Source: Bacteroidota bacterium (GTDB taxonomy: Bacteria > Bacteroidota > Rhodothermia > Rhodothermales > JANQRZ01). From it: DNA of 64,000 nucleotides. The DNA lies in assembly GCA_038746285.1 (NCBI GenBank), contig JBCDKT010000013.1:13126-77125 (forward strand), read 5' to 3'. Under the pieces are notes generated by a model that had not been told where the DNA came from, did no database searches, and worked only from the letters and a program-made list of their open reading frames with translations. Position 1 is the first letter of the stretch. The number at the start of each line of letters is the position of its first letter. The position numbers and the translations under genes were made by a program. This document shows positions 1 through 64,000 of this stretch, one piece after another.

Positions 1-2766
1 GGACCAGACGACGAACGCACCGGCGGCGAGCTCGGGATGGTCCGCCGTGCTGACACTTGCGGCCGTGCGCATGTCGAGCGCGAAGTCCGGGCTGGACCCG
101 GCGTCACTCGCAAGCGTGAACCGGCCGAGACCGTCGAGCGCCGCCGGGTCCCACGAGAGCACGATGGCGTCGCTGCCGGCGGCCGGCGCGTAGACGAGCG
201 CGAAGACCTTGTCCATGCCTACCTCGAAGCGGCGCACGTCGTCGTAGTAGTCTGTCGGGGTGCCGTCGTCGGTGCCGCGCAGCCGGGCGTCGAAGGCACC
301 GGTCGGGGCGGGCGGCGGGGCGAGGCGGTCGAACTCGACGTCGAAGTCGTCCGTCGCGGCCGGGTCGTGGCCGAGGACGAGAGCGCGGCTGCGGGTGCCG
401 TCGCCGGCGGTGACGGTGAAGGCCGCGGCCGGCTCCGTCGTCCGGGCCGGCGTGCGGGACCCGGTGCCGGCGCAGTCGAGCGTGAGCGCACCCGCATCCT
501 CGACGCGGACCCAGGTGCCCTCGCCCTGCCGCAGCGTGTCGGCCTCGACGTAGACCTCGTCGAACCGGAAGAACGTGCCGGGCAGGATGATGCCGCCGGG
601 GTCCTGGATGGCCGACACCGGGAGGTCGCACGACGGGCCGGCGATGAGCTGCCACCCGGCCGCACCGAAGCTGAGGCCGACCTGCGGCTGCGCGATGCCT
701 GTCACGGTGTAGGTCGCCGCTTGGTCGAAGAAGGCCCAGAAGCCCGCGCCCACGGCGAGCGTGTCCGCGACGGTGTAGCTCGCGCCGTCCCATGCGAACG
801 GCGGCTGCGGGAGCGGCGGCGCACTGAAGACGGCCTGGTAGCTGGCGTCGGACGGCTCGTTCGGCAGTCCGAGTAGCTCCCAACCCGTCCCGACCGCAAG
901 GTCGACGGCCGTCGTCCGGGCGTGGACGATCTGGAAGATGGTGGTGCAGGGGTCCTCGGTGGCGCATCCGGCGGTGAGGTCGTAGGACGAGACGGCGCGG
1001 AAGTCCACGGGACTCGTCGCGCCTGGCGCGAGGAGGAGCAGGCTCCCCTCGGCCGGCAGCGTCGCGCCGGACCAGTCGAGCACGACGGGGTACTCAGCCT
1101 GGAGCGCCCGGACGGTCGCGGTCCATGTGACCGTGTCGTTGTCCTCGGAGAGCGAGAGGCGGAAGTCGTCGAAGAGTTCGGTCCCGAGCACCGGCGGCAG
1201 GAAGCGCGCGTCGAAGGTCGGGTCGGGCGGACGCGGCGGCGCGAAGCGGTCGTAGTCCGCGTCGAAGGCGTCGGTCGCGTCGGGCGCAGTCCCGAACGCG
1301 AGCGCGATCGTCGCCCCACCGGCCGAGGCCGTGAACGGCACGCTGAAGTCCACTCCGCTCGCAACAGGGGTGACCTCCAGGGTCACGGCGAGCGTGGCGT
1401 CGGCGTAGCCCGCCTCGGCGGCGGTGACCGTCGCCGTGTAAGTGCCGGCCGCAAGGCCGTCAGCGCTAGCCGTGAACGAGGCCGGCGTGTCTACGGTCGC
1501 CGCCGCAGGCACAGTGAGCCAGGTCGGGGCGAGGCCGGTGGCGTCGTCCACAGCGGTGAGGGCAACGGGGCCGCTTGGGGCGGGACCGCTCGTGACGCTG
1601 AGCGTGGCGTCGTCCGAGGCGCTGCCGGTGCCTTCGTCGAGACTTAGCGAGAGGCTGGCCGGCGCAAACGCGAGGCCGGCCGCCGGGGTCGTCGCGCAGG
1701 CCACGTTCGAGTAGGCTGACGCGCCCGCCGGGTTCGTCGCCCGGACGCGGTAGCAGGACTCGGTCTCGGGGCTAAGGCCCGTGTCGCCGTAGGTCGTGGC
1801 GTCGGCCGCCTCGGTCGAGAGGAGCAAGAACGGGCCGCCCACGCTCGCGCCGCGCTCGACCTCGTAGGCACTCTCGTCGCTCGCGTTGTCGGTCCAGGCC
1901 AGGTCGATAGCCGTCGGCGAGACGGCCGTCGCGCCGAGACCAGTCGGGGCCACCGGCGGCGTCGCCTCGGCCGGCGTCGTCGCACAGGCAACGTTGGAAT
2001 AGGCCGAGGCTCCGCTGGCGTTTGTGGCCCGGACCCGGTAGCAGTACTCGGTCTCCGCGCTCAGCCCGGTGTCGCCGTAGGCCGTCACGTCCGCTGCCTC
2101 CGTGGAGACGAGCGCGAACGGACCGCCGGCGCTCGCGCCGCGCTCGACCTCGTAGGCACTCTCGTCGCCCGCGTTGTCGGTCCAGGCAATGTCGATAGCC
2201 GTCGGCGAGACGGCCGTCGCGCCGAGGCCCGTCGGCGCGGCCGGCGGCGCAAGGTCGAGGACGAGGACGAGCGTGCGGTAGCCGAAGAAGTCGCGCGGGG
2301 TGTCCGGGGCCGCGCTGCTCCCGGCCCCGTCGAGGTCCACGCCGAACGTCTCGTTCGCGCCCGAGGGGTCGTCGGTGAGGCGAAGCGCGCCGTCGGGCAG
2401 CCCGGCATCGTCCCAGGTGAGGGTCACGCCGGCCTCGGTGCCGCCGGTGACCTTGCCCCGGTAGAAGATCGTGAACTGGAGCTGCGTGTTCGTCGCCCGA
2501 ACGTCCGTCTTCAGCCCGTTGCCGAAGCCGGGGATACGGGCGTCGAAGGCCCCGCCGGGCGGCGGCGGCGGCAGCTCCTCGTCGAAGGCGGCGTCGAAGC
2601 CGTCGGTGGCCGCCGGGTCCATGCCCATCGTAATCGTCTCGTCGTTGCCGTCGGCGTCAGCGATCGTGAGCGCGAGGTCGAACGCATTTAGCTGGGCCTG
2701 GGCCGCGTGCGGCAGCAGGAAGAGCAAGCAAGCAAAAGCAGCGACGTATCGGAAGTAAGGAAGCAT
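1..2766 (-). CDS. Secreted multidomain protein (signal peptide, 2x fibronectin type III, Ig-like, 3x FD..PPxPP..FDAR modules); 3' end runs off the window
   Basis: Not in the ORF track because there is no stop in the window. Hand translation from ATG at 2766: MLPYFRYVAAFACLLFLLPHAAQAQ signal, then two FN3 repeats (PTGLGATAVSPTAIDIAWTDN..YCYRVRATN), open to position 1. Shares the GW.L.GP.SC module with the neighbouring T9SS protein. Confidence 0.85.
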   Translation of the reverse strand, partial: MLPYFRYVAAFACLLFLLPHAAQAQLNAFDLALTIADADGNDETITMGMDPAATDGFDAAFDEELPPPPPGGAFDARIPGFGNGLKTDVRATNTQLQFTIFYRGKVTGGTEAGVTLTWDDAGLPDGALRLTDDPSGANETFGVDLDGAGSSAAPDTPRDFFGYRTLVLVLDLAPPAAPTGLGATAVSPTAIDIAWTDNAGDESAYEVERGASAGGPFALVSTEAADVTAYGDTGLSAETEYCYRVRATNASGASAYSNVACATTPAEATPPVAPTGLGATAVSPTAIDLAWTDNASDESAYEVERGASVGGPFLLLSTEAADATTYGDTGLSPETESCYRVRATNPAGASAYSNVACATTPAAGLAFAPASLSLSLDEGTGSASDDATLSVTSGPAPSGPVALTAVDDATGLAPTWLTVPAAATVDTPASFTASADGLAAGTYTATVTAAEAGYADATLAVTLEVTPVASGVDFSVPFTASAGGATIALAFGTAPDATDAFDADYDRFAPPRPPDPTFDARFLPPVLGTELFDDFRLSLSEDNDTVTWTATVRALQAEYPVVLDWSGATLPAEGSLLLLAPGATSPVDFRAVSSYDLTAGCATEDPCTTIFQIVHARTTAVDLAVGTGWELLGLPNEPSDASYQAVFSAPPLPQPPFAWDGASYTVADTLAVGAGFWAFFDQAATYTVTGIAQPQVGLSFGAAGWQLIAGPSCDLPVSAIQDPGGIILPGTFFRFDEVYVEADTLRQGEGTWVRVEDAGALTLDCAGTGSRTPARTTEPAAAFTVTAGDGTRSRALVLGHDPAATDDFDVEFDRLAPPPAPTGAFDARLRGTDDGTPTDYYDDVRRFEVGMDKVFALVYAPAAGSDAIVLSWDPAALDGLGRFTLASDAGSSPDFALDMRTAASVSTADHPELAAGAFVVWS
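1690..2245 (-). repeat. Tandem ~288-bp duplication encoding two FN3 domains
   Basis: Near-identical blocks, e.g. ctcgcgccgcgctcgacctcgtaggcactctcgtcg occurs twice; gtagcag at 1750 and 2038. Confidence 0.9.
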
Positions 2767-2853
2767 CAGGGTAGTCCGTCTTTAGGTCTGGATTAAGGAG
2801 AGCGCAGCGAGCGTCAGGGCCGGCAGGCAATGCGCCCGCCGACCCTGCGCGTC

Positions 2854-5800
2854 CTACTTCACGAGTGTCAGGCGTCCGGTCTCGACGACCGTTTCGGACG
2901 GCATCGCGGCTTCGAGCTGGAAGACGTAGACGCCCGAGGCGAGGCTGGCTGCCCGGATCTCAAGCTGGTGCGCAGCACCCGCTTCGAGAGTCCCTTCGGT
3001 CTCCATCACCCGGCGGCCGAGCACGTCGTAGAGCGTGAGCCGCACCTCGGCCTGCTCCGGTAGGTCGAACGACACCGTCGCCTGGCGGCGGAACGGGTTC
3101 GGGTAGGCCCCGTTGAGCGCGAACGTCTCGGGCAGGGCCTCCGACTTCGGCCGGACCTGGAGCGTCGTCCCGGCCTCGGCGATCTCGACGGCGGTGCCGG
3201 ACGCGACCGTGTAGGTCGCCGCCACGGTGCCCTCGACGAGCACGTCGAGTTCGTACTCGGCCTCGGCGCCGTCCACCTCGACGGTGAGTGGGTACGCCGC
3301 GGTCTGAACGAGGACGGTGGCTTCCGTCGCCTCGGCGAGGCGGGCGTCGCCTGCGAAGCGGGCGTCGAACGCGCCGGCCGGCGGGAGCGGCGGGAGCGCG
3401 AACTGCGCGGCCTCCGTCTCCTCGTCCAGCGAGCGGCCGAAGTGGAGCGTACGCTCGTACCCGGCAGCGTCGGCGATGCGGAGGGCGGAGAACCCGCTGA
3501 GGGCCTCCTCCGTCCGGCTCGCGGCTGTCGTGCCGGCCGCCTGCGAGGCCGCGCCCTTGCGCTGCGCCGTCTCGCCCTTCAGCGACGCCGTCTGCACCGG
3601 GCGGGCGTTATCCGCCAGCACAGGCTGCGTCGCCGACGGACGGGCCACGGCGCACGAGACCGGGAGGTCGAAGGCGCTCGCGCCGTCGGCCACCTTGACC
3701 CAGTAGCCGTCGCCGGGCGTGAGCGTGGAGGCGACGAAGTACGCGCCGTCGAACCCGTAGACCGTGCCGGAGACAATGCTCGGGTGGTCGTTGAGCGTGC
3801 TCGCAGGCACGGCGCACGACGGCGGGCCGACGAGGGCCCATCCGGCCCCGCCGAAGGCGAGGGTGTCGGACAGCACCGGCGTGCCTTCGAGGTTGAAGCT
3901 AGCGGCCTGCTGGAACTTCAGCCACGCGCCGCGCCCAATCGTCAGCTCTGCCGGGTCCGGCGTCGTGTAGGCCCCGTCGAACTCGAAGAACGTGTTCTCC
4001 ACGACGAAGACCGGGCTCTGCGGATCGCCACCGGCACCGCCTTCGAAGACGGCGAGGTAGCCCGGGTCGGGGACCTCGGCCGGGAGCGAGACGAGGTTCC
4101 AGCCCTCGGCGTACGCCACCGGGAACGCGGCCGTGTCGCCGAGTTCGAGGATGAGCACGTTCGAGGTCTGGCTCGTCTGTTCGCCCTGGCCGTCCACGAC
4201 GGCGATGAAGTGGTTCAGGCCGCCGTCGGGCGCGCTGCCCGAGCCCGGCGTTTCGAGGAGCGTGACGGGCACGCTCGCCGCGCCGGTGCCGTCGAGGGTA
4301 CCGGTGTAGAGCACCTTCGCGACAGCCTCGTTGGCCTCGAACGGGTCCACGTCGTAGCCGACGGTCGGGTTGCCCGGATCGATGTAGAGGCGGGCGTCGA
4401 CCTGGAGCAGCGTGAACGCGGCCCCGGCTTCACCCGCGACGGTGATCGTCTGGGCGGCGTCGGTCACGCTCGCGGCGGCGCGGTCCCCGTCGAGCGGAGT
4501 GAGCGCAGCGGCCGTGCCGAGCACCGGTGCCATCGAGGAGTCGGGTGCGATAACGGCCTGGGCACCGCCGAGACTGCCCTCGTCGAAGAGGCTCGACGCG
4601 AGGACCGACCCGTCGGCGAACGTCACTGTGACCGTCGCTCCGACGTTCTCGAAGCCCGAGATCGAGCCGGCGTCGCCCGTGCTGAGGTCGCCCTTGATCG
4701 AGGTCGGGTCCATGTCGACGCCGAAGGCGAAGACCTCGGCCGGGTTGAAGTCCGTGAAGTCGAGCGTGAGGACGTCGTAGCCCTCCTCGTCGTCCACGCC
4801 GTTGTGCGGCTGCGCGAACACGTCCACGCAGTCGGGGTCGCTCCCCGATCCGCCGTTGGCCGGGACCGTGATGCCGACCTCGGCCGCGGTGTCGCCGGCC
4901 GAGCCTGCGGTGAGGCACTTCGCGCCGTTGTCTCCGGCCTTGCCGACCGGGTCGAAGACCACGTCGGGCATGAACGCCGTGCTCGCGTCCACGGTGACGT
5001 TCGTGATGTCCACGTCGCCCGTGTTGGTGATGAAGAACGAGTTGTTGTTGAACGTGCTCGCCCCGAGACCGGCCCCGGGCGTGACCTCGACGAACGCGCT
5101 CGGGTTGGTCACCGGCACCGGCTCCCCTACGGTCCAGACGAACTCGACCTCGGTCGTGGCGGCCCCGTCAGTGACGGCGACCGTCACGTCGTAGGGACTG
5201 CCTGCCGCGGCCCCGTCGGCCCCGGTCGCGCGCGGCGACTCCGGCAGGCTCGTGTCGGTCGGGTTGCCGCTGTAGCCGGCCTCGGCCATCACCATCCGGT
5301 CGATGACGTGGGACGACGAGCGGGCCGAGACGAGGATGTTGTAGACCCCCGCCGCGTCGAAGCGCGCGTAGATCTGGTGCGCGTCGTTGTCGCTCGTGTT
5401 TGTGCTCCAGCTCCAGTTGTTGGCACCGCTGGAGTAGACCTTGAACCAGCCGCCGGAACCAGACCCTTCGGGAACGCCGCCGGTGCAGTCGTTCTCAGCC
5501 GGGTCGTAGCCCTTCGGGCAGACGATGCTGCCGCTGCCCTTCTCGCCGTAGAAAGCGTCGGCTTCGATCTTCAGCCATGTGTCGTTGTGCTCCGTGGCGT
5601 TGGTGCCGTTGCCGACCTGGTTGCGCCACTGGAACTGGTAGGTCCCAGGCGTCGAGATCTCGACGGGGAACGTCATCAGTCCGTTGCCGGGGCTGCCGAA
5701 GAACTGCGAGCCTTCCCACACGAGGAACTGCCCGCCCGTGGCGTTGCCGGGGTTGTTGATGTTCGGCGAGGTCGGGTTCTCGTCCGGGCCGAGGACCCAG

Positions 5801-8800
5801 TTCGAGGGCCGGTTGTCGGCCGACTCTAGCTCGATCACGACGAGGCCGCCCTGCTCCTGGAACGCGCCGCTGCCCATCGTACCCGAGGCAATCGTGCCGC
5901 TGATGAGGCCGGTCGCCGGGTCGATGGAGAGGCCGAGCGGGAGGTCGGTCGCGCTGTAGGCGAGCGCCTGCGGCCCGTCGTCGTCGCTCGCGTCGATCTG
6001 GAGGCTGACGGTGTCGCCCTCGGCGTTGTTCTGGTCGCCGGGGTTGGTGACGAGCGGGGCGTTGTTCGGCCCCACGTTGACGGCAAGAACCTCGATACCC
6101 TTGAGGGCTGGGTTCTCGACATCGTGGATGAACGTGAGGTCGAGCGTGCCGTCGCTCACGACGAGCGTGTGGGTGCGCATGAACGCGCCCTTCGGCCCGG
6201 CCTCGGCGATGGCGTCGATGCCGTCGAAGGCGGCCGGGACGACGCCCTCGACCTCCACGTCGAAGACGCGCTCACCCGGTGCGTCCACGCCGCTGAACAG
6301 CTCGGCGAAGAAGAGGCGCACCTCAATCGTTGTACCCGGGTCGATGTTCGGGAAGGCCCACTGCATCTCCGGCGCCGAGGCTGCGTCGTAGCGCTCGAAG
6401 TTGAAGAGCGAGGCTGGGACGCCCGCCGGGAGTGACGGGTGCGTCATCACGATCGGGCCGGGGTGGGCGCTGCCCGCGTTCCCGTTGTACGTGCTGCCCC
6501 CGGTGCTCATCGCGACGAGGAAGGGCGAGTTGCCCGCGTTGCCGAAGTTGCCCTGGTCCTTCGTCCAGTCCGGCGAGGACCCGTCGGCCGCGGCCACGAG
6601 CGCGCCACCGACGTTGACCCGGTGGAGCACCACCGCCGGTGCCGGCTCGGCGACGGTGACGGTGATCGTCTGGATCGCCTCGGGGTTCTGGTACTCGCCG
6701 TGGTTGACCTCGGCCACGCGCACGGTGATCGTGTGCTGGCCGGGCGCGACGCCGGTGAACGTGTAGGACCCGTTCTGCGGGAGGCTCCCGATGTGCGGCT
6801 CGGTGTCGAGCTGCGCGTGGACGTGGTCACTTTCGAGGAGCTGCGTCGTCGTCCACGTCACCGTGATCGAGTCCGCCGTGATCGTCGCGCCGTCGGCGGG
6901 CGAGACGAGCGTGATCGTCGGGATGTGCGGGACGACGGTGATGGCGAACGACTCGGTCGCCGGGTCGATTCCGTCGGTCGCGGTGACAGTGGCGGTGTAG
7001 CTGCCCGCGTCGCCCGACTGCGTGGGCCACGTGAAGAAGCCCGTGCCGTCGCCGTTGTCGGTGAACGTGTAGTCGGTGTCCGGGACGACCGAGCTGTCGC
7101 CGTCGTCCACGACCTCGACCGAGAGCGCGATCGTGTCGCCCGCATCGGCGTCGGTCGCTGAGACGGCGATGTTCGTGACCTCGTCACCGGCCGTCAGCGA
7201 CACGTCGTCGATCGGGTCGAGCACCGGCGCGTTGTTGGCCGTGCCGGTAATCGAGACGATCTCGATGCCCTTGAGGGCCGGGTTCTGCGCGCCCTTGACG
7301 AAGTCGATGTCGAGGGTACCGTCGGAGACGGCCACGACGAAGGTCTCCTTCGTCGCCACGTTGATCTGGTTGCCGGCGGCGACGTAGGGGTCGTAGTCGT
7401 CGAGCTCGGTGACACCCTCGATCTGCACGTCGAAGACGCGCACGCCGGGGTTGGATGCCCCACTCCAGTTCTCGGCGAAGTAGAGGTTGACCTCGTAGCT
7501 GCCGTCGGCGACGGGGAAGTCCCAACCCATGTTGTCGGGGTTCGCGGCGTCGCTGAAGCGTTCGTGCGCGAATAGGTCGTCGGGGGCCCCGGTGCTGTTG
7601 GTGATCGAGAAGCCGGTCGGGCCGAAGGTTTTGTCCACGGCCGGCGGCGTCAGGTCGAGGTAGGGCGAGGGCGTGCCCACCGAAGCGGACCCGTTCGCAC
7701 CGCTACCCGTCGCAGCCTGGTCTTCGCCCCACGCAGGACCGCCGTCGGTCGCGGCGAGCTGCGGCCCACCGTTGTTGACGCGGTAGAGCACGGTGCTCGT
7801 GCCAGCGGCCGTGACGGTCCACATGAACGTCTCGCTGTCGCTGAGCGCGGGGCTGCCGTCATCGGTCACGGTGACGGTGACGGTGTAGGGGCTGCCCGCC
7901 GCTGCACCGACCGCAATCGTGCCGAAGACCTGGCCGTTGGTCGGCTCGATGTCGAGGCCGGCCGGGAGACCCGCAGCGGCGTAGGTCAGGTTCTGCCCCG
8001 CGTCGGGGTCCGTCGCCGTGACGGTGAGGGCCGACACGTCGCCCTCCTGGCTGGCCTGGTCGCCGATGGGATCGAGCACAGGCGCGTTGTTCGCCACCGG
8101 GCTGCCCCCACCGAGAATCTCAATGGCGTTGATGAGCGTGTTCTCCACGTCGTGGATGAACTCGATGTCGAGCGTGCCGTCGGCGACGGTGATCGGCACC
8201 TCGATCATCGCGCCGACCTGGTGGCCGTAGGTGGCCGAGAGGTCGAGGCCGGCGATCTCAGGCGGACTGCCTCCTTCGAGGTTGATGTCGAAGACGCGGT
8301 CGCCCGGACCACTCGTCCCGCCAAAGCCGTTCTTGAGGTAGAGGCGGACGGCGAAGTCTCCGTTGCCAGTCGGGAAGCTGTAGAGCATCTCCGGCGCGCC
8401 CGACGGGTCCCACCGCTCGGTGGCGTAGAGGGCCGACGGCGTACCGGCCGGCACCGAGGCATCAAGGCTCGCCGTGGGGAAGCCGTTCGTCATGCCTCCG
8501 CCCTGCACGAGGTACTCGGAGCCGCCTGATCCCTGGTCGGCAATCCAGTCGATCTCGCCGTCCGTCGCGGCGACGAGTGCACCACCCGCGTTGACGCGGA
8601 AGAGGACGGCCGGCTGGATCGTCGGGTCGTAGGCGAGCACGACCACGTCGGAGACCGGCCCGGTCATCCCGTCGGCCGGGTCCTCGACGGCGGCGACGAA
8701 GATGTTGTGCGTCGTCGTGGCGCTCGCGTTCTCGTCGACGGGCGCGAGGGTGACGGTGAAGTCCACGCCGCCGGGGCTGGTCACCGTCGCCGTCTGCTCG

Positions 8801-11800
8801 TCCACGGCCGTGAAGGAGTTCGTCTCGAACGGGTCCACGTCGTTGCCGCCGCCGGCCTGCTCGAAGAGCGCCGACTCGAAGGCGAGGAGGCGAACGGTGG
8901 AGCCGACGGGCGCGTCGACGCGGATCGTCTGCTGCGCCTGGCCGACGGTCGCTGTCTTGAAGTGGCTCGGCACGCCGCCCGGCGTCGAGAGCGCGACGCC
9001 GTCCACGTCGACCGTGGCACCGGCAGGCTCGGGCGTGCGGACGAGGTTCTCGGCACCGCTGACAGTCGTACTGGCCCCGGTGCCGTCGCCCTCGGCCCCG
9101 CGGAAGAGCGTCGCCGTCTGCGTGGAGCCGTCGGAGAAGGCAACCGTCACCGTCGAGCCGGTGAGCTCGAGGCCGGAGACGCTGCCGGACTCACCCGGCC
9201 CAGGGGCCGAGGTCCCGTTGATCGTCGTCGGGTCCATGTCGATCGAGAACCCGACCGTCTCGCCCGGCTCGAAGTCGGTGAAGGTGATCGTGAGGCCAGC
9301 GAAGCCGCCGTCGTTGGGACTGCTGAAGGTGTGGTTGTCGAAGCCGACGCTGCTGTCGCCGCCGGTCTGCGAGTCAATCGAGAGGTCCTTCGAGGTCGCG
9401 TCGCCGGCCGTCCCGTTCGGGTCGAAGACGACGTCCTGGAGCGCCGCCGTGCTCACGTCGAACGTGACGCTCGTGATGTTCGCGGCGGCCGAGAGGTTCT
9501 CGACGAAGAGGGAGTTCGAGCTGAAGGTGCTCTTGTTGATGGTGCCGGTCGGGGTGACCTGCACGAGGGCGGCCGTCTCGGACGGGGCCTCGTAGACCTC
9601 GAAGAGGTCCCAGGTCGCGCCGAACTCGGGCGCGTTGTCGCCGGGGCTGTTGGCCGTGGCAATCGTGCCGACGGCGAGGCCCTGGCCGTCGTTCGGGTCG
9701 AGCCACGCGGCGGGAATGGAGACGGGGCTGCCGAGGTCGTAGACCGTCGCGCCGCCATCGACCGAGGCCTGCGGCTGCGCCGTCAGCGCCTGCGGGTCGA
9801 TGAGGAGGTAGAGGTCGACCTCGCTGGAGGCGAGAATGTCGGCCCCGCCCCAGTCGCCGTTGTCGTACTGGCTCCCACTGGCCGAGCCACCGACCTCTTT
9901 CGCGACTTCCACGCCGCCGTTCCCGCCGTTGGCGTTGAAGACGACCTTGACGAAGTTGTCCTGGTCGCCGGTCCCGACGAACATGCCGAACGACTGCCAG
10001 TCCGTGGGCGTCGAGGGCGAGCCGTTGACGGCGAAGAAGGGCGGTTCGAGCTGGGTCCGGACGACGAACGCAGGCGAGGTCGTGTCGAGGTCGACGCCGA
10101 AGAGGAAGCCGTACTCGCCGGCGTTCTCGTTCTGGTACGTGTCGCCGTGCGGGACGGCCTCGACGGTCAGCTTGCCGGTGGCACCGCCCGCGGCGAGGTT
10201 GTTCTCGTCGAAGAGGTCGAGCCACGTCGTCGTCCCGTCCTCGGGCAGCATAAGCCCGGTGAAGCCGAGGCCGAAGAGGCCGGTGCCGGGGTCGTTGTTC
10301 CAGAGCGGGAAGTTGGCCGGGAGGCCGGTCGCCGTGCCGTTGTCCGCGTCGAGGGCGAAGACGTCGACCACGTCGAGGATACCGTCGCCGTCGTCGTCGT
10401 CGTCGTTGAGGTCGGAGACCAGGTCGCCGTCGAAGTCGTTGGGCTTGCTGCCGCCGCTGCACGCGTTGGTGCCGTTGTCGGCTTCGTCGCCGTTGGTATA
10501 GCCGTCGGCGTCGGCGTCGGCGCTCGGGTCGCTCGTGTCGCAGGCACCGAAGTCCTGCGGCTCGAAGACCGTGATGTTGTTGGCCCCGTAGGTGACGGCC
10601 CAGACGGTACCGGCGAAGATGTCGCCGTCGCCCTGCGCGATCACGTCGAGCGGCTGCGAGCCGAAGCCGGAGAAGAGCGACTCCTCGGTGACGACGTCGT
10701 CGCCGGCCGCGTTGAGTTCGTAGCGGTAGATGTTGCCGTTGAAGGAGGCCGTGAGGAGGTTACCCTCGAGTGCCCCGTTGAAGTTCGAGGCGGTGTACTC
10801 CGTGATCCCGTTCGTCGAGGCGTTGACGATGTCGAGGTACTTGTTGGGATCGTTGGCGCTGTACTCGCACTCGATGGGGTTGCCGGGGAAGTCGCTGATC
10901 GAGAGGTCCGCCGGGAGGAGGTCGGCGAAGTTGTAGGAGGCCGTCTCGACCCAGCTCCCGCTGATCTCTTCGTAGAGAATCACGCCCGCCTTGTCGGGGA
11001 AGGCGCGGATGGGGGCCTGGTGCCCGCCGTAGAAGCCGGGGCCGCTGATGTGGAAGAGTGGGTCGCCGTGGGTGTTGCTGTTGGCCTCGTTGAACTCGTT
11101 GGTGCAGTAGTCGCCGGCGGCCTGGTTGAAGATGCCCGGTGCGGAGCCTTTGAGGGTGCCGCCGTTGTCGTAGACGAGCGCCGTGCCGCCCCAGCCTCCG
11201 TTCGGACCGTTGTCCGAGGTGTAGAGCTCGCCGGCCTGGGTGAACACCACGTCGTAGGCGTTGCGGAAGCCGGGGGCATAGATCTGGACCGGGCCGCCCG
11301 GCTCAGGAATAGCCTGGTTCAGCCCGTTGTTGCCGCCGAAGGGGTCGCCCGGGTCGACCTCGCTGGCGTAGAGCGGGTGGCCGACCGGGTACGGGAAGTC
11401 CGGCGAGGTGTTGTCGATGTTCGCCCGCTGCGGGTCGTCGAGCGTGCGGAGGTCGTAGACGAAGGAGCGGCCGCTGCGCGGGTCCGTGTAGACCGGCATC
11501 GCGTCGAGGGCGTCGAGGTCGACGCTGAGGAGGGCGGCGGAGAGGTAGTATTCCGGGGTGCCGGAGAAGTTGTTGCTCGGTGCTCCCTTGTTGGCGTGGC
11601 CGCCGGACATGACGTAGAGCGTGTTCGTGCTCTCGTCGAGGTCGAGGCCGTTGGTGGAGTGGTTCTCCTCGGAGCGCGGGAGGCCGCGGACGAGGTCCAC
11701 CTCGTCCCACCCCTGGCACGCGCCGCCGCTCATCCCGCCGGAGCAGGTGAGGCGGGTCAGGACGCCCGAGTTGGTGTCGAGCCCGCTGTCGTTGCCGACG

Positions 11801-12261
11801 GCGATCCGCCAGTCGGACGAGGTGACATACAACACAGGGTTAGACGCTGTCCCGGCCACGAGGATGCCCGTGACCTGCCGCTTGTTCGTCGCGTTGGCCG
11901 CGCCGTCGTCGTTGTGGTTGGGGACGTTGTTCTTGATCAGGTTGATCGTCTCCGTCGCCGTGACGTCGTAGTCGTTGGTGCTGTTGCGCGCGATGGTGTA
12001 GGCGTAGATCGTCGCGTCCTGCTGCGAGACGTAGAGCCGCTCGTCCGGCCCGAACTGCAGCGAGGTCGGATTGTTGGAACTCTCCCCGCTGAGGCCGCTT
12101 GACCCGAAGTTGACCGTCTGCGCCTGCACAGCAGGGAAGAGTGCTAGGAGCATGCACACGGTGCGGATCAGCCTCGCGGAGCCGCAACACCGAGCGCCGA
12201 AGGGGTTAGCGTGAGGCTGATGGGTTTCCGGCGCGAACCGGAGCAAGGAGGCAGAAAGCAT
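2854..12261 (-). CDS. Giant T9SS-secreted protein: PQQ-dependent sugar dehydrogenase-like propeller, Ca-binding Asp-rich repeats, 3 malectin domains, putative Ig/cadherin-like domains, CBM-like domain, T9SS CTD
   Basis: ORF of 3188 aa at maximum (to 12420); start more likely ATG 12261 or 12153 (MLLALFPAVQAQ). Motifs GFRNAYDV (GSDH-like GxRNP), DADADGY/DDDDGDGILD, three (LF/LY/LH)RVN(A/N/V)GG malectin starts, C-terminal YPNPFRRQATVSFDLP..LYDVLGRRV. Confidence 0.85.
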   Translation of the reverse strand: MLSASLLRFAPETHQPHANPFGARCCGSARLIRTVCMLLALFPAVQAQTVNFGSSGLSGESSNNPTSLQFGPDERLYVSQQDATIYAYTIARNSTNDYDVTATETINLIKNNVPNHNDDGAANATNKRQVTGILVAGTASNPVLYVTSSDWRIAVGNDSGLDTNSGVLTRLTCSGGMSGGACQGWDEVDLVRGLPRSEENHSTNGLDLDESTNTLYVMSGGHANKGAPSNNFSGTPEYYLSAALLSVDLDALDAMPVYTDPRSGRSFVYDLRTLDDPQRANIDNTSPDFPYPVGHPLYASEVDPGDPFGGNNGLNQAIPEPGGPVQIYAPGFRNAYDVVFTQAGELYTSDNGPNGGWGGTALVYDNGGTLKGSAPGIFNQAAGDYCTNEFNEANSNTHGDPLFHISGPGFYGGHQAPIRAFPDKAGVILYEEISGSWVETASYNFADLLPADLSISDFPGNPIECEYSANDPNKYLDIVNASTNGITEYTASNFNGALEGNLLTASFNGNIYRYELNAAGDDVVTEESLFSGFGSQPLDVIAQGDGDIFAGTVWAVTYGANNITVFEPQDFGACDTSDPSADADADGYTNGDEADNGTNACSGGSKPNDFDGDLVSDLNDDDDDGDGILDVVDVFALDADNGTATGLPANFPLWNNDPGTGLFGLGFTGLMLPEDGTTTWLDLFDENNLAAGGATGKLTVEAVPHGDTYQNENAGEYGFLFGVDLDTTSPAFVVRTQLEPPFFAVNGSPSTPTDWQSFGMFVGTGDQDNFVKVVFNANGGNGGVEVAKEVGGSASGSQYDNGDWGGADILASSEVDLYLLIDPQALTAQPQASVDGGATVYDLGSPVSIPAAWLDPNDGQGLAVGTIATANSPGDNAPEFGATWDLFEVYEAPSETAALVQVTPTGTINKSTFSSNSLFVENLSAAANITSVTFDVSTAALQDVVFDPNGTAGDATSKDLSIDSQTGGDSSVGFDNHTFSSPNDGGFAGLTITFTDFEPGETVGFSIDMDPTTINGTSAPGPGESGSVSGLELTGSTVTVAFSDGSTQTATLFRGAEGDGTGASTTVSGAENLVRTPEPAGATVDVDGVALSTPGGVPSHFKTATVGQAQQTIRVDAPVGSTVRLLAFESALFEQAGGGNDVDPFETNSFTAVDEQTATVTSPGGVDFTVTLAPVDENASATTTHNIFVAAVEDPADGMTGPVSDVVVLAYDPTIQPAVLFRVNAGGALVAATDGEIDWIADQGSGGSEYLVQGGGMTNGFPTASLDASVPAGTPSALYATERWDPSGAPEMLYSFPTGNGDFAVRLYLKNGFGGTSGPGDRVFDINLEGGSPPEIAGLDLSATYGHQVGAMIEVPITVADGTLDIEFIHDVENTLINAIEILGGGSPVANNAPVLDPIGDQASQEGDVSALTVTATDPDAGQNLTYAAAGLPAGLDIEPTNGQVFGTIAVGAAAGSPYTVTVTVTDDGSPALSDSETFMWTVTAAGTSTVLYRVNNGGPQLAATDGGPAWGEDQAATGSGANGSASVGTPSPYLDLTPPAVDKTFGPTGFSITNSTGAPDDLFAHERFSDAANPDNMGWDFPVADGSYEVNLYFAENWSGASNPGVRVFDVQIEGVTELDDYDPYVAAGNQINVATKETFVVAVSDGTLDIDFVKGAQNPALKGIEIVSITGTANNAPVLDPIDDVSLTAGDEVTNIAVSATDADAGDTIALSVEVVDDGDSSVVPDTDYTFTDNGDGTGFFTWPTQSGDAGSYTATVTATDGIDPATESFAITVVPHIPTITLVSPADGATITADSITVTWTTTQLLESDHVHAQLDTEPHIGSLPQNGSYTFTGVAPGQHTITVRVAEVNHGEYQNPEAIQTITVTVAEPAPAVVLHRVNVGGALVAAADGSSPDWTKDQGNFGNAGNSPFLVAMSTGGSTYNGNAGSAHPGPIVMTHPSLPAGVPASLFNFERYDAASAPEMQWAFPNIDPGTTIEVRLFFAELFSGVDAPGERVFDVEVEGVVPAAFDGIDAIAEAGPKGAFMRTHTLVVSDGTLDLTFIHDVENPALKGIEVLAVNVGPNNAPLVTNPGDQNNAEGDTVSLQIDASDDDGPQALAYSATDLPLGLSIDPATGLISGTIASGTMGSGAFQEQGGLVVIELESADNRPSNWVLGPDENPTSPNINNPGNATGGQFLVWEGSQFFGSPGNGLMTFPVEISTPGTYQFQWRNQVGNGTNATEHNDTWLKIEADAFYGEKGSGSIVCPKGYDPAENDCTGGVPEGSGSGGWFKVYSSGANNWSWSTNTSDNDAHQIYARFDAAGVYNILVSARSSSHVIDRMVMAEAGYSGNPTDTSLPESPRATGADGAAAGSPYDVTVAVTDGAATTEVEFVWTVGEPVPVTNPSAFVEVTPGAGLGASTFNNNSFFITNTGDVDITNVTVDASTAFMPDVVFDPVGKAGDNGAKCLTAGSAGDTAAEVGITVPANGGSGSDPDCVDVFAQPHNGVDDEEGYDVLTLDFTDFNPAEVFAFGVDMDPTSIKGDLSTGDAGSISGFENVGATVTVTFADGSVLASSLFDEGSLGGAQAVIAPDSSMAPVLGTAAALTPLDGDRAAASVTDAAQTITVAGEAGAAFTLLQVDARLYIDPGNPTVGYDVDPFEANEAVAKVLYTGTLDGTGAASVPVTLLETPGSGSAPDGGLNHFIAVVDGQGEQTSQTSNVLILELGDTAAFPVAYAEGWNLVSLPAEVPDPGYLAVFEGGAGGDPQSPVFVVENTFFEFDGAYTTPDPAELTIGRGAWLKFQQAASFNLEGTPVLSDTLAFGGAGWALVGPPSCAVPASTLNDHPSIVSGTVYGFDGAYFVASTLTPGDGYWVKVADGASAFDLPVSCAVARPSATQPVLADNARPVQTASLKGETAQRKGAASQAAGTTAASRTEEALSGFSALRIADAAGYERTLHFGRSLDEETEAAQFALPPLPPAGAFDARFAGDARLAEATEATVLVQTAAYPLTVEVDGAEAEYELDVLVEGTVAATYTVASGTAVEIAEAGTTLQVRPKSEALPETFALNGAYPNPFRRQATVSFDLPEQAEVRLTLYDVLGRRVMETEGTLEAGAAHQLEIRAASLASGVYVFQLEAAMPSETVVETGRLTLVK

Positions 12262-12479
12262 GAGATTGATGGCCTTGGCCGCAGTGCCACGCCGACTGTG
12301 CGAACACGGCGTAGCGGTGACTGTGGCGTGATCTTTTGTCACGCGCAAATGTTGGACTTTTCGCTGGCTTTCAAGGAGCGGTGAGCCTGCAGAGTCAGCG
12401 ACAGTTGCCGCCGCGGACAATGCTGTTCCTACGCCAGGGAATGCTCCATAGGAGGATGCAAGTTGTAGAGTCCCCGTTA

Positions 12480-12740
12480 CATCCTTCCCCTGTGAACACT
12501 GTCATGGTATGCCCCTATTCACTCTGAGTCAACTCCTTAGACACCGTAGCACTGACTAATTTTTCTGATACCCTTGCTAGGCTTAGCTCTTGAATCCATG
12601 CACCTCAAGTTTTGCTTTAACCTTATTAACACTATAATCGATGTAGAGTAATCTTTTGGATTATTTAGTTTACCTGGATGAATCTTCTTTTGGTTTGTTT
12701 ATCTGTAGCATTAGGCTCTGGACCACTGCGCTTCTGGATG
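12480..12740. other. AT-rich intergenic segment (probable promoter region between divergent blocks)
   Basis: Visibly much lower GC than the flanks; contains TATAAT at 12633-12638 but no well-spaced -35. Confidence 0.5.
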
Positions 12741-13230
12741 ATGTCCGTGTAACCGAAAGCGCACTCGCCTCGGGTCAGGATACTCTCCTGGGGGGAAACA
12801 CCTTCGAACGTCGCCCGGCACGCTCGGCAGCAAGCAACCGGGAAAGACCAGTACCTTTCACTGCTGGGACCGCAGCCGGTGCTGAGTTTCAAAGCGGGAC
12901 AGACGAGTTAGGCGAGCGTCTCTCTGCGCGCGGGTCCTGTCGAGAACTGGTTCTGGGAACGTGCTGCGCCGCCTGTGCGGGCGGGCTAAGCAGTCAAGGA
13001 TACCGGCCGCCCTCCACGGTGTGGTTCGTCGTGCCGGGCGCGGCTTTGGTGCCGGTGAAGCCCCTTGCCCCGGCGACGTGCGGAGCTGCGTCGAGGATCG
13101 CGAGTTGATTGCGAGCGAGACCGTGCCTGCGCAGGGCACGAGTAGGTCGGTCGCGCCGGATTGTCGTTGCTCTCCTCCCCGGTAGCTTGCCGTCACGTTC
13201 CTGTCTCGTCGCGTCACGCGCAGACGGCAG

Positions 13231-13275
13231 GAGCAGCCATACTAGACAGGCTGCTCGTATCGTATACTGACTACC
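13231..13275 (+). promoter_or_regulatory. Putative promoter/operator of the metal operon: 8-10-8 inverted repeat plus TATACT -10
   Basis: gagcagcc (13231-38) N10 ggctgctc (13249-56); TATACT at 13263-68, 7 nt before ATG 13276. Confidence 0.4.
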
Positions 13276-13623
13276 ATGGGTGCACGTCGTCCTTTCTTTG
13301 CGTCGGTCCTCCTGGCGATCACCCTCGTGGGTGGTACGCTCGGCCCTGCTGCGCACTGGGCGAGCCACGGGCTGGAAGAGCACGAGGCTCCGGCTGCGGT
13401 CCCCGGCGACGTCGGCAGCGCAGCCTCCGGCGGCGAGGACGACCACGCCGGCACCTGCCTCGGCTGTGCGCATCTCCAGCGGGTGCTCGGTGCCGAGCCG
13501 GCCGCGCTTCCGTCTTTCACGGGGGCCGCCTGGTTCGAGCAGGCGGTCCCGGCGCAGGAAGCACCGGCATTCCAGCACAACGTCGCCACGCCGAAGGAAC
13601 GTGGCCCCCCGGCTGGGGCGTAA
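13276..13623 (+). CDS. DUF2946-like leader peptide (N-terminal TM/signal, His-rich, CxxC, C-terminal RGPP)
   Basis: 115 aa: hydrophobic N-terminus, HWASHGLEEH, HAGTCLGCAH, ends KERGPPAGA; first gene of a metal-uptake operon. Confidence 0.75.
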   Translation: MGARRPFFASVLLAITLVGGTLGPAAHWASHGLEEHEAPAAVPGDVGSAASGGEDDHAGTCLGCAHLQRVLGAEPAALPSFTGAAWFEQAVPAQEAPAFQHNVATPKERGPPAGA

Positions 13624-13891
13624 CCCTCGGCGAGCCTCCAGCGTCAGCGCGCCGCGCGTGACCACCGAGCCGGGCTCCGTCCGGCTCCAGGCAGAGGCAG
13701 CAGTGAAGCGCACCGTCGGGCCCTGTTGCTCCCCGTGCGCGCCGCTCGCCATCCGGCGAGCCTCCCTCACTTCTGCCTAACCTCCTCCCGCGTCCGCGCT
13801 CTGGCCGAGGCCGGTTGCCCCGGCCGCCCCTCGCTCGCTTCACTGACCTTCCACCGGCCGCGCTCGCGCGCGGCGACGGCGTGCAGGCGTC

Positions 13892-14599
13892 ATGGTCCTT
13901 CTCGAACGCGTACGGCACCGGTACGGCCGGACCGCCGTCCTCGACCTTCCTCATCTCAGCATTGCCCAGGGCGAGTACCACCTCGTGCTCGGCCGCTCGG
14001 GCAGCGGCAAGACGACGCTGCTCCACGTCCTGGCCGGCCTGCTCCGTCCGAGCGAGGGCCGCGCCGTGGTGGCGGGCGAGGATCTCGGCGCGCTCGGCAG
14101 CGACGCGCTCGACCGCTTCCGGGGCCGGCACATCGGAATCATCTTTCAGCAGATGCACCTTCTGCCGACACTGACGGTGGAGCAGAACCTGCTGCTTGCG
14201 CCCTACCTGGCCGGGCTACCGCAGGACGAGGGCCGCGCGCGCGCCGTGCTCGGCAGCCTCGACGTGGGCGAGAAGGCGGGGGCCTACCCGCACGAACTCT
14301 CGCTCGGGCAGCGGCAGCGCGTCGCGATTGCGCGGGCGGTGATGAACCGGCCCCGCCTCCTCCTGGCCGACGAGCCGACCTCCAGCCTCGACGACCGACG
14401 GGCCGAGCAGGTGCTCGGGCTGCTGCGCGAGCAGGCCGCGGAGCACGAGGCCACGCTCGTCGTCGCCACGCACGACGCGCGCATCGTGGGGGCCTTCGAG
14501 CACCGGCTCGACCTCGACGCCGCGCCAGCGGCCCCGAACGGCACGACCGAAGCCGAGGACGCGCTCGGCCCCTCTGCAGACCAGCGGCAGCGACCATGA
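13892..14599 (+). CDS. ABC transporter ATP-binding protein (LolD/MacB-like)
   Basis: Walker A GRSGSGKT, LSLGQRQR signature, LLLADEPT Walker B; ATGA overlap with the next gene. Confidence 0.95.
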   Translation: MVLLERVRHRYGRTAVLDLPHLSIAQGEYHLVLGRSGSGKTTLLHVLAGLLRPSEGRAVVAGEDLGALGSDALDRFRGRHIGIIFQQMHLLPTLTVEQNLLLAPYLAGLPQDEGRARAVLGSLDVGEKAGAYPHELSLGQRQRVAIARAVMNRPRLLLADEPTSSLDDRRAEQVLGLLREQAAEHEATLVVATHDARIVGAFEHRLDLDAAPAAPNGTTEAEDALGPSADQRQRP

Positions 14600-16029
14600 A
14601 CCTCGTCAAGCTCAGCGCCTCCTACCTCCGCCAGCGCCCGCTCAGCAGCGTGCTGAACGTGCTCATCCTCGCGCTCGGCATCGCGACCATCATCGTGCTC
14701 CTGATCGTGAGCGACCGCGTCGAGCAAAACCTGGTGCGCAACGCCCAGGGGATCGACCTCGTGGTCGGTGCGAAGGGAAGCCCGCTCCAGCTCATCCTCT
14801 CGTCGGTCTACCACATCGACGCCCCGACGGGCAACATCCCGCTCGCCGAAGCCGAAGCCATCATGGCGGACCGGGCCGTCGCCGAGGCGATGCCGCTCGC
14901 CCTCGGCGACTCCTACCGGGGGTTCCGCGTCGTCGGCGCGACGCCGGCCTACGCCGATCACTACGGGGGCGAGGTCGAGCGCGGGGCGCTGTGGTCGGGC
15001 ACGATGGGCGCTACGCTCGGCGCGGCCGTGGCGGGCGAGACCGGGCTCGACGTGGGCGACACGTTCCAGAGCGCCCACGGCCTCGGGGCCGGCGGCGAGA
15101 CGCACGACGAGCACCCCATCGAGGTCGTCGGCGTGTTCGCCGAGACCGGCACCATCCTGGACCGGCTCATCCTGACGAGCATCGAGACGGTGTGGGACGT
15201 GCACGGTGCCCACGGTCACGACCACGACGGGGAGCACGCTCACGACGAAGGTCACGACGAAGGTCACGACGGCGAACACGCCCATGACGACGAGGCGGAG
15301 CACGCCCACGACGAGGAGCATGGGCACGACGAGGAGCACGCCCACGACGAGGATCATGCGCACGATGATGAACATGCGCACGAAGACGAACCCGCCGAAG
15401 TCCGGGCCGCCTCACCTCCGGCCGGCACCGTGCCCGGACCGCCGGGCCCGACCGGCTTCGCTGGGCAGACCCCGGAGGCCCCGGCCCAGGAGTACACCGC
15501 CGTCCTGATCCGCTACGCCTCGCCGCTGGCGGCCCTCTCGTTCCCGCGCTACGTCAACACGCAGACCGACCTCCAGGCCGCCGCCCCGGCGTTCGAGACC
15601 GCGCGCCTGTTCGACCTCCTCGGCGTCGGCTTCGGCGCGGTCCGGGCCTTCGGGCTCGTACTCATCTTCGTGGCCGTGCTGAGCGTCTTCGTGGCGCTCC
15701 TGAACGCGCTCAAAGACCGGCGCTACGACCTGGCGATGATGCGAACGCTGGGGGCGTCGCGGCGTAAGCTGATGGCGCACGTCCTGCTCGAAGGCCTACT
15801 GCTGGCCGGCCTCGGGACGCTGCTGGGCCTCGTGCTCGGCCACCTCGCGGCGGCGGGCCTGGGCGGAGCCGTCGAGCGCGCGCAGGGCCTCGACCTGGGC
15901 GGCTTCGCCTTCGTTCCCGGCGAGTTCCTCGTCGTCGCGCTCGCGCTCGCGGCCGGCGTCGTGGCGGCGCTCGTGCCGGCCTACCAGGCCTACCGCACCG
16001 ACATCGCCCGCACCCTGGCGCGGGGCTGA
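14596..16029 (+). CDS. FtsX/MacB-type ABC permease (PA4065/Zrg-like) with His/Asp/Glu-rich insert
   Basis: MNLVKLSASYLRQRP start at 14596 inside the track ORF 13726..16029; DLVVGAKGSPLQLILSSVYH motif, 4-TM layout, RRYDLAMMRTLGA. Confidence 0.9.
   Translation: MNLVKLSASYLRQRPLSSVLNVLILALGIATIIVLLIVSDRVEQNLVRNAQGIDLVVGAKGSPLQLILSSVYHIDAPTGNIPLAEAEAIMADRAVAEAMPLALGDSYRGFRVVGATPAYADHYGGEVERGALWSGTMGATLGAAVAGETGLDVGDTFQSAHGLGAGGETHDEHPIEVVGVFAETGTILDRLILTSIETVWDVHGAHGHDHDGEHAHDEGHDEGHDGEHAHDDEAEHAHDEEHGHDEEHAHDEDHAHDDEHAHEDEPAEVRAASPPAGTVPGPPGPTGFAGQTPEAPAQEYTAVLIRYASPLAALSFPRYVNTQTDLQAAAPAFETARLFDLLGVGFGAVRAFGLVLIFVAVLSVFVALLNALKDRRYDLAMMRTLGASRRKLMAHVLLEGLLLAGLGTLLGLVLGHLAAAGLGGAVERAQGLDLGGFAFVPGEFLVVALALAAGVVAALVPAYQAYRTDIARTLARG
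15202..15390 (+). repeat. Degenerate ~18-bp repeats encoding a (HAHDEE)n tract, 20 His in 63 aa
   Basis: HGAHGHDHDGEHAHDEGHDEGHDGEHAHDDEAEHAHDEEHGHDEEHAHDEDHAHDDEHAHEDE. Confidence 0.95.
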
Positions 16030-16057
16030 CTCTCTCCTCAACCACTGGAGCTTCCGT

Positions 16058-16606
16058 ATGCCTCTCTTCTCCTCGATCCTACAGCCGGTCGGCTACGCGC
16101 TGGCGCTGGCCGCTCTCTTCTTTGCCGCGTGGTTCACCGGCGTCGGGCCGGGCTGGGCCAGCGAAACCGCACAGGGGTCCGCGACGGCGACGGGCCGCGT
16201 CGTCAACGGGGGATGGGACGCCCCGCTTCTCCAGCCGGACGACCCGACCTGGCAACTGCTGATGCAGGCGGACTTCCAGCAGACCGAGACGCCCGAGGGG
16301 GTGCGTTGGCTGCCGACGTTTCCCCCGGAGGTCGAGGAACTCGACGGGACCGTCGTCCGCCTCAGCGGCTACATGATCCCGCTTGGGCTGGAGGAGGAGC
16401 AGACCGACTTCCTCATCAGCGCCTTCCCCGGCGACGGGTGCTTCTTCCACCTCCCCGGCGGGCCGAACTCGGTCATCGAGGTCAAGGCCGAGCGCGGGGT
16501 GGGGTTCACCTACGACACGATCCCCGTCGAGGGCCGCCTGGAGCTGCTCCGCGATGACCCCTACGGCCTGTTCTACCGCATGACCGAGGCGAGGCAGGTG
16601 AAGTGA
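16058..16606 (+). CDS. DUF3299 family protein (PA4066-like)
   Basis: LDGTVVRLSGYMIPL, FPGDGCFFH, VEGRLEL; follows the ATPase and permease as in Zrg/PA4063-66 loci. Confidence 0.8.
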   Translation: MPLFSSILQPVGYALALAALFFAAWFTGVGPGWASETAQGSATATGRVVNGGWDAPLLQPDDPTWQLLMQADFQQTETPEGVRWLPTFPPEVEELDGTVVRLSGYMIPLGLEEEQTDFLISAFPGDGCFFHLPGGPNSVIEVKAERGVGFTYDTIPVEGRLELLRDDPYGLFYRMTEARQVK

Positions 16607-16627
16607 CGCCTTTCACCCAAACGACCT

Positions 16628-17803
16628 ATGCTTGACTGGCTCATCGTCGGCGGGGGCGTCCACGGCACGCACCTCTCGCACGTACTCACCGGCCGCCTCG
16701 GCTGGCCGCGCGACCGGGTGCGCGTGCTCGACCCCCACGCCACGCCCCTGGCGCGGTGGAACGGGATGACGGCGAACGTGGGCATGGACTTCATGCGGTC
16801 GTCGCTCGTCCACCACCTCGACCTCGACCCGTACGCGCTCAAGCGGTTCGCGAAGACGCCGGACGGACAGCCGGCGGCCCGGTTCGCCCGGCCCTACAAC
16901 CGTCCGGCGTACGCGCTCTTCCAGCACCACGCGCGGTGCGTGGTCCGGCAGCACAGGCTCGGCGGGCTCCGCGTGCGGGGGCGCGCACGCGGGCTCCAGC
17001 GTGCGGGGGGCGGCTGGCTGGTGGAGACGAAGGCCGGCACGCTGGAGGCGCGGCGGGTGCTGCTCGCGCTCGGGCTGAGCGAGCAGCCGTGCTGGCCGGA
17101 CTGGGCGCGGGCGCTGCGCGCCGCGGGCGGCCCCGTGCATCACCTTTTCGATGAGACCTTCCAGCGCGAGGCGCTGCCTGGATGGCGACATGCCGTTGTA
17201 GTGGGAGGCGGCATTTCGGCCGTTCAGGTGGCTCTCGCGTTGGCAGATCGGCAGCCCGGCTCGGTCACGCTCCTGGCCCGGCACGAGGCCCGCGTCCACC
17301 ACCTCGACAGCGACCCAGGGTGGATGGGGCCGAAGCGCCTCGCGACCTTTTCTCGGCAGCCGTGCTCGGTGCAGCGCCGCTCCACCATCGACCGCGCCCG
17401 GCACCGCGGCTCGGTGCCGCCGGCTGTGCAGCGCCGCCTCGGCTACGCCGTCGCCGAGGGTCGGCTGGCGCACCGCATCGCCGAGGTGGCCGACGCCGAG
17501 ACCGGGCCGGCGGGCCTCGTGCGGCTCCGCCTCGGTGCGCCGCCGGGTGCGCTCGCCGCCGATCTCGTTGTGCTCGCGACGGGCTTCGAGGCGCAGCGTC
17601 CGGGCGGGCCGTGGCTGGACGCCGCTGTGGAAGCGCTCGGGCTTCGGTGCAGCGTCTGCGGCTACCCCGTCACCGACGCCGCACTCCGCTGGGCCGACGG
17701 CCTCTACGTCACCGGCCCGCTCGCCGAACTCGCGCTCGGCCCCGTCGCCCGCAACATCGTCGGCGCGCGCCTCGCCGCCGAACGCCTCGCCCACGCCGCC
17801 TGA
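16628..17803 (+). CDS. FAD/NAD(P)-binding oxidoreductase (N-hydroxylase-like fold)
   Basis: IVGGGVHG and VVGGGISA dinucleotide motifs, LVVLATG, LYVTG. Confidence 0.8.
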   Translation: MLDWLIVGGGVHGTHLSHVLTGRLGWPRDRVRVLDPHATPLARWNGMTANVGMDFMRSSLVHHLDLDPYALKRFAKTPDGQPAARFARPYNRPAYALFQHHARCVVRQHRLGGLRVRGRARGLQRAGGGWLVETKAGTLEARRVLLALGLSEQPCWPDWARALRAAGGPVHHLFDETFQREALPGWRHAVVVGGGISAVQVALALADRQPGSVTLLARHEARVHHLDSDPGWMGPKRLATFSRQPCSVQRRSTIDRARHRGSVPPAVQRRLGYAVAEGRLAHRIAEVADAETGPAGLVRLRLGAPPGALAADLVVLATGFEAQRPGGPWLDAAVEALGLRCSVCGYPVTDAALRWADGLYVTGPLAELALGPVARNIVGARLAAERLAHAA

Positions 17804-17817
17804 CTCCGACCTGCGAC

Positions 17818-18759
17818 ATGCATTCAACCCCAGACGTTCTCATCGCTGGCGCGGGTCCGGCTGGACTCGAAGCTGCCCTCGTCCTGGCCCGCGCCGGGCG
17901 CTCGGTCGTCGTCCTGGACGGCGGGCCGGGCCGGAATGCGCCCGCCGCGCACAGCTACAACGTGTTCACCCGCGACAGTGCCCCACCCGACACGCTGCGT
18001 CGGATCGGGCGGGAGCAGGCCGAAGGCTACGGCGCTCGGTTCGTCCAGGCTGAGGCTGTGCATGCCGAAGCCGGCGAAGAAAGCGTTCGCGTCCGGCTGG
18101 CGGACGGGGCCGAGCTCGAGGCCCGGCGTCTCCTCCTCGCGACGGGCGTCGAGGATCTCCTGCCCGAGATCCCCGGCGTGGCCGAGGCGTGGGGCGAGAC
18201 CGTCGCCCACTGCCCGTACTGCCACGGCTACGAGTTGCGCGGGCGGCTGACGGCCGTGCTCGGCTCCGGCGAAAAGGGTGCCCACCTCGCAGGCCTCCTC
18301 CTCGGCTGGACCGACCGCGTGACGCTCTGCTGCGGACCCGGCGGCGTATCTGACGACGAGCGCCAACACCTCGCCGAGATCGGCATCCGCGTGGACGAGC
18401 GGCCCGTCGCCGCGCTCGGTGTGGAAGGACGGAGCGTGCAGGCAGTTGTGTTCGAAGACGGCGGCCGGCTGGAGGCCACCGCCGTCTACGTCCAGCCGGA
18501 CCAGCGCCCGCGCGGTCCGCTCCCCGACGCGCTCGGACTGGAGCGTACCGAGCTAGGCCACGTCCAGGTCGACGAATTCATGCGCACGAGCGCGACCGGC
18601 GTGTGGGCCTGCGGCGACATGACGACCCCGATGCAAGCGGTCCAGATGGCCGCCTCGGCAGGGTTCGGGGCGGCAGCCTTCCTCAACCAGAACCTCATAG
18701 CGGACGGTGCCCGCCACGCCGAGCACGCCACGTTTCCTCCGCCCGCCTCCCTTCCCTGA
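17818..18759 (+). CDS. Thioredoxin-reductase-like NAD(P)/FAD oxidoreductase
   Basis: Start ATG 17818 (MHSTPDVLIAGAGPAG), LLLATG, HCPYCHGYE redox motif, TSATGVWACGD. Confidence 0.9.
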   Translation: MHSTPDVLIAGAGPAGLEAALVLARAGRSVVVLDGGPGRNAPAAHSYNVFTRDSAPPDTLRRIGREQAEGYGARFVQAEAVHAEAGEESVRVRLADGAELEARRLLLATGVEDLLPEIPGVAEAWGETVAHCPYCHGYELRGRLTAVLGSGEKGAHLAGLLLGWTDRVTLCCGPGGVSDDERQHLAEIGIRVDERPVAALGVEGRSVQAVVFEDGGRLEATAVYVQPDQRPRGPLPDALGLERTELGHVQVDEFMRTSATGVWACGDMTTPMQAVQMAASAGFGAAAFLNQNLIADGARHAEHATFPPPASLP

Positions 18760-18770
18760 CCCTCTAGCCC

Positions 18771-19145
18771 ATGCTCTCGACCTCCGTGCGCCCTCGTCTC
18801 GATCTGGCTGGCATTGTGCTCTCGGTGCTGTGCCTCATCCACTGCCTCCTCCTCCCCCTCGTTGCCACGGGCGCGCTCGCGTGGGCGGCCTCCGAGCGCG
18901 TCCACGTCGGACTGACCGTCGTGCTGGCGGTCGTCGTGCTGGCGGTTGCGCTGCCGGGCTACCGGCGGCACCGCCAGCCCATCGTACTGCTGCTGCTCGC
19001 CGGCGGTCTCGCGCTGCTCGTCGGGGCTGTCACATTGGGGGAGGGGCTCGGCGAAGCGGGCGAGACCGCGCTCACCGTACTCGGCTCGGTCGCCCTCGTG
19101 GCCGGACACGTCCTCAACCTCCGCCTCCCTCACGCCCATGCCTGA
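18771..19145 (+). CDS. MerC-domain membrane protein
   Basis: LDLAGIVLSVLCLIHCLLLP, H..H motifs, 4 TM segments. Confidence 0.85.
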   Translation: MLSTSVRPRLDLAGIVLSVLCLIHCLLLPLVATGALAWAASERVHVGLTVVLAVVVLAVALPGYRRHRQPIVLLLLAGGLALLVGAVTLGEGLGEAGETALTVLGSVALVAGHVLNLRLPHAHA

Positions 19146-20118
19146 TCTCGCCACGCATCCCGTGCCCGTCACCGTCGTGACCGGCTTCCTCGGGGCCGGC
19201 AAGACGACGCTCGTCAACGCGGTCACGGCGAGCGCCGCCGCGCGCGGCCGCCGCCTCGGCCTGATCGTCAACGACTTCGGGCAGGTCAACCTCGACGCCT
19301 CGGAGCTCGACACAGACGGTTCGACGGTCCTCGCGCTCGAAGGCGGGTGCGTGTGCTGCTCGCTCTCGGCGGGCCTGGTGAGCGCGGTCGTGGCGCTGAC
19401 CGCGCGCGAGGTGCGCCCCGAGCACATCCTCGTCGAGGCCTCGGGCGTCTCCGACCCACTCGGGATCGTCCTCCCCCTCGTAGCGGGCGGGATGCAGCCG
19501 CTCGTCCGGCTCGCGGCCGTCGTGGTCGTGGTCGACGTCGGGCAGGTCGGCGCGTGGCCGTCGCCCGAGGCCGAAGCGCTCGCCGAGGCGCAGGTCGGCG
19601 GTGCCAGCGTGGTCGTGCTGAGCAAGGTCGGCACCCACGGACAGCCGGCCCGCTGGGCGGCCGAGGACTGGATCCGGGGACTCGCCCCGAAGGCCCGGCT
19701 CCTCGACGCCGACGACCTGGACCCGTCGCTGCTCCTCGACCTGGACGACGACATTCTCGCGGGCCTCCTCGACCCCGCGGCCCGCGACCGTCCCGAGGCC
19801 CGGCATCTCGACGCCTTCGACACCTGGACGTTCGAGGCCGACACGCCTTTCGCGTCGCTCGCCTCGCTCCGGCGCACGCTGGCCGACCTGCCCGCGGAGG
19901 TCGTCCGCGCCAAAGGCCTCGTGGCCGTCGCCGACAGTGCCCGCCCCCTCCGGGTCCACCTCGTCGGGCGGATGCTTGCCAACCGCTTCGCCGACGCCTG
20001 GCCCGACGGCTGGACGCCCGGTACGGGCCGGATCGCTGTCCTCGGTGCCGCCGGCACGCTCGATCCCGACGCTCTCCACGATGCCTTCCATGCCCTCCTC
20101 CCCAACGCTCATGTCTGA
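19138..20118 (+). CDS. COG0523/CobW family metallochaperone GTPase
   Basis: Start ATG 19138 (MPDLATHPVPVTVVTGFLGAGKTT), VNDFG, GCVCC, VEASG, LSKV, VRAKG. Confidence 0.93.
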   Translation: MPDLATHPVPVTVVTGFLGAGKTTLVNAVTASAAARGRRLGLIVNDFGQVNLDASELDTDGSTVLALEGGCVCCSLSAGLVSAVVALTAREVRPEHILVEASGVSDPLGIVLPLVAGGMQPLVRLAAVVVVVDVGQVGAWPSPEAEALAEAQVGGASVVVLSKVGTHGQPARWAAEDWIRGLAPKARLLDADDLDPSLLLDLDDDILAGLLDPAARDRPEARHLDAFDTWTFEADTPFASLASLRRTLADLPAEVVRAKGLVAVADSARPLRVHLVGRMLANRFADAWPDGWTPGTGRIAVLGAAGTLDPDALHDAFHALLPNAHV

Positions 20119-20926
20119 CGTTTTCCCCTCGGCGGACCGCCCCCGGCTTCCTCGGCGCGGCGCGCTCCGGCTCATGCTCGGCGGCGCGGTCGGGGCCGCG
20201 GCGGCGTTGGTCGCGGGCTGCACCGGCGCGCGCTCCGTCGCCGGGGGCGGCCGGCGCTCGGCCCCCGGCGGCCCCGGCACGACGTTCGACCTGGCGACGG
20301 CTGCGCCGCAGGCCTCGGCTGTCTACCCGTACGCGCTCCCACCCCTGCCCTACGCCGCCGACGCCCTCGACGCGGCCATCGACCCAGAGACGATGCGGGT
20401 GCACCACGGCCGTCACCACCAGGGCTACACCAACAACCTGAACGCTGCGCTGGAGCCCTACCCCGCGCTCCGGCGGCGGCCGCTCGTGGACCTGCTCCGC
20501 GACGTGAGCGCGCTGCCCGAGGCGGTGCAGGCTCCGGTCTTGAACAACGGCGGCGGCTACCTCAACCACGCCCTCTTCTGGCCGATGATGCGGCCCGGCG
20601 GCGGCATGCCGACAGGTCCCCTGCGCGACGCCATCGGCCGGGAGTTCGGGTCGCTCCAGGCCTTCAAGGCCCAGTTCACCGAGGCCGCGCTCGGCGTGTT
20701 CGGAAGCGGGTGGGCCTGGCTCGTGCGCGACGGCGCGGGGCGGCTGCGCGTGCTCCAGACGACCGAGCAGGTCCCGCCGCACGCCCTCGGCTTCGTGCCC
20801 GTGCTGGGCGTCGACGTGTGGGAGCACGCCTACTACCTGCGCTACCAGAACCGCCGCGCCGACTACGTGGAGCGTTGGTGGTCCGTCGTCGACTGGGAGC
20901 AGGCGGCCCGCAACTTCTCCGCATGA
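20111..20926 (+). CDS. sodA: Mn/Fe superoxide dismutase with Tat signal and lipobox
   Basis: Start ATG 20111; PRRGAL..LVAGC; HHGRHHQGY, NNGGGYLNHALFW, FGSGWAWL, DVWEHAYY. Confidence 0.9.
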   Translation: MSDVFPSADRPRLPRRGALRLMLGGAVGAAAALVAGCTGARSVAGGGRRSAPGGPGTTFDLATAAPQASAVYPYALPPLPYAADALDAAIDPETMRVHHGRHHQGYTNNLNAALEPYPALRRRPLVDLLRDVSALPEAVQAPVLNNGGGYLNHALFWPMMRPGGGMPTGPLRDAIGREFGSLQAFKAQFTEAALGVFGSGWAWLVRDGAGRLRVLQTTEQVPPHALGFVPVLGVDVWEHAYYLRYQNRRADYVERWWSVVDWEQAARNFSA

Positions 20927-20969
20927 GCCAGCGGCCTGCGCCCGACCTCACCCTTGCCTGATTACGCCC

Positions 20970-21698
20970 ATGTCCGATCCCATCCTCGAAGCCCGCGGCC
21001 TGACCAAGCGCTTCGGCGCGGCGACGGCGGTCGCCGCGCTCGACCTCGCGGTAAACGCAGGAGAGGTCTACGCCCTCCTCGGCCCGAACGGGGCCGGGAA
21101 GACGACGACGATCAACCTGTTCCTCGGTTTCCTCGCCCCCGACGCCGGGGCCGCGCTCGTGGACGGCCTCGACGTGCAAGCCGAGCCGCTGGAGACGAAG
21201 CGGCGGCTGGCCTACCTCCCCGAGCAGGTCGCGCTCTATCCCTCGCTCTCGGGGGCCGAGAACCTCGGCTACTTCGCCGCGCTCGCTGGGCATGAACTGA
21301 GCGACGCCCAACGGGCGGGCTTCCTCGACCAGGCGGGCTTGCAGCGCGAGGCGCACGCCCGCCGCGCTGGGACCTACTCGAAGGGAATGCGCCAGAAAGT
21401 CGGCGTCGCGCTCGCGCTGGCGAAGGGCGCGAAGGCGCTCCTGCTCGACGAGCCGACGAGCGGGCTCGACCCCTCGGCCTCGGCCGAGTTCTCGGGCCTC
21501 GTCCGGCGGCTGGCCGAGGACGGAGCCGCCGTGCTGATGGCGACGCACGACCTCTTCCGCGTGAAGGACACCGCGCGCCGCGTCGGGGTGCTCGTCGACG
21601 GTCGGCTCCGCGAGGAGGTTGCGGGCGAAGCCCTACGAACGGCCGACCTCGAAGCGCTTTACCTCGGACACGTCCGCGAGGCCCTGGCCCCCGCCTGA
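20970..21698 (+). CDS. ABC-2 type ATP-binding protein
   Basis: GPNGAGKTT, YSKGMRQK, LLLDEPTSGLD. Confidence 0.95.
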   Translation: MSDPILEARGLTKRFGAATAVAALDLAVNAGEVYALLGPNGAGKTTTINLFLGFLAPDAGAALVDGLDVQAEPLETKRRLAYLPEQVALYPSLSGAENLGYFAALAGHELSDAQRAGFLDQAGLQREAHARRAGTYSKGMRQKVGVALALAKGAKALLLDEPTSGLDPSASAEFSGLVRRLAEDGAAVLMATHDLFRVKDTARRVGVLVDGRLREEVAGEALRTADLEALYLGHVREALAPA

Positions 21699-21709
21699 GC
21701 TCCGATCCC

Positions 21710-23113
21710 ATGACGCTCCCGATTGCACGCAAAGAGGCCACCGAGATGCTCCGCGACGGCCGGTTCCGCTGGGCCGTCGGCATTGTCCTGGCTCTCCTCG
21801 TGGGCGCGCTCGTCGCCGGGTGGACGCACTACGCCGCGGCCGAGGCCGAGCGCGCGGCGGCGCAGGCAGCCGACCGCGAGGTGTGGCTCGGGCAGGGCGA
21901 GAAGAACCAGCACTCGGCGGCTCACTTCGGTGCCTACGCCTTCAAGCCGACGACCCCGCTCACGGCCGCCGACCCCGGCGTGCTGCCGTACACGGGCACG
22001 TCGGTGTTCATGGAGGGGCACCGCGTGGCCGACGCCGACTTCCGCCCGGCCGAGGACGCGACGACCGTCCAGCGGCTCGGGAGCCTGACCGCCGCCTCGA
22101 CGCTCCAACTCCTCGTCCCGCTCCTCATCATACTGCTCGCCTTCTCCGCGTTCGCGGGCGAGCGTGACGCCGGGACGCTCCGCCAGCTTCTCAGCCTCGG
22201 CGTCCCGCGGCGGACGCTCGCGCTCGGCAAGGCGCTCGGCGTGGCGTCGCCGCTGCTCTTGCTGGTCGTGCCCGCGGCCGTCGCCGGCGTCGCGGCGCTG
22301 GCGCTCCTGGAGGGGCCGGGCGCGCCGCTCTCGAACCTGGGCCGCGCGGCCATGCTCGTGGGGGTCTACGTCGCCTACTTCGTGCTCGTCCTGGCGCTGG
22401 CGCTGCTCGTGAGCGCGCGGGCATCCTCGTCGCGGACGGCGCTCGTGGCGCTGCTCGGGTTCTGGCTCGTGACGAGCTTCATCGTCCCGCGCGTAGCCGT
22501 GAGCGCCGCCGACGGCCTCTACCCGACGCCGACGCTCACGGCGTTCCAGGACTCGGCGCGCGTCGACCGCGCGACGCTCCCCTCGTGGCCCGACCGCGTC
22601 GCGGCCATCGAGGCGCGGCTGATGGAGCGGCACGGCGTCGATACGCCGGACGCGATCCCCGCGAGCGTCTCGGGAACGGCGCTCTTCGAGGCTGAGCGCG
22701 ACGAGACCGACCTCCTCCGCGCCCGGCTGGCGGCGCTCGGCGAGCGCTACGAGACGCAGACACGGACCGCGCAGGCCGCCTCGGTCTTCGCGCCGCTCCT
22801 CGCGGTCCAGCTCGTCTCGATGGGGCTGGCCGGGAGCGACCACGCCCACCACCGCCACTTCGCCGACGCCGCCGAGGCCTACCGCTACGACTACGTCCAG
22901 GCCTTGAACCAAGACATGATCGACGAGGACGCCGGCTGGAGCTTCACGGTCGGGCGCGAGATGTGGGAGGAAATCCCGCCCTTCGAGTACGCGACGCCCT
23001 CCGCACGCTGGGCGGTTGGGCGGTACGGCCTGAGCCTGGGCGTGCTTGGCGTCTGGACACTCGCGCTGCTCGTCGCTCTTCCCATCGCGGCCGGTCGGCT
23101 GCGCGCCACCTGA
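21710..23113 (+). CDS. DUF3526-type ABC permease, subtype A (copy 1)
   Basis: GEKNQHSAAHFGAYAFKP, GERDAGTLRQLLS, C-terminal periplasmic DUF3526-like region. Confidence 0.85.
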   Translation: MTLPIARKEATEMLRDGRFRWAVGIVLALLVGALVAGWTHYAAAEAERAAAQAADREVWLGQGEKNQHSAAHFGAYAFKPTTPLTAADPGVLPYTGTSVFMEGHRVADADFRPAEDATTVQRLGSLTAASTLQLLVPLLIILLAFSAFAGERDAGTLRQLLSLGVPRRTLALGKALGVASPLLLLVVPAAVAGVAALALLEGPGAPLSNLGRAAMLVGVYVAYFVLVLALALLVSARASSSRTALVALLGFWLVTSFIVPRVAVSAADGLYPTPTLTAFQDSARVDRATLPSWPDRVAAIEARLMERHGVDTPDAIPASVSGTALFEAERDETDLLRARLAALGERYETQTRTAQAASVFAPLLAVQLVSMGLAGSDHAHHRHFADAAEAYRYDYVQALNQDMIDEDAGWSFTVGREMWEEIPPFEYATPSARWAVGRYGLSLGVLGVWTLALLVALPIAAGRLRAT

Positions 23114-23116
23114 GCC

Positions 23117-24553
23117 ATGCTGCCCACCGTTCTCCGTTTCGAGACCCAACGCCTCCTCGCGGGAGGCGCGGCGGGCCTTACGGCGCTGCTACTGCTCGGG
23201 CTCATCGCGTACGCCGGATACGTCGGCATCCAGCACACGTCGGAGCAGCGCGACCTGGTCGGGGCGTACGCCACCGACCACGCCGAGAGCCTGGAGCGCG
23301 TGCGTGCGCGGCTCGTCGCGGCCGAGTCCACGGCGGTCGCCAACGGAGAATCGCTCGGCGGGCCGGTCGCCTTCGGGATGCGGCACCCGTACGTGATCGG
23401 CTCGGCGCAGGGCCGCGTGCTGACGTTGGAGCCGGGGCCGCTGGCGGCGTTCGCCGTCGGGCAGAGCGACCTCCAGCCCGCCGCCCTCCGCGTAACGATC
23501 GGCGGGCGCGAGGCGATGGGCGGCGCGGCGGCCCTCGACCACCCGCTGAAACTGCTCGCCGGGCACCTGGACCTCGCGTTCGTGTTTGTGTTTTTCTTCC
23601 CGCTCCTCGTCCTCGCGCTCGCGTTCGGGCTGACCTCGACCGAGCGAGAGTCGGGCCTCTTGCGGATGGTGCTCTCGCACCCGGTCCGCCTGACGACGCT
23701 GGCGGCGGGGAAGCTCACCGTCCGCGCGGCGCTGCTGTTCGGGTGCGCTGCCCTCGGGACCGGGGCCGTCTGGCTTGCGAGCGGGACCGAGGGCGGGGCC
23801 GGGCGCTGGGCGCTCTGGCTCCTCGTGGTCGTGCTCTACGGCGGGTTCTGGCTAGCGCTCGCCGCGTTCGTCGACAGCCGGGTTCGCCGGCCCGTCACCG
23901 GCGGCCTCGCCCTCGCGGCGTGCTGGCTCGCGCTCGTTGTCGTCGTCCCGGCCGTCCTCAATGTCGTCGCAACCACGCTCTACCCGGTTCCGTCGCGGAT
24001 GGACTACGTGGCGGCGCGGCGGACGGCGGCGGGCCTGGCCGAGCGCGAGGGGGCGGCCTCGCTCGCGCGCTACTTCAACGACCACCCGGAGCTGGCGGCG
24101 GTCGAGGAGGACGAGGCCGACTACGCTATGCTCCGCGTCGCGCAGGACGAGCGGATCGTCGAAGCGCTGGCTCCGGTCGAGGCGCGGTTCGCCGAGCAGA
24201 AGGCCGGGCAGCAGCGGTTCGTCCGGGCGCTCGGCACCCTCTCGCCGGCCGTCCTCGCGCAGCAGGCCTTCCTCGACGTCGCCGGGACCGGGCACGCCCG
24301 CTACGCCGCCTTCGAGGCCCAGACGGAGGCGTTCCACAGGGCGTGGGCGGACCGCTTCGCACCTCAGTACTTTGAGCGCCGCCCGCTACGCCCGGCCGAC
24401 CTTGACGCGCTCCCGACGCTCGACGCGCCCGAGGAATCGACCGCCGACCTCCTTGGCCGCCTCGCAGGTCCGCTGGCTGTGCTGGCCCTCGCGAGCCTTC
24501 TACTCGCCTTCGCCGCCGGACGGAGCTACGCCCACCCTGACTCCGCGCTCTGA
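23117..24553 (+). CDS. DUF3526-type ABC permease, subtype B (copy 1)
   Basis: PGPLAAFAVGQSDL, ERESGLLRMVLS, LSPAVLAQ..AGTGHARY. Confidence 0.85.
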   Translation: MLPTVLRFETQRLLAGGAAGLTALLLLGLIAYAGYVGIQHTSEQRDLVGAYATDHAESLERVRARLVAAESTAVANGESLGGPVAFGMRHPYVIGSAQGRVLTLEPGPLAAFAVGQSDLQPAALRVTIGGREAMGGAAALDHPLKLLAGHLDLAFVFVFFFPLLVLALAFGLTSTERESGLLRMVLSHPVRLTTLAAGKLTVRAALLFGCAALGTGAVWLASGTEGGAGRWALWLLVVVLYGGFWLALAAFVDSRVRRPVTGGLALAACWLALVVVVPAVLNVVATTLYPVPSRMDYVAARRTAAGLAEREGAASLARYFNDHPELAAVEEDEADYAMLRVAQDERIVEALAPVEARFAEQKAGQQRFVRALGTLSPAVLAQQAFLDVAGTGHARYAAFEAQTEAFHRAWADRFAPQYFERRPLRPADLDALPTLDAPEESTADLLGRLAGPLAVLALASLLLAFAAGRSYAHPDSAL

Positions 24554-24577
24554 CTTCACCCCAACCCTCAGGCCGCC

Positions 24578-24772
24578 ATGCGCTTGCTTCTCCTCGCCAC
24601 GCTCGTTGCGACCGCGACCGCTCTCGCCCAGACGGGCACGCCCGAAGGCACCGTCCGCGCCCCACTCAGCGCGACCAACCTCACCGGCGAGTTCTTCTAC
24701 GAGTCGGGCGGGAGCAGCTTCCTGGCGCTCCACCCGCCGCCGTGCGCCTTCCGTTGCGGCGTGACGCTCTGA
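24578..24772 (+). pseudogene. Internally deleted TonB-dependent receptor remnant (signal + first beta strand fused to last beta strands)
   Basis: 64 aa: MRLLLLATLVATATALA-QTGTPEGTVR (compare ALAQSGAVTGSVT of the intact TBDR at 60927) joined to LSATNLTGEFFYES..PPPCAFRCGVTL (TBDR C-terminal NL....Y...PR.F..G pattern). Confidence 0.6.
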
Positions 24773-24792
24773 CGTCTCAACCTTCTGGACCC

Positions 24793-26214
24793 ATGATTCG
24801 ACGCATCGCTGGCAAAGAGCGCACCGAGATGACCCGCGACGGCCGGTACCGGCTGGCCGCGGGCCTGGTCGGGGGCCTGCTCCTCGTTGCCCTCGCGCTC
24901 GGCGTGCTGGAGTCCCGTAGCGTCCGCGCCGAGGCGGAGCGAGCCGAAGAAGCCTCGTGGACGCAGTGGGTCGAGCAGGGAAGCAAGAACCCGCACTCGG
25001 CCGCGCACTTCGCGCTCTACACCTACCGGCCAGCCTCGGCGCTCGCCTTCGCCGAGCCGGGCGTGACGCCCTACACCGGGCTGGCTGTCTGGCTGGAGGC
25101 CCACTACCAGAACGAGTTCGCCTTCCGCCCGGCCCGCGACGCGGCGGGCGTGGGCCGGCTCGGGCAGGTGACGGCGGCGACGGTACTCCAGGTGCTTCTC
25201 CCGCTCGTGATCGTGCTGCTGGCCTTCGGCGCGTTTGCGTCGGAGCGCGAGCGGGGGACGCTCCGGCAGGCGCTCGCCCAGGGCGTCCGCCCCCGCGACC
25301 TCGCGCTCGGCAAGGCGCTCGGCGTGGCGCAGGCGCTGGCCGTCGTGCTCGTCCCTGCCGTCGTAGTCGGCGCAGGGGCGCTCCTGCTCGCCTCGGGGAG
25401 CGCGGCACTCGGCGACGGGCTGGCGCGGTTTGCGCTCCTCGCGCTCGCCTACGGCCTCTACCTCGCCGCGTTCGTCGGCGTCGCCCTGGCCGCGAGTGCT
25501 CGGTCGCGGACGGGGCGCGGGGCGCTCGTCGGGCTGCTCGCTTTCTGGGCGCTCGCCGTCCTCGTCCTCCCCCGCGTAGCGACCGACGCCGCCCGGACCG
25601 CCTATCCGACGCCGTCCACGACCGCCTTTTGGACGGCCGTGGGTGACGATCTCGCCGACGGCATCGACGGGCACGATCCGTCCGACGAGCGCGCCGAGCG
25701 GCTGCTCCAGGAGACGATGGAAGACTACGGCGTCTCGGCTATCGAAGACCTGCCGGTCAACTTCTCCGGCATCGCGCTCCAGGCGAGCGAGGCATACGGC
25801 AACCAGGTCTACGAAAAGCACTACGGCGCGCTCTGGGCGCAGGTCGAGCGCCAGAACCGGGTGCAGGCCCTCGCCGGCCTCGTCACGCCGCTGATGGCGG
25901 TCCGCGCCACCTCGATGGGGCTGGCCGGGACCGATTTCGCTGCGCACCGCCACTTCGCCGAGGCCGCCGAGACCTACCGCCGGGACTTCGTCGAGGTGCT
26001 CAACGCCGACCTGGCGACGCTGACCGACCCGGTGTTCAACCGCAACACGCGCGGGCGCGACTTCTGGGCCTCGCTGGACCGGTTCGCCTATGTCCCGCCC
26101 TCAGCAGGCTGGGCTGCTCAGCGGCAGGCACTCCCGCTCGGCCTCCTCGCGCTGTGGGCGCTCGGCGGCCTAGTCGCGGCCGTCGCCGCAGCCCGTCGCC
26201 CTCGCTTCCTGTAG
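24793..26214 (+). CDS. DUF3526-type ABC permease, subtype A (copy 2)
   Basis: Start ATG 24793 (MIRRIAGKE); GSKNPHSAAHFALYTYRP, SERERGTLRQALA. Confidence 0.85.
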   Translation: MIRRIAGKERTEMTRDGRYRLAAGLVGGLLLVALALGVLESRSVRAEAERAEEASWTQWVEQGSKNPHSAAHFALYTYRPASALAFAEPGVTPYTGLAVWLEAHYQNEFAFRPARDAAGVGRLGQVTAATVLQVLLPLVIVLLAFGAFASERERGTLRQALAQGVRPRDLALGKALGVAQALAVVLVPAVVVGAGALLLASGSAALGDGLARFALLALAYGLYLAAFVGVALAASARSRTGRGALVGLLAFWALAVLVLPRVATDAARTAYPTPSTTAFWTAVGDDLADGIDGHDPSDERAERLLQETMEDYGVSAIEDLPVNFSGIALQASEAYGNQVYEKHYGALWAQVERQNRVQALAGLVTPLMAVRATSMGLAGTDFAAHRHFAEAAETYRRDFVEVLNADLATLTDPVFNRNTRGRDFWASLDRFAYVPPSAGWAAQRQALPLGLLALWALGGLVAAVAAARRPRFL

Positions 26215-26227
26215 ACCTCACTCCGCC

Positions 26228-27637
26228 ATGATCCGGACCGTTCTCGCTCACGAGTGGCGGCTCCTGCGCCGTGCTCCTGCGACGTGGATCGCCCTCGCGC
26301 TCCTCGCCGTCTCCATCGTCTTCGGTGCATCCAACGGCGGCCGGTGGGCCGACTTCCAGCACCAGACGCTAGCTGAGGCCGAGGCGTACGAAGCCGAGAC
26401 CTACGGCGACCTGGCCCGCCGCGCCGCTGCGCCGGACGGCGAGTGGCCGGACCCGTCGAGCGCGGCCAACATCGGGATGTTCTACGGCCGGTACGCGACG
26501 CTCCCGCCCGGCCCGCTGGCCCCGCTCGCCGTCGGGCAGAGCGACGTGGCCCCGTATGCGCTCTACGTCTCCGGCAAGACCCTCGCCTCGACACACACGA
26601 AATCGGCGGAGGAGCTAGGCAACCCGCAGGCGTACGTCACCGGCCGGTTCGACACGGCCTTCGCGCTCGTGGTCGTGCTCCCGCTCGTGCTCCTGGTGCT
26701 GCTGTTCGACATTGCCTCGGGCGAGCGCGAGCGGGAGACGCTCGGGTTGGTGCTGTCGCAGCCGGTCCGTCCGGGCACGCTCGTCTGGGCGAAAGCGGGG
26801 CTGCGGTGGGCCCTCGTCGCCGGCGTGGCGTGGGCGGCGTCGGCGCTCGGGCTGGCACTCTTCGGCGCTGACCTCGGAGCCGCGCCGGGCGGACTTGCCC
26901 TGGCCCTGCTCGCTGTCGCGGCCTACGCGGCGGTCTGGACGGCGCTCGCGGTGTGGGTAGCTACGCGGGGATGGCCTTCGGCGACGAACGCGCTCGTGCT
27001 CGCAGCGGTCTGGGTCGCGGTGGTCGTCGTGGTTCCCGGCCTGATCGGGGCGGCCTCGGGCGCGCTGGAGCCGGTGCCCTCGCGGACCCATCTCATCGAG
27101 GCGCACCGGGAGGCTGACACGCGGTTCGCCGCGCGCGGGGGCGAGCTGCTGACGGCCTACTACGACGCCAACCCCGGCGCGCAGCCCGCCGACCTCGATC
27201 CGATGCAGTACGACTTCCCGCTGTACTACACCGCCCGCCAGGGAGCCATGCAAGACACCCTCGCCCCACTCCTCCGCCGGTACGACGACGCGCTCGCCGC
27301 GCAGGAGCGGCTGGCGAACGGCCTCGCTCTTCTCTCCCCGGCCGCGCTCTTGCAGAACACCCTCGCTGCGGTCGCCGGAACCGACCACGCCCGTCACGCC
27401 GCCTACCTCCGGCAGGTCGAGGACTTCCACGCCGCCCACCGCGACTTCTTCGCACCCCGGGCCTACCAGCGCGTCGCGCTTACGGCCTCCGACTACGAGG
27501 CCATGCCCCGCTTCGCCTTTGTCGAACCGGGCGCGGTTGCCACACGCGCGCTCTGGCCGCTGGGTGGCATCGCAGTACTGGCACTGACTCTCGCTGCCTG
27601 TGCAGCCCCCGGCCTTCGCCGCATCACCACTCACTAA
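26228..27637 (+). CDS. DUF3526-type ABC permease, subtype B (copy 2)
   Basis: PGPLAPLAVGQSDV, GERERETLGLVLSQP, LSPAALLQ..AGTDHARH. Confidence 0.85.
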   Translation: MIRTVLAHEWRLLRRAPATWIALALLAVSIVFGASNGGRWADFQHQTLAEAEAYEAETYGDLARRAAAPDGEWPDPSSAANIGMFYGRYATLPPGPLAPLAVGQSDVAPYALYVSGKTLASTHTKSAEELGNPQAYVTGRFDTAFALVVVLPLVLLVLLFDIASGERERETLGLVLSQPVRPGTLVWAKAGLRWALVAGVAWAASALGLALFGADLGAAPGGLALALLAVAAYAAVWTALAVWVATRGWPSATNALVLAAVWVAVVVVVPGLIGAASGALEPVPSRTHLIEAHREADTRFAARGGELLTAYYDANPGAQPADLDPMQYDFPLYYTARQGAMQDTLAPLLRRYDDALAAQERLANGLALLSPAALLQNTLAAVAGTDHARHAAYLRQVEDFHAAHRDFFAPRAYQRVALTASDYEAMPRFAFVEPGAVATRALWPLGGIAVLALTLAACAAPGLRRITTH

Positions 27638-27650
27638 CCTCGCAACACCC

Positions 27651-28370
27651 ATGCGCTACGCCCCCCTTCTCTCGCTCGCCCTCTTCATCGGCTGCGCGGA
27701 CGCGCCGGACACGCCCGCGCCCGACTCTGGAACTGACATAGCGGCCACTGTGCCGGACGATCTCTCCGCCCTCGGCAGCGCGTCGGTCGAGAGCCTGCTC
27801 GCCGACGACCCGATCCACGTTCACCGCGTGACCCTCGCCCCGGGCGATTCGCTCCCGCCGCACGAGGGCGGCGAGCGCGTGGTCTACGCCCTCGGCGACC
27901 TCCCGGCTCTCGTCTTCGCCACCGGCGGCGAGCGCGAGGCCCGGTCGTTCACCGCCGGCGAGGTCCACCGCCACGACGCGGGCGTTCACTCGGTCGCGAA
28001 CGAGAGCGAGGCCCCGGGCGCGTTCGTCGTCTTCGAGCGGCGCGGCGCACTTCCCGAAGCCGAGGCTGAGGGCGACACCGAGCTACCCGACGTGGGCGAG
28101 GGCGTCACGGACGAAATCCTCTTCGACGACGACTTCGCCGAAGTCCACCGCGTCACCCTCCAGCCGGGGGCCTCGCTCCCGCCGCACCAGGGCTTCGCCC
28201 GCGCCGTCTACGCGCTCAGCGGCTACACCGTCGAGTTCACGGGCCCGGACGGGACGCGCGAGCAGCGGTTCGAGGCTGGCGAGGCCCACACCCACGGTCC
28301 CGGCGACCACACCGTCGAGAACGCAGGGGACACGGTCGCCGAGTTTCTCGTGGTCGAGTTCAAGCGGTGA
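27651..28370 (+). CDS. Lipoprotein with two cupin-like domains
   Basis: Start ATG 27651; LFIGC lipobox; repeated HRVTL.PG.SLPPH.G..R.VYAL and H.H..G.H.V.N halves. Confidence 0.7.
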   Translation: MRYAPLLSLALFIGCADAPDTPAPDSGTDIAATVPDDLSALGSASVESLLADDPIHVHRVTLAPGDSLPPHEGGERVVYALGDLPALVFATGGEREARSFTAGEVHRHDAGVHSVANESEAPGAFVVFERRGALPEAEAEGDTELPDVGEGVTDEILFDDDFAEVHRVTLQPGASLPPHQGFARAVYALSGYTVEFTGPDGTREQRFEAGEAHTHGPGDHTVENAGDTVAEFLVVEFKR

Positions 28371-28374
28371 GCCC

Positions 28375-28839
28375 ATGAGCCTCCGCCCGGACCAGATCCC
28401 CTGGCGCTGGCTCCTCGCCGCCGGCGCGGCGCTCGCGCTGCTGACGTGGAGCCCTGTGCGCGAGCACGCGCTGCCGCCGGACACGCCGTGGCACCTGCTG
28501 ATGCAGGCTGAGGGCCTGGACGGCCCGTCGCCGGTACTGCCTGACACGCTGCGCCGGCTCGACGCTCAGCCGATCCGGCTCACGGGATTCATGTACCCGC
28601 TGGAGCAGCGCCGGGACCACCGCCGGTTCCTGCTCTCCCCCCACCCCGCCGGCTGCGCCTTTCACGTCCCGAGCGGCGCGCCGGGCAGCCCGGCCTCGAC
28701 GGTCGAGGTGTTCGCCGATGAGCCCGTCCGGTTCACGTACGACCCCGTCGCCGTCCGGGGCACCTTCGCGCTGGCTGCCGGGGCCTCGGGCGGCGTGCGC
28801 TACCAGCTCCTCGGTGCCCGCCTGGAGGACCCGCCATGA
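28375..28839 (+). CDS. Second DUF3299-like protein
   Basis: LDAQPIRLTGFMYPL, GCAFH, FTYDPVAVRGTF parallel the 16058 protein. Confidence 0.7.
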   Translation: MSLRPDQIPWRWLLAAGAALALLTWSPVREHALPPDTPWHLLMQAEGLDGPSPVLPDTLRRLDAQPIRLTGFMYPLEQRRDHRRFLLSPHPAGCAFHVPSGAPGSPASTVEVFADEPVRFTYDPVAVRGTFALAAGASGGVRYQLLGARLEDPP

Positions 28840-31067
28840 CCCGGCTCGGCCCCGCGGCGCTGCTCGCGCTCGCGCTCTCCATTCCGGGCGCTGCGCAGAC
28901 CGCGCGCCCCGCTGAGGACGAGCGCCCTACCGCCCGTGCGGTTCGGGTGGCCGACGGGTCCATCCGTCTCGACGGCCGGCTCGACGAGCCGGCCTGGGCG
29001 AGCGTTCCGGTCGCAGGCCGGTTCCGCCAGGTGGAACCCGACGCCGGCGCGGCGGCCGGCCTCGCCACCGAGGTCCGCGTTGCCTTCGACGGCCGAGCGC
29101 TCTACCTCGGAGCCGTCCTGCGCGACACGGTGGGCACGCGAGACCTCCGCGTCCGCGACCTCCGCCGCGACTTCGACTACTTCGACAACGACCACTTCTC
29201 GGTCGTGCTCGACCCGTTCGGCGACCGCCGCAACGCGGTCGTCTTTGAGGTCTCCCCCTACGGCGCGCTCCGCGACCTCCAGGCCCGTGACGGCGTGGAC
29301 CAGAACCTCGACTGGGACGGCGTCTGGAATGCCCGCACCACCCGCACCGGCGCGGGCTGGGTGGCGGAGATCGAGATTCCGTGGGCGACCCTGCGCTACC
29401 CCGGCGCGGCCGGCGCGCAGGCGTGGGGGCTTCAGCTCTCGCGCAACCTCCGCCGGAGCCGCGAACTCCACGCGTGGAGCCCGTGGCCCCGCCAGTTCAC
29501 CCCGTACCACCTCGCCTACGCGGGGACCCTCACCGGCGTCGAGCCGCCGCCGCCCGGCCGCAACCTCCGCGTCCAGCCCTACGTGCTCGGCGAGACGGAC
29601 CGAGCCGGCGACGACCCGCTCTTGGACGACGCGGGCGCACAGCTCGGCGGCGACCTCAAGTGGGCCGTGACGCCGCAGACCGTCCTCGACCTCACCGTCA
29701 ACACCGACTTCGCCCAGGCCGACGCCGACCAGCAGGTCGTGAACCTCTCGCGGTTCTCCGTCTTCTTTCCCGAGCGCCGGGCGTTCTTTCTCGAAAGCGC
29801 GGACGTGTTCGACGTCGGGTACAGCCTCTTCACCCCGTTCTACTCCCGCCGGATCGGGCTCGACGCCGGGCGTCCGGTCGGGATTGACGGCGGCGCGCGG
29901 CTCGTGTCGAGCGGGTCGTGGGGGCAGGCCGGCGCGCTCGGGGTCCGCCAGCGCTCCGCCGAAGGGATTCCGGCGGCGTGGTTCGGCGTCGGGCGCGCGA
30001 GCCTGAACGTCGGGGCCGAGAACCGGGTCGGCGGGATGCTCGTGACGCGGCATGACGAGGCGCTCGGCGAGGGGCCGGCGTTCTAGGGCGTGCCGGGCCG
30101 GACCAACACCGTCGCCGCGCTCGACGGCTACGCCCGGATCGGCCGGACGGCCGCGGTGACCGGGTTTGTCTCGGCCTCGGCGACGAGCGGGGACGGGGGC
30201 GAAGGGTTTGCCCACTACCTCTGGGCGCGCAACGAGGCGAGCTGGGGCTACGTCGGGTTCATCCAGGACCTCGCAACGGCCGACTACGAGGCGGCGACGG
30301 GGTTCATCTTCCGCCGCGACATCCTGCTCAACAGCCCCGCCGTCACGCTCGACCTCAGGCCCGGCTGGCTCCCGGCCTCGGTCCGCGCGCTCGCCCCGTC
30401 GGTCTCTTCGTTCGTCTACCACCGTCCGAGCGACGGTGCCTTCCTCCAGGCCGACCTCCGCGTGACGCCGATCTCCGTCGCCTTCCAGAGCGGGGCACGG
30501 GCGACCGCTTCGGTGCGCCCCTCCTGGCAGGAGCTCGACGCCGGGGAGGCCGCTTTCTTCCGACCCCTCGGGGCCGAACTGGCAGCCGGGTCCTACCGGT
30601 ACGTCCAGTTCAGCGGGGCCCTCTCGTCGGACCCTTCGCGCCGCCTCACCGGGTCGGTTTCGGCCTCGACCGGCGGCTACTTCGACGGCCGCCTCACGAC
30701 CGTGGAGGCTGCGGCGAGCGCGGCTCCGTCGCCGCGCCTCACCCTCGCCCTGCGCTACGAACTCAACGACGGGCGCGGCTTGGGCGTGGACGGCCTCGAC
30801 GTCCAGAGCCACCTCGTCGGGGCCGACGTTCGCGTGGCGCTCTCGCCGCGGCTTCAGGCGACGGCGTTCTGGCAGTACAACTCGCTCGCGGACCTCGCCT
30901 CGCTCAACGCGAGGGTGTCGTGGGAGTTCGCCCCACTGTCGTTCGTCTACCTCGTCGTGAACGACGCGCGGTTCTACGTCCCGACGGCCGAGCGCATGGC
31001 GCAGCCGGACGCGTACCGGTCGGAGCAGCAGGGCGTGTTCAAGGTGAGCTACCTCCGCCAGCTATAG
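28836..31067 (+). pseudogene. CBM9-like/DUF5916 outer-membrane protein interrupted by an in-frame TAG at 30084-30086
   Basis: Track ORFs 28836..30086 and 30090..31067 are in the same frame, separated only by TAG GGC; LDGRLDEPAW, NTDFAQADAD, FFPERRAFFLE, FYSRRIG motifs; C-terminal KVSYL. Confidence 0.75.
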
Positions 31068-31201
31068 CGGCAACCCGACGCGAGCCTGGGACGGCGAGCC
31101 TGGGGGTGGCCTGGCGGCGCTGTGCGCGCCGCGTAGGTGCCGCCGCGGGCTGTTCGTCTACGCAGTTATACCACCTCTGAGGATTGTTGCCTCACTCTCA
31201 T

Positions 31202-31285
31202 GTCATGCCCGCGCAGGCGGGCATCCATCAGGCGGCGGCGCTTCACGTAGGGGGGTGCATGGGTCCCCGCCTGCGCGGGGACGAC
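31202..31285. repeat. REP doublet (REPIN-like inverted pair)
   Basis: gtcatgcccgcgcaggcgggcatcca (31202-27) and tgggtccccgcctgcgcggggacgac (31260-85); each is internally palindromic and the two are inverted. Confidence 0.85.
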
Positions 31286-31401
31286 CTCGTGTAGGTGAGA
31301 CACTATCCTGAAGAACTGGTATTAGTCACTGCATGGTAGAAGCGTGTATCCGGTCTGGACGCAGCGCTTACCGCTCTCTTCTCACCTGTTCCCATCCTGT
31401 C

Positions 31402-34400
31402 ATGAGTCCACGTCTACGCACTTCCTTCGTGCACCTCTGTGCGCTTTTCTCCTTCCTGGCCCTTCTCCCCAGCGCTGCGGCCCAGCTTGTCGCCAGTCCC
31501 GCCTCGGTCGAACGCACCGTCGAGGCGGGCGAGACGGCGACCGCCTCGCTCACGCTAACCAACACCGGCTCCGACGAGGCCAGCTTCTTCGTCCGCATCA
31601 CCGAGCCACCGCCGCCGAGGCCTGCGGGTTTCGTCCAGCCCCGAACGGGGACGGCCCTGCGCCTCGCCCCACCCGCGACGCGTGAGGCCGTCCGTTCGCC
31701 GATCCGCCTGGGCGCGGCTCGTGGGGCGCTCCCGGGCGGCACCGCGCCGGACGCCCTCCGTGGGGTCGCGACGGACTCGATCTTCTACGACAACGGCGAC
31801 AGCGTTCCCGACAACTTTCTCGGCACCGGCGAGCAGAATACGGTTCTCTTCGTCGCTCAGCGCTTCAGCCCGACGGGCGCGTTCACCCTCGACGGCCTCC
31901 GCGCGTACCTCACCACCAGCACGTTCGACTACGTCGATTCGGGCGCGACGGACCTCTCGGTGTCGGTCGAGATCTACGACGCGCCCGACCCGGACGAGCC
32001 GCGCGCGGGCATGCTGCTTGGGTCTACGGAGACCGGCTTCCAGGCCGGCTTCGAAGGGTTCGCTGAGATCCCGCTCGACGGCAGCCTGACCTTCGGCGCA
32101 GGCGAGGACTTCTTCGTCGTTCTCGAAGTCGTCGGACCGCCCTTTCCCGCCGGCTTCGACGCGGAGGGCAGCGACGACGCTGCGGGACGCGCCTTCGCCA
32201 GCGTCACCGGCGACCCCGACTCTTGGGTCGGTATCGGCGACCTCACGGGCCACGGAGCCGCTCCGTTCCTGATCCGCGCGCTCAGCGGCACGGGCACGAG
32301 CGGCGGCTTCCTGACAGTGACCCCCGCCTCGGGCACGCTCGCCCCGGCTGCCGACACCGCCCTCGCGCTCGACCTCGACGCCGCGCGGCTCTTCGCCGGC
32401 ACGTACCAGCGCAACGTCGAGATCGTGGACGTCGCCACGGGCACGTTCTTCACCGTGCCGGTCACCCTCACGGTCACCGGTGAGGGCATCGTCGCCCTGA
32501 GCCAGGAGACCGTGGACATCGGCGAGGTATTCGTGGGCAGCGCGGGCGGCGTGACGATCACGGTCATCAACGGGGGAACGGCCCCGCTCACCATCACCGG
32601 CTCGCGCAGCACCGACCCGGAGCTTGAAGCGTTTGGGCTGCCGGTGGGCACGGTCCTCACGCCCGGCTCGGAAGTCCCGTTCGCCGTCCGCTTCGCTCCG
32701 AGCGCGCCCGGCCCGTTCACGGGCACGCTGACGGTCCTCGCCGATGTCGGTGAGGCCAGCGTGGCCGTGACGGCTACGGCCGTGGCCGCGCCCGTGGCCA
32801 GTGTGCGGCCGGACTCGCTCGCGGCGACGCTGCTGCCGGGGGACGCTGCATCGCTCCCGGTCACGATTGCCAACGCGGGCGACGGCGTGCTGTCGTACGG
32901 CGTCCTCATAGAGAACAGCGACGGGTTCCCGGGAGGGGACGACAGCGTGCTGGACTCCCTTTTCTACGACGACGGCAGCGCGCTCCCGGACAACCTCTTG
33001 GGCACGGGCGAGGTCGGCGCACCCTTCTTTCTCGCGCAGCGCTTCTCCACCGACCGCGCGTTCGCGCTCAACGCCGTCCGCGTCTTCGCCTCGACGATCC
33101 CGTTCGACCATCACGGAGAAGATCCCCCGCCGGACTCGACCTTCGACCCGCTCACGCTCTCGGTCGACATCTACGAAGTCGCAGACCCGAACGAGCCCAC
33201 AGCGGGCGTACGGCTCGCTACCGCCACCACGGTCATCGACGAGATCTCGGACGACTTTGTCGCCGTGCCGCTCGGAGCTGCCGTCGAACTCGCAGCGGGG
33301 TCCGATGTCTTCATCGTCGTGGGCTACGCGGGCGTCAGCTTCCCGGCGGGCATCGACTCCTTCGGGACCGGCGATTTCGAAGGGCGTGCGTTCTTGAGCA
33401 TCACCGGCGAGACGGGTGACTGGGGTCCGTTCCCCGACTACACCGGCGTGGGCACCCCCTCCGTACCCCTGATCCGCGCCCTCAGCCTGGACACCTCCGG
33501 GATCGTCGTCAGCGTGGACGCGCCCAACGGTCAGGTCGAGCCCGGCACCGAGACCGAGATTGCCGTCACGGTAGACGCGAGCACCGCCGAACCGGGCCTC
33601 TTCACGCGCACGCTCGTGGTCGTCACGAACGACCAGCAGCGGCCGCGCTTCGAGGTCCCCCTCGCGATCGTGGTCGAAGGCTCGGGCATGATGGCGCTTG
33701 CCGAAGGGTGGAACCTCGTCTCGTGGAACGTCGACCTGCCGGACCCCGCGCTCGAAGCCGTGTTGGCTGCGGTCTGGGAAGACGTAGAGGCCGTGCGCAT
33801 GCTCGGGAGCGAGGGCTGGACGAGCTACGACGCGGCGGACCTCTCGGGGGCGGGCCTCAGCCTCCGGCCCGGCGAGGCGATCTGGGTGAAGATGCGCACC
33901 GGCCACCTGCTTCCGATGGAGGGCGAGCCGGTGCCAGTGAACGGGCTCGACCTCGACGCCGGTCTGAGCGCGGTCGCCTACCTCCCCGGCTTCGTCGACC
34001 TCGCCGACCACGCGTTTTCGAGCATCGCAGGCGCATCGGAGAGCGTCCAGAGCTTCCACAGCACCGGCGTGGCCTACGCCCCCGGCGTGCCCGCTGCGTT
34101 CCAGACGCTCGGCACCGTGCGGCCCGGCATGGGCTATCTCGCCCACACCTCCGCCCCCGTCCGGCTCGACTACCCGCTGGTGGCAGCCACGCACCCCTTC
34201 GAGGGCGTTCCGATGGGTGCCCTCGTGGCGGCTGAGCGCGAGGCGGGCGTGACGCCGTCGCCCGCGTGGATGAGCGTCTGGGGACAGGGCCTCGCCGGGC
34301 TCGCCGCCGGCACCCTCGTCACCGCCGTCGACCCCGACGGCGTCGTCAGCGGGGCGTTCACGGTCCAGACCGACGGCGCGATCGGGCTCATGGCGCTCTA

Positions 34401-34830
34401 CGGCGACGACCCGGCGACCGAAGCCGACGAAGGGGCGCGCCCCGGCGACACGGTCGCGCTGCGCACCGAGGCGGGCGAGTTGGCCCGCGTCGTGTGGACC
34501 GAAGCGGGTGCCGTCCTCGACGTGTCGGGCCAGGCCGTGTCGAACGAGTCGGAGGCGGGCCTGCCCGCCACGTTCGCGCTGCGGAGCACCTACCCCAACC
34601 CCTTCGCCGGGCGGACCTCCGTGGCGTTCGACCTCGCCGCCGCTGCCGATGTCTCCCTGGACGTCTACGACGCCACCGGCCGGCGCGTCGCCACGCTCGT
34701 GCGCGGCCCGATGCCTGCCGGTGCCCACGAGGCGACGTGGGAGGCGCGCGGTGCGGCCAGCGGCCTCTACGTGGTCACGCTGCGCGCGGGCGACTTTCTC
34801 GCCACGCGCACGATGGTACTGGTGCGGTAG
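31402..34830 (+). CDS. T9SS-secreted protein with duplicated uncharacterised module, BACON/choice-of-anchor-D Ig domains and CTD
   Basis: Start ATG 31402 (MSPRLRT..LLPSAAAQ); two FYD.G...PDN.LGTGE....F.AQRFS modules; YPNPFAGRTSVAFDL..VYDATGRRVATL tail. Confidence 0.85.
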   Translation: MSPRLRTSFVHLCALFSFLALLPSAAAQLVASPASVERTVEAGETATASLTLTNTGSDEASFFVRITEPPPPRPAGFVQPRTGTALRLAPPATREAVRSPIRLGAARGALPGGTAPDALRGVATDSIFYDNGDSVPDNFLGTGEQNTVLFVAQRFSPTGAFTLDGLRAYLTTSTFDYVDSGATDLSVSVEIYDAPDPDEPRAGMLLGSTETGFQAGFEGFAEIPLDGSLTFGAGEDFFVVLEVVGPPFPAGFDAEGSDDAAGRAFASVTGDPDSWVGIGDLTGHGAAPFLIRALSGTGTSGGFLTVTPASGTLAPAADTALALDLDAARLFAGTYQRNVEIVDVATGTFFTVPVTLTVTGEGIVALSQETVDIGEVFVGSAGGVTITVINGGTAPLTITGSRSTDPELEAFGLPVGTVLTPGSEVPFAVRFAPSAPGPFTGTLTVLADVGEASVAVTATAVAAPVASVRPDSLAATLLPGDAASLPVTIANAGDGVLSYGVLIENSDGFPGGDDSVLDSLFYDDGSALPDNLLGTGEVGAPFFLAQRFSTDRAFALNAVRVFASTIPFDHHGEDPPPDSTFDPLTLSVDIYEVADPNEPTAGVRLATATTVIDEISDDFVAVPLGAAVELAAGSDVFIVVGYAGVSFPAGIDSFGTGDFEGRAFLSITGETGDWGPFPDYTGVGTPSVPLIRALSLDTSGIVVSVDAPNGQVEPGTETEIAVTVDASTAEPGLFTRTLVVVTNDQQRPRFEVPLAIVVEGSGMMALAEGWNLVSWNVDLPDPALEAVLAAVWEDVEAVRMLGSEGWTSYDAADLSGAGLSLRPGEAIWVKMRTGHLLPMEGEPVPVNGLDLDAGLSAVAYLPGFVDLADHAFSSIAGASESVQSFHSTGVAYAPGVPAAFQTLGTVRPGMGYLAHTSAPVRLDYPLVAATHPFEGVPMGALVAAEREAGVTPSPAWMSVWGQGLAGLAAGTLVTAVDPDGVVSGAFTVQTDGAIGLMALYGDDPATEADEGARPGDTVALRTEAGELARVVWTEAGAVLDVSGQAVSNESEAGLPATFALRSTYPNPFAGRTSVAFDLAAAADVSLDVYDATGRRVATLVRGPMPAGAHEATWEARGAASGLYVVTLRAGDFLATRTMVLVR

Positions 34831-34844
34831 CAAGAGGACGTACG

Positions 34845-34889
34845 AAAAAACGACGCCCCGGACGCTTCGATCTGCGTCCGGGGCGTCGT
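34845..34889 (-). terminator. Rho-independent terminator between convergent genes
   Basis: 16-bp perfect stem acgacgccccggacgc / gcgtccggggcgtcgt with an A6 tract on the left (U tract on minus). Confidence 0.85.
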
Positions 34890-35024
34890 GCCGAGAGGCC
34901 GCCGTCGAGGCCTGTGACCGGCTCTGGCCAAGCGCTGCGGCGGTCGGCCTCGCTCGGCCTCGGCTTCGCGCTCCTTCCCCAAGCAGTTTCTCAGCCTCTG
35001 CACCTCGCCACGATGCGGTGCGCG

Positions 35025-37370
35025 TCAGTCGGCGCGGCTGCCAGGGTACAGCCCTCGGTAGACCGCGCGGTTGCGCGTCAGCTTTTTCACGTAGTCGCGC
35101 GTCTCGGAAAATGGAATGCGCTCGGTGAACAGTTCGGCGTCGGCCTCGAACTCGGGGAACGTCTTCCACTGATCGACCTGGTGCGGCCCGGCGTTGTAGG
35201 CGGCAAAGACGGCGGGGAGCGACCCGTCGTAGTCGCGCAGCCCTTCGGCGAGGTAGTCCGTGCCGAGGAAGGCGGCGACTTCGGGCTGGTAGAGGTCGTC
35301 GGCGTTCCAGTCCTCGATGCCTGCGGACCGGGCGAGGGCGGCCCCGGTGGCGGGCATGATCTGCATCAGCCCGCGCGCGCCGACGTGCGAGGTGATGCGT
35401 GCCTCGAACATGCTCTCCTGCCGCACGAGCGCGGCAGCGATGTCGCTCTCGAACCCGCGAGCGGCGGCCTCGGCGCGGAGGATGTCGCGGTAGGGGTAGG
35501 GATAGAGGATGCGGAGGCGGCGCTCGTTCGTCCCGCCGCCCAGCCCGAGCCCGATGCGGATCGCGCGCTGCGCATAGCCGCGCTCAATGAGTGCCTCGGC
35601 GAGGGCGTAGCGGACGGCGCGGCGGCCTCCGCGCTCCGCGAGGCGGTCGGCTTCGGCGGAGGCCGCGTCGTAGAAGCCAGCCTCCCGGAGGCGGTCGACG
35701 GGAGCCATCCAGCCGGCGACGGTGCGCCCGGCGGCTTCGTCGCGCGGGGGCGCGGCGGACATCGGGAGCGGCCAGAACGGTTCGCCGAGGCGCTCGCTCG
35801 CAAGGAGCGCGTAGTACGAGTCGCGGGCGCGGCGGCGGACCTCGCGGAAGAGGCGGTCGGCGGCGGCCTCGTCGCCCCTCTCAGCCCGCGCGCGGCCCGC
35901 CCAGTAGACCGATTGCAGCGCGAACTCGCCCGTCGGCGACTGCGCGCGGTAGCGGTCCCAGAGCGCGCCGGCCTCGTCGTAATCGCCGTCGAGAAAGGCC
36001 ACGCCCGCGAGCCGCATCGTCGCCAGTCCAGCCCAGCGGGTGCCGGGGTAGTCGGCGACGACCTCGCGGTAAAGCGGGCGCGCGGCGTCGGCATCGCCCC
36101 CCTGCTGATGGGCGTCGGCGGCAAAATAGAGTGCGGCGGCCCCGTCGTCCGTCCCGCGCTGCTCACCGGCGAGGCGGCGGTAGACCGCGGCGGCCTCCTC
36201 CGTGTTTCCCGCGCGGCTGAGTGCGCTCGCGCGGAGGTCGCGCGCGGCCCGGAGGTCGCCGAGCGGTTCGAGCACGGTGAGCGCCTCCTCGTACTGCTGC
36301 CCCTTCACGAGCACGTCGGCAAGCTCGAGGCGCACGTCCCGGCGCTGCGCCTCCGGTCCGGTGCCGCTGCTGAGCCACGCGCGAAAGTCAGCGGCGGCTT
36401 CTGCGTGGAGGCCGAGCCCGGCATAGACGCGTGCCGAGGCCAAGCGGTCGGCAGGCGTCATCGCCCCTTCGCGGAGCAGCGCGGCAGCGGCCTGTCCGTG
36501 CTCGCCCGCCGCGTCGAGCGCAACCGCTCGGCGGAGCGCAGACCGTCCGGCGGCGGCGTCTCCAGCCTCAAGCGCGAGCCGGCCGTCCAGCACCTCGAAC
36601 TCGGCGCGCGTACCGTTTGACTGCGCCCCGGCACGGCCCGACCGGGCGAGCGACCGCGCCCGGCCGAGGTCTCCGGCGGCTCGGGCAGCCTCGACGTGGG
36701 CTCGCCGCGCACGGAGACCGAGTAGCCCGCTCGCGTACTGACGCGCGAGCGCGTCGGCAGCGGCACCCTGTCCGGCGGCGGCGAGCGCTTCGGCCGCCAG
36801 CACGTCCACCCACCTCCCTGCCGGTCCCATGGCCGCCTCCACCTCGCTCAGCACGGCCCGCCCCTGTGCCTCTTGGCCCGCGCGCAAGAGGACAAGACCG
36901 AGCCGGAGCGCAGCCGCCGCGCGCTCGTTGGCGAAGCGAGCCGTGGAATCGGCTGTGAGAAATCGCTCGTACAGATCGGCGGCCTCGGCGGCCTGTTCCT
37001 CCGCGTCGCGGGCGCGTGCGAGCAGGTATAGCCCCAGGCCACCGTCCAGCGAACCGAGCCCTGCAGCGTCGCTGAGCACGTCGCTCACCGCGCCCCAGCG
37101 CCCCCGTCCGCCCTCGGCACGCGCGACGATGAGCCGCTGCGACGGCGTGAGGGCGTCGGCGGTGACCGGTTCGAGCAGCCGCGCGGCACGCCACGGACGC
37201 CCCTCGTCCAGCAGTGCTTCGGCCTGCGCAAACGTGGCTGAGTCGGCCGGAGCCGACGCGGGTATCGGGGCGAGGCGCGGTTCAGCACCCGGCTCGCTGC
37301 TGCACCCGAGCGCGGCGAGAGCAGCGACGAAGAGGAACGAGCAGGCGAGGCCGGGCAGGGCGTAGGGCAC
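35025..37370 (-). CDS. slt: Soluble lytic transglycosylase with TPR repeats (Slt70-like lipoprotein)
   Basis: LAALGC lipobox; VRQES.F, GARGLMQIMPAT, AAYNAGP, ETRDYVK. Confidence 0.92.
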   Translation of the reverse strand: MPYALPGLACSFLFVAALAALGCSSEPGAEPRLAPIPASAPADSATFAQAEALLDEGRPWRAARLLEPVTADALTPSQRLIVARAEGGRGRWGAVSDVLSDAAGLGSLDGGLGLYLLARARDAEEQAAEAADLYERFLTADSTARFANERAAAALRLGLVLLRAGQEAQGRAVLSEVEAAMGPAGRWVDVLAAEALAAAGQGAAADALARQYASGLLGLRARRAHVEAARAAGDLGRARSLARSGRAGAQSNGTRAEFEVLDGRLALEAGDAAAGRSALRRAVALDAAGEHGQAAAALLREGAMTPADRLASARVYAGLGLHAEAAADFRAWLSSGTGPEAQRRDVRLELADVLVKGQQYEEALTVLEPLGDLRAARDLRASALSRAGNTEEAAAVYRRLAGEQRGTDDGAAALYFAADAHQQGGDADAARPLYREVVADYPGTRWAGLATMRLAGVAFLDGDYDEAGALWDRYRAQSPTGEFALQSVYWAGRARAERGDEAAADRLFREVRRRARDSYYALLASERLGEPFWPLPMSAAPPRDEAAGRTVAGWMAPVDRLREAGFYDAASAEADRLAERGGRRAVRYALAEALIERGYAQRAIRIGLGLGGGTNERRLRILYPYPYRDILRAEAAARGFESDIAAALVRQESMFEARITSHVGARGLMQIMPATGAALARSAGIEDWNADDLYQPEVAAFLGTDYLAEGLRDYDGSLPAVFAAYNAGPHQVDQWKTFPEFEADAELFTERIPFSETRDYVKKLTRNRAVYRGLYPGSRAD

Positions 37371-37554
37371 AGGCGGCGTGGCAGGATAGGCAAAGCAGAG
37401 CGGTTCTACGCCGCCCCCCTGCCTGAGTCTCCGAAGGACTCGCGCGGGCCGGCGACTTAGAAATCGCCCGCTAGCCCAGCGATGGCGAGGCTGCGGCAGG
37501 GACGCCGCTCCGCGAGTCCAAGTCGGCCTTCAAGAAGTGGACTGGCCGAGGCGG

Positions 37555-38085
37555 CTACCTCGCGCGGAGGTCGCGGGACAGCAGGCGGCCCCACACGGCA
37601 TCGTAGGGATGCACCTCGCGCACCGATTCTCCGTCGCGGACGACCGGTCGGCCTTCGTTGGCCCACCGGAAGATGGAGCCGTCGAGGTTCTGTACCGGCC
37701 GGTCCGCCGTGCCGAAGCGCGCGGCGAGGCGCGCCGACCGGTAGCCGACCGAGCAGTACAGCACCACAGCCCGGCCGGGGCCGAAGCGCCCGAGCGTGTC
37801 GCGCAGCGCGCTGGCGGGAGCGTCAGGGTCGATGCGGACGGCACCGGGGAGGTGGCTCACGGCGTATTCCTCCGCCTCGCGCACGTCCACGAGCACCGGC
37901 GGGACGCGCCCCGCGTCGCCGAGCCACGCCGCGAGGCTGTCGGCTGAGATGGACTCGACGTCGGGGAAGTCCCGCTCGATGAGGCGGTCCACGCCGCGCC
38001 ACGAGAGCGAACCCTCCTCGGACGGCGCGCAGCCCGCCGCACCGCCGAGCGCGGCGAGGAGCAAGGCGAACGCGCATCGGTTCAT
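37555..38085 (-). CDS. Rhodanese-like domain lipoprotein
   Basis: LVDVRE..EYAVSHLPGA, YCSVGYRS, NLDGSIFRWANEGRP. Confidence 0.88.
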   Translation of the reverse strand: MNRCAFALLLAALGGAAGCAPSEEGSLSWRGVDRLIERDFPDVESISADSLAAWLGDAGRVPPVLVDVREAEEYAVSHLPGAVRIDPDAPASALRDTLGRFGPGRAVVLYCSVGYRSARLAARFGTADRPVQNLDGSIFRWANEGRPVVRDGESVREVHPYDAVWGRLLSRDLRAR

Positions 38086-38210
38086 CAGCTCAGGAGGTCG
38101 GCGTTTGCGTCGGAGCGTCGTGGCACTTCAAGGTACGCGAGAGCGACAACAGCATCTTGCTGCTGCGCGGGGCTGAAGCGCGGGAAACTGAGTGCAGCTG
38201 GTCTGATCGA

Positions 38211-39677
38211 TCACGACCGATGCACCGCGACGCCCTCCTGCTCCATCGTACCGAGCCGGTACGCCCGCCGGGGCAGCTCGACGGTAAGCGCGGTGGCGAT
38301 GTCGCGCGCCTCAGCAGCGGAGAGTTGGTGCCGGGCGACGAGGCCGCCGAGGTAGTTGGCGTCTACGCGCCGGGCGAGGTCGTGGCGGGCCGGAATCGAG
38401 CAGAAGGCGCGGGTGTCATCGTTGAACCCGGCGGTGTTGAAGAACCCGGCGGTCTCGGTGGTCCGCTCGCGGAAGCGGCGCATGCCCTCGACCGAGTCGT
38501 GGAACCACCACGGCGGACCGAGGAGCAGCGCGGGGTAGTGCCCGGCGAGCGGGGCGAGTTCGCGGGCGTAGGTGCTCTCGTCGAGCGTGAAGACGATGAG
38601 CCGGAACCGCTCGCTGTTGCCGTAGGCGGCGAGGAGCGGCCGGAGGTTGCGGGTCCACTCGGTGCGGAGCGGGATGTCCGCGCCCATGTCGGGGCCGTAC
38701 CTGTCGGCGAGGGCGTCGTTGTGGTCGCGGAGCGAGCCGGCGTGGAGCTGCATCACGAGGCCGTCGGCAGCGCTCATCCGGGCTAGCTCCATCAGGAGGT
38801 GCGCCGCGAAGTCGGCCTCGTCGGCGGGTGTCGCCTCGCCCCGCAGCGCTCGGTCGAACAGCCGCTCGGCTTCGGCCTCGGGCAGCCGCTCGGTGCGCGG
38901 CGTCTCGGCGGCGTGGTCCGTCGCGGTTGCCCCCATCTCGCGGAAAAACGCCCGCCGGTCTTCAAGCGCCCGCACGAACGCAGCGTAGTCCCCGACTTCG
39001 AACCCGACGGCTCGTTCGAGCGCACCGATCTCGTCGCGCCATCCGGCTCGGGCGATGCGCATCACGGCGTCGGGCCGGAACGTCGGGATCACGCGGCCGG
39101 ACCACGCGCCGGTGGCGTTGGCTTCGCGGATTGCAGCGTGGTGCCGAAGGTCGTCGGACGCAGCATCGGTCGTGGCGAGGACCTCGATCCCGAACCGGTC
39201 GAAGAGTGCGCGCGGGCGGTACTCGGGCGAGGCGAGACGCTCGGTTATCTGGCCGTAGACGCGGTCGGCGGTCTCAGGGCTCGGGACCACCTCGACGCCG
39301 AAGACCTCGTGCAACTCGTAGTCCAGCCACGCCCGCGTCGGCGTTCCGGCGAAGAGGTAGTAGTGCGAGCAAAAGAGCCGCCACACGGCTCGAGGGTCCA
39401 CGTCGGCCCGCGTCCCGTCGGCTCGCGGGATGCCGAGGTCGTCGAGGCCAATGCCCTGGCTGTAGAGCATCCGAAAGACGTAGTGGTCTGGCGCGACGAG
39501 AAGCTCGGTCGGCTCGGGGAACGGCCGGTCCTCGGCGAGGAGCGCCGGGTCGACGTGCCCGTGCGGGCTGACGATCGGAAGGTCCCGCGTGGCCTCGTAA
39601 ATCTGGCGCGCCGCCGCCCGGACGGTCGGGTCCGGGTCGAAGTGGCGGTCGGGGTGGAGCGTGAGCGGCTCGGGCAT
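38211..39677 (-). CDS. uxaC: Glucuronate isomerase
   Basis: Start ATG 39677 (MPEPLTLHPDRHF); PIVSPHGH, PDHYVFRM, WWFHD, GFNDDTRAFCSIPARHD. Confidence 0.95.
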   Translation of the reverse strand: MPEPLTLHPDRHFDPDPTVRAAARQIYEATRDLPIVSPHGHVDPALLAEDRPFPEPTELLVAPDHYVFRMLYSQGIGLDDLGIPRADGTRADVDPRAVWRLFCSHYYLFAGTPTRAWLDYELHEVFGVEVVPSPETADRVYGQITERLASPEYRPRALFDRFGIEVLATTDAASDDLRHHAAIREANATGAWSGRVIPTFRPDAVMRIARAGWRDEIGALERAVGFEVGDYAAFVRALEDRRAFFREMGATATDHAAETPRTERLPEAEAERLFDRALRGEATPADEADFAAHLLMELARMSAADGLVMQLHAGSLRDHNDALADRYGPDMGADIPLRTEWTRNLRPLLAAYGNSERFRLIVFTLDESTYARELAPLAGHYPALLLGPPWWFHDSVEGMRRFRERTTETAGFFNTAGFNDDTRAFCSIPARHDLARRVDANYLGGLVARHQLSAAEARDIATALTVELPRRAYRLGTMEQEGVAVHRS

Positions 39678-39729
39678 GGGTCGGGAGATGGAAAGGCGTG
39701 GAGGGTCGGGAGGGAATGGAGAGATGCGG
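39678..39729 (+). repeat. 9-bp periodic G-rich array (9-mer family, arm N1)
   Basis: gggtcggga gatggaaa ggcgtgga gggtcggga gggaatgga gagatgcgg. Confidence 0.8.
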
Positions 39730-39748
39730 CTGCCCTCTCGCGCGGAAG

Positions 39749-42373
39749 TCAGTTGTCGCCGTCGAGTTGAACGGGCGCGGCGGTGTCGGCATCGAGCGTA
39801 CCGGGTGGAACGACGAACACCGCAGCCTCGTCGGTCGCGGTCCGGCCGTCGGGCCACGCGGCGACGAGGCGGAGGTGCCGCATACCCTCAGCAAGGGGGA
39901 GGTCCCAGCCGACGCGCGTCGAGCGCCCGTCGCGGACGGCCTCACCCTGCGCGACGCCGTCCACGAAGAGCGTCGCCCGCGGCGCGTTCGTGAAGGCCTC
40001 GATGCGCTGCGCTCCGGCCTCGCGGTGGGTGCGGGTGTGGGCGAAGAGCCAGGCCATCGGCGCGTCGGTCCAGCGGCTCTGGTAGAGGTAGTAGGCGGCC
40101 TTCGGCCGGCGGTCGCGCGTCAGCAGGCCCTTCTGGTTGACGTGCGGGAGCGTGCCCGTCTTGACGTGGCTGGCGAAGTCGAACAGGTGCCACACCGCGC
40201 CCCCGGCGACGAACGGGCGCTCGTCGAGCGCGTCGAGGTAGGCCTCGTGGAACCGGAGGGCCCAGGTCTCGGAGAAGTCGAAGGGCTGGGCGGCAGCCTC
40301 GTCCACCCACAGCCCGCGCTGCGCCCCCGCGCCGTACTCAGAGAGGAAGAGCCGGTCCCCTGGGCGCTCGGCGTGGTAGGCATCCAGCCTCGGGCCGATG
40401 TCCTCCGGCATATCCTCGTACCACCCGGCGTACTGGTTCCGGGCCTGGATGTTGGCGGTCGCCATGATCGCGGGATCCACGACGTGGTTCTGCGCCTGCA
40501 CGCTCAGCCGCGACGGGTCGAGCCGAACGGCTTCGTCGCCGAGCCGCTTGGCGAGGGCGAGCGCGGCGGCCTGCACCTCGAGCGTCTGCCACGAGATGAG
40601 CGACTCGTTGCCGGTCCCCCACAGCACGACGCTCGGGTGGTTGTAGTCGCGCTCGACCATCTGCCGGAACATGGCGCTCGCGGCGTCGGCAAAGCCGGGT
40701 GCCGTGGGGTCGGAGGTGATGAACGGGACCTCGGCCCAGACGAGCAGCCCGAGGCTGTCAGCGTGGGCGAGCGTCGCCGGGTGGTGCGGGTAGTGAGCGA
40801 TCCGGACGAAATTGGCTCCCATCGCCTTGGCGAGTTCGAGGTCGCGCCGGGCCTGGTCCGGGCCGGCAGCCCACGCGTCGTCCGGTCCGCCGTCCTGGTG
40901 GGCGTTGACGCCCCGGAGTTGGAGGCGCTGCCCGTTGAGCGCGAACCCGGCCTCCGGTGTCCACTCGAAGAAGCGCACGCCGAGCGGCTCGGTGACGTGG
41001 TCGAGCGCGGCGTAGCCCTCGCCCTCGGCGGGCAGCCGCTCGACAGTCCCGCCGGGCGCGGCGTCGGCCGCGTAGAGTGTGGCGTGGACGGCGTAGAGGT
41101 GCGGGTGCGCCGGTCCCCACAGGAGGGGTAGCCGGAGCGGAAGCGTCTGCTCGACCTCGGTCGCCGCGCCGGGTTCGGGCGCGAGGTCGCGCACGGCGCT
41201 CGCCACGACGCCACCCTCGGGGTGCTCGACGCGGACCACGAGCCGGACTGGCCCGCCCTCACCCCGAACGCGCGTGCGAACCCGAACCACTGCCGCCGAC
41301 GGCGACACCTGAGGTGTATCCACCTGCACGCGCTCGGCGAACGTCGGGCCGGTTGTCACGACCTCGGCCCCGCGGTACAGCCCGCCGAAGAAGGTGTAGT
41401 CCGCCGCGTGCGGGACGACGTCCGCGCGGAACCGGTTGTCGGCGCGTACGGCGACGACGTTGCGGCTCGGCCGGAGCCGACCGGTCAGGTCGAACTCGGT
41501 CCGGGTGTAGGTCCGCGTGGTGGTGCCGAGCGACTCGCCGTTGAGGAATACTTCGCCGCGCAGCCCGATGCCTTCGAGCCGGAGCACGGCCCGCTGCCCA
41601 GCGGGCGGCGCGTCGATCACGGCCCGGTACCACCCGACCCCGCGCCGGTACTGCGGGCCAACATCGAGGCCGTCGGCGAGACCGCGCTGGTCGAGCGCGT
41701 CGGCGGCGTTCCAGGTATGGCGCGGCCCGACAGTCTGCCAGCCGCTGTCGTCGAAGTCGGCGGCTTCGGCACCCGGCGCGTCACCCGCATGGAAGCGCCA
41801 CGCCGGAATGAGCCTGGAGGCCCGGACCGTCTCGGGCAGTGTGAACGGCGCGCGCGTCGTGGGGCCGGTAGCGTTGAGGAGGAGGAAGCGTCCCTCGCGC
41901 GGGGCGAGGTCGAACTCCAGCACCCGGTCGATCCCGAGTACGGACGGCGGGACCTCGATGCGGACCGTGCCGCCCTCCAGGCTCGTCACGAAAAGGGCGA
42001 TCTCGCGCTCGACGTTTTTCTCGCGGGCGAAGGCGAGGTGGTGGGCGTTCGAGCGAACCTCGGCGGTCACGTCGTCCCCGAACCGGCGGCGACGGCGGTC
42101 GGAGTCGGCGCGGGCGGGCGTGTAGAGGTAGCCATCAAAGACGAACCCGCTGACGGTTTCATCGCCGACTGGCACGTCGCGGAACGCGGCCCACCGGTCC
42201 TCGGCCGTCGGGTCGAACGAGACGGCAACGCCGCCGTTTGCCCCGACCGCAACGCCGTCGTCCGAGCCGTCGGCGGTGCGCACCTCGCCGGGTGTGAAGA
42301 GGCCGCCGGGACGGACAGCCTGCGCCTGCGCCGTCGCAGCGGTGAGCACGAGGAGGAAGAGGGCACGGAGCAT
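39749..42373 (-). CDS. Secreted GH2 glycoside hydrolase (beta-glucuronidase/galacturonidase-like) with an extra N-terminal region
   Basis: Start ATG 42373 (MLRALFLLVLTAATAQAQ); GANFVRIAHYPH, WGTGNE, SEYGAG, NQKG. Confidence 0.88.
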   Translation of the reverse strand: MLRALFLLVLTAATAQAQAVRPGGLFTPGEVRTADGSDDGVAVGANGGVAVSFDPTAEDRWAAFRDVPVGDETVSGFVFDGYLYTPARADSDRRRRRFGDDVTAEVRSNAHHLAFAREKNVEREIALFVTSLEGGTVRIEVPPSVLGIDRVLEFDLAPREGRFLLLNATGPTTRAPFTLPETVRASRLIPAWRFHAGDAPGAEAADFDDSGWQTVGPRHTWNAADALDQRGLADGLDVGPQYRRGVGWYRAVIDAPPAGQRAVLRLEGIGLRGEVFLNGESLGTTTRTYTRTEFDLTGRLRPSRNVVAVRADNRFRADVVPHAADYTFFGGLYRGAEVVTTGPTFAERVQVDTPQVSPSAAVVRVRTRVRGEGGPVRLVVRVEHPEGGVVASAVRDLAPEPGAATEVEQTLPLRLPLLWGPAHPHLYAVHATLYAADAAPGGTVERLPAEGEGYAALDHVTEPLGVRFFEWTPEAGFALNGQRLQLRGVNAHQDGGPDDAWAAGPDQARRDLELAKAMGANFVRIAHYPHHPATLAHADSLGLLVWAEVPFITSDPTAPGFADAASAMFRQMVERDYNHPSVVLWGTGNESLISWQTLEVQAAALALAKRLGDEAVRLDPSRLSVQAQNHVVDPAIMATANIQARNQYAGWYEDMPEDIGPRLDAYHAERPGDRLFLSEYGAGAQRGLWVDEAAAQPFDFSETWALRFHEAYLDALDERPFVAGGAVWHLFDFASHVKTGTLPHVNQKGLLTRDRRPKAAYYLYQSRWTDAPMAWLFAHTRTHREAGAQRIEAFTNAPRATLFVDGVAQGEAVRDGRSTRVGWDLPLAEGMRHLRLVAAWPDGRTATDEAAVFVVPPGTLDADTAAPVQLDGDN

Positions 42374-42468
42374 GGGGGTGCGCCTGCGGCGCGGAATGGG
42401 ATGGCACCTTCGGTGCGGAATGAGAAGAACGGGGGGAATGAACATGGGCGCGAAGCGCGACGGCAGGG

Positions 42469-44307
42469 CTAACTTTGATGGTTTTTCTTGACTCCTCCCA
42501 CTCCTCCCACTCCTCCCACTCCTCCCACTCCGCTCATCCCCGGTCCGCGCTGTCCAGTCCACCGGGCGCGGAGGGCGAAGGCGGCGCGCTTCGGGTCGCG
42601 GGTGCGGGTGAAGACGCCCTTGAGGTTGTCGACCACGCGGCGGACGTTCTGCGGCGTGCGGAAATCAGCGAAGTTCCAGACGTGGGCACCGCAGCACGCC
42701 GGGTGGTTCTCGATCACGTCGAGGTACGCCTCGATGAACGCGGCCTGGTACTCCTCGGTAAACTGGCGCGGGACCGTCGCGTGCGCCCCGGCGAGCGTGT
42801 CGGCCCCGAACTCGCTCACTAGGATCGGCTTGCCGTGGGCGTCCGCGATCTCGTCCAGCTCCTCCTTCAGCAGCCGGGCGGCTTCGCCCAGTTGTCCCGG
42901 CTGCGTGTACCAGCCGTAGTAGCGGTTGACCGAGACGATGTCGCAGAGTGGGTAGAGCGGAACGCCGGGGCCGCGTGCGTGCACCGGGACCGTCACAGGC
43001 CGCGACGGGTCGAGGTCGTGCGTGAGGTCGAAGAGCGGACGCCAGTAGTCAGCGGCAACTTCGTTCGTGGCTTCCTCTTCCCCACTCAGCCCCGGCTCGT
43101 TGCCGATCACCCAGCCGACGACCGACGGGTGGTTGCGGTCGCGGCGGACGAGCTGGCGGATGGCCTCGGCGTGGGCCGCTTGCGTGGCGTCCGTCGTCTT
43201 GCTGTGGTTGAGGCTGACGGCGGGGACCTCGGAGAGGACGAGCACGCCGCGGCGGTCGGCCTCGTCGAGCCAGTCCTCGGCGTAGGGGTAGTGGCTCGTG
43301 CGGAACGAGTTGGCCCCGACCCACCGCAGCAGCCCGAAGTCTTTGACGACGAGCGCCGGGTGGTGCGCCTTGCCGAGGACGGGAAAGTCCTCGTGCTTGC
43401 CGAAGCCGCGCAGAAAGACCGGCTCGCCGTTGAGGAGCAGGCTCGTCCCCTCGACCCGCACCTCGCGGATGCCGGCAGGCACCTCGACGCGGTCCACGGT
43501 CTCGTCTCCCGTGCCGAGGTCGAGCCGGAGGGTGTAGAGAAACGGATCGTCCCGCGACCACAGGCGTGGGGCGGGCACCCGGAGCGTGAGCGTGACGCTG
43601 CCGTCGGCCACGTCCTCGACCGCGTCGGCGACTTCTTCTTCGCCATCGTCGAGCCACGCCGCGACGTACTCCCCATCGCCGTCTATGTCCACCTCGACGC
43701 GGACCGTGCCGCCGAGCGAGGTCTTGACGCGCACGTCCTCGATGAAGGTCTTCGGCAAACCGTAGAGCGTGACCGGGCGGTGGACGCCGCCGTAGGGGAA
43801 GAAGTCGTAGCGGGCGGGCGGGAAGTGCTCGGCCCCGGCCCCGCGCTCCTTCGGCTCGGCGAACTCGTGCGAGGCGATGCCCTGCGGGATGGTCTCGGCG
43901 TCGGCGCGGTTGTCCACGCGGAGTGCAACGGGGACGCTTCGCCCCGGCGTCACGCGGCCCGTGATCTCGACGTCGAACGGCAGAAATGCCGCCGTGCTCT
44001 CACCCACGGGTGTGCCATCGACGAACACCTCGCAGTGGTAGTCCGCCGAGCCGACACGGAGGAAGACGCGCTGCCCAGCCATCGCGCTAGGCACGAATAC
44101 GTCGCGCCCAATCCAGCACGCCCCGACGTAGTCCGCCAGCCCCGCCTCGGCGAGCTGCTCGTTCCAGCTTCCCGGCACGGCGAAGGCGAGCGCCCCATCC
44201 CCGAACGGAGCCTCGGCACCGAGCGCGTCGTCGAGGTCAGGCACGAGGTGCCAGAAGCCGCCTAGGTCGAGCGTGAGGCGGTGGGCGTTGGTGGCCGGTC
44301 GGAGCAT
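42469..44307 (-). CDS. uidA: Beta-glucuronidase (GH2)
   Basis: DFFPYGGVHRPV, GFGKHED, GANSFRTSHYPY, WVIGNE, SEFGAD, NLKGVFTR. Confidence 0.92.
   Translation of the reverse strand: MLRPATNAHRLTLDLGGFWHLVPDLDDALGAEAPFGDGALAFAVPGSWNEQLAEAGLADYVGACWIGRDVFVPSAMAGQRVFLRVGSADYHCEVFVDGTPVGESTAAFLPFDVEITGRVTPGRSVPVALRVDNRADAETIPQGIASHEFAEPKERGAGAEHFPPARYDFFPYGGVHRPVTLYGLPKTFIEDVRVKTSLGGTVRVEVDIDGDGEYVAAWLDDGEEEVADAVEDVADGSVTLTLRVPAPRLWSRDDPFLYTLRLDLGTGDETVDRVEVPAGIREVRVEGTSLLLNGEPVFLRGFGKHEDFPVLGKAHHPALVVKDFGLLRWVGANSFRTSHYPYAEDWLDEADRRGVLVLSEVPAVSLNHSKTTDATQAAHAEAIRQLVRRDRNHPSVVGWVIGNEPGLSGEEEATNEVAADYWRPLFDLTHDLDPSRPVTVPVHARGPGVPLYPLCDIVSVNRYYGWYTQPGQLGEAARLLKEELDEIADAHGKPILVSEFGADTLAGAHATVPRQFTEEYQAAFIEAYLDVIENHPACCGAHVWNFADFRTPQNVRRVVDNLKGVFTRTRDPKRAAFALRARWTGQRGPGMSGVGGVGGVGGVGGVKKNHQS
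42491..42531 (+). repeat. 9-bp tandem repeat (actcctccc)x4, 9-mer family arm N2, inside the uidA C-terminus
   Basis: Perfect 9-bp tandem; encodes GVGGVGGVGGV in uidA. Confidence 0.9.
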
Positions 44308-44322
44308 AGGGGTTGATGGAAT

Positions 44323-44415
44323 GGGCGAGTGGGCGGGGTGGAGAGTGGGCGGAGACGAGTGAAGGCGGTCAGGTCGGGTTCTCCCTCGCCCTTTCTCCCA
44401 TTCGCCCTTTCCGCC
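44323..44415. repeat. 8-mer inverted-array element A ('empty', conserved core)
   Basis: gggcgagt gggcgggg tggagagt gggcggag - core gcggtcaggtcgg - tcgccc tttctccc attcgccc tttccgcc. Confidence 0.9.
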
Positions 44416-45468
44416 TCACCGTTCGACGCGGCCGGAGCCGGAGCCGGTGGCCAGCTTATCGACCTCGGCGGCCGAGGTGAGGTTGGCGTCGCCGGGGATG
44501 GTTTGCTTGAGCGCACTCGCGGCGACGGCGAAGTTCAGCGCATCCTCGGCGTCGTCTTTCGTGAGCAGACCATGGATGAGGCCGGCGGCGAAGCTGTCGC
44601 CCCCGCCGACGCGGTCGACGAGGCGTACGTCGTAGCGGCGACTCCGGGTCGGCGCGGCGAGCGGCGCGGCCGTCCCGGCCCCGCCGAGGAGGAGGGCGCT
44701 CCAGCCGTTGTCGCTCGCCGAGTGAGACTCGCGGAGCGTGATCGCGACGGCGTCGAAGCCGTACTCGGCCTTCAGCTTCTCGGCGAGGCGGGCGTACCCG
44801 GCCGCGTCGAGCTCGGCCTCTTCGGCGGCGGCGGCGCCCGAGCCTTCGGTCGTCACGCCGAGCGAGCGGTCGGCGTCCTCCTCGTTGGCGATGCACACGT
44901 CGACGTACGCCATGAGGGATCGCATCGCGGCGCGGGCCTCGTCGACGGTCCACAGCTTCGCCCGGTAGTTGAGGTCGCACGAGACGGTCACGCCCGCCGT
45001 CTTCGCCGCGCGGCACGCCGCCTCCACCGCCCGGTGCGCCGACGGGCCGAGCGCGGGCGTGATGCCCGTCCAGTGGAACCAATCGGCCCCGTCGAAGACT
45101 CGGGCCCAATCGACTTCATCGGGCTGCATCTCGCTCACGGCCGAGTGCGCCCGGTCGTAGATCACCTTCGAGGGCCGCTGGCTCGCGCCGGTTTCGAGGA
45201 AGTAGATCCCGACCCGCTCGCCGCCGCGCACGACGAAGCGGGTGTCGACGCCGTAGCGCCGGAGGTGGCCCACGGCCGCCTGCCCGACCTCGTGCGCGGG
45301 CAGCTTCGAGACGAACCGGGCGTCGTGCCCGAAGTGGGCGAGCGAGATGGCGACGTTGGCCTCGCCGCCCCCGTAGGTCACGTCGAAGCGGTCGGTCTGC
45401 GTGAAGCGGGAGAAGCCCGGCGCCGAGAGCCGGAGCATGATCTCGCCGAAGGTGACGACGGTGGACAT
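44416..45468 (-). CDS. kdgK: 2-keto-3-deoxygluconate kinase
   Basis: TFGEIMLRL, GGGEANVA, DLNYR.KLW, DRVGGGDSF. Confidence 0.95.
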   Translation of the reverse strand: MSTVVTFGEIMLRLSAPGFSRFTQTDRFDVTYGGGEANVAISLAHFGHDARFVSKLPAHEVGQAAVGHLRRYGVDTRFVVRGGERVGIYFLETGASQRPSKVIYDRAHSAVSEMQPDEVDWARVFDGADWFHWTGITPALGPSAHRAVEAACRAAKTAGVTVSCDLNYRAKLWTVDEARAAMRSLMAYVDVCIANEEDADRSLGVTTEGSGAAAAEEAELDAAGYARLAEKLKAEYGFDAVAITLRESHSASDNGWSALLLGGAGTAAPLAAPTRSRRYDVRLVDRVGGGDSFAAGLIHGLLTKDDAEDALNFAVAASALKQTIPGDANLTSAAEVDKLATGSGSGRVER

Positions 45469-45483
45469 GGGTCAGTTGGAATA

Positions 45484-45513
45484 GGGCGTGGAGGGAATGG
45501 AAGGAAAAGAGGG
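45484..45513 (+). repeat. 9-mer family arm N3
   Basis: gggcgtgga gggaatgga aggaaaaga ggg, abutting the GH28 stop. Confidence 0.8.
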
Positions 45514-46845
45514 TTATCCGTCGCTGAGCGTGATGCCTTCGAATCGGACGTTCGTGACGGCTTCGAGGTGGAGCGGGCGGCGACCGGGGCCGGTGATGGT
45601 CACGTCGCGGAGCGTCAACCCGTCAATGTGCCCGAGCGTGAGGTGCGCCTCAACCGGTGCGAGGTCTACCGAGCCGGGCGTCGGGTCGAGGCCTCGCTTG
45701 CCGCCGGGCTTGCGGAGGCCGCCGAGCGGGACCGGATCGGCAATGCGGAGCGTGACGCCGTCGAGCGTGAGGTCCTCAATCGGCGCGTCGGCGCGGCCGG
45801 CGATGAGGACGTTGCCGCGCGTCGCCGCGTCGAGGCCGCGCACGGTGAAACGGCGAACGACCCCGAGTGGGCTGGCCTCGTCGCGCCGGTCGAGGTCGAG
45901 GTAGAGCGGGTACTCGGTGCGGTGGCGCGTCGCCTCGCCGGAGAAGCTGACGTTCTCGACGCGGACATCTTCCACCGTCCCGCCGTCCTTCATGAAGACG
46001 GCCACGCCGTAGCGCGAGTCGCGGATGGCGACGTTCTGGATGAGGACGTGCCGCATCGCCTCCTCGGTCCGCGTCCCGAACTTGATCGCCGCGTCGTCGG
46101 ACGAGAGCACCGAGTTTGTGACGGTGACGTGCTCGACCGGGCGCCCGCTGCCCGCCTTGAAGACGATGGCGTCGTCGCCAGTGTCGATGTGGACGTTTGC
46201 GATGCGGACGTTGCGCGCCCCGCGCAGCCCGATGCCGTCCGTGTTGCGGCTTCGCGGGTCGTTGAGGATGCGGACGCCGTCGATGGTCGCGTCCTCGACG
46301 CGCTGGAGGTTGAGCGTCCAACCCGTGGCGTCGCGGAGGGTCACGTCGCGGACCGTGAGGCGCTCGACATCCTGGAAGAGGGTCCAGAACATCGGCCGGC
46401 CCTCGGTCTCCTCGCCGGTCTCGAGGTCGTAGGCGAAGTCCGGCCCACGCCCGTCGAGCATGCCGGTCCCGATGAGGGCCACGTCCTCGGCGTCGCAGGC
46501 GGCGAGGAGTGCCCGACGGCGTCCGGGGTTGTCGCCCGCGAGTTCGGGCAGGAGCGGATAGTCGGCGAGGTTCGTCGAGCCGCGGAGGACGGCCCCGGCG
46601 TCGAGGTGGAGCCGGACGCGGCTGCGGAGGCGGAGCGTGCCCGTGTCGAAGGTCCCCGCCGGAACCCAGACCGTCCCGCCCCCGCGCCCGGCGCAGGCGT
46701 CGATGGCGGCCTGCACGGCTCCGGTGTCGAGCCGCTCGTCGCCCGCCACCGCGCCGTGGTCGGTCACGAGGCACATCGGCTGGCCCACCGCCGGCACCGC
46801 CCACACCACCAGCATACCGAACAGGCAGAGCAGCACTCTCCCCAT
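45514..46845 (-). CDS. Secreted GH28 (polygalacturonase-family) glycoside hydrolase
   Basis: Likely start ATG 46845 (MGRVLLCLFGMLVVWAVPAVG); AVQAAIDAC..GGGTVWVPAG, NTDGI, TGDDAI; canonical HG and RIK motifs are not evident. Confidence 0.8.
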   Translation of the reverse strand: MGRVLLCLFGMLVVWAVPAVGQPMCLVTDHGAVAGDERLDTGAVQAAIDACAGRGGGTVWVPAGTFDTGTLRLRSRVRLHLDAGAVLRGSTNLADYPLLPELAGDNPGRRRALLAACDAEDVALIGTGMLDGRGPDFAYDLETGEETEGRPMFWTLFQDVERLTVRDVTLRDATGWTLNLQRVEDATIDGVRILNDPRSRNTDGIGLRGARNVRIANVHIDTGDDAIVFKAGSGRPVEHVTVTNSVLSSDDAAIKFGTRTEEAMRHVLIQNVAIRDSRYGVAVFMKDGGTVEDVRVENVSFSGEATRHRTEYPLYLDLDRRDEASPLGVVRRFTVRGLDAATRGNVLIAGRADAPIEDLTLDGVTLRIADPVPLGGLRKPGGKRGLDPTPGSVDLAPVEAHLTLGHIDGLTLRDVTITGPGRRPLHLEAVTNVRFEGITLSDG

Positions 46846-46875
46846 TCCCTCCCCACCCTCCTTTCCCTCCACGCC
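46836..46875 (-). repeat. 9-mer family arm N4 (inverted relative to N3)
   Basis: ctctccccattccctccccaccctcctttccctccacgcc; reverse complement ggcgtgga gggaaagga gggtgggga gggaatggg gagag. Confidence 0.85.
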
Positions 46876-46877
46876 TG

Positions 46878-47564
46878 TCATTGCTCGCCCCCGCGCACGG
46901 CGTCGATGGAGGCGCGGAGCCGGGCGGCGTTGCGCGTCAGCGCGCGCCAGTCCTCGTTGGCCACGGCGTGCGCGTCCACGAGCGCGCTGCCGACCCCGAC
47001 GGCGACGGCCCCGGCGCGGAGCCAGTCGCCCGCATTATCGAGCGAGACGCCGCCGGTGGGCATCAGGCGGAGGTGCGGCATCGGGGCGAGGACGCCCTTG
47101 AAGAACGGGATGCCGAGGACGCCCGCCGGGAAGACCTTCACCACGTCGGCCCCGGCGTCGGTGGCGGCGAGGATCTCGGTCGGGGTGAAGCAGCCGGGCA
47201 TGGCAGCGGCCCCGGCGGCGTGCGCGGCCTCGATGACGGCAGGCCGGAAGACGGGGCTGACGACGTAGCGCGCCCCGGCCTCGACGGCGGCCTCGGCCGT
47301 CGCGGCGTCGAGCACGCTCCCGGCCCCGACGAGGACCGAGCCGCGCATCTCGCGGCACACGGCGCGGATGGCGTCGAGCGCGTTCGGCACGGTCATCGTC
47401 ACCTCGAAGGTGACCACGCCGCCCACCGCGAGGGCCTTCGCGGTCTCGACGAGCCGGTCGGGCCGGTCGGTGCGGACGACGGCCACGGCCCCGTCGCGCG
47501 CGATCCAGTCGACGACGCCCTCGCGGGTGTCGGTGGCGGGTCGGTCGATCAGCAGCGGATTCAT
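46878..47564 (-). CDS. eda: KDPG/KHG aldolase
   Basis: FEVTMTVP, GAGSVLD, VSP, PGCFTPTE, KVFP, PTGGV. Confidence 0.95.
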   Translation of the reverse strand: MNPLLIDRPATDTREGVVDWIARDGAVAVVRTDRPDRLVETAKALAVGGVVTFEVTMTVPNALDAIRAVCREMRGSVLVGAGSVLDAATAEAAVEAGARYVVSPVFRPAVIEAAHAAGAAAMPGCFTPTEILAATDAGADVVKVFPAGVLGIPFFKGVLAPMPHLRLMPTGGVSLDNAGDWLRAGAVAVGVGSALVDAHAVANEDWRALTRNAARLRASIDAVRGGEQ

Positions 47565-48688
47565 CGATTTTCAGGTGAAGTGATAGACACTAGATGGTTG
47601 TTTTCTGCTCGCTGCCCGCTGCCTTCTGCTCGCTGACTCACGGCGGTCCAGAGGCCGAGGAGGTAGGCCGCGCCGAGCGCCCGGTCGTACAGCCCGTAGC
47701 CGGGGCGCACGCCCTCCTGCCCGACTTCGGACCAGACCATCCGCCCGTGGTCGGGGCGGGCGGGGCCGCGGAAGCCAGTCTCGGCGAGGGCGCGGAGGAC
47801 GGCGGCGAAGTCCACGGCTCCGTCGGGGTGCGCGGTCTCGGCGAAGTCGTGCGCGCCGTCCGCGTGGGCCGCGCTGTGGCGGACGTTGCGGAGATGCACG
47901 AAGTGGGTGCGCCCGGCGAGCGAGTGAACCGTCGCAGGCAGCAGCGTGGCCTCGGAGGGATCGGCCCCGAGCGAGCCGGTGCAGAGGCAGACGCCGTTGG
48001 CGGGACTGTCCACGAGGCCGCAGACGCGCCGCAGTGCCGCCCCGCTCGTCACGATGCGCGGCAGCCCGAAGACCGGCCACGGCGGGTCGTCCGGGTGGAT
48101 CGCAAGACGGACACCCGCAGCTTCAGCGACGGGCACGACGGCGTCGAGAAAGTAGGCGAGGTGGTCCCACAGCCGCTCGGCGTCGATCTCGGCGTAGGCC
48201 GCCCGCAGCGCCGCGAGGTCGTCCGGGTCGAACGCCGTCATCCACCCCGGCAGCCCGCCCGACGCGAGCTTGGCCTCGATCTCGGGCAGGTCGGCGTGGC
48301 GGTACGCGAGCGTCGTCGAGCCGTCGGGGAGGCGGAGCGCGAGGTCGGTCCGCGTCCAGTCGAAGACGGGCATGAAGTTGTAGCACACCGTCCCGATACC
48401 CTCCGCGCCGACCGCGTCGAGGCTACGGCAGAAGGCGTCGATAGCGGTGTCGCGGCCGTCCGCCCCGAGCTTGACCGACTCGGCGACGGGGATGCTCTCG
48501 ACCACGCTCCAGCGCAGCCCCGCCACCTCGATCTGCTCGCGGTGCGCAGCCACGGCGTCGCGCGGCCACGCCTCGCCCGGCGGCACGGCGTGCAGCGCGC
48601 TTACGATCCCCTCGACGCCCGGAATCTGCCGGACGTGGTCGAGGCGGACGGGGTCGTCCGGTCCGTACCAGCGGAAGGTGAGAGTCAT
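47561..48688 (-). CDS. uxuA: Mannonate dehydratase
   Basis: TFRWYGPDDPV, WSVVES, CYNFMPVFDWTRT, HPDDPP, RPDHG, PGYGLYDRALG. Confidence 0.95.
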   Translation of the reverse strand: MTLTFRWYGPDDPVRLDHVRQIPGVEGIVSALHAVPPGEAWPRDAVAAHREQIEVAGLRWSVVESIPVAESVKLGADGRDTAIDAFCRSLDAVGAEGIGTVCYNFMPVFDWTRTDLALRLPDGSTTLAYRHADLPEIEAKLASGGLPGWMTAFDPDDLAALRAAYAEIDAERLWDHLAYFLDAVVPVAEAAGVRLAIHPDDPPWPVFGLPRIVTSGAALRRVCGLVDSPANGVCLCTGSLGADPSEATLLPATVHSLAGRTHFVHLRNVRHSAAHADGAHDFAETAHPDGAVDFAAVLRALAETGFRGPARPDHGRMVWSEVGQEGVRPGYGLYDRALGAAYLLGLWTAVSQRAEGSGQRAENNHLVSITSPENR

Positions 48689-48694
48689 AGGGTT

Positions 48695-48801
48695 GGGAAT
48701 GGGAGAGCGGGCGAGTGGGAGAATGGGCGGGGTGGCGAATGGGTGATGGGAGAACGGCTACTCCTCTTCGCCCTCTCGCCCTCTCGCCCTCTCGCCCTTC
48801 C
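48695..48801. repeat. 8-mer inverted-array element B (C-rich arm lies in the uxaB 3' end)
   Basis: gggagagc gggcgagt gggagaat gggcgggg tggcgaat ... cta ... ttcgccc (tctcgccc)x3. Confidence 0.9.
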
Positions 48802-50302
48802 GTCTGTTCGGCAGAGCATCGAGGAGCATCGGAACGCCTCGGTCGAGGCCCTGCTCGGTGAAGCGGGCGACGGTGTCGGCGAAGGCGGAGCCGACGCCGG
48901 GGAGGTCGGTCAGGTTGTCGCTCCAGAGCGTGCGGTCGGCGAGGACCGAGTGGGCGACGACGGCAGCGGCATCGGGGCGGCGGCGCCACGACTCGCGGAC
49001 GGCATCGGCGCGGTCGTCGGTGAGGAGGTCGGTCGCGGCGAAGACGAGGGGCGAGTCGGACTCCATGCCCGTCGCGGCGCGGTGCAGGAGCAGGAACGCG
49101 GCGAAGCCGAGTGCAACGGCCTCGGGCACGGTACCGGTCTCGGCAAGGGCGCGGACGGCAGGCACGGCGCGGACGTCGAGCTTCATCGTCTGCTGGAGCG
49201 TGATCGAGACGAGGTCGTGCCGGATGAACGGGTTGGCGAAGCGCTCGAGCACGGCGCGGGCGAACGGCGCGGCGATCAACGGGTCGTGCCCCGCCGCTTC
49301 CAGCTCGCGCTCGGTCGCGGGGACGAGCTCGCCGAAGAGCAGGCGGCGGACGAAGGCACCGACGCGCTCGCCTTCGACGGCCTCGCGGACGGTCGCGCAC
49401 CCGCAGCCGAGGGCGACCGGGACGAGGAGCGTGTGGGCCGCGTTGAGCAGCCGCACTTTGCGCAGCCGGTACGGCTCGACGCTCGGCACGACGATCACGC
49501 CTGGCTCGGCTCCATCCGCGAACGGCAGGCGCTCGGCGAGGTCGTCGTTCCCTTCGATGGCCCACAGCCGGTAGACCTCGGCGGCGGTGAGCAGGTCGTC
49601 GCGGTACCCGAGGCTTTCTTGCAACGCCTCGGCGTCCTCCGGCTCGCCGGGGACGATCCGGTCGACGAGGGTGTTGGTGAACGTGCAGTCGTTGCGGACG
49701 AAGGCGGCGAAAGTCTCGCCCCACCCGGCACGCTCACCCCAGCGGAGGACGAGGCTGCAAAGCCGCTCGCCGTTGCCCTCGACGAGCTCCGTCGGGAGCA
49801 CGACGACGCCCGCACCGTCGCCGAGTGCCTCCTGCCGCGCCCGCAGCCACGCCGCGAGCTTGGCCGGGAACGAGCGCGGCGGGGCCGCCTCGGGGTCGTC
49901 CTCTTCGTCCCACGTCAGCCCCACCTCGGTCGTGTTCGAGACGACGAGGCCCACGTTTTCGTCGCGGGCGAGCGCGAGCACGTCGTCCCAGTCGTCCTGC
50001 GCTGAGAGTGCCCGCGCCACCGCGCCGACGACGCGGGTTCGCTCGACCGCCTCGCCGTCTTCGATGCCTCGCACGACGAGCGTGTACAGCCCGTCCTGCT
50101 CGTTGAACGCGACCCCACGCCCGCTCCCGGTCTGGCTCACGACAACGGCGCGGCCGTCCCACGACCCGGCACGATTGGCGAGGTCGAAGGCGTCGTCCAC
50201 CAAGCCGCGGAGCAGCGCGCCCGTGCCGAACTGCACCACGCGGACGGGATGCTCGGGCGGTGCGTCAGGCGCGTGGTGGCGGTCGAGTCGAGGAAGGGGC
50301 AT
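48758..50302 (-). CDS. uxaB: Tagaturonate reductase (altronate oxidoreductase)
   Basis: VVQFGTGALLRG, SNTTE.G, SFPAKL, PTEL..NG, NTLVDRIVPG, KVRLLNAAH; next to uxaA. Confidence 0.88.
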   Translation of the reverse strand: MPLPRLDRHHAPDAPPEHPVRVVQFGTGALLRGLVDDAFDLANRAGSWDGRAVVVSQTGSGRGVAFNEQDGLYTLVVRGIEDGEAVERTRVVGAVARALSAQDDWDDVLALARDENVGLVVSNTTEVGLTWDEEDDPEAAPPRSFPAKLAAWLRARQEALGDGAGVVVLPTELVEGNGERLCSLVLRWGERAGWGETFAAFVRNDCTFTNTLVDRIVPGEPEDAEALQESLGYRDDLLTAAEVYRLWAIEGNDDLAERLPFADGAEPGVIVVPSVEPYRLRKVRLLNAAHTLLVPVALGCGCATVREAVEGERVGAFVRRLLFGELVPATERELEAAGHDPLIAAPFARAVLERFANPFIRHDLVSITLQQTMKLDVRAVPAVRALAETGTVPEAVALGFAAFLLLHRAATGMESDSPLVFAATDLLTDDRADAVRESWRRRPDAAAVVAHSVLADRTLWSDNLTDLPGVGSAFADTVARFTEQGLDRGVPMLLDALPNRRKGERARGREGEEE

Positions 50303-50315
50303 GGAGTGGTCGGTT

Positions 50316-50425
50316 GGGAATGGGAAAAGTGGGCGGGGTGGCGAGTGGGCGGGGTGGCGAACGAAAGCGGTCAGGTCAAATTCGCCCTTTCGCCCTCTCC
50401 CCCATTCGCCCTTTCTCTCGCCCCC
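50316..50425. repeat. 8-mer inverted-array element C ('empty', conserved core)
   Basis: gggcgggg tggcgagt gggcgggg tggcg - aacgaaagcggtcaggtcaa - attcgccc tttcgccc tctcccc attcgccc. Confidence 0.9.
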
Positions 50426-51952
50426 TCACAACGTCACCCCCGCTTTCCAGATCGCGATCTCGCGGTAGTCGTTGGTCTCGTTGCGCGTCCGGCGGCGGCC
50501 CGAGGCAATGGCGAGGAGGTCGGCCACGAAGCGGTCGGCGAGCCCGTCGAGGTCGGCCTCGCCGGTGAGGAGGGGGCCGGCGCTGAAGTCGATCCAGTGC
50601 GGCTTACGCGCGGCGACGGCGTCGTTGGTGGCGATCTTGACGGTCGGGGCAGGGAAGCCGAGGGGCGTACCGCGGCCCGTCGTGAAGAGGACGAGCGCCG
50701 CGCCCGCCGCGGTCAGCGCGGTCGAGGAGACGCCGTCGTTGCCGGGGCTTTCGAGGAGGGCGAGGCCGGGCCGGAAGCCGTCGTGCCCCGGCACACTCGC
50801 GCGCCCGGTGTAGCGGACGACCTCGGCCACGGGGGCCCGCCCGCCCTTCTGGATCGCGCCGAGCGACTTCTCCTCCAGCGTCGTCAGCCCGCCGTCTTTG
50901 TTGCCGGGCGAGGGGTTCTCGTAGACCGGCTGGTTGTGGTCGAGGAAGTAGCGCTTGAAGTCGTTCACGAGGTCGACCGTCCGCTCGAACACGCCCCGGT
51001 CAGTGGCGCGTTGCATCAGCACGCGCTCGGCCCCGAACATCTCGGGGACCTCGGTGAGAATCCCGCGCCCGCCCCACGCCGCGACGCGGTCGGCGACGCG
51101 CCCGACGAGCGGGTTGGCCGTCACGCCCGAGAATCCGTCCGAGCCGCCGCACTTGAACCCGAGCACGAGGTCCGCCGCCGAGACCGTCTCCCGTTGGTCC
51201 GACCGCATGAGGCCCACGATCTCCTCGGCGAGCGTCGTCCCCTCCTCCACCTCGTCGAGGACGTGCTGCGCGGCGAAGCCCCGGACGCGTCCGTCGGTCC
51301 GGTCGGCCTCCTGGAGGAAGGCGTCGAGCTGGTTGTTCTCGCAGCCGAGGCCGAGCACGAGGACGCCACCCGCGTTCGGGTGCGCCGCGAGGCGGGCGAG
51401 GAGCTGGCGCGTGTGCCCGAGGTCGTCGCCGAGTTGGGAGCAGCCGTAAGGGTGGGCGAAGGCGTGGGCGCCGTCGATCACGCCCTCGCCTTCGGGACCG
51501 AACCGGGCGTCGACGGCGCGGGCGATCCGCTCGGCGGCGCGGTTGACGCAGCCGACGGTGTTGAGCACCCACAGCTCGTTGCGCGTCCCGACGCGCCCGT
51601 CCGGGCGGCGGTAGCCCGCCCACGTCGGCACGTCGCGCGCGGCGGGCCGGTCGGTGTCGACAGGATCGTAGCTGTATTCGTCCTCGCCGCTCAGCCTGGT
51701 GGCGAGGTTATGGCTGTGAACCCACTCGCCCGGCGCGATGGCCTCAGTCGCGCGGCCAATCGGGAAGCCGTATTTGACCACGGCGTCGCCCTCGGCGTGT
51801 GGGACGAGCGCGATTTTGTGCCCGGCCGGCACGTCCGCGCGCAGCGTCACGCCAAGCACCTCGGCTCCTGCTTCCAGCGCCTCGACGGCGACGGCGACGG
51901 TGTCGGTCTCGTGGATACGGAGCGCGCGCGGCGCGGTGAGCACGTCCGGCAT
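50426..51952 (-). CDS. uxaA: Altronate dehydratase
   Basis: SAF domain (GHKIAL..VKYG.PIG), GTRNE, HPYGCSQLGDD, KCGGSDGFSG.TANP, NPSPGNK.GGLTTLEEKSLG. Confidence 0.95.
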   Translation of the reverse strand: MPDVLTAPRALRIHETDTVAVAVEALEAGAEVLGVTLRADVPAGHKIALVPHAEGDAVVKYGFPIGRATEAIAPGEWVHSHNLATRLSGEDEYSYDPVDTDRPAARDVPTWAGYRRPDGRVGTRNELWVLNTVGCVNRAAERIARAVDARFGPEGEGVIDGAHAFAHPYGCSQLGDDLGHTRQLLARLAAHPNAGGVLVLGLGCENNQLDAFLQEADRTDGRVRGFAAQHVLDEVEEGTTLAEEIVGLMRSDQRETVSAADLVLGFKCGGSDGFSGVTANPLVGRVADRVAAWGGRGILTEVPEMFGAERVLMQRATDRGVFERTVDLVNDFKRYFLDHNQPVYENPSPGNKDGGLTTLEEKSLGAIQKGGRAPVAEVVRYTGRASVPGHDGFRPGLALLESPGNDGVSSTALTAAGAALVLFTTGRGTPLGFPAPTVKIATNDAVAARKPHWIDFSAGPLLTGEADLDGLADRFVADLLAIASGRRRTRNETNDYREIAIWKAGVTL

Positions 51953-51965
51953 GGCTATGGGGTGA

Positions 51966-52479
51966 GGGCGAGTGGGCGAAAGGGCGAGTGGGCGTTAGAG
52001 GTTGGATTCTCCGTTTGCGTTGTATGGTGTGGGGTCTTCGCGGACGAGAGACGAGGGGCCGCACCACTGTTCCGGGTAGCGCATCATCTTGACGAGACCG
52101 GCGGCGAGGTGGTCGCACAAATCGACGAGCACATCGTGCCTCGCAGCGTTGAGGTAGCCACACTCGAGAGCTACATCGAGCCATACGCTCGTCTCTTCCG
52201 CTTCGCCGAGGGCGTCGGTGAGCTTGCTGACGAAATGTTTGGGGTAGCGACGTTTCGCCCATGCCTCGGCTAGGTTCGCCGAGACGCTGCGTGACGAGCG
52301 CCGCGCTTGATCGGTGAGGGCATATTGCTCCTCCTTCGGCCACGCCTTCGACGCGGCGAAGACCGCCTTCCGAAGCTCAACGGATCGTTCGTAAACGCGC
52401 AGTTCTTTGACTCGCATGGTCTGTCTCATCAGGTTGTCAGGTTCTCTTTCCGCCCCTCCGCCCATTCGCCCTCTCGCCC
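51966..52479 (-). mobile_element. Putative four-helix-bundle cassette bounded by inverted 8-bp arrays (element D, 'filled')
   Basis: Left arm gggcgagt gggcgaaa gggcgagt gggcg (51966-94) abuts the stop; right arm tttccgccc ctccgccc attcgccc tctcgccc (52447-79); enclosed gene is visibly lower in GC. Confidence 0.6.
51995..52429 (-). CDS. Four helix bundle protein (23S rRNA-IVP / Avd-like family)
   Basis: Start ATG 52429 or 52417; L.VY..S...., P.EEQYALTDQ.RRSSRSV.AN.AEAW.KRRY..HFVSKLTDA.GEA.ET.VWL..A.ECGY. Confidence 0.92.
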   Translation of the reverse strand: MRQTMRVKELRVYERSVELRKAVFAASKAWPKEEQYALTDQARRSSRSVSANLAEAWAKRRYPKHFVSKLTDALGEAEETSVWLDVALECGYLNAARHDVLVDLCDHLAAGLVKMMRYPEQWCGPSSLVREDPTPYNANGESNL

Positions 52480-52481
52480 GT

Positions 52482-53987
52482 TCATCCTCCCAGCCTCGGT
52501 AGCGTCGTGCCCGCGAGGAGCGGGACGAACACGACGGCGAGGAGCGTGACGAGAAGCGCGAAGGCGAGGTTCAGCCAGACACCGGCGCGGGCCATCTGCC
52601 CGACGGTCAGGTAGCCGCTCCCGTAGACGATCGCGTTGGGCGGCGTGGCGACGGGGAGCATGAACGCGCAGCTTGCGGCGACGGTCGCCGGGACGAGGAG
52701 GAGGAGCGGCGCGGTGCCGGTCGAGACGGCGAGGGCTGCGAGAACCGGGAGGAAAGCGGCAGCGGTCGCCGTGTTGCTCGTCAGTTCGGTCAGGAAGACG
52801 ATCACCACGACGACGATCCCGACGAGGACAAACGTCGGGAGCGCGCCGAAGGCGGCGAGGGCTTCGCCGATCCACGAGGCGAGGCCGGTACTGGAAATAG
52901 CCGAAGCGAGCGAGAGGCCGCCGCCGAAGAGGAGCAGGATGCCCCACGGGAGCGTCTTCGCCGTCGCCCAGTCGAGCGCCCGCACCGCGTGCCCGCCAGC
53001 GGTCCGCACCGGGAGCGCGAAGAGCGCGAGCGCGCCGAGCATCGCCAGGCCGGGATCGGAGAGGCCAGGCACGACGGCTTCGAGGAGGGGACGCGTGATC
53101 CACAGCAGCGCCACAATCCCGAAGACGGCCCCGACCGTCCACTCGCCCCGGCTGACGGGTCCGAGCGCCGCCAGCCGCTCGCGGATAAACGCCTGCCCGC
53201 CCGGAATCTCCGGCAGCCGCACCGGGAAGACGACACGCACGAGGAGCGTGTACGCGAGCGCGATTCCAATCACCACCAGCGGCAGCCCGACCACGAGCCA
53301 CCCCGCGAACGACACCTCGACGCCGTAGGTCTCCTCGACGAAGCCTGCGAAGAACGCGTTCGTCGGCGTCCCGATGAGCGTCCCGAGGCCGCCGACCGAG
53401 CAGGCGTAGGCGACCCCGAGCATCAGCACGAGCGCGAACCGTCGGTCCTCGGCCTCGGTCCCGACCTCGTCGCGGTGGGCGAGTTCAGCCACCGAGAGCG
53501 CAATCGGGAGCATCATCACAGCCGTCGCGGTGTTCGAGATGCCCATCGAGAGCGCGGCGGCGGCGAGCATCAACCCGAGCACGATCCGCCGCGGCCGCGT
53601 CCCGACGCGCGCCACGACCGAGAGCGCGAGCCGCCGGTGGAGGTCCCACCGCTCCATCCCCTTCGCCAGGAGGAACCCGCCGAGGAAGAGGAAGATGATC
53701 GGGCTCGCGTAGGGGGCCGCCGCGTCCCGGATGCCGGCCACGCCCAGGAGCGGGAACGCCGCGAGCGGGACGAGCGAGGTCGCCGCAATCGGCAGGGCCT
53801 CGGTCATCCACCACACCGCCATCAGCACGGCGACCGCCGCCGCGCCCCATCCGGCCTCGCCCAATCCCTCCGGCGCGGGCAGCGCGAGCAGCACGCCGAA
53901 CGCCGCCAGCCCCGCGACGAGGCCGACGCGCTGCGCCGCCGTCGTCCCGGTCTCGGGCGGAGGGGAAACGGTGGGGGTCGGGGTCAT
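52482..53987 (-). CDS. DASS/SLC13 sodium-coupled di-/tricarboxylate symporter
   Basis: Start ATG 53987; WWMTEALP, SMGISNTAT..MMLP, GTLIGTP, ELTSNTA, AFMLPVATPPNA. Confidence 0.92.
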   Translation of the reverse strand: MTPTPTVSPPPETGTTAAQRVGLVAGLAAFGVLLALPAPEGLGEAGWGAAAVAVLMAVWWMTEALPIAATSLVPLAAFPLLGVAGIRDAAAPYASPIIFLFLGGFLLAKGMERWDLHRRLALSVVARVGTRPRRIVLGLMLAAAALSMGISNTATAVMMLPIALSVAELAHRDEVGTEAEDRRFALVLMLGVAYACSVGGLGTLIGTPTNAFFAGFVEETYGVEVSFAGWLVVGLPLVVIGIALAYTLLVRVVFPVRLPEIPGGQAFIRERLAALGPVSRGEWTVGAVFGIVALLWITRPLLEAVVPGLSDPGLAMLGALALFALPVRTAGGHAVRALDWATAKTLPWGILLLFGGGLSLASAISSTGLASWIGEALAAFGALPTFVLVGIVVVVIVFLTELTSNTATAAAFLPVLAALAVSTGTAPLLLLVPATVAASCAFMLPVATPPNAIVYGSGYLTVGQMARAGVWLNLAFALLVTLLAVVFVPLLAGTTLPRLGG

Positions 53988-54003
53988 GGGTTTGGTTTTG
54001 CGT

Positions 54004-54090
54004 GGGTGAGGGGGCGAGAGGGCGGGGTGGCGAGCGAAAGTGGTCAGGTCAGATTCGCCCTTTCGCCCTTTCTCCCATTCGCCCTCTCTC
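54004..54090. repeat. 8-mer inverted-array element E ('empty', conserved core)
   Basis: gggcgaga gggcgggg tggcg - agcgaaagtggtcaggtcag - attcgccc tttcgccc tttctccc attcgccc tctctc. Confidence 0.9.
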
Positions 54091-54091
54091 A

Positions 54092-55336
54092 TCACTGTCG
54101 GTCGGCGTAGGCTTTGGCGGCGGCTTCGATCGCGCCCTCCTTCGGGACGAGGCCGAGGCCGGGCGCTTCGGGCACGGCGATCATCCCGTTCTCGGGCAGC
54201 ACCTGGGTCTCGAAGAGGTCCCACAGTTCGGGAGCCTTGTCCGGGCCGGGGTGCTCCTGCGGGCGGTCGGCGCGGAGGACCGAGGCGACGTAGTGGAGGT
54301 GCGCCGCCGTGCCGAGCGTCGGGCGCGTCGAGTGGACCGCGATCGGGAGGTCGAAGGCGGAGCAGAGCGCGGCGATGTGGCGGCCCTCGGTCAGCCCGCC
54401 CGCCCGGATCAGGTCGGGGTTGACGACGTCGGGGCGGCCCTGCACGATGAGGTCGCGGAACTGCCAGCGCGTGTACTCGTGCTCGCCGGCGGCGACCTGG
54501 ATGCCGTCGAGCGCGTCCGAGACCTCGGCGTGGTCGGCGTAGTTGGTGTAGCCGACCGGCTCCTCGAAGACCGAGACGTTGTACTCCTCGTAGAGCCGCC
54601 GCCCGACCTCAATCGCGCGCGCGGCCGAGTACCCGTTGTTGGCGTCGACGTAGAGCGGAAACTCGTCGCCGATCTCGGAGCGGATCGCGGCGACGACCTC
54701 GAACGTCGGGTCGTCCACGGGGTCGACGTTGGTCTGCCGGATGTCCATCCGCGCCTTGACAGCCTTGAACCCGATCTCCACGAACCCGGCGGCGATGCGG
54801 GCCATGTCGGCGGGCGTCCGGTCGCCGCCGTCGCGGGAGAACGAGCCGTAGACGGGGATCTCTTTGCGGTACGCCCCGCCGATGAGCTGGTAGCAGGGCC
54901 GCCCGAGCACCTTGCCGCGCGCGTCCCACAGCGCGAGGTCGATGCCGGAGATCGCGCTCGTGATGAGGCCGCCGCGGCCCATGTCGTCCGAGCGGAAGTA
55001 GAGGTCGGTGAAGAGGGGGTCGGCGTCGAAGAGGTCACGGCCCTCGACCTGCCGGTCGATGCGGTCGATGAGGGCGTCGACGATGCCCGGCCCGGCGCCG
55101 GCGCGGTCGGCTTCACCCCAACCTGTGACGCCCGCGCTCGTGCGGACGCGCGTGAAGAGCGCCGCCCCGACGTAGAAGGCGTCCACCTCGGTGACGGTGA
55201 CCGGCGCGACGCCCCGCAGCGGCCCGTCGTAGACCGTCGGGCCCGCCGAAGGCTCGGCGGCGAAGGCGGCACTCGGCGCGGCGGCCGCGAGCGGCAGCGC
55301 GGCGGAGGACCGGAGGAAGTGGCGGCGCGAAGGCAT
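54092..55336 (-). CDS. Mandelate racemase/muconate lactonizing enzyme family dehydratase with Tat signal
   Basis: Start ATG 55336 (MPSRRHFLRSSAALPLAAAA); SGIDLALWD..GK.LG.P.YQL.GG, KARMD, VDAN, FEEP, GEHE, NPD, H. Confidence 0.88.
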   Translation of the reverse strand: MPSRRHFLRSSAALPLAAAAPSAAFAAEPSAGPTVYDGPLRGVAPVTVTEVDAFYVGAALFTRVRTSAGVTGWGEADRAGAGPGIVDALIDRIDRQVEGRDLFDADPLFTDLYFRSDDMGRGGLITSAISGIDLALWDARGKVLGRPCYQLIGGAYRKEIPVYGSFSRDGGDRTPADMARIAAGFVEIGFKAVKARMDIRQTNVDPVDDPTFEVVAAIRSEIGDEFPLYVDANNGYSAARAIEVGRRLYEEYNVSVFEEPVGYTNYADHAEVSDALDGIQVAAGEHEYTRWQFRDLIVQGRPDVVNPDLIRAGGLTEGRHIAALCSAFDLPIAVHSTRPTLGTAAHLHYVASVLRADRPQEHPGPDKAPELWDLFETQVLPENGMIAVPEAPGLGLVPKEGAIEAAAKAYADRQ

Positions 55337-55351
55337 GGCGTCGGGTTTGTC

Positions 55352-55460
55352 GGCGAGTGGGCGGGGTGGCGAAAGGGCGGAGGGGCGAGTGGGCGGGGGG
55401 CAAACGAAAGCGGTCAGGTCGGATTCTCCCATTCGCCCTCTCCCCCATTCGCCCATTCTC
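55352..55460. repeat. 8-mer inverted-array element F ('empty', conserved core)
   Basis: gggcgggg tggcgaaa gggcggag gggcgagt gggcgggg - aacgaaagcggtcaggtcgg - attctccc attcgccc tctccccc attcgccc attctc. Confidence 0.9.
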
Positions 55461-56583
55461 ATCGTCGGCGGGCGCGGTCGGCGGCGTCCTGCTCGGCGCG
55501 GACCGCGCGGTGGCGGCGCTCGTTGAGGCCGGGGTCCTCGCCCATCAGGACGAACAGGCGGATCGCGCCGTCCTGGTTCGCCGTCGCCACAAGCGCCCCG
55601 TTGCGGGAGACGTCCACGTACTCGGCCTGGTCGCCGATGTGGACCTGGAGCGCGGTGTAGACGCGGTCCGGCCCGAGGATGTCGTCGAGCCTGAACATCC
55701 GGAGGTACGGGTCGTTGCCGACGGTCACGAGGTACTGTCCGTCGGGCGTCCACTGGACCGACTCGATCTTGTGCCCGCTCCGGTCGAAGCGTCGGACGAG
55801 CTCGCCGGAGGGAAACGCGTAGAGGTGCAGCAGCCCCTCGGTGTCGCCGGTGGCGAGGTACTGCCCGTCAGGCGAGAACTGGACGGTGATCGAGTGGTGG
55901 TACGGGTTGTCGTCTGAGAGCGAGATGTCCTCGTCGATGTCGAGCACGAGTTGCTCGGTCTCGACCTCCCAGACTTTGAGAAGGCCGTCGTTGCCGGTCG
56001 CGGCGAGGTAGCGGTCGTCCTCCGAGAAGTCCACCTCGTTGGCGGTGTGGCCGAGGTCGAAGAGCTTGACCTGCTCCAGCGCGGGCATGGCGTAGACGCG
56101 GACGAGGCCCTGGCGCTCGCCGTCGGCGGTCCGGCTGTACTCTTCGCCCGCGGCGAGAAAGCGCCCGTCGTGGCTCCACGCGAGGCCGTCGATGCCGGCC
56201 GTCAGCGTCGCCTCCCTCATGGTCTCGCCGGTCTCGGCGTCGAAGACGCGGAGCACGCGGTCCTCGCTCACAGACGCGACGGTGCTCCCGTCGGGGTTCC
56301 ACGCGACCCGCTCGATCTCGGCCGGCAGCGTGCGCCGCCACAGCTCCGCGCCGTCGGAGGTCCGCCACACGATCACGGTGTAGTCGAACTTCGTCCCCGA
56401 GACGAGTCGCGTCCCGTCGTACGAGAACTCGACCGACTCGACCGACCCGGCCTCGCCGTGGACGTCGGCGAGGCGCGTCCAGACGGGGTTGAGCGCGAGC
56501 CGCTTGTCGTCGTACCGAGCGACAGCCTGGGGCTGGGCGAGCACCGGCGCAGCGGTGAGCAAGGCGAGGGCGAGTATGCGCAT
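55459..56583 (-). CDS. Secreted WD40 beta-propeller protein
   Basis: Signal MRILALALLTAAPVLAQ; repeated VxFS.DG..L.SG/T motifs. Confidence 0.85.
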   Translation of the reverse strand: MRILALALLTAAPVLAQPQAVARYDDKRLALNPVWTRLADVHGEAGSVESVEFSYDGTRLVSGTKFDYTVIVWRTSDGAELWRRTLPAEIERVAWNPDGSTVASVSEDRVLRVFDAETGETMREATLTAGIDGLAWSHDGRFLAAGEEYSRTADGERQGLVRVYAMPALEQVKLFDLGHTANEVDFSEDDRYLAATGNDGLLKVWEVETEQLVLDIDEDISLSDDNPYHHSITVQFSPDGQYLATGDTEGLLHLYAFPSGELVRRFDRSGHKIESVQWTPDGQYLVTVGNDPYLRMFRLDDILGPDRVYTALQVHIGDQAEYVDVSRNGALVATANQDGAIRLFVLMGEDPGLNERRHRAVRAEQDAADRARRR

Positions 56584-56586
56584 GGA

Positions 56587-57879
56587 TCAGTACCCGAAGA
56601 GCGACGGGAGCCAGAGCGAGAGCGCCGGCAGGAGCGTCGTGAGGGCGAGGCCGACGAGCATCGCGAGGAAGAGCGGGAGGAGGGGGCGGACCACTTTGGC
56701 GATCGTCGTCTCGGCCACGCCGACGCCGACGAAGAGCACGCTCCCCACCGGCGGCGTGCACAGCCCGATGCAGAGGTTCAGCACCATCACGATCCCGAAG
56801 TGCACCGGGTCCATCCCGAGCTCGACCGCGACGGGCAGGAAGATGGGCGTGAAGATGAGGATCGCCGGCGTCATGTCCATGAACGTCCCGACGGCCAGGA
56901 GCACAAGGTTGATGAGGAGGAACACGACGAGCGGGTTGTCAACCGCCGCGACGGCCGCCGCCACGCTCTGCGGTAGGTTGACGTAGGCCATGATCCAACT
57001 GAGCGCAATCGAGACCGCGATCAGGAGCATCACAATCGCTGTCGTCGCGGCGCTGTCGAGCAGGATCTGCGGGAGGTCGCGCACGCCGATGCCGCGGTAG
57101 ACGAAGGCCAGCACCCCGGCGTAGAGCACGGCGACGGCCGCCGCCTCGGTCGCCGTGAAGAGGCCCGCCACGATCCCGCCAATCACGACGACGAGCAGGA
57201 ACAGGCTCGGGAGCGCTTCCACGAACCGGCGGGCGGCGACGGCGACCGGCAGGCGCTCGTCGGTCGGGTAGCCGCGCCGCCACGCGATCACGCCCGCGAC
57301 CGCCATGAGCAGGAAGCCGACCAAGATGCCCGGCCCGTAGCCCGCGAGGAAGAGGGCCGCAATCGAGACGCCGCCCGAGGCGAGCGAGTAGACGATGAGC
57401 ACGTTCGAGGGCGGGATGACGAGGCCGACCGTCGCGCTCGTGATGTTGACCGCCGCCGCGTAGTCGCGGTCGTAGCCCTCGTCGACCATCCGCGGGCCGA
57501 CCGTACTCCCAATCGCACTCGCGGCGGCGACCGCGCTCCCGGAGATCGCGCCGAAGAGCATCGAGGCGAGGACGTTGACAAACGCGAGGCCGCCGGGGAG
57601 CGTCCCGAGGAGCGCCTTCGCGAAGTCGATCAGGCGCCGGGCGATCCCGCCCCGGTTCATGAGCTGCCCGGCGAGGATGAAGAACGGAATCGCGAGGAGC
57701 GTGAACGAGTCGAGGCCCGTCGCCATGCGCTGCGCGACCGTCGTGAGCGCTGCCACCGGCTCGACCGTCAGCAGGATCGTCGCGACCGTCGAAAGACCGA
57801 TGGCAAACGCGACCGGCACGCCGAGCCCGAGGAGCGCGACGAAGGTGACGACGAGGACGACGACAGCGAGCGCTTCCAC
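56587..57879 (-). CDS. dctM: TRAP transporter large permease
   Basis: GTG start 57879; LLAIPFFILAG.LM, FGAISGS, VIPPS, LCIGLCTPPVG. Confidence 0.93.
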   Translation of the reverse strand: MEALAVVVLVVTFVALLGLGVPVAFAIGLSTVATILLTVEPVAALTTVAQRMATGLDSFTLLAIPFFILAGQLMNRGGIARRLIDFAKALLGTLPGGLAFVNVLASMLFGAISGSAVAAASAIGSTVGPRMVDEGYDRDYAAAVNITSATVGLVIPPSNVLIVYSLASGGVSIAALFLAGYGPGILVGFLLMAVAGVIAWRRGYPTDERLPVAVAARRFVEALPSLFLLVVVIGGIVAGLFTATEAAAVAVLYAGVLAFVYRGIGVRDLPQILLDSAATTAIVMLLIAVSIALSWIMAYVNLPQSVAAAVAAVDNPLVVFLLINLVLLAVGTFMDMTPAILIFTPIFLPVAVELGMDPVHFGIVMVLNLCIGLCTPPVGSVLFVGVGVAETTIAKVVRPLLPLFLAMLVGLALTTLLPALSLWLPSLFGY

Positions 57880-58523
57880 TAGGGCACCTCCGTCTGTCTG
57901 TCGCCGGCCGAGACGCCCGCGCGGGCTACGTCGCGCTCGTGCTCTCCGAACGCCTCGGCCGAGGGCCGGTCGGGGGCGGTCAGGTGGGTGGGCTGCCCGC
58001 GCAGCGTGCGCAGGTGGTCCGCCCATGCGAGGGCGGCGTAGTAGGCGATCAGCAGCCCGCTCAGCGGGAGCACGCTGTAGACGACTCCGAGCGGCAGCCC
58101 GAGCGCCGCCGAGGTCTGCTCTAGGACGAACGTCAGCCACACGAGGTAGCCCCCGCCGAACGCCATCGCCCCAAGCGCGAACGCCACGACCGCCCCCTGG
58201 ATCACGAGGCCGAGTGCCGCGCGCGCCTTGCCGCTGAGCGCCCGCGGCAGCAGGTCGATGGCGAGGTGCAGCCCCTGCCCGCTCGCGTACGCCGCGCCGA
58301 GGAGGCCGACCCAGATCAGCAGGAAGCGCGCGAGCTCGTCGGTGAACCCGCTCGGCTGCGGGAGCGCGAACCGGGTGAAGACCTGCCAGAGGACGTTGAG
58401 CACGCTCAGCCCCATCAGCACCGCTACCGCCCACCCGAGTGCCGTGTCGACGCGCCCCTTCGTCCCCCCGTCGCGCGTGGCGACGAGCAGCGGGCGGGAC
58501 GGGGTAGGATCGGAAGGGGTCAT
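57879..58523 (-). CDS. dctQ: TRAP transporter small permease
   Basis: Start ATG 58523; QVFTRF, DELARFLLIW..LLGAAY, HLAID. Confidence 0.9.
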   Translation of the reverse strand: MTPSDPTPSRPLLVATRDGGTKGRVDTALGWAVAVLMGLSVLNVLWQVFTRFALPQPSGFTDELARFLLIWVGLLGAAYASGQGLHLAIDLLPRALSGKARAALGLVIQGAVVAFALGAMAFGGGYLVWLTFVLEQTSAALGLPLGVVYSVLPLSGLLIAYYAALAWADHLRTLRGQPTHLTAPDRPSAEAFGEHERDVARAGVSAGDRQTEVP

Positions 58524-58527
58524 GTTT

Positions 58528-58641
58528 GGCGTGGAGGGAGTGGAGGGTCGGGAGGGAGTGGGCGAGTGGGCGGAGGGGCGAGTGGGCGGAGGGGCGCTGT
58601 GCTCATCTCCCACTCGCCCTCTCTCCCATTCGCCCATTCTC
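58528..58641. repeat. Hybrid element G: 9-mer array joined to an 8-mer inverted-array element
   Basis: ggcgtgga gggagtgga gggtcggga gggagt | gggcgagt gggcggag gggcgagt gggcggag ggg ... ctccc actcgccc tctctccc attcgccc attctc. Confidence 0.88.
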
Positions 58642-59662
58642 AAGGCTCGGAGGTTAATCGGGATGCTTCGGTCGGCACATCGGACTCGACCGCGCGAATG
58701 GAGGCGATCAACCCGCCGAGCGCCGGGTCGGCGTCGTAGGCGGCGAGGAGGTCGCGGACCTCGCCGGCGAAGGGGGCGCGCTCGTCCGTCCCGAGGCGGA
58801 TCACCTCGACGCCGGCGGCCTGCACGGCGCGGAGGGCTTCTTCGGTCGATTCGCGCCACAGGTCCTTCTGCACCTCGGCGCTCTCGGCGGCGGCCTCGGC
58901 GAGCCACGCCCGCTCCTGCTCGGAGAGGCCGTCCCACACCGGCGTCCCGATGATGAGCACGTCCGGCACGGCGGTGTGCTCGTTGAGCACGTAGTACGGC
59001 GCGACCTCGTAGTGCCGCGACAGGTGGAAGCTCGGCGGGTTGTTCTCGGCTCCGTCGACCACGCCCTGCTGGAGCGCGGTGTAGAGTTCGCCCCACGAGA
59101 TCGGAGTCGGGCTGCCGCCGAGGGCGCGGACCATCCGCATCGCCGTCTGGCTCTCCTGCACGCGGATCTTGAGGCCCGCGAGGTCGGCGGGGCGGCGGAC
59201 CGGGCGCTCGACGGTGTAGAACGAGCGCGCCCCGGCGTCGTAGTAGGCGAGGCCGCGCAGGCGGAAGTCGGCCGCGTCGTCGAGCAGCCCCTGCCCTACG
59301 GGCCCGTCGAGCACGGCGAAGCGGTGGGCCTCGGAGCGGAAGAGGTAGGGCAGCGAGAAGACCTGGAAGGCCGGAGCGAAGTTCTCGAGCACGCTCGCCG
59401 AGACCTTCGTCATGGCGAGGCTCCCGATCTGGAGGAGTTCGAGGCACTCGCGCTCGGAGCCGAGCTGGCCCGAGGGGTAGACCTCGACGCGGAGCGCCCC
59501 GTCCGAGCGCTCGGCGACGCGCTCGGCCATGACGAGCATGGCTTCGTGGACGGGGTGGTCGGTGCTCAGGCCGTGGCCGAGGCGGAGCACACGCCCGTCC
59601 TCAGCGCTGGAAGCGCATCCGGAGAGCAGCAGCGCGAGAAAGACGAGAGGACGGGGAGTCAT
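58640..59662 (-). CDS. dctP: TRAP substrate-binding lipoprotein (DctP family, uronate-type)
   Basis: Start ATG 59662; LLSGC lipobox; YPSGQLG.E, GARSFY, GLKIRV, ELYTALQQGVVDGAENN. Confidence 0.93.
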   Translation of the reverse strand: MTPRPLVFLALLLSGCASSAEDGRVLRLGHGLSTDHPVHEAMLVMAERVAERSDGALRVEVYPSGQLGSERECLELLQIGSLAMTKVSASVLENFAPAFQVFSLPYLFRSEAHRFAVLDGPVGQGLLDDAADFRLRGLAYYDAGARSFYTVERPVRRPADLAGLKIRVQESQTAMRMVRALGGSPTPISWGELYTALQQGVVDGAENNPPSFHLSRHYEVAPYYVLNEHTAVPDVLIIGTPVWDGLSEQERAWLAEAAAESAEVQKDLWRESTEEALRAVQAAGVEVIRLGTDERAPFAGEVRDLLAAYDADPALGGLIASIRAVESDVPTEASRLTSEP

Positions 59663-59673
59663 GACACCTTCGC

Positions 59674-59712
59674 TTAATCGTTTAAGTACGCACTTTTTTC
59701 TCTTATTGTCAA
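59674..59712 (-). promoter_or_regulatory. dctP-operon promoter region: TTGACA (59712-59707, minus) and LacI-type operator ttaatcgtttaa (59674-85)
   Basis: Near-palindrome matching the operator at 59774; no clean -10 found. Confidence 0.65.
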
Positions 59713-59764
59713 GTGTCGGGCGCATATTTGCTTTAGGCGCACATCGAATCTGTCTTTTACCCTC

Positions 59765-59793
59765 TTGACAAACTTAAACGTTTAACCTATTCT
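59765..59793 (+). promoter_or_regulatory. sigma70 promoter of the lacI-family gene with an operator in the spacer
   Basis: TTGACA (59765-70) N17 TATTCT (59788-93); perfect palindrome ttaaacgtttaa at 59774-85. Confidence 0.85.
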
Positions 59794-59832
59794 GTTACTG
59801 GAAGCCCTTCCACGCCGTTCGTTCTCAACGCG

Positions 59833-60864
59833 ATGCCGCGCCACACCATTAAAGACGTTGCCCGCGACGCCGACGTGTCGGTCGCCACGGTCTCGGCTGT
59901 GGTCAACGGCGCGGCCTGGGTCTCGGCCCCGACGCGCTCGCGCGTGCAGGACACGATCGACCGGCTCGGCTACCGGCCCAACCGGGTCGCGCAAAGCCTC
60001 AAGACGCGCGAGAGCCGCGCCGTCGGCGTGATCGTGAGCGACCTCACGAACCCGTTTTTCACCGAGGCCGTGCGCGGCCTCCAGCACCGCCTCCGCGACC
60101 AGGGCCGCTCCCTCCTCCTCGCCGACGCCGACCAACGTACCGAACTCGGCGGCCACCAGCTCGCCCTCCTGATCGACAAGCAGGTGGACGGCCTCATCCT
60201 GATGGGCGACTCCGTCCCCGAGGCGGCGCTCCGCGCGCTCAGCCAGCGCCGCGGGCGCGTCCCCGTCGTCACCGTTGGGCGGGACTACCGCCTGGGCGGT
60301 GTGAGCACGATCCTCGTCGAGTCCGAGGAGGCGAGCTACGAGGCTACGCGCCACCTCATCGACCGGGGCTACGCCCGCGTCGCGCACGTCACCGGGCCGG
60401 ACACCGAGGAGGGCGGCCTGACGCACGGGCGCACGCCGCGCATCAACGGCTACACGCGGGCGCTCACCGACGCCGGCCTCCCCGTGCGCGACGAGTGGGT
60501 CGTCGCGGGCGACTGGCGGGCCGGCGGCGGCGCAGCGGCGATGAACCGCCTCCTCACGCTCGGCGAGCGGCCTGACGCCGTGTTCTTCGCCAACGACATG
60601 ATGGCGCTCGGCGCGATGGGCGTCGCCCGCGAGGCCGGCCTCGCGCAGCCCGACGCCCTCGCCGTGGTCGGGTTCGACGACGTGCCTGCCGCACGGCTCG
60701 TCGCCCCGGCGCTGACGACGATGCGGATGCCGAAGGCCGACCTCGGGCGCGCCGCCGGCGACCTCCTCGACGGCCTCCTCGCCCAGCCCGGCCAGCCCGA
60801 CGCCGTCCACCGCCGGTTCGCCGCCGAACTCGTCGTCCGCGCCTCCTCGCCGCCCAAGCAGTAG
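59833..60864 (+). CDS. LacI family transcriptional regulator
   Basis: TIKDVARDADVSVATVSAV.N, LGYRPN..A..L, VDGLI, VVGFDD, LTT. Confidence 0.95.
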   Translation: MPRHTIKDVARDADVSVATVSAVVNGAAWVSAPTRSRVQDTIDRLGYRPNRVAQSLKTRESRAVGVIVSDLTNPFFTEAVRGLQHRLRDQGRSLLLADADQRTELGGHQLALLIDKQVDGLILMGDSVPEAALRALSQRRGRVPVVTVGRDYRLGGVSTILVESEEASYEATRHLIDRGYARVAHVTGPDTEEGGLTHGRTPRINGYTRALTDAGLPVRDEWVVAGDWRAGGGAAAMNRLLTLGERPDAVFFANDMMALGAMGVAREAGLAQPDALAVVGFDDVPAARLVAPALTTMRMPKADLGRAAGDLLDGLLAQPGQPDAVHRRFAAELVVRASSPPKQ

Positions 60865-60906
60865 TCCACGTCGGCGCACTGCGGCTCCATCGCCTGCGCG
60901 TTTTAC

Positions 60907-60918
60907 TAAAACGATTAA
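60907..60918 (+). promoter_or_regulatory. Third LacI-type operator upstream of the TonB-dependent receptor
   Basis: taaaacgattaa, 9 nt before the GTG start; its reverse complement is 11/12 identical to the 59674 site. Confidence 0.7.
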
Positions 60919-60926
60919 CCTGAGTC

Positions 60927-63900
60927 GTGATCTCTCGCCCCCGCTTTCGTCTCGCATCCACGCTCGGGCTGCTCCTGCTCGGCGCAGCCCCGGCGCTCGC
61001 GCAGTCCGGGGCCGTCACTGGGAGCGTCACCGACGCCGAGACCGGCAACGCGCTGCCGGGAGCCAACGTGGTCGTCGCCGGGACGAGCATGGGGGCCGCG
61101 ACGGACTTCGAGGGGCGCTACCAGATCTCGGGCGTGCCCGCCGGCGAGCAGCGGCTCGTGGCGACCTACCTCGGCTACGAGGCTGACACGCTCGCCGTGA
61201 CCATCCCCGCCGGGGGCCGCGCGGGGCTCGACATCGCCCTCCGCCCGGCCGTCGTGCGCGGCGAGACGGTCGAGGTGACGGCCCAGCTCGAAGGGCAGCT
61301 CGCGGCGATCAACGAGCAGCGCTCCTCGAACACGATCGTCAACGTGGTCTCCAGCGACCGCATCCGCGAGTACCCCGACGCGAACGCCGCCGAGAGCGTC
61401 GGGCGGTTGCCGGGCGTCTCGCTCCAGCGCGACGGCGGCGAGGGCACGAAGGTCCAGGTGCGCGGCCTCGACCCGAGCTTCACGTCGGTCACCATCAACG
61501 GCGAGCGCATCCCCGGCTCCGGCGAGGGCGGCTTCGACGACGCCGGCAGCCGCGGCGGTGGGCGATCGGTCGACCTCAGCCTGATCTCGTCCGACCTCCT
61601 CGCGGGCGTCGAACTCTTCAAGGCGCTCACGCCGGACAAGGACGCCGACGCGATTGGCGGGACGGTCAACCTCGTCGTGCGCGAGGCCCCGACGGGACTG
61701 CGCGGCCGGGTCCGCGCCCTCGGCGGCTACAGCGACCTCGAAGGCTCGGTCGAAAACCTCCGGCTCGACGGCAACGTCTCGAACCGCTTCCTCGGCGACC
61801 GGCTCGGGGTCGTCGCCACGGCCAACTTCCAGCAGACCCCGCGCGGCTACGAGGGCTTCCAAGCAGACTTCAACCCGAGGACGCTCGTGGAGATTGAGAC
61901 GCGCAGCCTGGAGGTGGACCGCCGCGAGGAGGTCCGCACCCGCTACGGGGCAAGCCTCACGACGGACTACCGGCTCCCCGGCGGCGGCGTCCAGCTGCGC
62001 GGCCTCTACAGCCGCTCCGAGCGCGACCAGGACCGCCTCCGCATCCGCTACCGCATCGAAGAGACCGACGCCGAGCGCGCCGTCCGCACTCAGCTCCGCA
62101 CCGACGACCTCGTCTCCGGCGGCCTCTCCGGCGAGCACGCCTTCCCCCGCCTCCGGGTCGACTACAGCCTCTCGGCCTCGCAGAGCCTCGGCCGGACGCC
62201 CGAGGGGTGGGACGCCCGGTTCCGCCAGACCACCGCCTTCGAGGGCCTCGCCTCGACCGACTTCGCCGACGCCTCGCGCGAGCAGATCGCCGACAGCGCT
62301 GGGGCCGCGCTCGACGAGACGTTCTTCCGCTCGATCCGCCGCGTCCGCGAGCGCACCCGCGACCGCGACCTCACCGCCGCGCTCAACCTCGCCGCCCCCT
62401 TCCGTCTCGCCGACGCCCTCGCGGTCGAACTCCGCGCCGGGGGCAAGTTCCGCGGCAAGCGCCGCACCCAGGACTACAGCCGCGACGAGGTCATCTCGAG
62501 CGACATCGAACGCTACGCCGAGGAGAACGACCTCCCGCTCCTCGACGGCACGACCGACCCGGCGGCGTTCCCATACTTCCTCGACGACGAGGGCGACGCC
62601 GCCGACGGGCTCAGCCTGCTCGAGACGCCCGACCGCGACGCGATTGCCACGCTCGACGCCGACCTCGACCCGTTCTACGAGAGCCACCCGTTCTTCGACC
62701 AGCGCGACTACGAGGCCGACGAGGACATCGCCGCCGGGTACGCCCTCGCCGAGGTCAACGCCGGACCGCTCCTCGTCGTCGGCGGCGTCCGCTACGAGCG
62801 CACCTCGACGGGCTTCTCGGGCACGACCGGCACCTACACCTCCGACCTCCAGCGTCTCCTCAACAGCTTCGAGGACGCTCAGATGGCAAACCCTGACACC
62901 ACGTTCGCCGAGTTCTTCTCCGTCCGCGACACGACCGGCGCGCAGGACTACGGCGCGTGGTTTCCCCAGGTCACCGCCCGCTACCGCGTCACCGACTTCC
63001 TCGACGTTCGCGCCGCCGTCACCCGCACGCTCGCCCGCCCCGACTACGTCGACCTCGTGGCCTACGAGAACGTGGACGAGATCAACAACGAGATCGAGCG
63101 CGGCAACACGGACCTCCAGCCGACCTTTGCGTGGAACTACGACGCGGGCGTCTCGGCCTACACGCGCTACGGCCTCTTCGCCGTCGGCGGCTTCTACAAG
63201 CGGCTCGCGGGCTTCCAGTACGACCAGTTTTTCGACGAGTTCATCGAGGACGAGGGCCGCACCTTCCGCATCTTCCAGACCGTCAACGGCGAGGCGGCGA
63301 CGGTGTGGGGCGTCGAACTAGAGGCCCAGGCCAACTTCCTGTTCCTGCCCGGCGTGCTGAGCGGGTTCCTGCTCAACGCCAACTACGCCTGGACCCAGAG
63401 CGAGGCTGAGTTCCCGATCCAGTATGGCATCGGCTTCGACGCCGAGACCTTCCGGACGGTCTTCGCGAGCGAGACCCGGACCGACGCCCTCCCGGGGCAG
63501 GCCGAGCACGTCGCCAACCTCACGCTCGGCTACGAGCGCGGCGGCTTCTCCGGGCGGCTCTCGCTGAGCTACCAGGGGGCCTTCCTCGTCAGCGTCACCG
63601 AGAGCGTCTTCGACGGCGCCTTCGTCAACTTCGGGGCCGACGACCCCGAGACGCCGGACCTCCTCGAGTGGGCCTTCGACGACCCCGAGACCGAGGAGAT
63701 CGAGGGCGGCCCGATCACGCAGGCCGAGGTCCGCACGGGGCTTCGCACGCGGCCCTACACCTTCATCGACCTCCAGCTCAGCCAAGACATTCCTGGCGTG
63801 AAAGGCCTCCGCGTGATCGCCAACGCCTCCAACCTCACCGACCAGTTCGAGCGCCAGCGGCTCGGTGCCCGCAATTCGTTCGGGCGCGGCTACGGCTGGT

Positions 63901-63932
63901 CCGGCGAGTTCGGCGTCCAGTACAAGTTCTGA
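60927..63932 (+). CDS. TonB-dependent receptor with N-terminal carboxypeptidase-regulatory-like domain
   Basis: Signal, VTGSVTDAETG..LPGANV, plug NAAESVGRLPGVS..RDGGEG, VELFKALTPD..ADAIGG.VNL, C-terminal QYKF. Confidence 0.93.
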   Translation: MISRPRFRLASTLGLLLLGAAPALAQSGAVTGSVTDAETGNALPGANVVVAGTSMGAATDFEGRYQISGVPAGEQRLVATYLGYEADTLAVTIPAGGRAGLDIALRPAVVRGETVEVTAQLEGQLAAINEQRSSNTIVNVVSSDRIREYPDANAAESVGRLPGVSLQRDGGEGTKVQVRGLDPSFTSVTINGERIPGSGEGGFDDAGSRGGGRSVDLSLISSDLLAGVELFKALTPDKDADAIGGTVNLVVREAPTGLRGRVRALGGYSDLEGSVENLRLDGNVSNRFLGDRLGVVATANFQQTPRGYEGFQADFNPRTLVEIETRSLEVDRREEVRTRYGASLTTDYRLPGGGVQLRGLYSRSERDQDRLRIRYRIEETDAERAVRTQLRTDDLVSGGLSGEHAFPRLRVDYSLSASQSLGRTPEGWDARFRQTTAFEGLASTDFADASREQIADSAGAALDETFFRSIRRVRERTRDRDLTAALNLAAPFRLADALAVELRAGGKFRGKRRTQDYSRDEVISSDIERYAEENDLPLLDGTTDPAAFPYFLDDEGDAADGLSLLETPDRDAIATLDADLDPFYESHPFFDQRDYEADEDIAAGYALAEVNAGPLLVVGGVRYERTSTGFSGTTGTYTSDLQRLLNSFEDAQMANPDTTFAEFFSVRDTTGAQDYGAWFPQVTARYRVTDFLDVRAAVTRTLARPDYVDLVAYENVDEINNEIERGNTDLQPTFAWNYDAGVSAYTRYGLFAVGGFYKRLAGFQYDQFFDEFIEDEGRTFRIFQTVNGEAATVWGVELEAQANFLFLPGVLSGFLLNANYAWTQSEAEFPIQYGIGFDAETFRTVFASETRTDALPGQAEHVANLTLGYERGGFSGRLSLSYQGAFLVSVTESVFDGAFVNFGADDPETPDLLEWAFDDPETEEIEGGPITQAEVRTGLRTRPYTFIDLQLSQDIPGVKGLRVIANASNLTDQFERQRLGARNSFGRGYGWSGEFGVQYKF

Positions 63933-63962
63933 CCTCCCCACCCGCCACTCCGCCCATCGCCC
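63933..63962 (+). repeat. Single C-rich 8-mer-family arm after the TBDR stop
   Basis: cctccccacccgccactccgcccatcgccc begins immediately after TGA. Confidence 0.5.
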
Positions 63963-64000
63963 TGGCGGACTTCCCGAGAGGGCGCCCTCCTTCCCTTCAC

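Follow-up and report, generated by a model that had tools for sequence, protein, structure and literature searches.

The window (the whole stretch of DNA that was analyzed, 64,000 nt, with a G+C content of about 72%) contains, at positions 13276-13623 of the plus strand, a short ORF that we judge to encode, with a probability of about 70%, a cis-acting, metal-responsive arrest leader of the CruR/DUF2946 kind; this figure applies to the mechanism as a whole and not to zinc as the ligand. The ORF translates into a protein of 115 amino acids, MGARRPFFASVLLAITLVGGTLGPAAHWASHGLEEHEAPAAVPGDVGSAASGGEDDHAGTCLGCAHLQRVLGAEPAALPSFTGAAWFEQAVPAQEAPAFQHNVATPKERGPPAGA, followed by a stop codon. To our knowledge, CruR/DUF2946 arrest leaders have been known so far only as copper sensors that precede TonB receptors or a copper oxidase. 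The leader described here belongs to a distinct, conserved sub-type (hereinafter, type B) that apparently has been put to new use upstream of zinc-type and thiol-redox genes.

The leader starts with a basic segment (MGARRP) that is followed by 20 hydrophobic residues. His27 and His31 adjoin the end of this hydrophobic stretch, and the other histidines are in positions 36, 57, 66 and 101. After the His27/His31 region comes an acidic, Gly-rich linker, then the cysteine region H57-AGT-C61-LG-C64-A-H66 and, close to the C-terminus, the RGPP motif (Table 1). The elements that the earlier note had read from this ORF, namely, a membrane-targeting N-terminus, a His cluster, the pattern H..TC..C.H and RGPP three residues before the stop codon, are all present in the translation. 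In the AlphaFold2 model from a 127-sequence alignment, residues 5-35 form a confidently predicted helix (pLDDT 85-94), a second, short helix comes after the CxxC, and the remainder of the protein has no predicted fold, as is described for CruR.

Table 1. Features of the leader and of the genes downstream (positions in the window; 17818 and 27648 are approximate gene starts)
Feature	Positions	Strand	Evidence or remark
TATACT, -10-like box 7 nt upstream of ATG	13263..13268	+	shared hexamer in type-B sequences
Leader ORF, 115 aa, DUF2946/CruR-like arrest-peptide candidate of sub-type B	13276..13623	+	
N-terminal membrane/export helix, residues 5-35	13288..13380	+	AlphaFold2 and column conservation in 127 relatives
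C61-L-G-C64 motif, with H57 and H66 on the flanks	13456..13467	+	C61 in 127/127, C64 in 123/127 relatives
44-residue spacer, variable in sequence, fixed in length	13468..13599	+	family 40-45, sub-type B 44, CruR 45
R109-G-P-P112 (CGT GGC CCC CCG), predicted arrest site	13600..13611	+	conservation and CruR analogy
AGA tail (3 residues) and TAA stop	13612..13623	+	tail length kept in 101 of the best 150 relatives
Leader-to-first-ABC-gene spacer, 268 nt, presumed attenuation site	13624..13891	+	conservation with G002
Zrg/PA4064-66-like importer module	13892..16606	+	
ABC ATPase (PF00005)	13892-14599	+	
FtsX/MacB-type permease (PF02687 and PF12704), 27-His periplasmic tract	14596-16029	+	
DUF3299 protein (PF11736)	16058-16606	+	
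Core set common to other type-B operons	16628..20926	+	
NAD_binding_9 flavoprotein	16628-17803	+	
DepH/GliT-like FAD dithiol oxidoreductase	about 17818-18759	+	
MerC	18771-19145	+	
COG0523 GTPase, GCVCC motif	19138-20118	+	
Exported Mn/Fe-SOD	20111-20926	+	
Distal co-directional genes: ABC-2 ATPase, four DUF3526 permeases, cupin, second DUF3299, DUF5916/CBM9, unknown	20970..31067	+	

By its codon-position G+C content (0.80/0.60/0.78), the ORF is only weakly gene-like, so the case for the leader gene rests on conservation. A species of the same genus (G002) encodes a 115-aa ortholog with 62% identity, and the comparison of the two yields a dN/dS of 0.18 at near-saturated synonymous sites (dS 1.46), which implies purifying selection on the leader peptide. 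This dN/dS value, together with the conservation of the family, rules out the reading of the ORF as spurious, and we take it to be a real gene. A word-based homolog search recovered the congener alone; the relatives came from an exhaustive search of 1.84 billion representative proteins with a profile built from five Rhodothermales sequences (E<=1e-3), which matched 226 proteins, almost all of 105-130 aa. Among the best 150 of these 226 relatives, the motif is RGPP in 118 and RAPP in 29, exactly three residues follow it in 101, and 141 of 142 have a CxxC-to-R spacing of 40-45. The 127-relative alignment has six invariant columns (G19, H27, C61, R109, P111 and P112) and four near-invariant ones (>=90%; G20, P24, H31 and C64), with G or A in position 110 in 126 of the 127 sequences; the interval between CxxC and RGPP is constrained in length and unconstrained in sequence. 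Conservation in orthologous loci had been named as a check on the initial proposal; the motifs and their spacing are kept both in the G002 ortholog and in the 226-match family. Within the order, the family is present in 87 of the 151 sampled genomes and in 48 of 73 genera.

The motif itself is depleted in the coding-like ORFs of the genome, with 13 occurrences of RGPP observed vs 31 expected (0.42) and RAPP at 0.26 of the expectation. None of the RGPP occurrences in these ORFs is within 130 residues of a C-terminus, and the sole C-terminal RAPP stands at the very end of a 517-aa ORF. Purifying selection on the leader protein also would be expected if the 115-aa product were itself functional, as a membrane-anchored periplasmic metal binder, with RGPP merely tuning its own synthesis; in favor of this possibility, the Zrg and PA4063-66 operons open with genes for His-rich periplasmic proteins, ZrgA and PA4063, and ZrgA is missing here. 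We nevertheless regard a functional product as very unlikely, given that the CxxC-RGPP region, fixed in length, free in sequence and predicted to be unstructured, resembles a ruler rather than a fold, that RGPP is otherwise avoided in proteins, and that the fixed distance from the motif to the stop codon has no obvious role in a mature protein.

The proposal of the earlier note that the ORF is a DUF2946/CruR-like leader is corroborated both by the profile match and by the architecture. The leader matches DUF2946 (PF11162) over profile positions 17-117 of 117, that is, to the last position of the profile, with 19.7 bits and E=0.0015 (18.2 bits in the genome scan); this score is below the gathering cut-off of 23.7 bits, so the leader falls outside strict Pfam membership. 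At E<=0.01, DUF2946 is matched by 39 of the 127 relatives, and no other Pfam family recurs among them; the relatives appear to represent a divergent branch that is mostly missed by the DUF2946 model. The traits of the DUF2946/CruR family are a CXXC motif, an export signal in >95% of the members, the first position in an operon and a long intergenic region thereafter (PMC9426467). CruR itself (Bp2923 of Bordetella pertussis) carries an R-x-P-P motif 3 residues from the C-terminus (Roy et al. 2022, PMC9426467), its CXXC-to-motif spacing is 45+/-2, and the addition of 5 residues abolished regulation (PMC9426467). The leader displays the same hallmarks: the CXXC in the form C61-LG-C64; the motif with its 3-residue tail as RGPP-AGA-stop, with G for A; a spacing of 44 residues vs ~45; a probable export signal or N-in/C-out membrane segment consisting of MGARRP and the 20 hydrophobic residues, coincident with the AlphaFold2 helix 5-35; and the position of the first gene, with 268 nt before the ABC gene. 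It seems best filed, therefore, as a divergent DUF2946/CruR-type arrest leader, by architecture and below the Pfam threshold. The two systems share a small exported first ORF, a long G+C-rich spacer and metal-acquisition genes downstream, but differ in the motif (RAPP in CruR, RGPP here), in the phylum and in the genes that follow, a TonB receptor with PepSY_TM in the case of CruR and a Zrg-like ABC importer, flavoproteins, MerC, COG0523 and SOD in the present one.

The earlier note had also listed RAPP and RGPP as stalling motifs, which agrees with the literature. These are the most arrest-prone and most avoided tetrapeptides of bacteria, RGPP stalls at least as strongly as RAPP, and both resist EF-P (Fujiwara et al., PMC12992588). 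For CruR, arrest has been demonstrated in vitro by toeprinting, with the two Pro codons in the P and A sites (PMC12992588); by analogy, Pro111 would occupy the P site and Pro112 the A site during the arrest of the leader. In many phyla, genes for small RGPP/RAPP proteins precede TonB-receptor genes and copper genes (PMC12992588), and the survey of Fujiwara et al. does not mention zinc or ABC-transporter genes downstream (PMC10987492, PMC12992588). The leader resembles ApdA/ApdP and the set of Fujiwara et al. in that it is a small protein with a localization signal and a C-terminal RGPP, encoded upstream of a presumably regulated gene. ApdA and ApdP, however, monitor Sec/YidC activity (PMC10987492, PMC12992588); the genes after the leader are metal-related and do not include secA, secDF or yidC in the corresponding place.

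In the order Rhodothermales, the leader family comprises two sub-types. Type-A leaders have a CxxC-to-R spacing of 40-42, and their C-terminus usually reads IRGPP; the next gene encodes a TonB-dependent receptor in 11 of 14 loci, with four of the receptors confirmed by Pfam. Type B, to which the leader in the window belongs, has a spacing of 44 and the signatures HWA[SG]HG, EC[PL][GD]CAH and ATPE[EG]RGPP. No TonB receptor follows the leader in any of the 10 distinct type-B loci, vs 11 of the 14 type-A loci (Fisher p=1.5e-4). Instead, in seven type-B loci, the next gene encodes a NAD_binding_9 flavoprotein that starts with VLDWL[LI][IV]GGG[IV]HGTHLS and is orthologous to the product of 16628-17803. 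Wherever the contig extends far enough for the gene content to be read, this flavoprotein gene is followed by combinations of genes for a thioredoxin-reductase-like flavoprotein, a DsbA-like protein, MerC, one or two COG0523 proteins and a Fe/Mn-SOD, with a cupin, a histidine-phosphatase-like protein and DUF2911 also present in varying combinations; in one type-B lineage, two COG0523 genes come first after the leader. Core genes of the 16628-20926 region also follow type-B leaders in loci L016, L018, L020, L022 and L033. Only in the window locus and the congener G002 is the module of ABC ATPase, FtsX/MacB permease and DUF3299 inserted between the leader and the flavoprotein, and only in these two is a DUF3526 ABC-2 system found further downstream. 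Hence the conserved partner of type-B leaders is the flavoprotein/MerC/COG0523 set, with the ABC module as a genus-specific addition. We considered a His-rich linker as a further mark of type B and dropped it because both sub-types are His-rich in this region (His fraction of 0.120 in type B vs 0.102 in type A).

The source genome encodes three copies of the leader: the type-B leader at 13276-13623, a type-A leader on another contig (C47), associated with a TonB receptor, and a decayed type-B copy (C64) in which Trp28 is replaced by a stop codon and an internal deletion is present. The coexistence of type A and type B in one genome offers a clean comparison for the question of how about 115 residues encode ligand specificity and output logic.

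The leader was initially proposed to control an 18-kb operon of zinc-type genes, as opposed to a copper TonB receptor. The second part of this claim is borne out by the Zrg-like module and by the COG0523 gene in the cluster. As for the first part, the genes between 13276 and 31067 are indeed co-directional, and no terminator-like site was found on the plus strand between 13600 and 31400; that they are carried on a single transcript is a presumption from this layout. The operons of the relatives share only the flavoprotein/MerC/COG0523/SOD part of the 18-kb cluster, and in G002, a 256-nt gap lies ahead of the distal (DUF3526) part, so that control of the genes at 20970-31067 by the leader is doubtful. 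In NCBIfam, the COG0523 protein, the flavoprotein, MerC and the DUF3299 protein matched no named subfamily, and sequence comparison found no relative of the 16628-17803 flavoprotein in the PDB. The operon joins a COG0523 chaperone with MerC, the NAD_binding_9 flavoprotein and the DepH/GliT-like dithiol oxidoreductase, a combination for which we know of no described function.

The first three genes after the leader resemble the Zur-regulated zinc importers ZrgABCDE of Vibrio (PMC9817125) and PA4063-PA4066 of Pseudomonas (PMC10393844), both of which are induced by zinc limitation. As in these systems, an ABC ATPase, an FtsX-type permease and a DUF3299 protein are encoded together in one operon, and the same is the case in G002; the permease carries 27 His in a periplasmic tract of the HDEEHAHDE type. 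However, the His-rich ZrgA/PA4063 partner (PF10986) is missing, with no match in a scan of the genome, and so, apparently, is the characteristic Zur control: the known operons are Zur-repressed and start with ZrgD/ZrgA or PA4063, whereas here an arrest-type leader stands in front, the His tract is on the permease, and there is no second Fur-family gene.

All 11 type-B sequences (the 10 loci and the decayed copy) contain, 6-7 nt ahead of the start codon, an AT-rich hexamer with TA as its first two letters (TATACT, TACCTT, TAGCTT, TAGATT, TACTTT or TATATC), and at least four of them have TTGCnn 17 nt upstream. Such an AT-rich hexamer is improbable by chance because the DNA is ~70% G+C; it is missing before the type-A leaders examined. 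A consensus promoter scan called no promoter at 13263..13268. From the position of this box, transcription of type-B loci probably starts at, or within 1-2 bases of, the leader start codon, yielding a leaderless or near-leaderless mRNA.

In all type-B loci, a spacer of 188-381 nt separates the leader from the next gene. The spacer of the window locus is 67% identical to that of G002, vs 48% at the third codon positions of the leader, which indicates that the spacer is under selection; a block directly after the stop codon is near-invariant, and so is one in the ~35 nt that precede the ABC start codon. Between 13725 and 13875, the spacer is C-rich and G-poor (C/G up to 2.9), a skew that is unexceptional given that 25% of the co-directional spacers of the genome match or exceed it. 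The genome encodes Rho, and the C-rich tract is compatible with a Rho loading (rut-like) site, although not diagnostic of one. The folding energy of the whole spacer is not unusual (z=-1.35), and an Rfam search of the spacer gave no match at E<=1. We also rejected several candidate RNA elements. The terminator-like matches near the leader, one upstream of the ORF and one over the start codon, do not fit as its terminator. A hairpin that would hold the stop codon in its loop, plausible to the eye in several loci, has a folding energy like that of shuffled sequences (z -0.7 to +1.4). RNAalifold, run on the window and G002, joins the ERGPPA codons to the ABC start region, but this pairing does not rise above sliding background windows: the duplex energy is in the 23rd percentile in the window and the 13th in G002, and among the seven other type-B loci, in the 67th-94th percentile in six, which thus lack the pairing, and in the 8th in L017.

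We infer from the comparison with known arrest peptides the following sequence of events. Transcription would begin, probably, at or beside the leader AUG, and the N-terminal helix would direct the nascent leader to the membrane. The ribosome would then arrest at R109-G-P-P112, where RGPP is predicted to short-circuit peptidyl transfer, similarly to RAPP-type arrest peptides. At this stage, C61xxC64, 44 residues back, should be placed just outside the exit tunnel of the membrane-docked ribosome, and the exposed cysteines could join His27/His31, where the membrane helix ends, in a His2Cys2 site. The role of the two histidines is an extrapolation because the N-terminal 40 residues of CruR are dispensable (PMC9426467), whereas in the leader family, His27 is invariant and His31 near-invariant within the membrane helix. 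When the metal is scarce, the site would be empty and the arrest would persist; the parked ribosome would cover the end of the ORF and keep the 268-nt spacer permissive, so that the operon is expressed, supplying the Zrg-like importer, the flavoprotein/dithiol oxidoreductase/MerC group, the COG0523 metallochaperone and the exported Mn/Fe-SOD as a replacement for Cu,Zn-SOD. Once metal is bound, co-translational folding would pull the chain and release the arrest, with termination four codons on and a subsequent drop in downstream expression, for which our first choice is termination by Rho within the spacer, in the manner of CruR. We chose this ON-in-scarcity logic in view of the uptake and sparing functions of the operon.

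The opposite logic is exemplified by CutF of Rhodobacter capsulatus, which employs CXXXC and PPP, depends on EF-P and is switched on by copper excess, with a short spacer and a stem-loop over the ribosome-binding site of the next gene (PMC9973294; bioRxiv 10.1101/2025.02.05.636593). CutF and the leader have in common a DUF2946-like exported nascent peptide in which a Cys motif is coupled to C-terminal proline-dependent stalling and the next gene is, or would be, under control. The earlier note had the leader sharing its layout with both CruR and CutF; this is the case for CruR but does not hold exactly for CutF, which has CXXXC, PPP and a short stem-loop spacer, unlike the CxxC, RGPP and 268-nt spacer of the leader. 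Should the leader nevertheless operate in the CutF manner, metal excess would prolong the stall and turn on a stress operon of SOD, thiol oxidoreductases and MerC. The gene content lends this alternative some credence, with SOD and a DepH/GliT-like dithiol oxidoreductase in the operon and DsbA-like genes in the relatives. We consider it improbable, though: CutF requires a stem-loop directly after the ORF, in addition to its own motifs, whereas here the stall site pairs with the next start no better than background, and a His-rich importer with COG0523, and no efflux genes, suits scarcity.

With respect to the metal that the leader of ON-in-scarcity type would sense, we put Zn(II) slightly short of even odds, another metal or the thiol redox state together clearly lower, and copper somewhat lower again. 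Zinc sensing by the leader is plausible for several reasons. The ABC-FtsX-DUF3299 module reproduces the arrangement of ZrgC/ZrgB/ZrgE and PA4064-66; the permease carries its His tract and the COG0523 protein has a GCVCC motif; the exported Mn/Fe-SOD could replace a Cu,Zn-SOD, for which a gene, SodC, is found elsewhere in the genome; and the genome, which is 96.6% complete, contains a single Fur-family gene. COG0523 proteins are best known as zinc-limitation chaperones. A further argument for zinc comes from Caulobacter, where DUF2946-first loci, one of them with sodA, go down in a zur mutant (PMC4176598). Finally, a classical tetrahedral S2N2 site would result from the four residues conserved across the family, His27, His31, Cys61 and Cys64. 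In the fullest version of this reading, type-B leaders are natural zinc sensors that operate without a regulator protein: Zn(II) would fold the co-translational His2Cys2 site, release the RGPP arrest and switch off the zinc-starvation regulon. We offer this version tentatively, at odds well below even. The regulon in question may comprise the importer, COG0523 and zinc-sparing enzymes, in a lineage without an apparent Zur.

The same arrest leader could instead bind copper, as CruR does, in which case the operon would serve to spare or acquire copper. Every characterized DUF2946 leader responds to copper, CxxC is a classic Cu(I) site, and the exported Mn/Fe-SOD would spare copper when SodC cannot be metallated. 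For the CruR homologs, only copper-related operons have been described, and their copper hallmarks are PCuAC, Sco, YcnI, CopC, PepSY_TM and an OprC-type receptor (PMC9426467); all of these are absent from the cluster and from the other type-B operons. This absence, the separate type-A leader with a TonB receptor in the same genome, and the COG0523 protein, Zrg-like ABC/DUF3299 module and His/Asp/Glu tract, which indicate zinc, make copper an unlikely, albeit serious, alternative. A rather remote prospect is that the nascent CxxC reports the periplasmic or cellular thiol-disulfide state, with disulfide formation providing the pull. Such a disulfide-driven pull belongs to the CutF model, and the conserved core of the type-B operons consists mostly of redox genes (flavoprotein, dithiol oxidoreductase, DsbA-like, SOD), but the invariant His27, the nearly invariant His31 and linkers with 10-12% His point to metal ligation, and COG0523 and the importer are metal genes.

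That RGPP leaders occur upstream of TonB receptors is already known. In the literature that we searched, we found no description of a sub-type heading COG0523, MerC, flavoprotein, SOD and Zrg-like operons, of its coexistence with a receptor-linked paralog, of the family-wide His pair or of the leaderless-promoter signature. If the ligand is zinc, type B would bring into bacterial metal homeostasis a zinc sensor that needs no regulator protein and would explain the regulation of zinc uptake in a lineage with a single Fur-family gene. Force sensors engineered from zinc fingers and arrest peptides would thereby gain a natural counterpart, and zinc would be the first non-copper, non-Sec ligand of a RAPP-type arrest peptide. 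As a minor observation on the paralogs, the TonB receptors that follow type-A leaders score higher in NCBIfam with the ZnuD and heme-receptor models than with the copper-receptor model, with all scores far under the cut-offs.

The genome from which the window derives carries a second, type-A member of the leader family on contig C47. About 145 nt beyond it lies a gene for a TonB-dependent receptor, with a lipoprotein gene next in line; this stretch ends at ~19180. Thus, this genome is predicted to encode two different arrest-type leaders, each at the head of its own operon. In other genomes of the order, the type-A leaders of three loci (L036, L038 and L039) depart from the usual pattern: one has an 8-residue tail after RGPP, one has CLC in place of CxxC and a tail of 7 residues, and one precedes a small lipoprotein gene instead of a receptor gene.

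A decayed copy of the type-B leader is present on contig C64 of the same genome, convergent with a tRNA-Ser(CGA) gene. Its start region, TATCGTATACTG...ATG, is the same as that of the type-B leader; Trp28 is replaced by TAG, and an internal deletion has left spacer-like sequence fused to the N-terminal part.

In each of the 11 type-B sequences examined, the start codon is preceded at a distance of 6-7 nt by the end of a TA-rich, -10-like hexamer, which the type-A loci lack. This pattern suggests that type-B transcripts are leaderless. The G+C-rich stretch farther upstream in the window yielded no convincing ORF and no Pfam or Rfam match; it has no counterpart upstream of the leader in the congener G002, where a ComF-like gene abuts the leader.

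Downstream, the operon encodes a His-rich permease; no gene for ZrgA (PF10986), a component of the Zrg zinc importer to which this module was likened, was found anywhere in the genome. The structures nearest to the CPYC flavoprotein are 4ntd (E=2e-57), DepH and GliT. The first of these, deposited as a thioredoxin reductase, we take to be HlmI, and all three are FAD dithiol oxidases that form the disulfide of dithiol natural products. In reduced form, such products chelate zinc. Other type-B operons also contain the set of the NAD_binding_9 flavoprotein, the thioredoxin-reductase-like flavoprotein and MerC, in some cases together with a DsbA-like gene. The only Fur-family gene detected in this 96.6%-complete assembly adjoins a thymidylate-kinase-like gene, with no metal transporters adjacent.

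Features in the window and on other contigs of its genome
Feature	Location	Remarks
G+C-rich stretch, ~520 nt	window 12740-13262	between AT-rich divergent region (12500-12740) and leader
-10-like hexamer	within window 13243-13275	
FtsX/MacB-type permease	window 14596-16029	27 His in H-D/E-rich periplasmic tract (HGAHGHDHDGEHAHDEGHDEGH...)
Thioredoxin-reductase-like flavoprotein	window 17818-18759	CPYC motif; between NAD_binding_9 flavoprotein and MerC
Type-A leader	G000:C47:16322-16684	spacing 41; C-terminus ...PIRGPPAVA*
Decayed type-B leader	G000:C64, about 6500-6650 (locus L009:1380-1760)	minus strand
Fur-family gene	G000:C67:6219-6578

Follow-up and report, generated by a model that had tools for sequence, protein, structure and literature searches.

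The window is a 64,000-nucleotide stretch of DNA from a Bacteroidota genome. Its minus strand carries a sugar-acid operon in which dctP is followed by dctQ, dctM, a WD40-like gene, an enolase-family dehydratase gene, a DASS transporter gene, a PF05635 four-helix-bundle (4HB) gene, uxaA, uxaB, uxuA, eda, a GH28 gene, kdgK, two GH2 genes and uxaC. This arrangement gives 15 junctions, and Tandem Repeats Finder (TRF) places arrays of 7-9-nt units (periods 8, 9, 16 and 24) at ten of them. Two more junctions, J1 and J4 (Table 1), hold degenerate 9-nt G/C-skewed arms that TRF misses and that are 76-79% identical to the 3' arm of a 4HB cassette elsewhere in the genome. Because of this likeness the count of 12 array-bearing junctions made in the initial annotation is right, and the three array-free ones overlap or lie 3 nt apart, as it had stated. 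A metal operon on the plus strand (13892-31067, junctions of -4 to 56 nt) was also correctly described as array-free, since TRF finds no junction arrays there; zero arrays are found in 7% of the genome's 15-junction stretches, and the metal operon is thus not unusual.

The premise that arrays are special to the sugar-acid operon does not survive a genome-wide count, in which 629 of 3107 junctions (~20%) carry short-period arrays in many sequence flavours. The operon is the densest array stretch in the genome, and the same density is reached in 11% of label permutations (P about 0.11); its overall density is only marginally exceptional, in the upper tail of the genome distribution. A custom detector found 292 arrays in intergenic DNA versus 2 in shuffled intergenic DNA, well beyond random expectation. 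The density of arrays of period 7, 8, 14 or 16 is 7-15 times as high in intergenic as in coding DNA (462 versus 52 per Mb for period 7, 388 versus 56 per Mb for period 8), and TRF returns ~80-100 distinct consensus units for each of periods 7, 8 and 9, pointing to several repeat families within one genome. Because the units of the window arrays alternate, a strict periodicity detector (mismatch -3) failed on nearly all of them, and a looser version missed several; these detectors being incomplete, TRF rows were used for the junction statistics.

Hairpin elements at the operon junctions

The junction arrays are the arms of palindromic hairpin elements of about 70-170 nt (~100 nt). Each has a G-rich periodic arm at its 5' side and, complementary to it, a C-rich periodic arm at its 3' side, the two being separated by a short core or loop. 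This polarity is absolute among two-arm elements genome-wide, with 105 in the order G-arm then C-arm and 0 in the reverse. The elements are also anchored: across the genome, the median distance from the upstream stop codon to the start of the G-arm is 2 nt, and in 83% of 76 elements it is no more than 10 nt. The stem ends 13-32 nt before the next start codon. Folded on their own, the self-contained junction elements reach -38 to -75 kcal/mol with z of -2.6 to -4.9 in seven of eight (J12 is not significant). Among junctions of the same length, the values are -0.364 kcal/mol/nt for those with arrays and -0.365 for those without, and unusual stability was dropped as a defining property.

The stems are followed by C/A-rich leaders and not by the T-run of an intrinsic terminator. 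No T-tract terminators or promoter-like sites were found at the operon junctions, and none of four terminator-like sites lay at a junction. Rfam 15 gave no match at gathering score; its only hits were sub-threshold, generic miRNA-precursor hairpins on both strands, which were judged spurious.

Table 1. Junction elements and cassette features of the operon, with the overlapping TRF arrays.
Feature	Position	Strand	TRF array	Remarks
J1 (GH2 to uxaC), degenerate C-rich 9-mer arm with CCCTCCACGCC	39678-39748	-		no clear partner arm; fold z -0.9, not significant
J2 (GH2 to GH2), core2 member	42374-42540	-	42372-42531	(GGGAGGAGT)4, ~55-nt core, degenerate C-rich arm; fold -75.2 kcal/mol, z -2.9
J3 (kdgK to GH2), W element	44308-44415	-	44322-44411	core CCGACCTGACCGCCTTCA; fold -41.2 kcal/mol, z -3.0
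J4 (GH28 to kdgK), C-rich 9-mer arm only	45469-45513	-		ends in CCCTCCACGCC; partner of J5
J5 (eda to GH28), G-rich 9-mer arm only	46837-46880	-	46834-46870	CAGGCGTGGAGGGAAAGGAGGGTGGGGAGGGAATGGGGAGA
J7 (uxaB to uxuA), hairpin of GGGCGAGA-type arms	48689-48800	-	48697-48798	no W core; fold -50.8 kcal/mol, z -4.1
J8 (uxaA to uxaB), W element	50303-50425	-	50328-50415	core TTGACCTGACCGCTTTCG; fold -49.4 kcal/mol, z -2.6
4HB cassette, 3' C-rich arm	51953-51994	-	51966-51994	CGCCCACTCGCCCTTTCGCCCACTCGCCCTCACCCCATAGCC
4HB gene (PF05635 / TIGR02436)	51995-52417	-		140 aa; Pfam E 7e-28, TIGR02436 E 2e-26
Cassette leader after 5' arm	52418-52447	-		AGAGAACCTGACAACCTGATGAGACAGACC
4HB cassette, 5' G-rich arm	52448-52481	-	52449-52490	begins directly after the DASS stop codon
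J11 (dehydratase to DASS transporter), W element	54012-54091	-	54054-54090	core CTGACCTGACCACTTTCG; fold -37.8 kcal/mol, z -3.1
J12 (WD40 to enolase-family dehydratase), W element	55337-55458	-	55352-55458	G-arm, core CCGACCTGACCGCTTTCG, C-arm; fold -43.6 kcal/mol, z only -0.9
J15 (dctP to dctQ), composite hairpin	58524-58641	-	58531-58641	inner GGGCGAGT-type arms, outer C-rich arm; fold -52.3 kcal/mol, z -4.9

The operon contains elements of at least three families: the W family described below, a dispersed family with GGCGTGGAGGG termini and a dispersed family of 61 copies with a conserved core. The GGCGTGGAGGG / CCCTCCACGCC termini occur on ~60 dispersed elements in the genome, and the outer C-rich arm of J15, which ends in CCCTCCACGCC 4 nt upstream of the dctQ start codon, matches this motif family. 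The 61-copy family (core2) is spread over 38 contigs, has a 35-nt core in common and is inserted in both orientations, 25 versus 18. Two arms are coding. The G-arm of J7 encodes the last ~13 residues of UxaB (…KGERARGREGEEE and stop), and the 9-mer array of J2 codes for the C-terminal end of the GH2 protein upstream of it (…GVGGVGGVGGVGGVKKNHQS and stop). The 4HB cassette on contig C55 has a 5' arm to which the J5 arm is 87% identical, and the J5 and J4 arms pair across the GH28 gene at -50.3 kcal/mol; such pairing across an ancestral gene is left unexplained by a simple model of one element, one insertion.

The 4HB cassette and the W family

PF05635 is a large orphan protein family first known from intervening sequences of 23S rRNA. 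The closest solved structures to the resident protein are 2GSC (XCC0516) and 2RLD, and its gene has a GC content of 0.61 and a GC3 of 0.72, against 0.73 and 0.93 in the adjoining uxaA. The arms of the cassette (51953-52481) pair at -52.3 kcal/mol when joined. Ten of the 11 PF05635 genes in the genome are bracketed by inverted periodic arms, the flavour differing from one gene to the next. Such arms also flank 8 of 10 PF05635 genes in other genera of the order and 48 of 80 loci from a range of phyla; in this last set, nearly every locus with arms has a G-skewed 5' arm (one is neutral). The locus search used a subset of six members, the alignment of all 11 4HB proteins being too diverse. The gene-bearing cassettes encode only a PF05635 protein of ~120-140 aa and no transposase. 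Literature searches found no published link between PF05635 and heptamer or octamer arrays.

The W family joins the cassette to its surroundings. It combines GGGCGARW arms with the core CTGACCTGACCGCTTTCG and has four copies in the genome, all in the operon beside the resident cassette, whose 5' arm and leader align with the W elements. The copies at J3, J8, J11 and J12 are 71-79% identical over ~100 nt, and because they have in common a non-repetitive core of 18 nt and an identical order of variant units, they reflect copying and not independent slippage.

The initial annotation had proposed local spread from the 4HB cassette and called for a map of two array types against 4HB genes. For arrays of the type GGGCGA[AG][AT], which have 8 of their 29 loci in the operon, the enrichment there is 59-fold (P about 1e-12), and since every W copy lies beside the cassette, local spread from or with it is supported for this family. 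The proposal does not extend to the other junctions, which hold members of the two dispersed families; the GG[AC]GTGG.. motif belongs to a family of ~60 dispersed copies and has no link to 4HB proximity. No local clusters of same-flavour elements occur at the other ten 4HB genes in the genome, and short-range copying is therefore not a general rule. Proximity to 4HB genes as such a rule was rejected; it is seen in the window only.

An array-free counterpart and competing explanations

A comparison with a related genome, G009, is informative. The operon is present there with its gene order unchanged; its proteins are 69-91% identical, and its junctions measure 2-54 nt and lack both arrays and the 4HB gene. 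The gaps at the sites of J1, J3, J7 and J11 are 17, 14, 12 and ~17 nt; eda and the GH28 gene overlap (ATGATG) at the site of J5; the 29-nt gap at J8 is unrelated in sequence, and the 48-nt gap at J12 is C-rich without a G-arm. Two further relatives, G010 and G015, likewise have no arrays. Because the G009 operon is tight and array-free, the arrays are lineage-specific insertions and not conserved signals. That the elements entered, in this lineage, junctions that ancestrally overlapped or were a few nt long is shown by this comparison. Relative to the empty junctions of G009, the spacers have been replaced or have diverged, with no clear target-site duplication or clean insertion boundary. The ancestral 3' end of the DASS gene (CTCCGCCCTCAC…), seen in G009, persists at the outer edge of the cassette C-arm, of which it forms the last ~20 nt.

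These observations favour a model, to which we give a probability of about 0.65, where the elements are gene-less relatives of arm-bracketed PF05635 cassettes, inserted into once-tight junctions, with the W family multiplied only in the operon. The arrays could instead be selected cis-regulatory RNA signals, namely RNase III/E processing sites, 3'-end stabilisers or translational insulators that tune a ~21-kb transcript, as the stable stems at nearly every non-overlapping junction, their position from the stop codon to an unpaired stretch of 13-32 nt before the next start, and the lack of terminators within the operon would suggest. REP/BIME and Correia elements affect mRNA stability and are cut by RNase III, and by analogy lend this reading some plausibility. 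It is nonetheless improbable given the tight, element-free operon of G009 and the lack of such elements in G010 and G015. The frequency of arrays hardly varies with whether a gap is co-directional, convergent or divergent, and core2 elements favour neither orientation. The copies differ by 21-29% and give no sign that pairing is maintained beyond that of the repeat itself, and stability per nucleotide equals that of array-free junctions.

Still less probable is an origin in place, by replication slippage of native C-rich leaders and G-rich gene ends, with flavours reflecting composition. G009 does hold arm-like seeds at its array-free junctions, such as GCGTGGAGGGGAGGGA at the eda end (J5), CTCCGCCCTCAC at the DASS end and an 8-periodic C-rich leader before the dehydratase gene (J12), and elsewhere there are many arrays in which up to 13 units follow one another perfectly, a pattern that only slippage produces. 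Slippage does not account, however, for the core and unit order that the four W junctions have in common, the terminal motif GGCGTGGAGGG common to ~60 elements or the 35-nt core of 61 others, and inverted arm pairs with a 105:0 polarity are not expected from independent events. We would give equally little weight to a role of the arrays as DNA, whether as G-quadruplex or i-motif, as cruciform, or as putative binding sites of the 4HB protein affecting replication, transcription or the nucleoid. A period that stays at 7-9 nt whatever the flavour or phylum hints at a ruler, either a protein or a structure, and GGGCGAGT arrays of at least 4 units have four GGG runs with 5-nt loops, a quadruplex format (PMC4692102). 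By the sequence criterion of at least four G-runs of at least 3 G with short loops, GGGCGAGT-type arms would qualify and many other flavours would not, among them AAACCAG, GGCTGTT and GGAAGAGC, which lack G-runs; arms are always paired with their complement, which favours a hairpin over a quadruplex.

Under the favoured reading of gene-less cassette relatives, the W family would have spread by copying over short distances, with template switching or gene conversion as the route instead of a transposase, and perhaps seeded on native C-rich leaders. The elements would be essentially selfish or neutral passengers, tolerated at junctions because fold-back in the polycistronic mRNA may keep stop and start codons close in space. 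By analogy with rRNA intervening sequences, their long imperfect stems are probably cut by RNase III, and any influence on expression or on the stability of segments would then be a side effect. The operon with its 12 invaded junctions and the element-free orthologue form a before-and-after pair in which the elements appear as insertions into translationally coupled junctions that operons tolerate. That the W family is confined to the neighbourhood of its gene-bearing copy is what one would expect if copying were promoted by the cassette or its product, and G-arm-first polarity and stop-codon anchoring are two rules that any mechanism must explain.

Known repeats and a possible role of PF05635 proteins

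Ralph and McClelland reportedly described, in 1993, ORF-bearing 23S rRNA intervening sequences in Leptospira, Coxiella and others. These sequences hold a PF05635 gene in the loop of a stem of inverted termini; versions devoid of the ORF exist, and the host RNA tolerates the insert since it is folded out. The cassette has the same long stem of inverted termini with the optional PF05635 ORF in its loop. In contrast, the host RNA here is a polycistronic mRNA, all window elements lie between protein-coding genes and not in a 23S rRNA helix, the stems are built of 7-9-nt tandem units, and the intergenic DNA contains gene-less copies in dozens to hundreds.

Heptamer repeats named STRR were reportedly described in Nostoc/Anabaena by Mazel and colleagues in 1990. 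Head-to-tail units of about 7 nt (here 7-9) and a preference for non-coding DNA are common to such repeats and the present arrays, and the arms of one relative's 4HB cassette are (GGGGACT)n, the STRR1 unit. Like the Xanthomonas and Nostoc heptamers, which are transcribed, the arrays are short-period, G-rich, mostly intergenic and present in hundreds of copies. The Xanthomonas GGGAATC and Nostoc GGGGA(C/T)T heptamers form quadruplexes, and the Xanthomonas repeats include 70-75 pairs in convergent orientation (Rehm et al. 2015, PMC4692102), a layout of G-arm then C-arm as in the present elements. They were published as quadruplex-forming simple repeats, without a cassette gene, non-repetitive cores or local bursts (PMC4692102), whereas here periods of 8 and 9 nt dominate. 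The direct TAACTGA heptamers of marine Beggiatoaceae are abundant in intergenic DNA, mostly just upstream of start codons, and are strongly oriented to the downstream gene with only one inverted pair (MacGregor 2015, PMC4679880); the present arms differ in being inverted pairs anchored at the upstream stop codon.

The elements, at 70-170 nt and with inverted termini, also resemble MITEs and REPs, which are small (<300 bp), non-coding, palindromic, multi-copy and placed between genes. MITEs, Correia/NEMIS, ERIC, RUP and REP elements are intergenic palindromes that are co-transcribed and sometimes cut by RNase III or mRNA-stabilising. The differences are that the gene-bearing relatives here encode a 4HB protein instead of a transposase and that the arms are tandem arrays and not unique inverted repeats; we know of no transposase-encoding parent for the hairpin elements. 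PF01797, the family of the REP-associated tyrosine transposase (RAYT) or Y1 transposase, has no match in the 96.6%-complete assembly, and a REPtron hypothesis was rejected on the absence of this enzyme from it.

To our knowledge, short-period repeats such as STRR, GGGAATC and TAACTGA in the intergenic DNA of several phyla have been unexplained for decades. A tentative and rather doubtful idea is that PF05635 proteins are trans-acting partners of 7-9-nt tandem-repeat hairpin elements, including cyanobacterial STRR and Xanthomonas GGGAATC, and recognise or propagate arms of their own flavour. If so, the burst of a single family of arms and core, restricted to 14 kb round the cassette, would be the footprint of cis-preferential action, and the operon and its array-free G009 counterpart would represent the states after and before invasion. 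A link to diversity-generating retroelements is unlikely, the sole reverse-transcriptase gene lying on another contig without a PF05635 gene. In practice, the arrays cause assemblies to break at contig ends, lengthen or supplant the C-termini of proteins and can pass for regulatory RNA structures.

Hexuronate operon junctions in the window and in relatives

The hexuronate operon carries 16 genes in the order dctP, dctQ, dctM, WD40-like, enolase-superfamily dehydratase, DASS symporter, PF05635/TIGR02436 four-helix-bundle (4HB), uxaA, uxaB, uxuA, eda, GH28, kdgK, GH2, GH2 and uxaC. Tandem Repeats Finder places arrays of period 8, 9, 16 or 24 at 10 of its 15 junctions, and degenerate 9-nt arms occupy two more (J1 and J4), which bears out the 12 reported in the initial annotation. 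At the remaining three, the genes overlap or lie 3 nt apart. The same program finds no junction array in the metal operon, as had also been claimed; its gaps measure −4 to 56 nt. Repeats of period 12/18/36 within one metal-operon gene (units such as CACGACGAGGAGCACGCC) encode a His/Asp/Glu-rich repeat and bear no relation to the junction arrays.

Positions of the operons, junctions and elements in the window
Feature	Position	Strand	Remark
Metal operon	13892-31067	plus
Repeats within metal-operon gene	15223-15391
Hexuronate operon	38211-59590	minus	15 junctions
J1 (GH2/uxaC)	39678-39748
J2 (GH2/GH2)	42374-42540
GH2 protein tail	42469-42531		array-encoded
J3 (kdgK/GH2)	44308-44415
J4 (GH28/kdgK)	45469-45513
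J5/J4 pair around GH28	45469-46880
J5 (eda/GH28)	46837-46880
J7 (uxaB/uxuA)	48689-48800
UxaB tail	48758-48800		array-encoded
J8 (uxaA/uxaB)	50303-50425
4HB gene	51995-52417	minus	within loop of arm-formed stem
4HB cassette arms	52448-52481 and 51953-51994	minus	predicted pairing −52 kcal/mol
DASS C-terminus, element boundary	52482
J11 (dehydratase/DASS)	54012-54091
Dehydratase C-terminus, element boundary	54092
Dehydratase and WD40-like region	54092-56583
J12 (WD40/dehydratase)	55337-55458
WD40 C-terminus, element boundary	55459
J15 (dctP/dctQ)	58524-58641

A comparison with G009, a genome of a different genus in the same family, reveals the state before the arrays. It holds the whole operon in identical gene order; the compared proteins are 69-91% identical, and the flank matches span WD40 to uxaC. 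Its junctions measure 2-54 nt, with only 2 nt between DASS and uxaA, there is no 4HB gene at the operon, and over 36 kb Tandem Repeats Finder detects no junction array of period 7 or 8. The uxaA loci of two other relatives (G010 and G015) are free of arrays and that of a third (G021) has a few. Samples from three relatives, 120-176 kb each, suggest that arrays are scarce in G009 as a whole. It follows that the arrays are lineage-specific insertions, made after the split from G009 into formerly tight, probably translationally coupled junctions. uxaA is absent from all four same-genus genomes searched; the absence of the operon there, yet its presence in another genus, suggests either gene transfer or differential loss.

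The C-termini of DASS, WD40 and the dehydratase differ from those of G009 exactly at the element boundary, and the tails of UxaB (ending …KGERARGREGEEE, then stop) and one GH2 protein (ending …GVGGVGGVGGVGGVKKNHQS, then stop) take both coding sequence and stop codon from the arrays. The ancestral DASS 3' end (CTCCGCCCTCAC…TAA) is retained at the outer edge of the cassette C-arm, and G009 has native arm-like sequence where eda ends and also upstream of the dehydratase gene, which hints at homology-seeded insertion.

The acid-sugar dehydratase itself has an N-terminal twin-arginine-type signal, MPSRRHFLRSSAALPLAAAAPSAAFA, and the adjacent WD40-like protein an N-terminal hydrophobic leader, both kept in G009. 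A periplasmic dehydratase within a hexuronate operon would be unusual, were that its location.

Anatomy and polarity of the elements

In the mRNA sense, a full element consists of a G-rich periodic arm, a short core and a complementary C-rich arm. In the window, the G-rich arm starts at or a few nt from the upstream stop codon, and the C-rich arm stops 13-32 nt upstream of the next start codon. Folding predictions give one long imperfect stem per element, at −38 to −75 kcal/mol and z −2.6 to −4.9 relative to shuffled sequence; the folds of J12 and J1 are not significant. Per nucleotide, array junctions fold no more strongly than array-free ones, which speaks against any claim of special stability.

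The polarity is strict. Across the assembly, the G-rich arm comes first and the C-rich arm second in 105 two-arm elements and the reverse in none (P about 5e-32). This layout reads alike on either strand and is therefore a property of the element, not of its orientation; eight of the 105 lie between convergent genes, with no start codon in play. Lone arrays in co-directional gaps are more often C-rich in the mRNA sense (162 vs 70, P 1e-9). Among 76 co-directional two-arm elements, the median distance from the upstream stop codon to the start of the G-arm is 2 nt (10 nt or less in 83%), whereas that from C-arm to start codon is far more widely spread. C-rich leaders may be the native setting of translation starts, one which the C-arms imitate or from which they arise. 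Leaders just before start codons in G009's family are rich in C, without purine runs of Shine-Dalgarno type (G009 L013:15257-15304 and other G009 junctions), and many elements terminate in CCCTCCACGCC(G/A)AA a few nt upstream of ATG.

Genome-wide distribution and element families

Genes were called on the whole assembly and Tandem Repeats Finder was run genome-wide. Intergenic DNA has arrays of period 7, 8, 14 and 16 at 7-15 times the density of coding DNA; the arrays come in scores of unit flavours, and a custom detector counts 292 in intergenic DNA against 2 after shuffling. They occupy 629 of 3107 junctions (20%), array and copy counts being lower bounds because many contigs end inside arrays, and the rate is ~26-32% for co-directional gaps of 60-250 nt, with convergent and divergent gaps similar. 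Since many contigs stop within long perfect arrays (for example C9:6-103, C19:23-120, C37:4-116, C20:1-100, C25:4-110, C58:8-105 and C64:3-120), these repeats fragment the assembly. The hexuronate operon is the densest 15-junction stretch of the genome (10 array-bearing junctions); in 54 of 500 trials, random relabelling of junctions produces a stretch with at least 10. With 7% of such stretches holding no array, there is nothing unusual in the empty metal operon.

Four junctions (J3, J8, J11 and J12) share the core CTGACCTGACCGCTTTCG and constitute the W family, whose members have variant units in identical order and 71-79% identity over ~100 nt. With array flanks and at most 3 mismatches, this core occurs at these four sites only in the genome; the family is thus confined to the operon. 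The 5' arm and leader of the 4HB cassette align with it, and J7 and J15 have W-type arms without the core. Neighbouring junctions share flavours as a general trend, weaker than W-family clustering: 9% of pairs within 2 kb do so against 2% in the background, and 7% with the window operon left out. The core search also surfaced, as near-matches, a separate dispersed repeat, GGGTCCCCGCCGGAGCCTGTCCTGAGCGCAGTCGAACGGGCGGGGATGACG, unrelated to the arrays (C4:50589, C11:54428, C24:50763, C60:14716, C15:57117).

Other junctions carry elements that are, like those of W, palindromic and multi-copy, but dispersed. The 4HB cassette on contig C55 has a 5' arm to which J5 is 87% identical and a 3' arm that J4, J1 and the J15 outer arm resemble; about 60 dispersed elements carry GGCGTGGAGGG / CCCTCCACGCC as their terminal inverted motif. 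The J5 G-arm and J4 C-arm are predicted to pair almost perfectly (−50 kcal/mol) across the ancestral GH28 gene, over 1.3 kb. In G009, GH28 occupies the same position but lacks the arms, and a single insertion cannot explain the pair. The core2 family has 61 copies, J2 among them (others include C2:119054, C11:7573 and C39:5849), and a conserved ~35-55-nt core (…GGCGCGGAGCGCGAGGGTCTCGTTAACTTTCTCGGCTTTTCTT) with arrays on each side. The array unit varies from copy to copy, the two sides are often non-complementary, and insertion orientation is mixed (25 same, 18 opposite). core2 gives the impression of an element type of its own, which carries arrays or seeds them.

Four-helix-bundle cassettes and the spread of the elements

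The junction elements are related to 4HB cassettes. The initial annotation had proposed local spread from the resident cassette, or selection for mRNA-processing signals. Local spread accounts for one family, W, with its four sites all in the operon, and fails as a general explanation: for each of the ten remaining 4HB genes of the assembly, same-flavour elements are dispersed, with no local clustering. Mapped as the initial annotation had suggested, GGGCGA[AG][AT]-type arrays lie at 29 loci. The operon has 8 of them, a 59-fold enrichment (P about 1e-12), and no other 4HB gene stands within 10 kb of any of the remaining 21. For the GG[AC]GTGGAGGG arrays of the dispersed GGCGTGGAGGG-terminal family, at 64 loci, the map shows no relation to 4HB proximity. 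Selected mRNA-processing signals are unsupported, and intrinsic terminators and membership of known RNA families are excluded or unsupported. W would have spread by short-range copying, whether by template switching or by conversion, with C-rich leaders as seeds. The hairpin would hold stop and start codons adjacent, which may be why the elements are tolerated, and its stems may be cut by RNase III, as in rRNA intervening sequences. Also excluded or unsupported are a RAYT (REP-associated tyrosine transposase)/Y1 transposase and a retroelement partner adjoining the cassettes.

The operon adds one unusually informative instance to a widespread class of hairpin elements that have array arms and a tie to PF05635 cassettes. 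The literature yielded no published link between PF05635 and such arms, and as far as could be found the class is undescribed. The assembly has 11 PF05635 genes, 10 of them flanked by inverted periodic arms of a different flavour for each; most were missed by the host-trained gene caller, and they have a GC of 0.54-0.67, below the genome's 0.69. The window gene has a GC3 of 0.72 (uxaA, 0.93), and its nearest named relatives are in Rhodothermales and Rubricoccaceae genomes, which makes Rhodothermales the probable order of this genome. The arm-bracketed layout extends to 48 of 80 loci across many phyla, the 5' arm being G-skewed in nearly all, and, in other genera of the order, to 8 of the 10 genes examined; one of the eight has arms of (GGGGACT)n, the unit of cyanobacterial STRR1.

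Follow-up and report, generated by a model that had tools for sequence, protein, structure and literature searches.

Gene-less fold-back repeats and a probable IVP-bearing relative in a hexuronate operon of a Rhodothermales bacterium

Described hairpin elements and the present locus

Among described systems, the nearest comparison is offered by the intervening sequences (IVS) of 23S rRNA, of which both ORF-bearing types (Coxiella, Leptospira; S23p = PF05635) and ORF-less types exist (PMC4990558). As in the elements reported here, a terminal inverted stem encloses either a PF05635 gene or just a short loop, and the whole forms part of a longer transcript. Forms with and without the ORF occur side by side in both cases and, as in the filled element D described below, the region upstream of the ORF is variable (PMC4990558). 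The location differs, being helix 25 or 45 of 23S rRNA for the IVS and sites between or at the ends of protein-coding genes for the present elements, whose arms are, unlike those of the IVS, degenerate tandem 8-mers. Excision from the transcript by RNase III is a trait of the IVS and would be a conjectural one in the present elements. Judged by the defining features of an IVS, the elements lack the location in helix 25 or 45, they have the long stem of terminal inverted sequences, and only D carries an S23p/PF05635 ORF in its loop. Intergenic hairpin repeats that spread within a genome are also represented by the REP/REPIN sequences, which are mobilised by RAYT (PMC3116915). These consist of palindromes with a conserved GTAG head, which are paired as doublets, and are associated with a cognate RAYT gene, whereas 8-mer arrays and an IVP gene take these places in the present elements (PMC3116915).

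Another comparison is provided by MITEs and similar fold-back repeats, including Correia elements and ERIC. Like the four gene-less elements A, C, E and F, these are short, ORF-less, intergenic and co-transcribed, carry inverted ends and possess a larger relative with the same ends. Unlike a MITE parent, the larger relative found here (D) encodes an IVP four-helix-bundle protein and no known transposase, so that a transposase-encoding parent is missing, and the family comprises only four copies within 11 kb. The terminal inverted repeats of the present elements correspond to those of a MITE only loosely, as they are periodic arrays with about 70-85% complementarity, and junction alignments with L075, an orthologous operon, reveal no target-site duplication at A, C, E or F. 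In cyanobacteria, STRR heptamer arrays and 'small dispersed repeats' of 21-27 nt were reportedly described by Elhai and co-workers in 2008. The latter, reportedly small conserved non-repetitive units of ~22 nt at intergenic sites amid short tandem repeats, resemble the core of the present elements; they belong to another phylum, are built from other units and reportedly occur in many dispersed copies as opposed to four local ones. To our knowledge, no link to IVP genes has been described for these cyanobacterial repeats.

A further arrangement, which is not a published family, was defined by a purine-rich array of tandem 7-9-mers that precedes a PF05635 gene, with the complement of this array downstream of the gene. 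This IVP-array architecture is found in D, in seven other loci of the same genome (with an unclear downstream arm at C20) and in L001-L007, and 32 of 47 loci sampled across phyla exceed all their controls.

Gene-less repeats in a formerly compact operon

The window, a stretch of 64,000 nucleotides from a Rhodothermales contig, contains a hexuronate (sugar-acid) operon with seven elements:

44319-44417: element A, PfkB-GH2 junction; as read on the plus strand, G-rich arm 44319-44359, core 44360-44381, C-rich arm 44382-44417
48695-48804: element B, sibling hairpin with the arm type of A, C, E and F and a different, 8-nt loop
50316-50427: element C, UxaA-mannitol-DH-family junction; G-rich arm 50316-50361, core 50362-50383, C-rich arm 50384-50427
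51959-52483, minus strand: filled element D; arms 51959-51994 and 52448-52483 enclosing the IVP module
54000-54090: element E, enolase-family-DASS junction; G-rich arm 54000-54034, core 54035-54056, C-rich arm 54057-54090
55352-55460: element F, WD40-enolase-family junction; G-rich arm 55352-55404, core 55405-55426, C-rich arm 55427-55460
58555-58641: element G, sibling hairpin with the arm type of A, C, E and F and a different loop

An earlier note on this DNA had placed shared cores between the arms of A, C, E and F, all in one orientation, and both the core strings and the common orientation (4/4) were recovered. Along the direction of transcription, each copy starts with GGGCGAAW-type 8-mers that make up the G-rich arm, continues with a loop of ~20 nt and ends in a C-rich arm of CGCCACCC/CGCCCACT units, with no ORF inside, and all four are confined to this one operon. 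Their common core or loop measures 22 nt and is identical at 17-20/22 positions in pairwise comparison (20/22 among C, E and F; 17-19/22 for A against the others), with GGTCAGGTC lacking any variation. Homology spans the entire elements (~85 aligned columns in the alignment of the four copies), with the 16-mer GTGGGCGGGGTGGCGA on one side and the common unit order gccctYtc / Ycccattc / gccctYtc on the other, an agreement that is far beyond chance. By this alignment, A, C, E and F are shown to be copies of a single fold-back repeat, roughly 95-110 bp long and without an ORF, that have since diverged. The 22-nt core was found at these four sites and nowhere else in the 4.07-Mb draft genome; CGAAAGCGGTCAGGTC with up to three mismatches has 125 genomic matches, which lie between arrays only at A, C, E and F. 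A pattern scan of JGI metagenomes for the core returned two matches, both of them chance hits inside coding sequence, and no Rfam family matched anywhere in the window. In line with local proliferation, 11 of 81 GGGNG period-8 arrays fall within this ~21-kb region.

The minimum free energies of the elements range from -40 to -55 kcal/mol. The arm duplex of D (-54.5 kcal/mol) is the best of the seven elements; the stems of A, C, E and F are imperfect (-33 to -45 kcal/mol), and these four are poor hairpins by their z-scores of -1.3 to -2.8, with no compensatory changes seen among them. Since the two arms of an element are no more complementary to each other than arms taken from different elements, an origin of the arms in place by inverted duplication was rejected.

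Orthologous operons provide the comparison for the history of the junctions. The nearest relative with the same operon has a UxaA that is 85% identical and junctions that measure 2-54 nt. In L075 and L076, the gene order is conserved, the gaps measure -4 to 54 nt (2 nt between DASS and UxaA), and there are neither paired arms nor an IVP gene. The junction of element C corresponds to gaps of 28-31 nt in the relatives L075, L077 and L078, of which the last two have 30-31 nt, and that of element E to a 17-nt gap in L075, while the junction of element F in L075 holds only a C-arm-like tract of period 8. Against L075, element A directly follows the conserved PfkB stop, and the insertion point of D precedes the ancestral DASS stop by about 21 nt; a relic of this stop is retained downstream of the cassette:

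51953-51970, minus strand: ancestral DASS 3' end and stop relic, CGCCCTCACCCCATAGCC on this strand, now downstream of cassette D

This relic aligns with CCGCCCTCACTCCGTAACC of L075, which lies directly before the uxaA ATG. Because the relative's junctions are compact and lack paired arms and an IVP gene, the elements are derived insertions. The earlier note had considered the gene-less copies as possible pre-insertion sites, a reading that finds no support if naive sites are meant. On this evidence, A, C, E and F, together with B, G and D, are shown to be inserted at or just inside the 3' ends of genes of a formerly compact operon. Two of the seven elements lie inside gene 3' ends and all flanking reading frames are still open; the loop of element B contains the stop codon of the upstream gene (48758-48760).

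The shared core could alternatively be a cis-regulatory site, either an operator half-site or an RNA-protein site, that was kept by selection and not by common descent. The invariance of GGTCAGGTC in all four copies would be in line with this, as would the distal core half CGAAAGCG, which we take to resemble a LacI-type operator half-site. However, the homology reaches beyond the core to the arms and to whole elements, the core is not palindromic, a promoter and terminator scan detected no such signal at the elements, and the core motif is absent from the junctions of the orthologous operon (L075), which leaves a purely regulatory origin of the core hardly credible. Two other candidates were dropped: the 45-nt core of a family of roughly 100 copies as a promoter, since it faces the flanking genes in mixed orientations, and the core as the relic of an ancestral WD40 tail and stop (AACTGACC in L075), which agrees at 8-9/12 positions and leaves the other three copies unexplained.

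The filled element and its boundary matches

Within element D, the following features are considered together with the corresponding segment of element F:

51995-52417, minus strand: IVP / four-helix-bundle gene (PF05635, Pfam E = 7e-28), 140 aa, ATG at 52417
51999-52012: D-left, AGGTTGGATTCTCC, copy of the core end and first C-arm unit of the gene-less elements; encodes the last IVP codons
52436-52447: D-right, GTCAGGT followed by TCTC(T), leader match adjoining the C-rich arm; borderline (p about 0.03-0.08)
55416-55429: 14-mer AGGTCGGATTCTCC of element F

The start codon of the IVP gene was picked by alignment with homologues. Its GC content is 61%, as compared with 72% in the neighbouring genes, and the arms of D are of the local type. 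No IVP homologues with more than 75% amino acid identity were found, and the closest ones (up to 75%) carry other arms and leaders. As the IVP tail beyond the conserved 'VRED..Y' is not conserved in homologues, the tail of D can be element-derived. The D-left segment matches the core end and first arm unit of F at 13/14 positions and those of A at 12/14, and it is the sole match with at most one mismatch outside the A/C/E/F family (8.15 Mb, both strands counted). No sequence among 1936 array-adjacent flanks or 184 loop regions attains its Smith-Waterman score of 23, and random 40-mers do so in 0.075% of cases. On the other side of the gene, the earlier note had pointed to gtcaggttc, which is indeed located at 52436-52444, separated by 3 nt from the C-rich arm (52448-52483) and lying upstream of the minus-strand IVP start. 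Here, the Smith-Waterman score of 17 corresponds to p about 0.03-0.05 against array-adjacent sequence, and a shared 7-mer is expected in 8% of random 35-mers, so the leader match is real as sequence and, taken alone, borderline and not beyond chance.

The IVP module accordingly has a partial copy of one segment on either side: (GTC)AGGT(C/T)GGATTCTCC is present once in the gene-less elements, and D has it twice, with 13/14 identity at the IVP 3' end and in a weaker, degraded form beside the leader. Compared directly, D-left and D-right resemble each other weakly. The full form of the segment in the putative duplication reads GTCAGGTCGGATTCTCC. Apart from D-left and a chance-level antisense 10-mer, the core has no match in the interior of D. 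A general inner direct repeat of IVP cassettes was searched for in 33 cassettes and is absent from the 32 other than D; core fragments in the cassettes C20 (leader) and C55 (trailer) have nominal p values of 1e-3 to 4e-3 and are not significant given the number of comparisons. The earlier note had also proposed that the gene-less elements are internal-deletion derivatives or pre-insertion/excision sites. A relation of filled and gene-less elements through the core is supported, on the evidence of the IVP 3' boundary that this note had not mentioned (D-left 13/14 to F). Derivation of the distal core half from the present IVP cassette is not supported, as this half has no counterpart there.

The GTCAGGT shared by the cores and the IVP leader had been taken in the earlier note for a recognition or crossover motif. 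In a fuller version of this idea, the gene-less elements would be non-autonomous partners of the IVP cassette, and the four-helix-bundle protein would drive a mobile system that lacks a transposase and uses GTCAGGT for recognition or crossover. Arm type and neighbourhood are common to the gene-less elements and D, GTCAGGT keeps a comparable distance to the C-rich arm (3 nt vs 5 nt), and inverted short-repeat arrays enclose the IVP genes at 8/8 loci in this genome, at 7 loci in Rhodothermales and at most of the 47 cross-phylum loci. The motif itself, however, has 212 copies on one strand and 213 on the other, where composition predicts about 213, shows no enrichment next to arrays when the A/C/E/F family is left out and is absent from the leaders of other IVP loci (79/79). 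In addition, IVP leaders are unalignable even among the closest homologues, and 401 of the 516 skewed arrays in the genome match no IVP arm type. A role of GTCAGGT in recognition is thus not supported by its frequency and distribution, and the proposed mobile system appears decidedly doubtful; we also know of no DNA activity for the IVP protein family. The idea of one IVP paralogue per array family proved weak because of the same 401/516 unassigned arrays.

It is also conceivable that there is no ancestor-descendant relation and that the gene-less elements are an independent hairpin-repeat family. The boundary matches of D would then come from gene conversion among neighbouring arrays, or be remnants of two junction elements that flanked a resident IVP gene. 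Several features are compatible with this: arm units behave as a shared pool, in which complementarity across elements equals or exceeds that within elements, nearly every junction of the operon carries an element, D-left is in part an arm-type unit (ATTCTCC), and arms differ even between the orthologous IVP loci C55 and L002. Such a history would nevertheless require the exact loss of the C-rich arm at one junction and of the G-rich arm at the other, leaving the universal arm-gene-arm layout, and it has to contend with the non-arm part of D-left (AGGTTGG), which also fits the core end, and with a 14-mer that is unique to the family and D. An independent origin is regarded as unlikely.

A probable family of junction hairpins and its possible history

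The explanation that we consider probable, with room for doubt, is that these elements form one fold-back family of IVS-like junction hairpins, and that D is the same kind of element with an IVP module at the loop/arm boundary. The placement of the coding module at this boundary is suggested by the two boundary matches. As the D-type element keeps a piece of the loop of the gene-less elements at the far end of the gene, what separates filled from empty forms seems to be the gain or loss of the IVP gene. An empty element might have taken up an IVP module, possibly with duplication of 14-17 bp; alternatively, a module might have been lost from a filled element via recombination between such repeats. 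While the evidence fits either direction, entry into an empty element is favoured over deletion, since the flanking duplication must arise by insertion at some stage. The absence of CGAAAGCG from D means that an extra deletion of 11-20 nt would be needed in either direction. This counts against the explanation, as do the weak resemblance of D-left to D-right, the lack of an inner direct repeat in the 32 other IVP cassettes, the poor folding of A, C, E and F and the missing target-site duplications at these four. Copies may have spread locally as whole units, aided by their common arm repeats. In the polycistronic mRNA, they would fold into imperfect hairpins of 5-bp GGGCG:CGCCC helices with small internal loops between them, and by analogy with rRNA intervening sequences these hairpins might act as intercistronic processing or stability sites. 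The core would represent the loop of this family and not a general recognition site.

A more general form of this explanation, which we regard as quite unlikely, is that IVP modules load into pre-existing ORF-less array hairpins at the loop/arm boundary, with a duplication of 14-17 bp, and thereby build IVS-type cassettes. If this is true, rRNA intervening sequences would be special in that an rRNA helix serves as the hairpin, the gene-less hairpins that are common in many genomes would be the unloaded form, and the weak core fragments in the C20 leader and C55 trailer would be further instances. Questions about the function and the mobility of the 23S-IVS protein family date back to the 1990s and are still open, and the present locus bears on both. 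It presents a filled/empty/naive series, with one filled element, four gene-less siblings and an orthologous operon without any of them, and this series gives concrete ground for testing insertion, deletion and RNA processing. The locus also illustrates that a compact catabolic operon can absorb seven such elements in about 15 kb.

The element family and its operon

On the forward strand, each of the four ORF-less ('empty') fold-back elements A, C, E and F consists of a G-rich array, a 22-nt core and a C-rich array. All strings quoted for them in an earlier note were found in place, and the single orientation shared by the four was confirmed. The cores of C, E and F agree mutually at 20 of 22 positions, and that of A agrees with the others at 17–19 of 22. 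Conservation spans about 85 aligned columns, with the 16-mer GTGGGCGGGGTGGCGA on one side of the core and 8-mer units in constant order on the other; because it reaches the arms as well as the core, A, C, E and F represent four copies of a single element about 95–110 bp long. A search with CGAAAGCGGTCAGGTC, allowing up to three mismatches, returned 125 genomic matches, among which only A, C, E and F lie between arrays. No additional core copy was detected in the genome by blastn-short, and a JGI metagenome scan with a 25-nt pattern gave two matches, both within coding sequence and without arrays. The family is restricted to the hexuronate operon.

The minus strand carries every gene between roughly 42 and 59 kb of the window, and the operon comprises GH2, PfkB, GH28, Eda, UxuA, a mannitol-DH-family gene, UxaA, IVP, DASS, an enolase-family gene and WD40. 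The source draft genome (4.07 Mb, 69% GC, 134 contigs), in which the window occupies C13:13126-77125, contains 516 short skewed tandem arrays by a filter of our own. Genome-wide, the G-rich array lies 5' and the C-rich array 3' in 99 of 111 neighbouring opposite-skew pairs, a polarity that reads identically on either strand, and co-directional genes flank 55 of the 68 pairs with both flanks callable. GGGNG period-8 arrays are strongly clustered in the operon region (11 of 81 within about 21 kb); same-type arrays occur nearby in few of 34 IVP loci of other genomes. Contigs C20, C36, C37, C40, C85 and C92 terminate within perfect arrays, so these repeats break the assembly.

Junctions in a relative

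The comparison is based on one locus and one moderately distant relative, L075/L076 (GCA_964438105.1, UxaA 85% identical), the nearest available with the operon. It shares the gene order from WD40 to GH2; gaps between its genes range from -4 to 54 nt (2 nt between DASS and UxaA), and paired arms, core and IVP gene are all absent from its operon. Two more distant relatives have 30–31 nt between UxaA and the mannitol-DH gene. Junction alignments place the starts of A and C immediately after conserved stop codons. In B, a sibling hairpin with the same arm type and a different loop, the upstream arm has become coding: the mannitol-DH-family ORF reads through it and ends at a TAG in the loop (window 48758-48804), so insertion of B has replaced the original C-terminus. 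The filled element D, which encloses the IVP gene, entered DASS some 21 nt before its ancestral stop codon, and the ancestral tail and stop persist as CGCCCTCACCCCATAGCC (51953-51970) immediately before the uxaA ATG, where L075 has CCGCCCTCACTCCGTAACC.

The proposal that the empty elements are naive pre-insertion sites is thus not borne out: the orthologous junctions are compact and without paired arms, and together with the alignments they indicate that the empty elements are derived insertions too, and that it is the compact junctions that represent the naive state. Between WD40 and the enolase-family gene, the relative carries a 48-nt C-rich period-8 tract, CCCGCTCGCCCTTTTACCCGCTCTCCCACCC (L075:7147-7194), which aligns with the C-rich arm of F; the G-rich arm and the core are both absent there, and the tract can be read as the remnant of a decayed element or as a C-rich leader of ancestral origin.

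Inner boundaries of the filled element

The arms of D (51959-51994 and 52448-52483) enclose a four-helix-bundle gene (PF05635, E = 7e-28) whose start, from alignment with homologues, is most likely the ATG at 52417. Its GC content is 61%, versus 72% for the neighbouring genes. The closest homologues (on contig C55 of the same genome and at L001, L002, L079, L080 and L082 of others) have at most 75% amino acid identity, and their arms and leaders are quite unlike those of D. The arms of D are of the local type, which fits a module seated in a local hairpin and also fits fast local homogenisation.

The earlier note had matched GTCAGGT of the cores to the IVP leader and read it as a recognition or crossover motif. 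The 7-mer is present (ACCTGAC on the minus strand), and the match is borderline against chance: the best Smith-Waterman (SW) local-alignment score of the leader, last arm unit included, is 17, and the fractions scoring at least as high are 3.3% for random 40-mers, 2.7% for array-adjacent flanks (n = 1936) and 4.9% for loop regions (n = 184). A 7-mer in common with any of the four cores is found in 8% of random genomic 35-mers, and unrelated hairpin loops match the leader with equal or higher scores. On the minus strand the leader (window 52418-52435) consists of two 8-nt units, AACCTGAC and AACCTGAT, so the match falls within a small tandem duplication. A role as recognition motif is not supported, as the frequency of GTCAGGT is at expectation (212 copies on one strand and 213 on the other, versus about 213 predicted by our own arithmetic from genome GC content). 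Beside arrays it occurs at six sites versus 3.5 expected, four of the six being the A/C/E/F family itself, and the 170-nt start regions of 79 further IVP genes lack it.

The inner boundary at the IVP 3' end carries a much stronger signal. The gene terminates on the minus strand in ...GGAGAATCCAACCTCTAA, which reads AGGTTGGATTCTCC on the forward strand (51999-52012) and matches the core end and first C-arm unit of F (AGGTCGGATTCTCC, 55416-55429) at 13 of 14 positions and A at 12 of 14. An SW score of 23, the value for this match, was attained in 0.075% of random 40-mers and in none of the 1936 array-adjacent flanks or the 184 loop regions. With up to one mismatch, the 14-mer of F matches only at F, A and 51999-52012 on both strands of the whole genome. 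Beyond the conserved "VRED..Y", no close homologue has the same IVP tail, which can therefore be element-derived. The two boundary matches indicate that the IVP module lies between a good and a degraded copy (GTCAGGT, a 5-nt gap, TCTC) of a segment present once in each empty element. Flanking copies of this kind point to insertion with duplication or to loss through recombination between such repeats. The two copies resemble each other only weakly, D lacks CGAAAGCG, which makes up the core's distal half, and no comparable inner repeat was present in 32 other IVP cassettes.

Related repeat families, folding and proposed function

IVP genes are bracketed by a purine-rich tandem 7–9-mer array and its complement at the loci of the source genome (downstream arm unclear on C20), at seven Rhodothermales loci and at 32 of 47 loci of other phyla, where the layout scores above all local controls. 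Among loci L008-L072 the array unit is lineage-dependent and the layout constant, with CAGTNAT heptamers in Anaerolineae, AAGCGTA heptamers in Bacteroidales and GGGACGGT octamers in Verrucomicrobiota.

Between-arm sequences group into families genome-wide, among them a 45-nt core and core2, and the A/C/E/F core thus belongs, as a small and local family, to a wider array-core-array class. Small dispersed repeats are reportedly the subject of a 2008 paper by Elhai et al., which is cited in PMC3116915. The 45-nt core, GTTGGCGCGGAGCGCGACGGYCTCGGTAACTTTCTCGGCTTTTCTT, has about 100 copies outside the window, in mixed orientation relative to flanking genes; it includes a GCGC-NNN-GCGC mini-hairpin with variable loop and is flanked by two non-complementary, often perfect arrays, e.g. 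(GGACAGA)n and (CCACTCCTC)n. Core2, GGGAACTTCTCCAGCGTCGCCTTTCAA, has four dispersed copies with both arm types as in A/C/E/F; the right arm is built from as many as 15 perfect units, (CACTCGCC)n, and the right end of the core, CGCCTTTCA, is similar to CGCTTTCG of the A/C/E/F family.

Copies of the two families
C2:101279-101492, 45-nt core (example)
C16:3308-3495, 45-nt core (example)
C21:12547-12710, 45-nt core (example)
C39:36107-36305, 45-nt core (example)
C13:83957-84130, core2
C19:20932-21070, core2
C34:11031-11226, core2
C37:2388-2549, core2

Pieces of the 45-nt core also occur at the inner boundary of two other IVP cassettes (C20:33230-33300, leader piece AGGGTCTCGTTCAC; C55:9230-9290, trailer piece GAGCACGACGGTCTC), with nominal p of about 1e-3 and 4e-3, not significant once the number of comparisons is allowed for.

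On the transcribed strand, folding energies of the four empty elements are -40 to -52 kcal/mol (z-scores only -1.3 to -2.8), the sibling hairpins B and G have z-scores of -4.6 and -4.7, and the best stem is that of D (-54.5 kcal/mol). The consensus fold of the four empty elements contains three GGGCG:CGCCC helices with no compensatory change, and arm complementarity is no greater within an element than between arms of different elements. No promoter-like or terminator-like signals were found at the elements. The stem formed by 23S rRNA intervening sequences surrounds either an ORF of the S23p/PF05635 family or a short loop, and the sequences are excised by RNase III (PMC4990558). The elements of the window match this layout, and by this analogy they would be expected to act as intercistronic processing or stabilisation sites.
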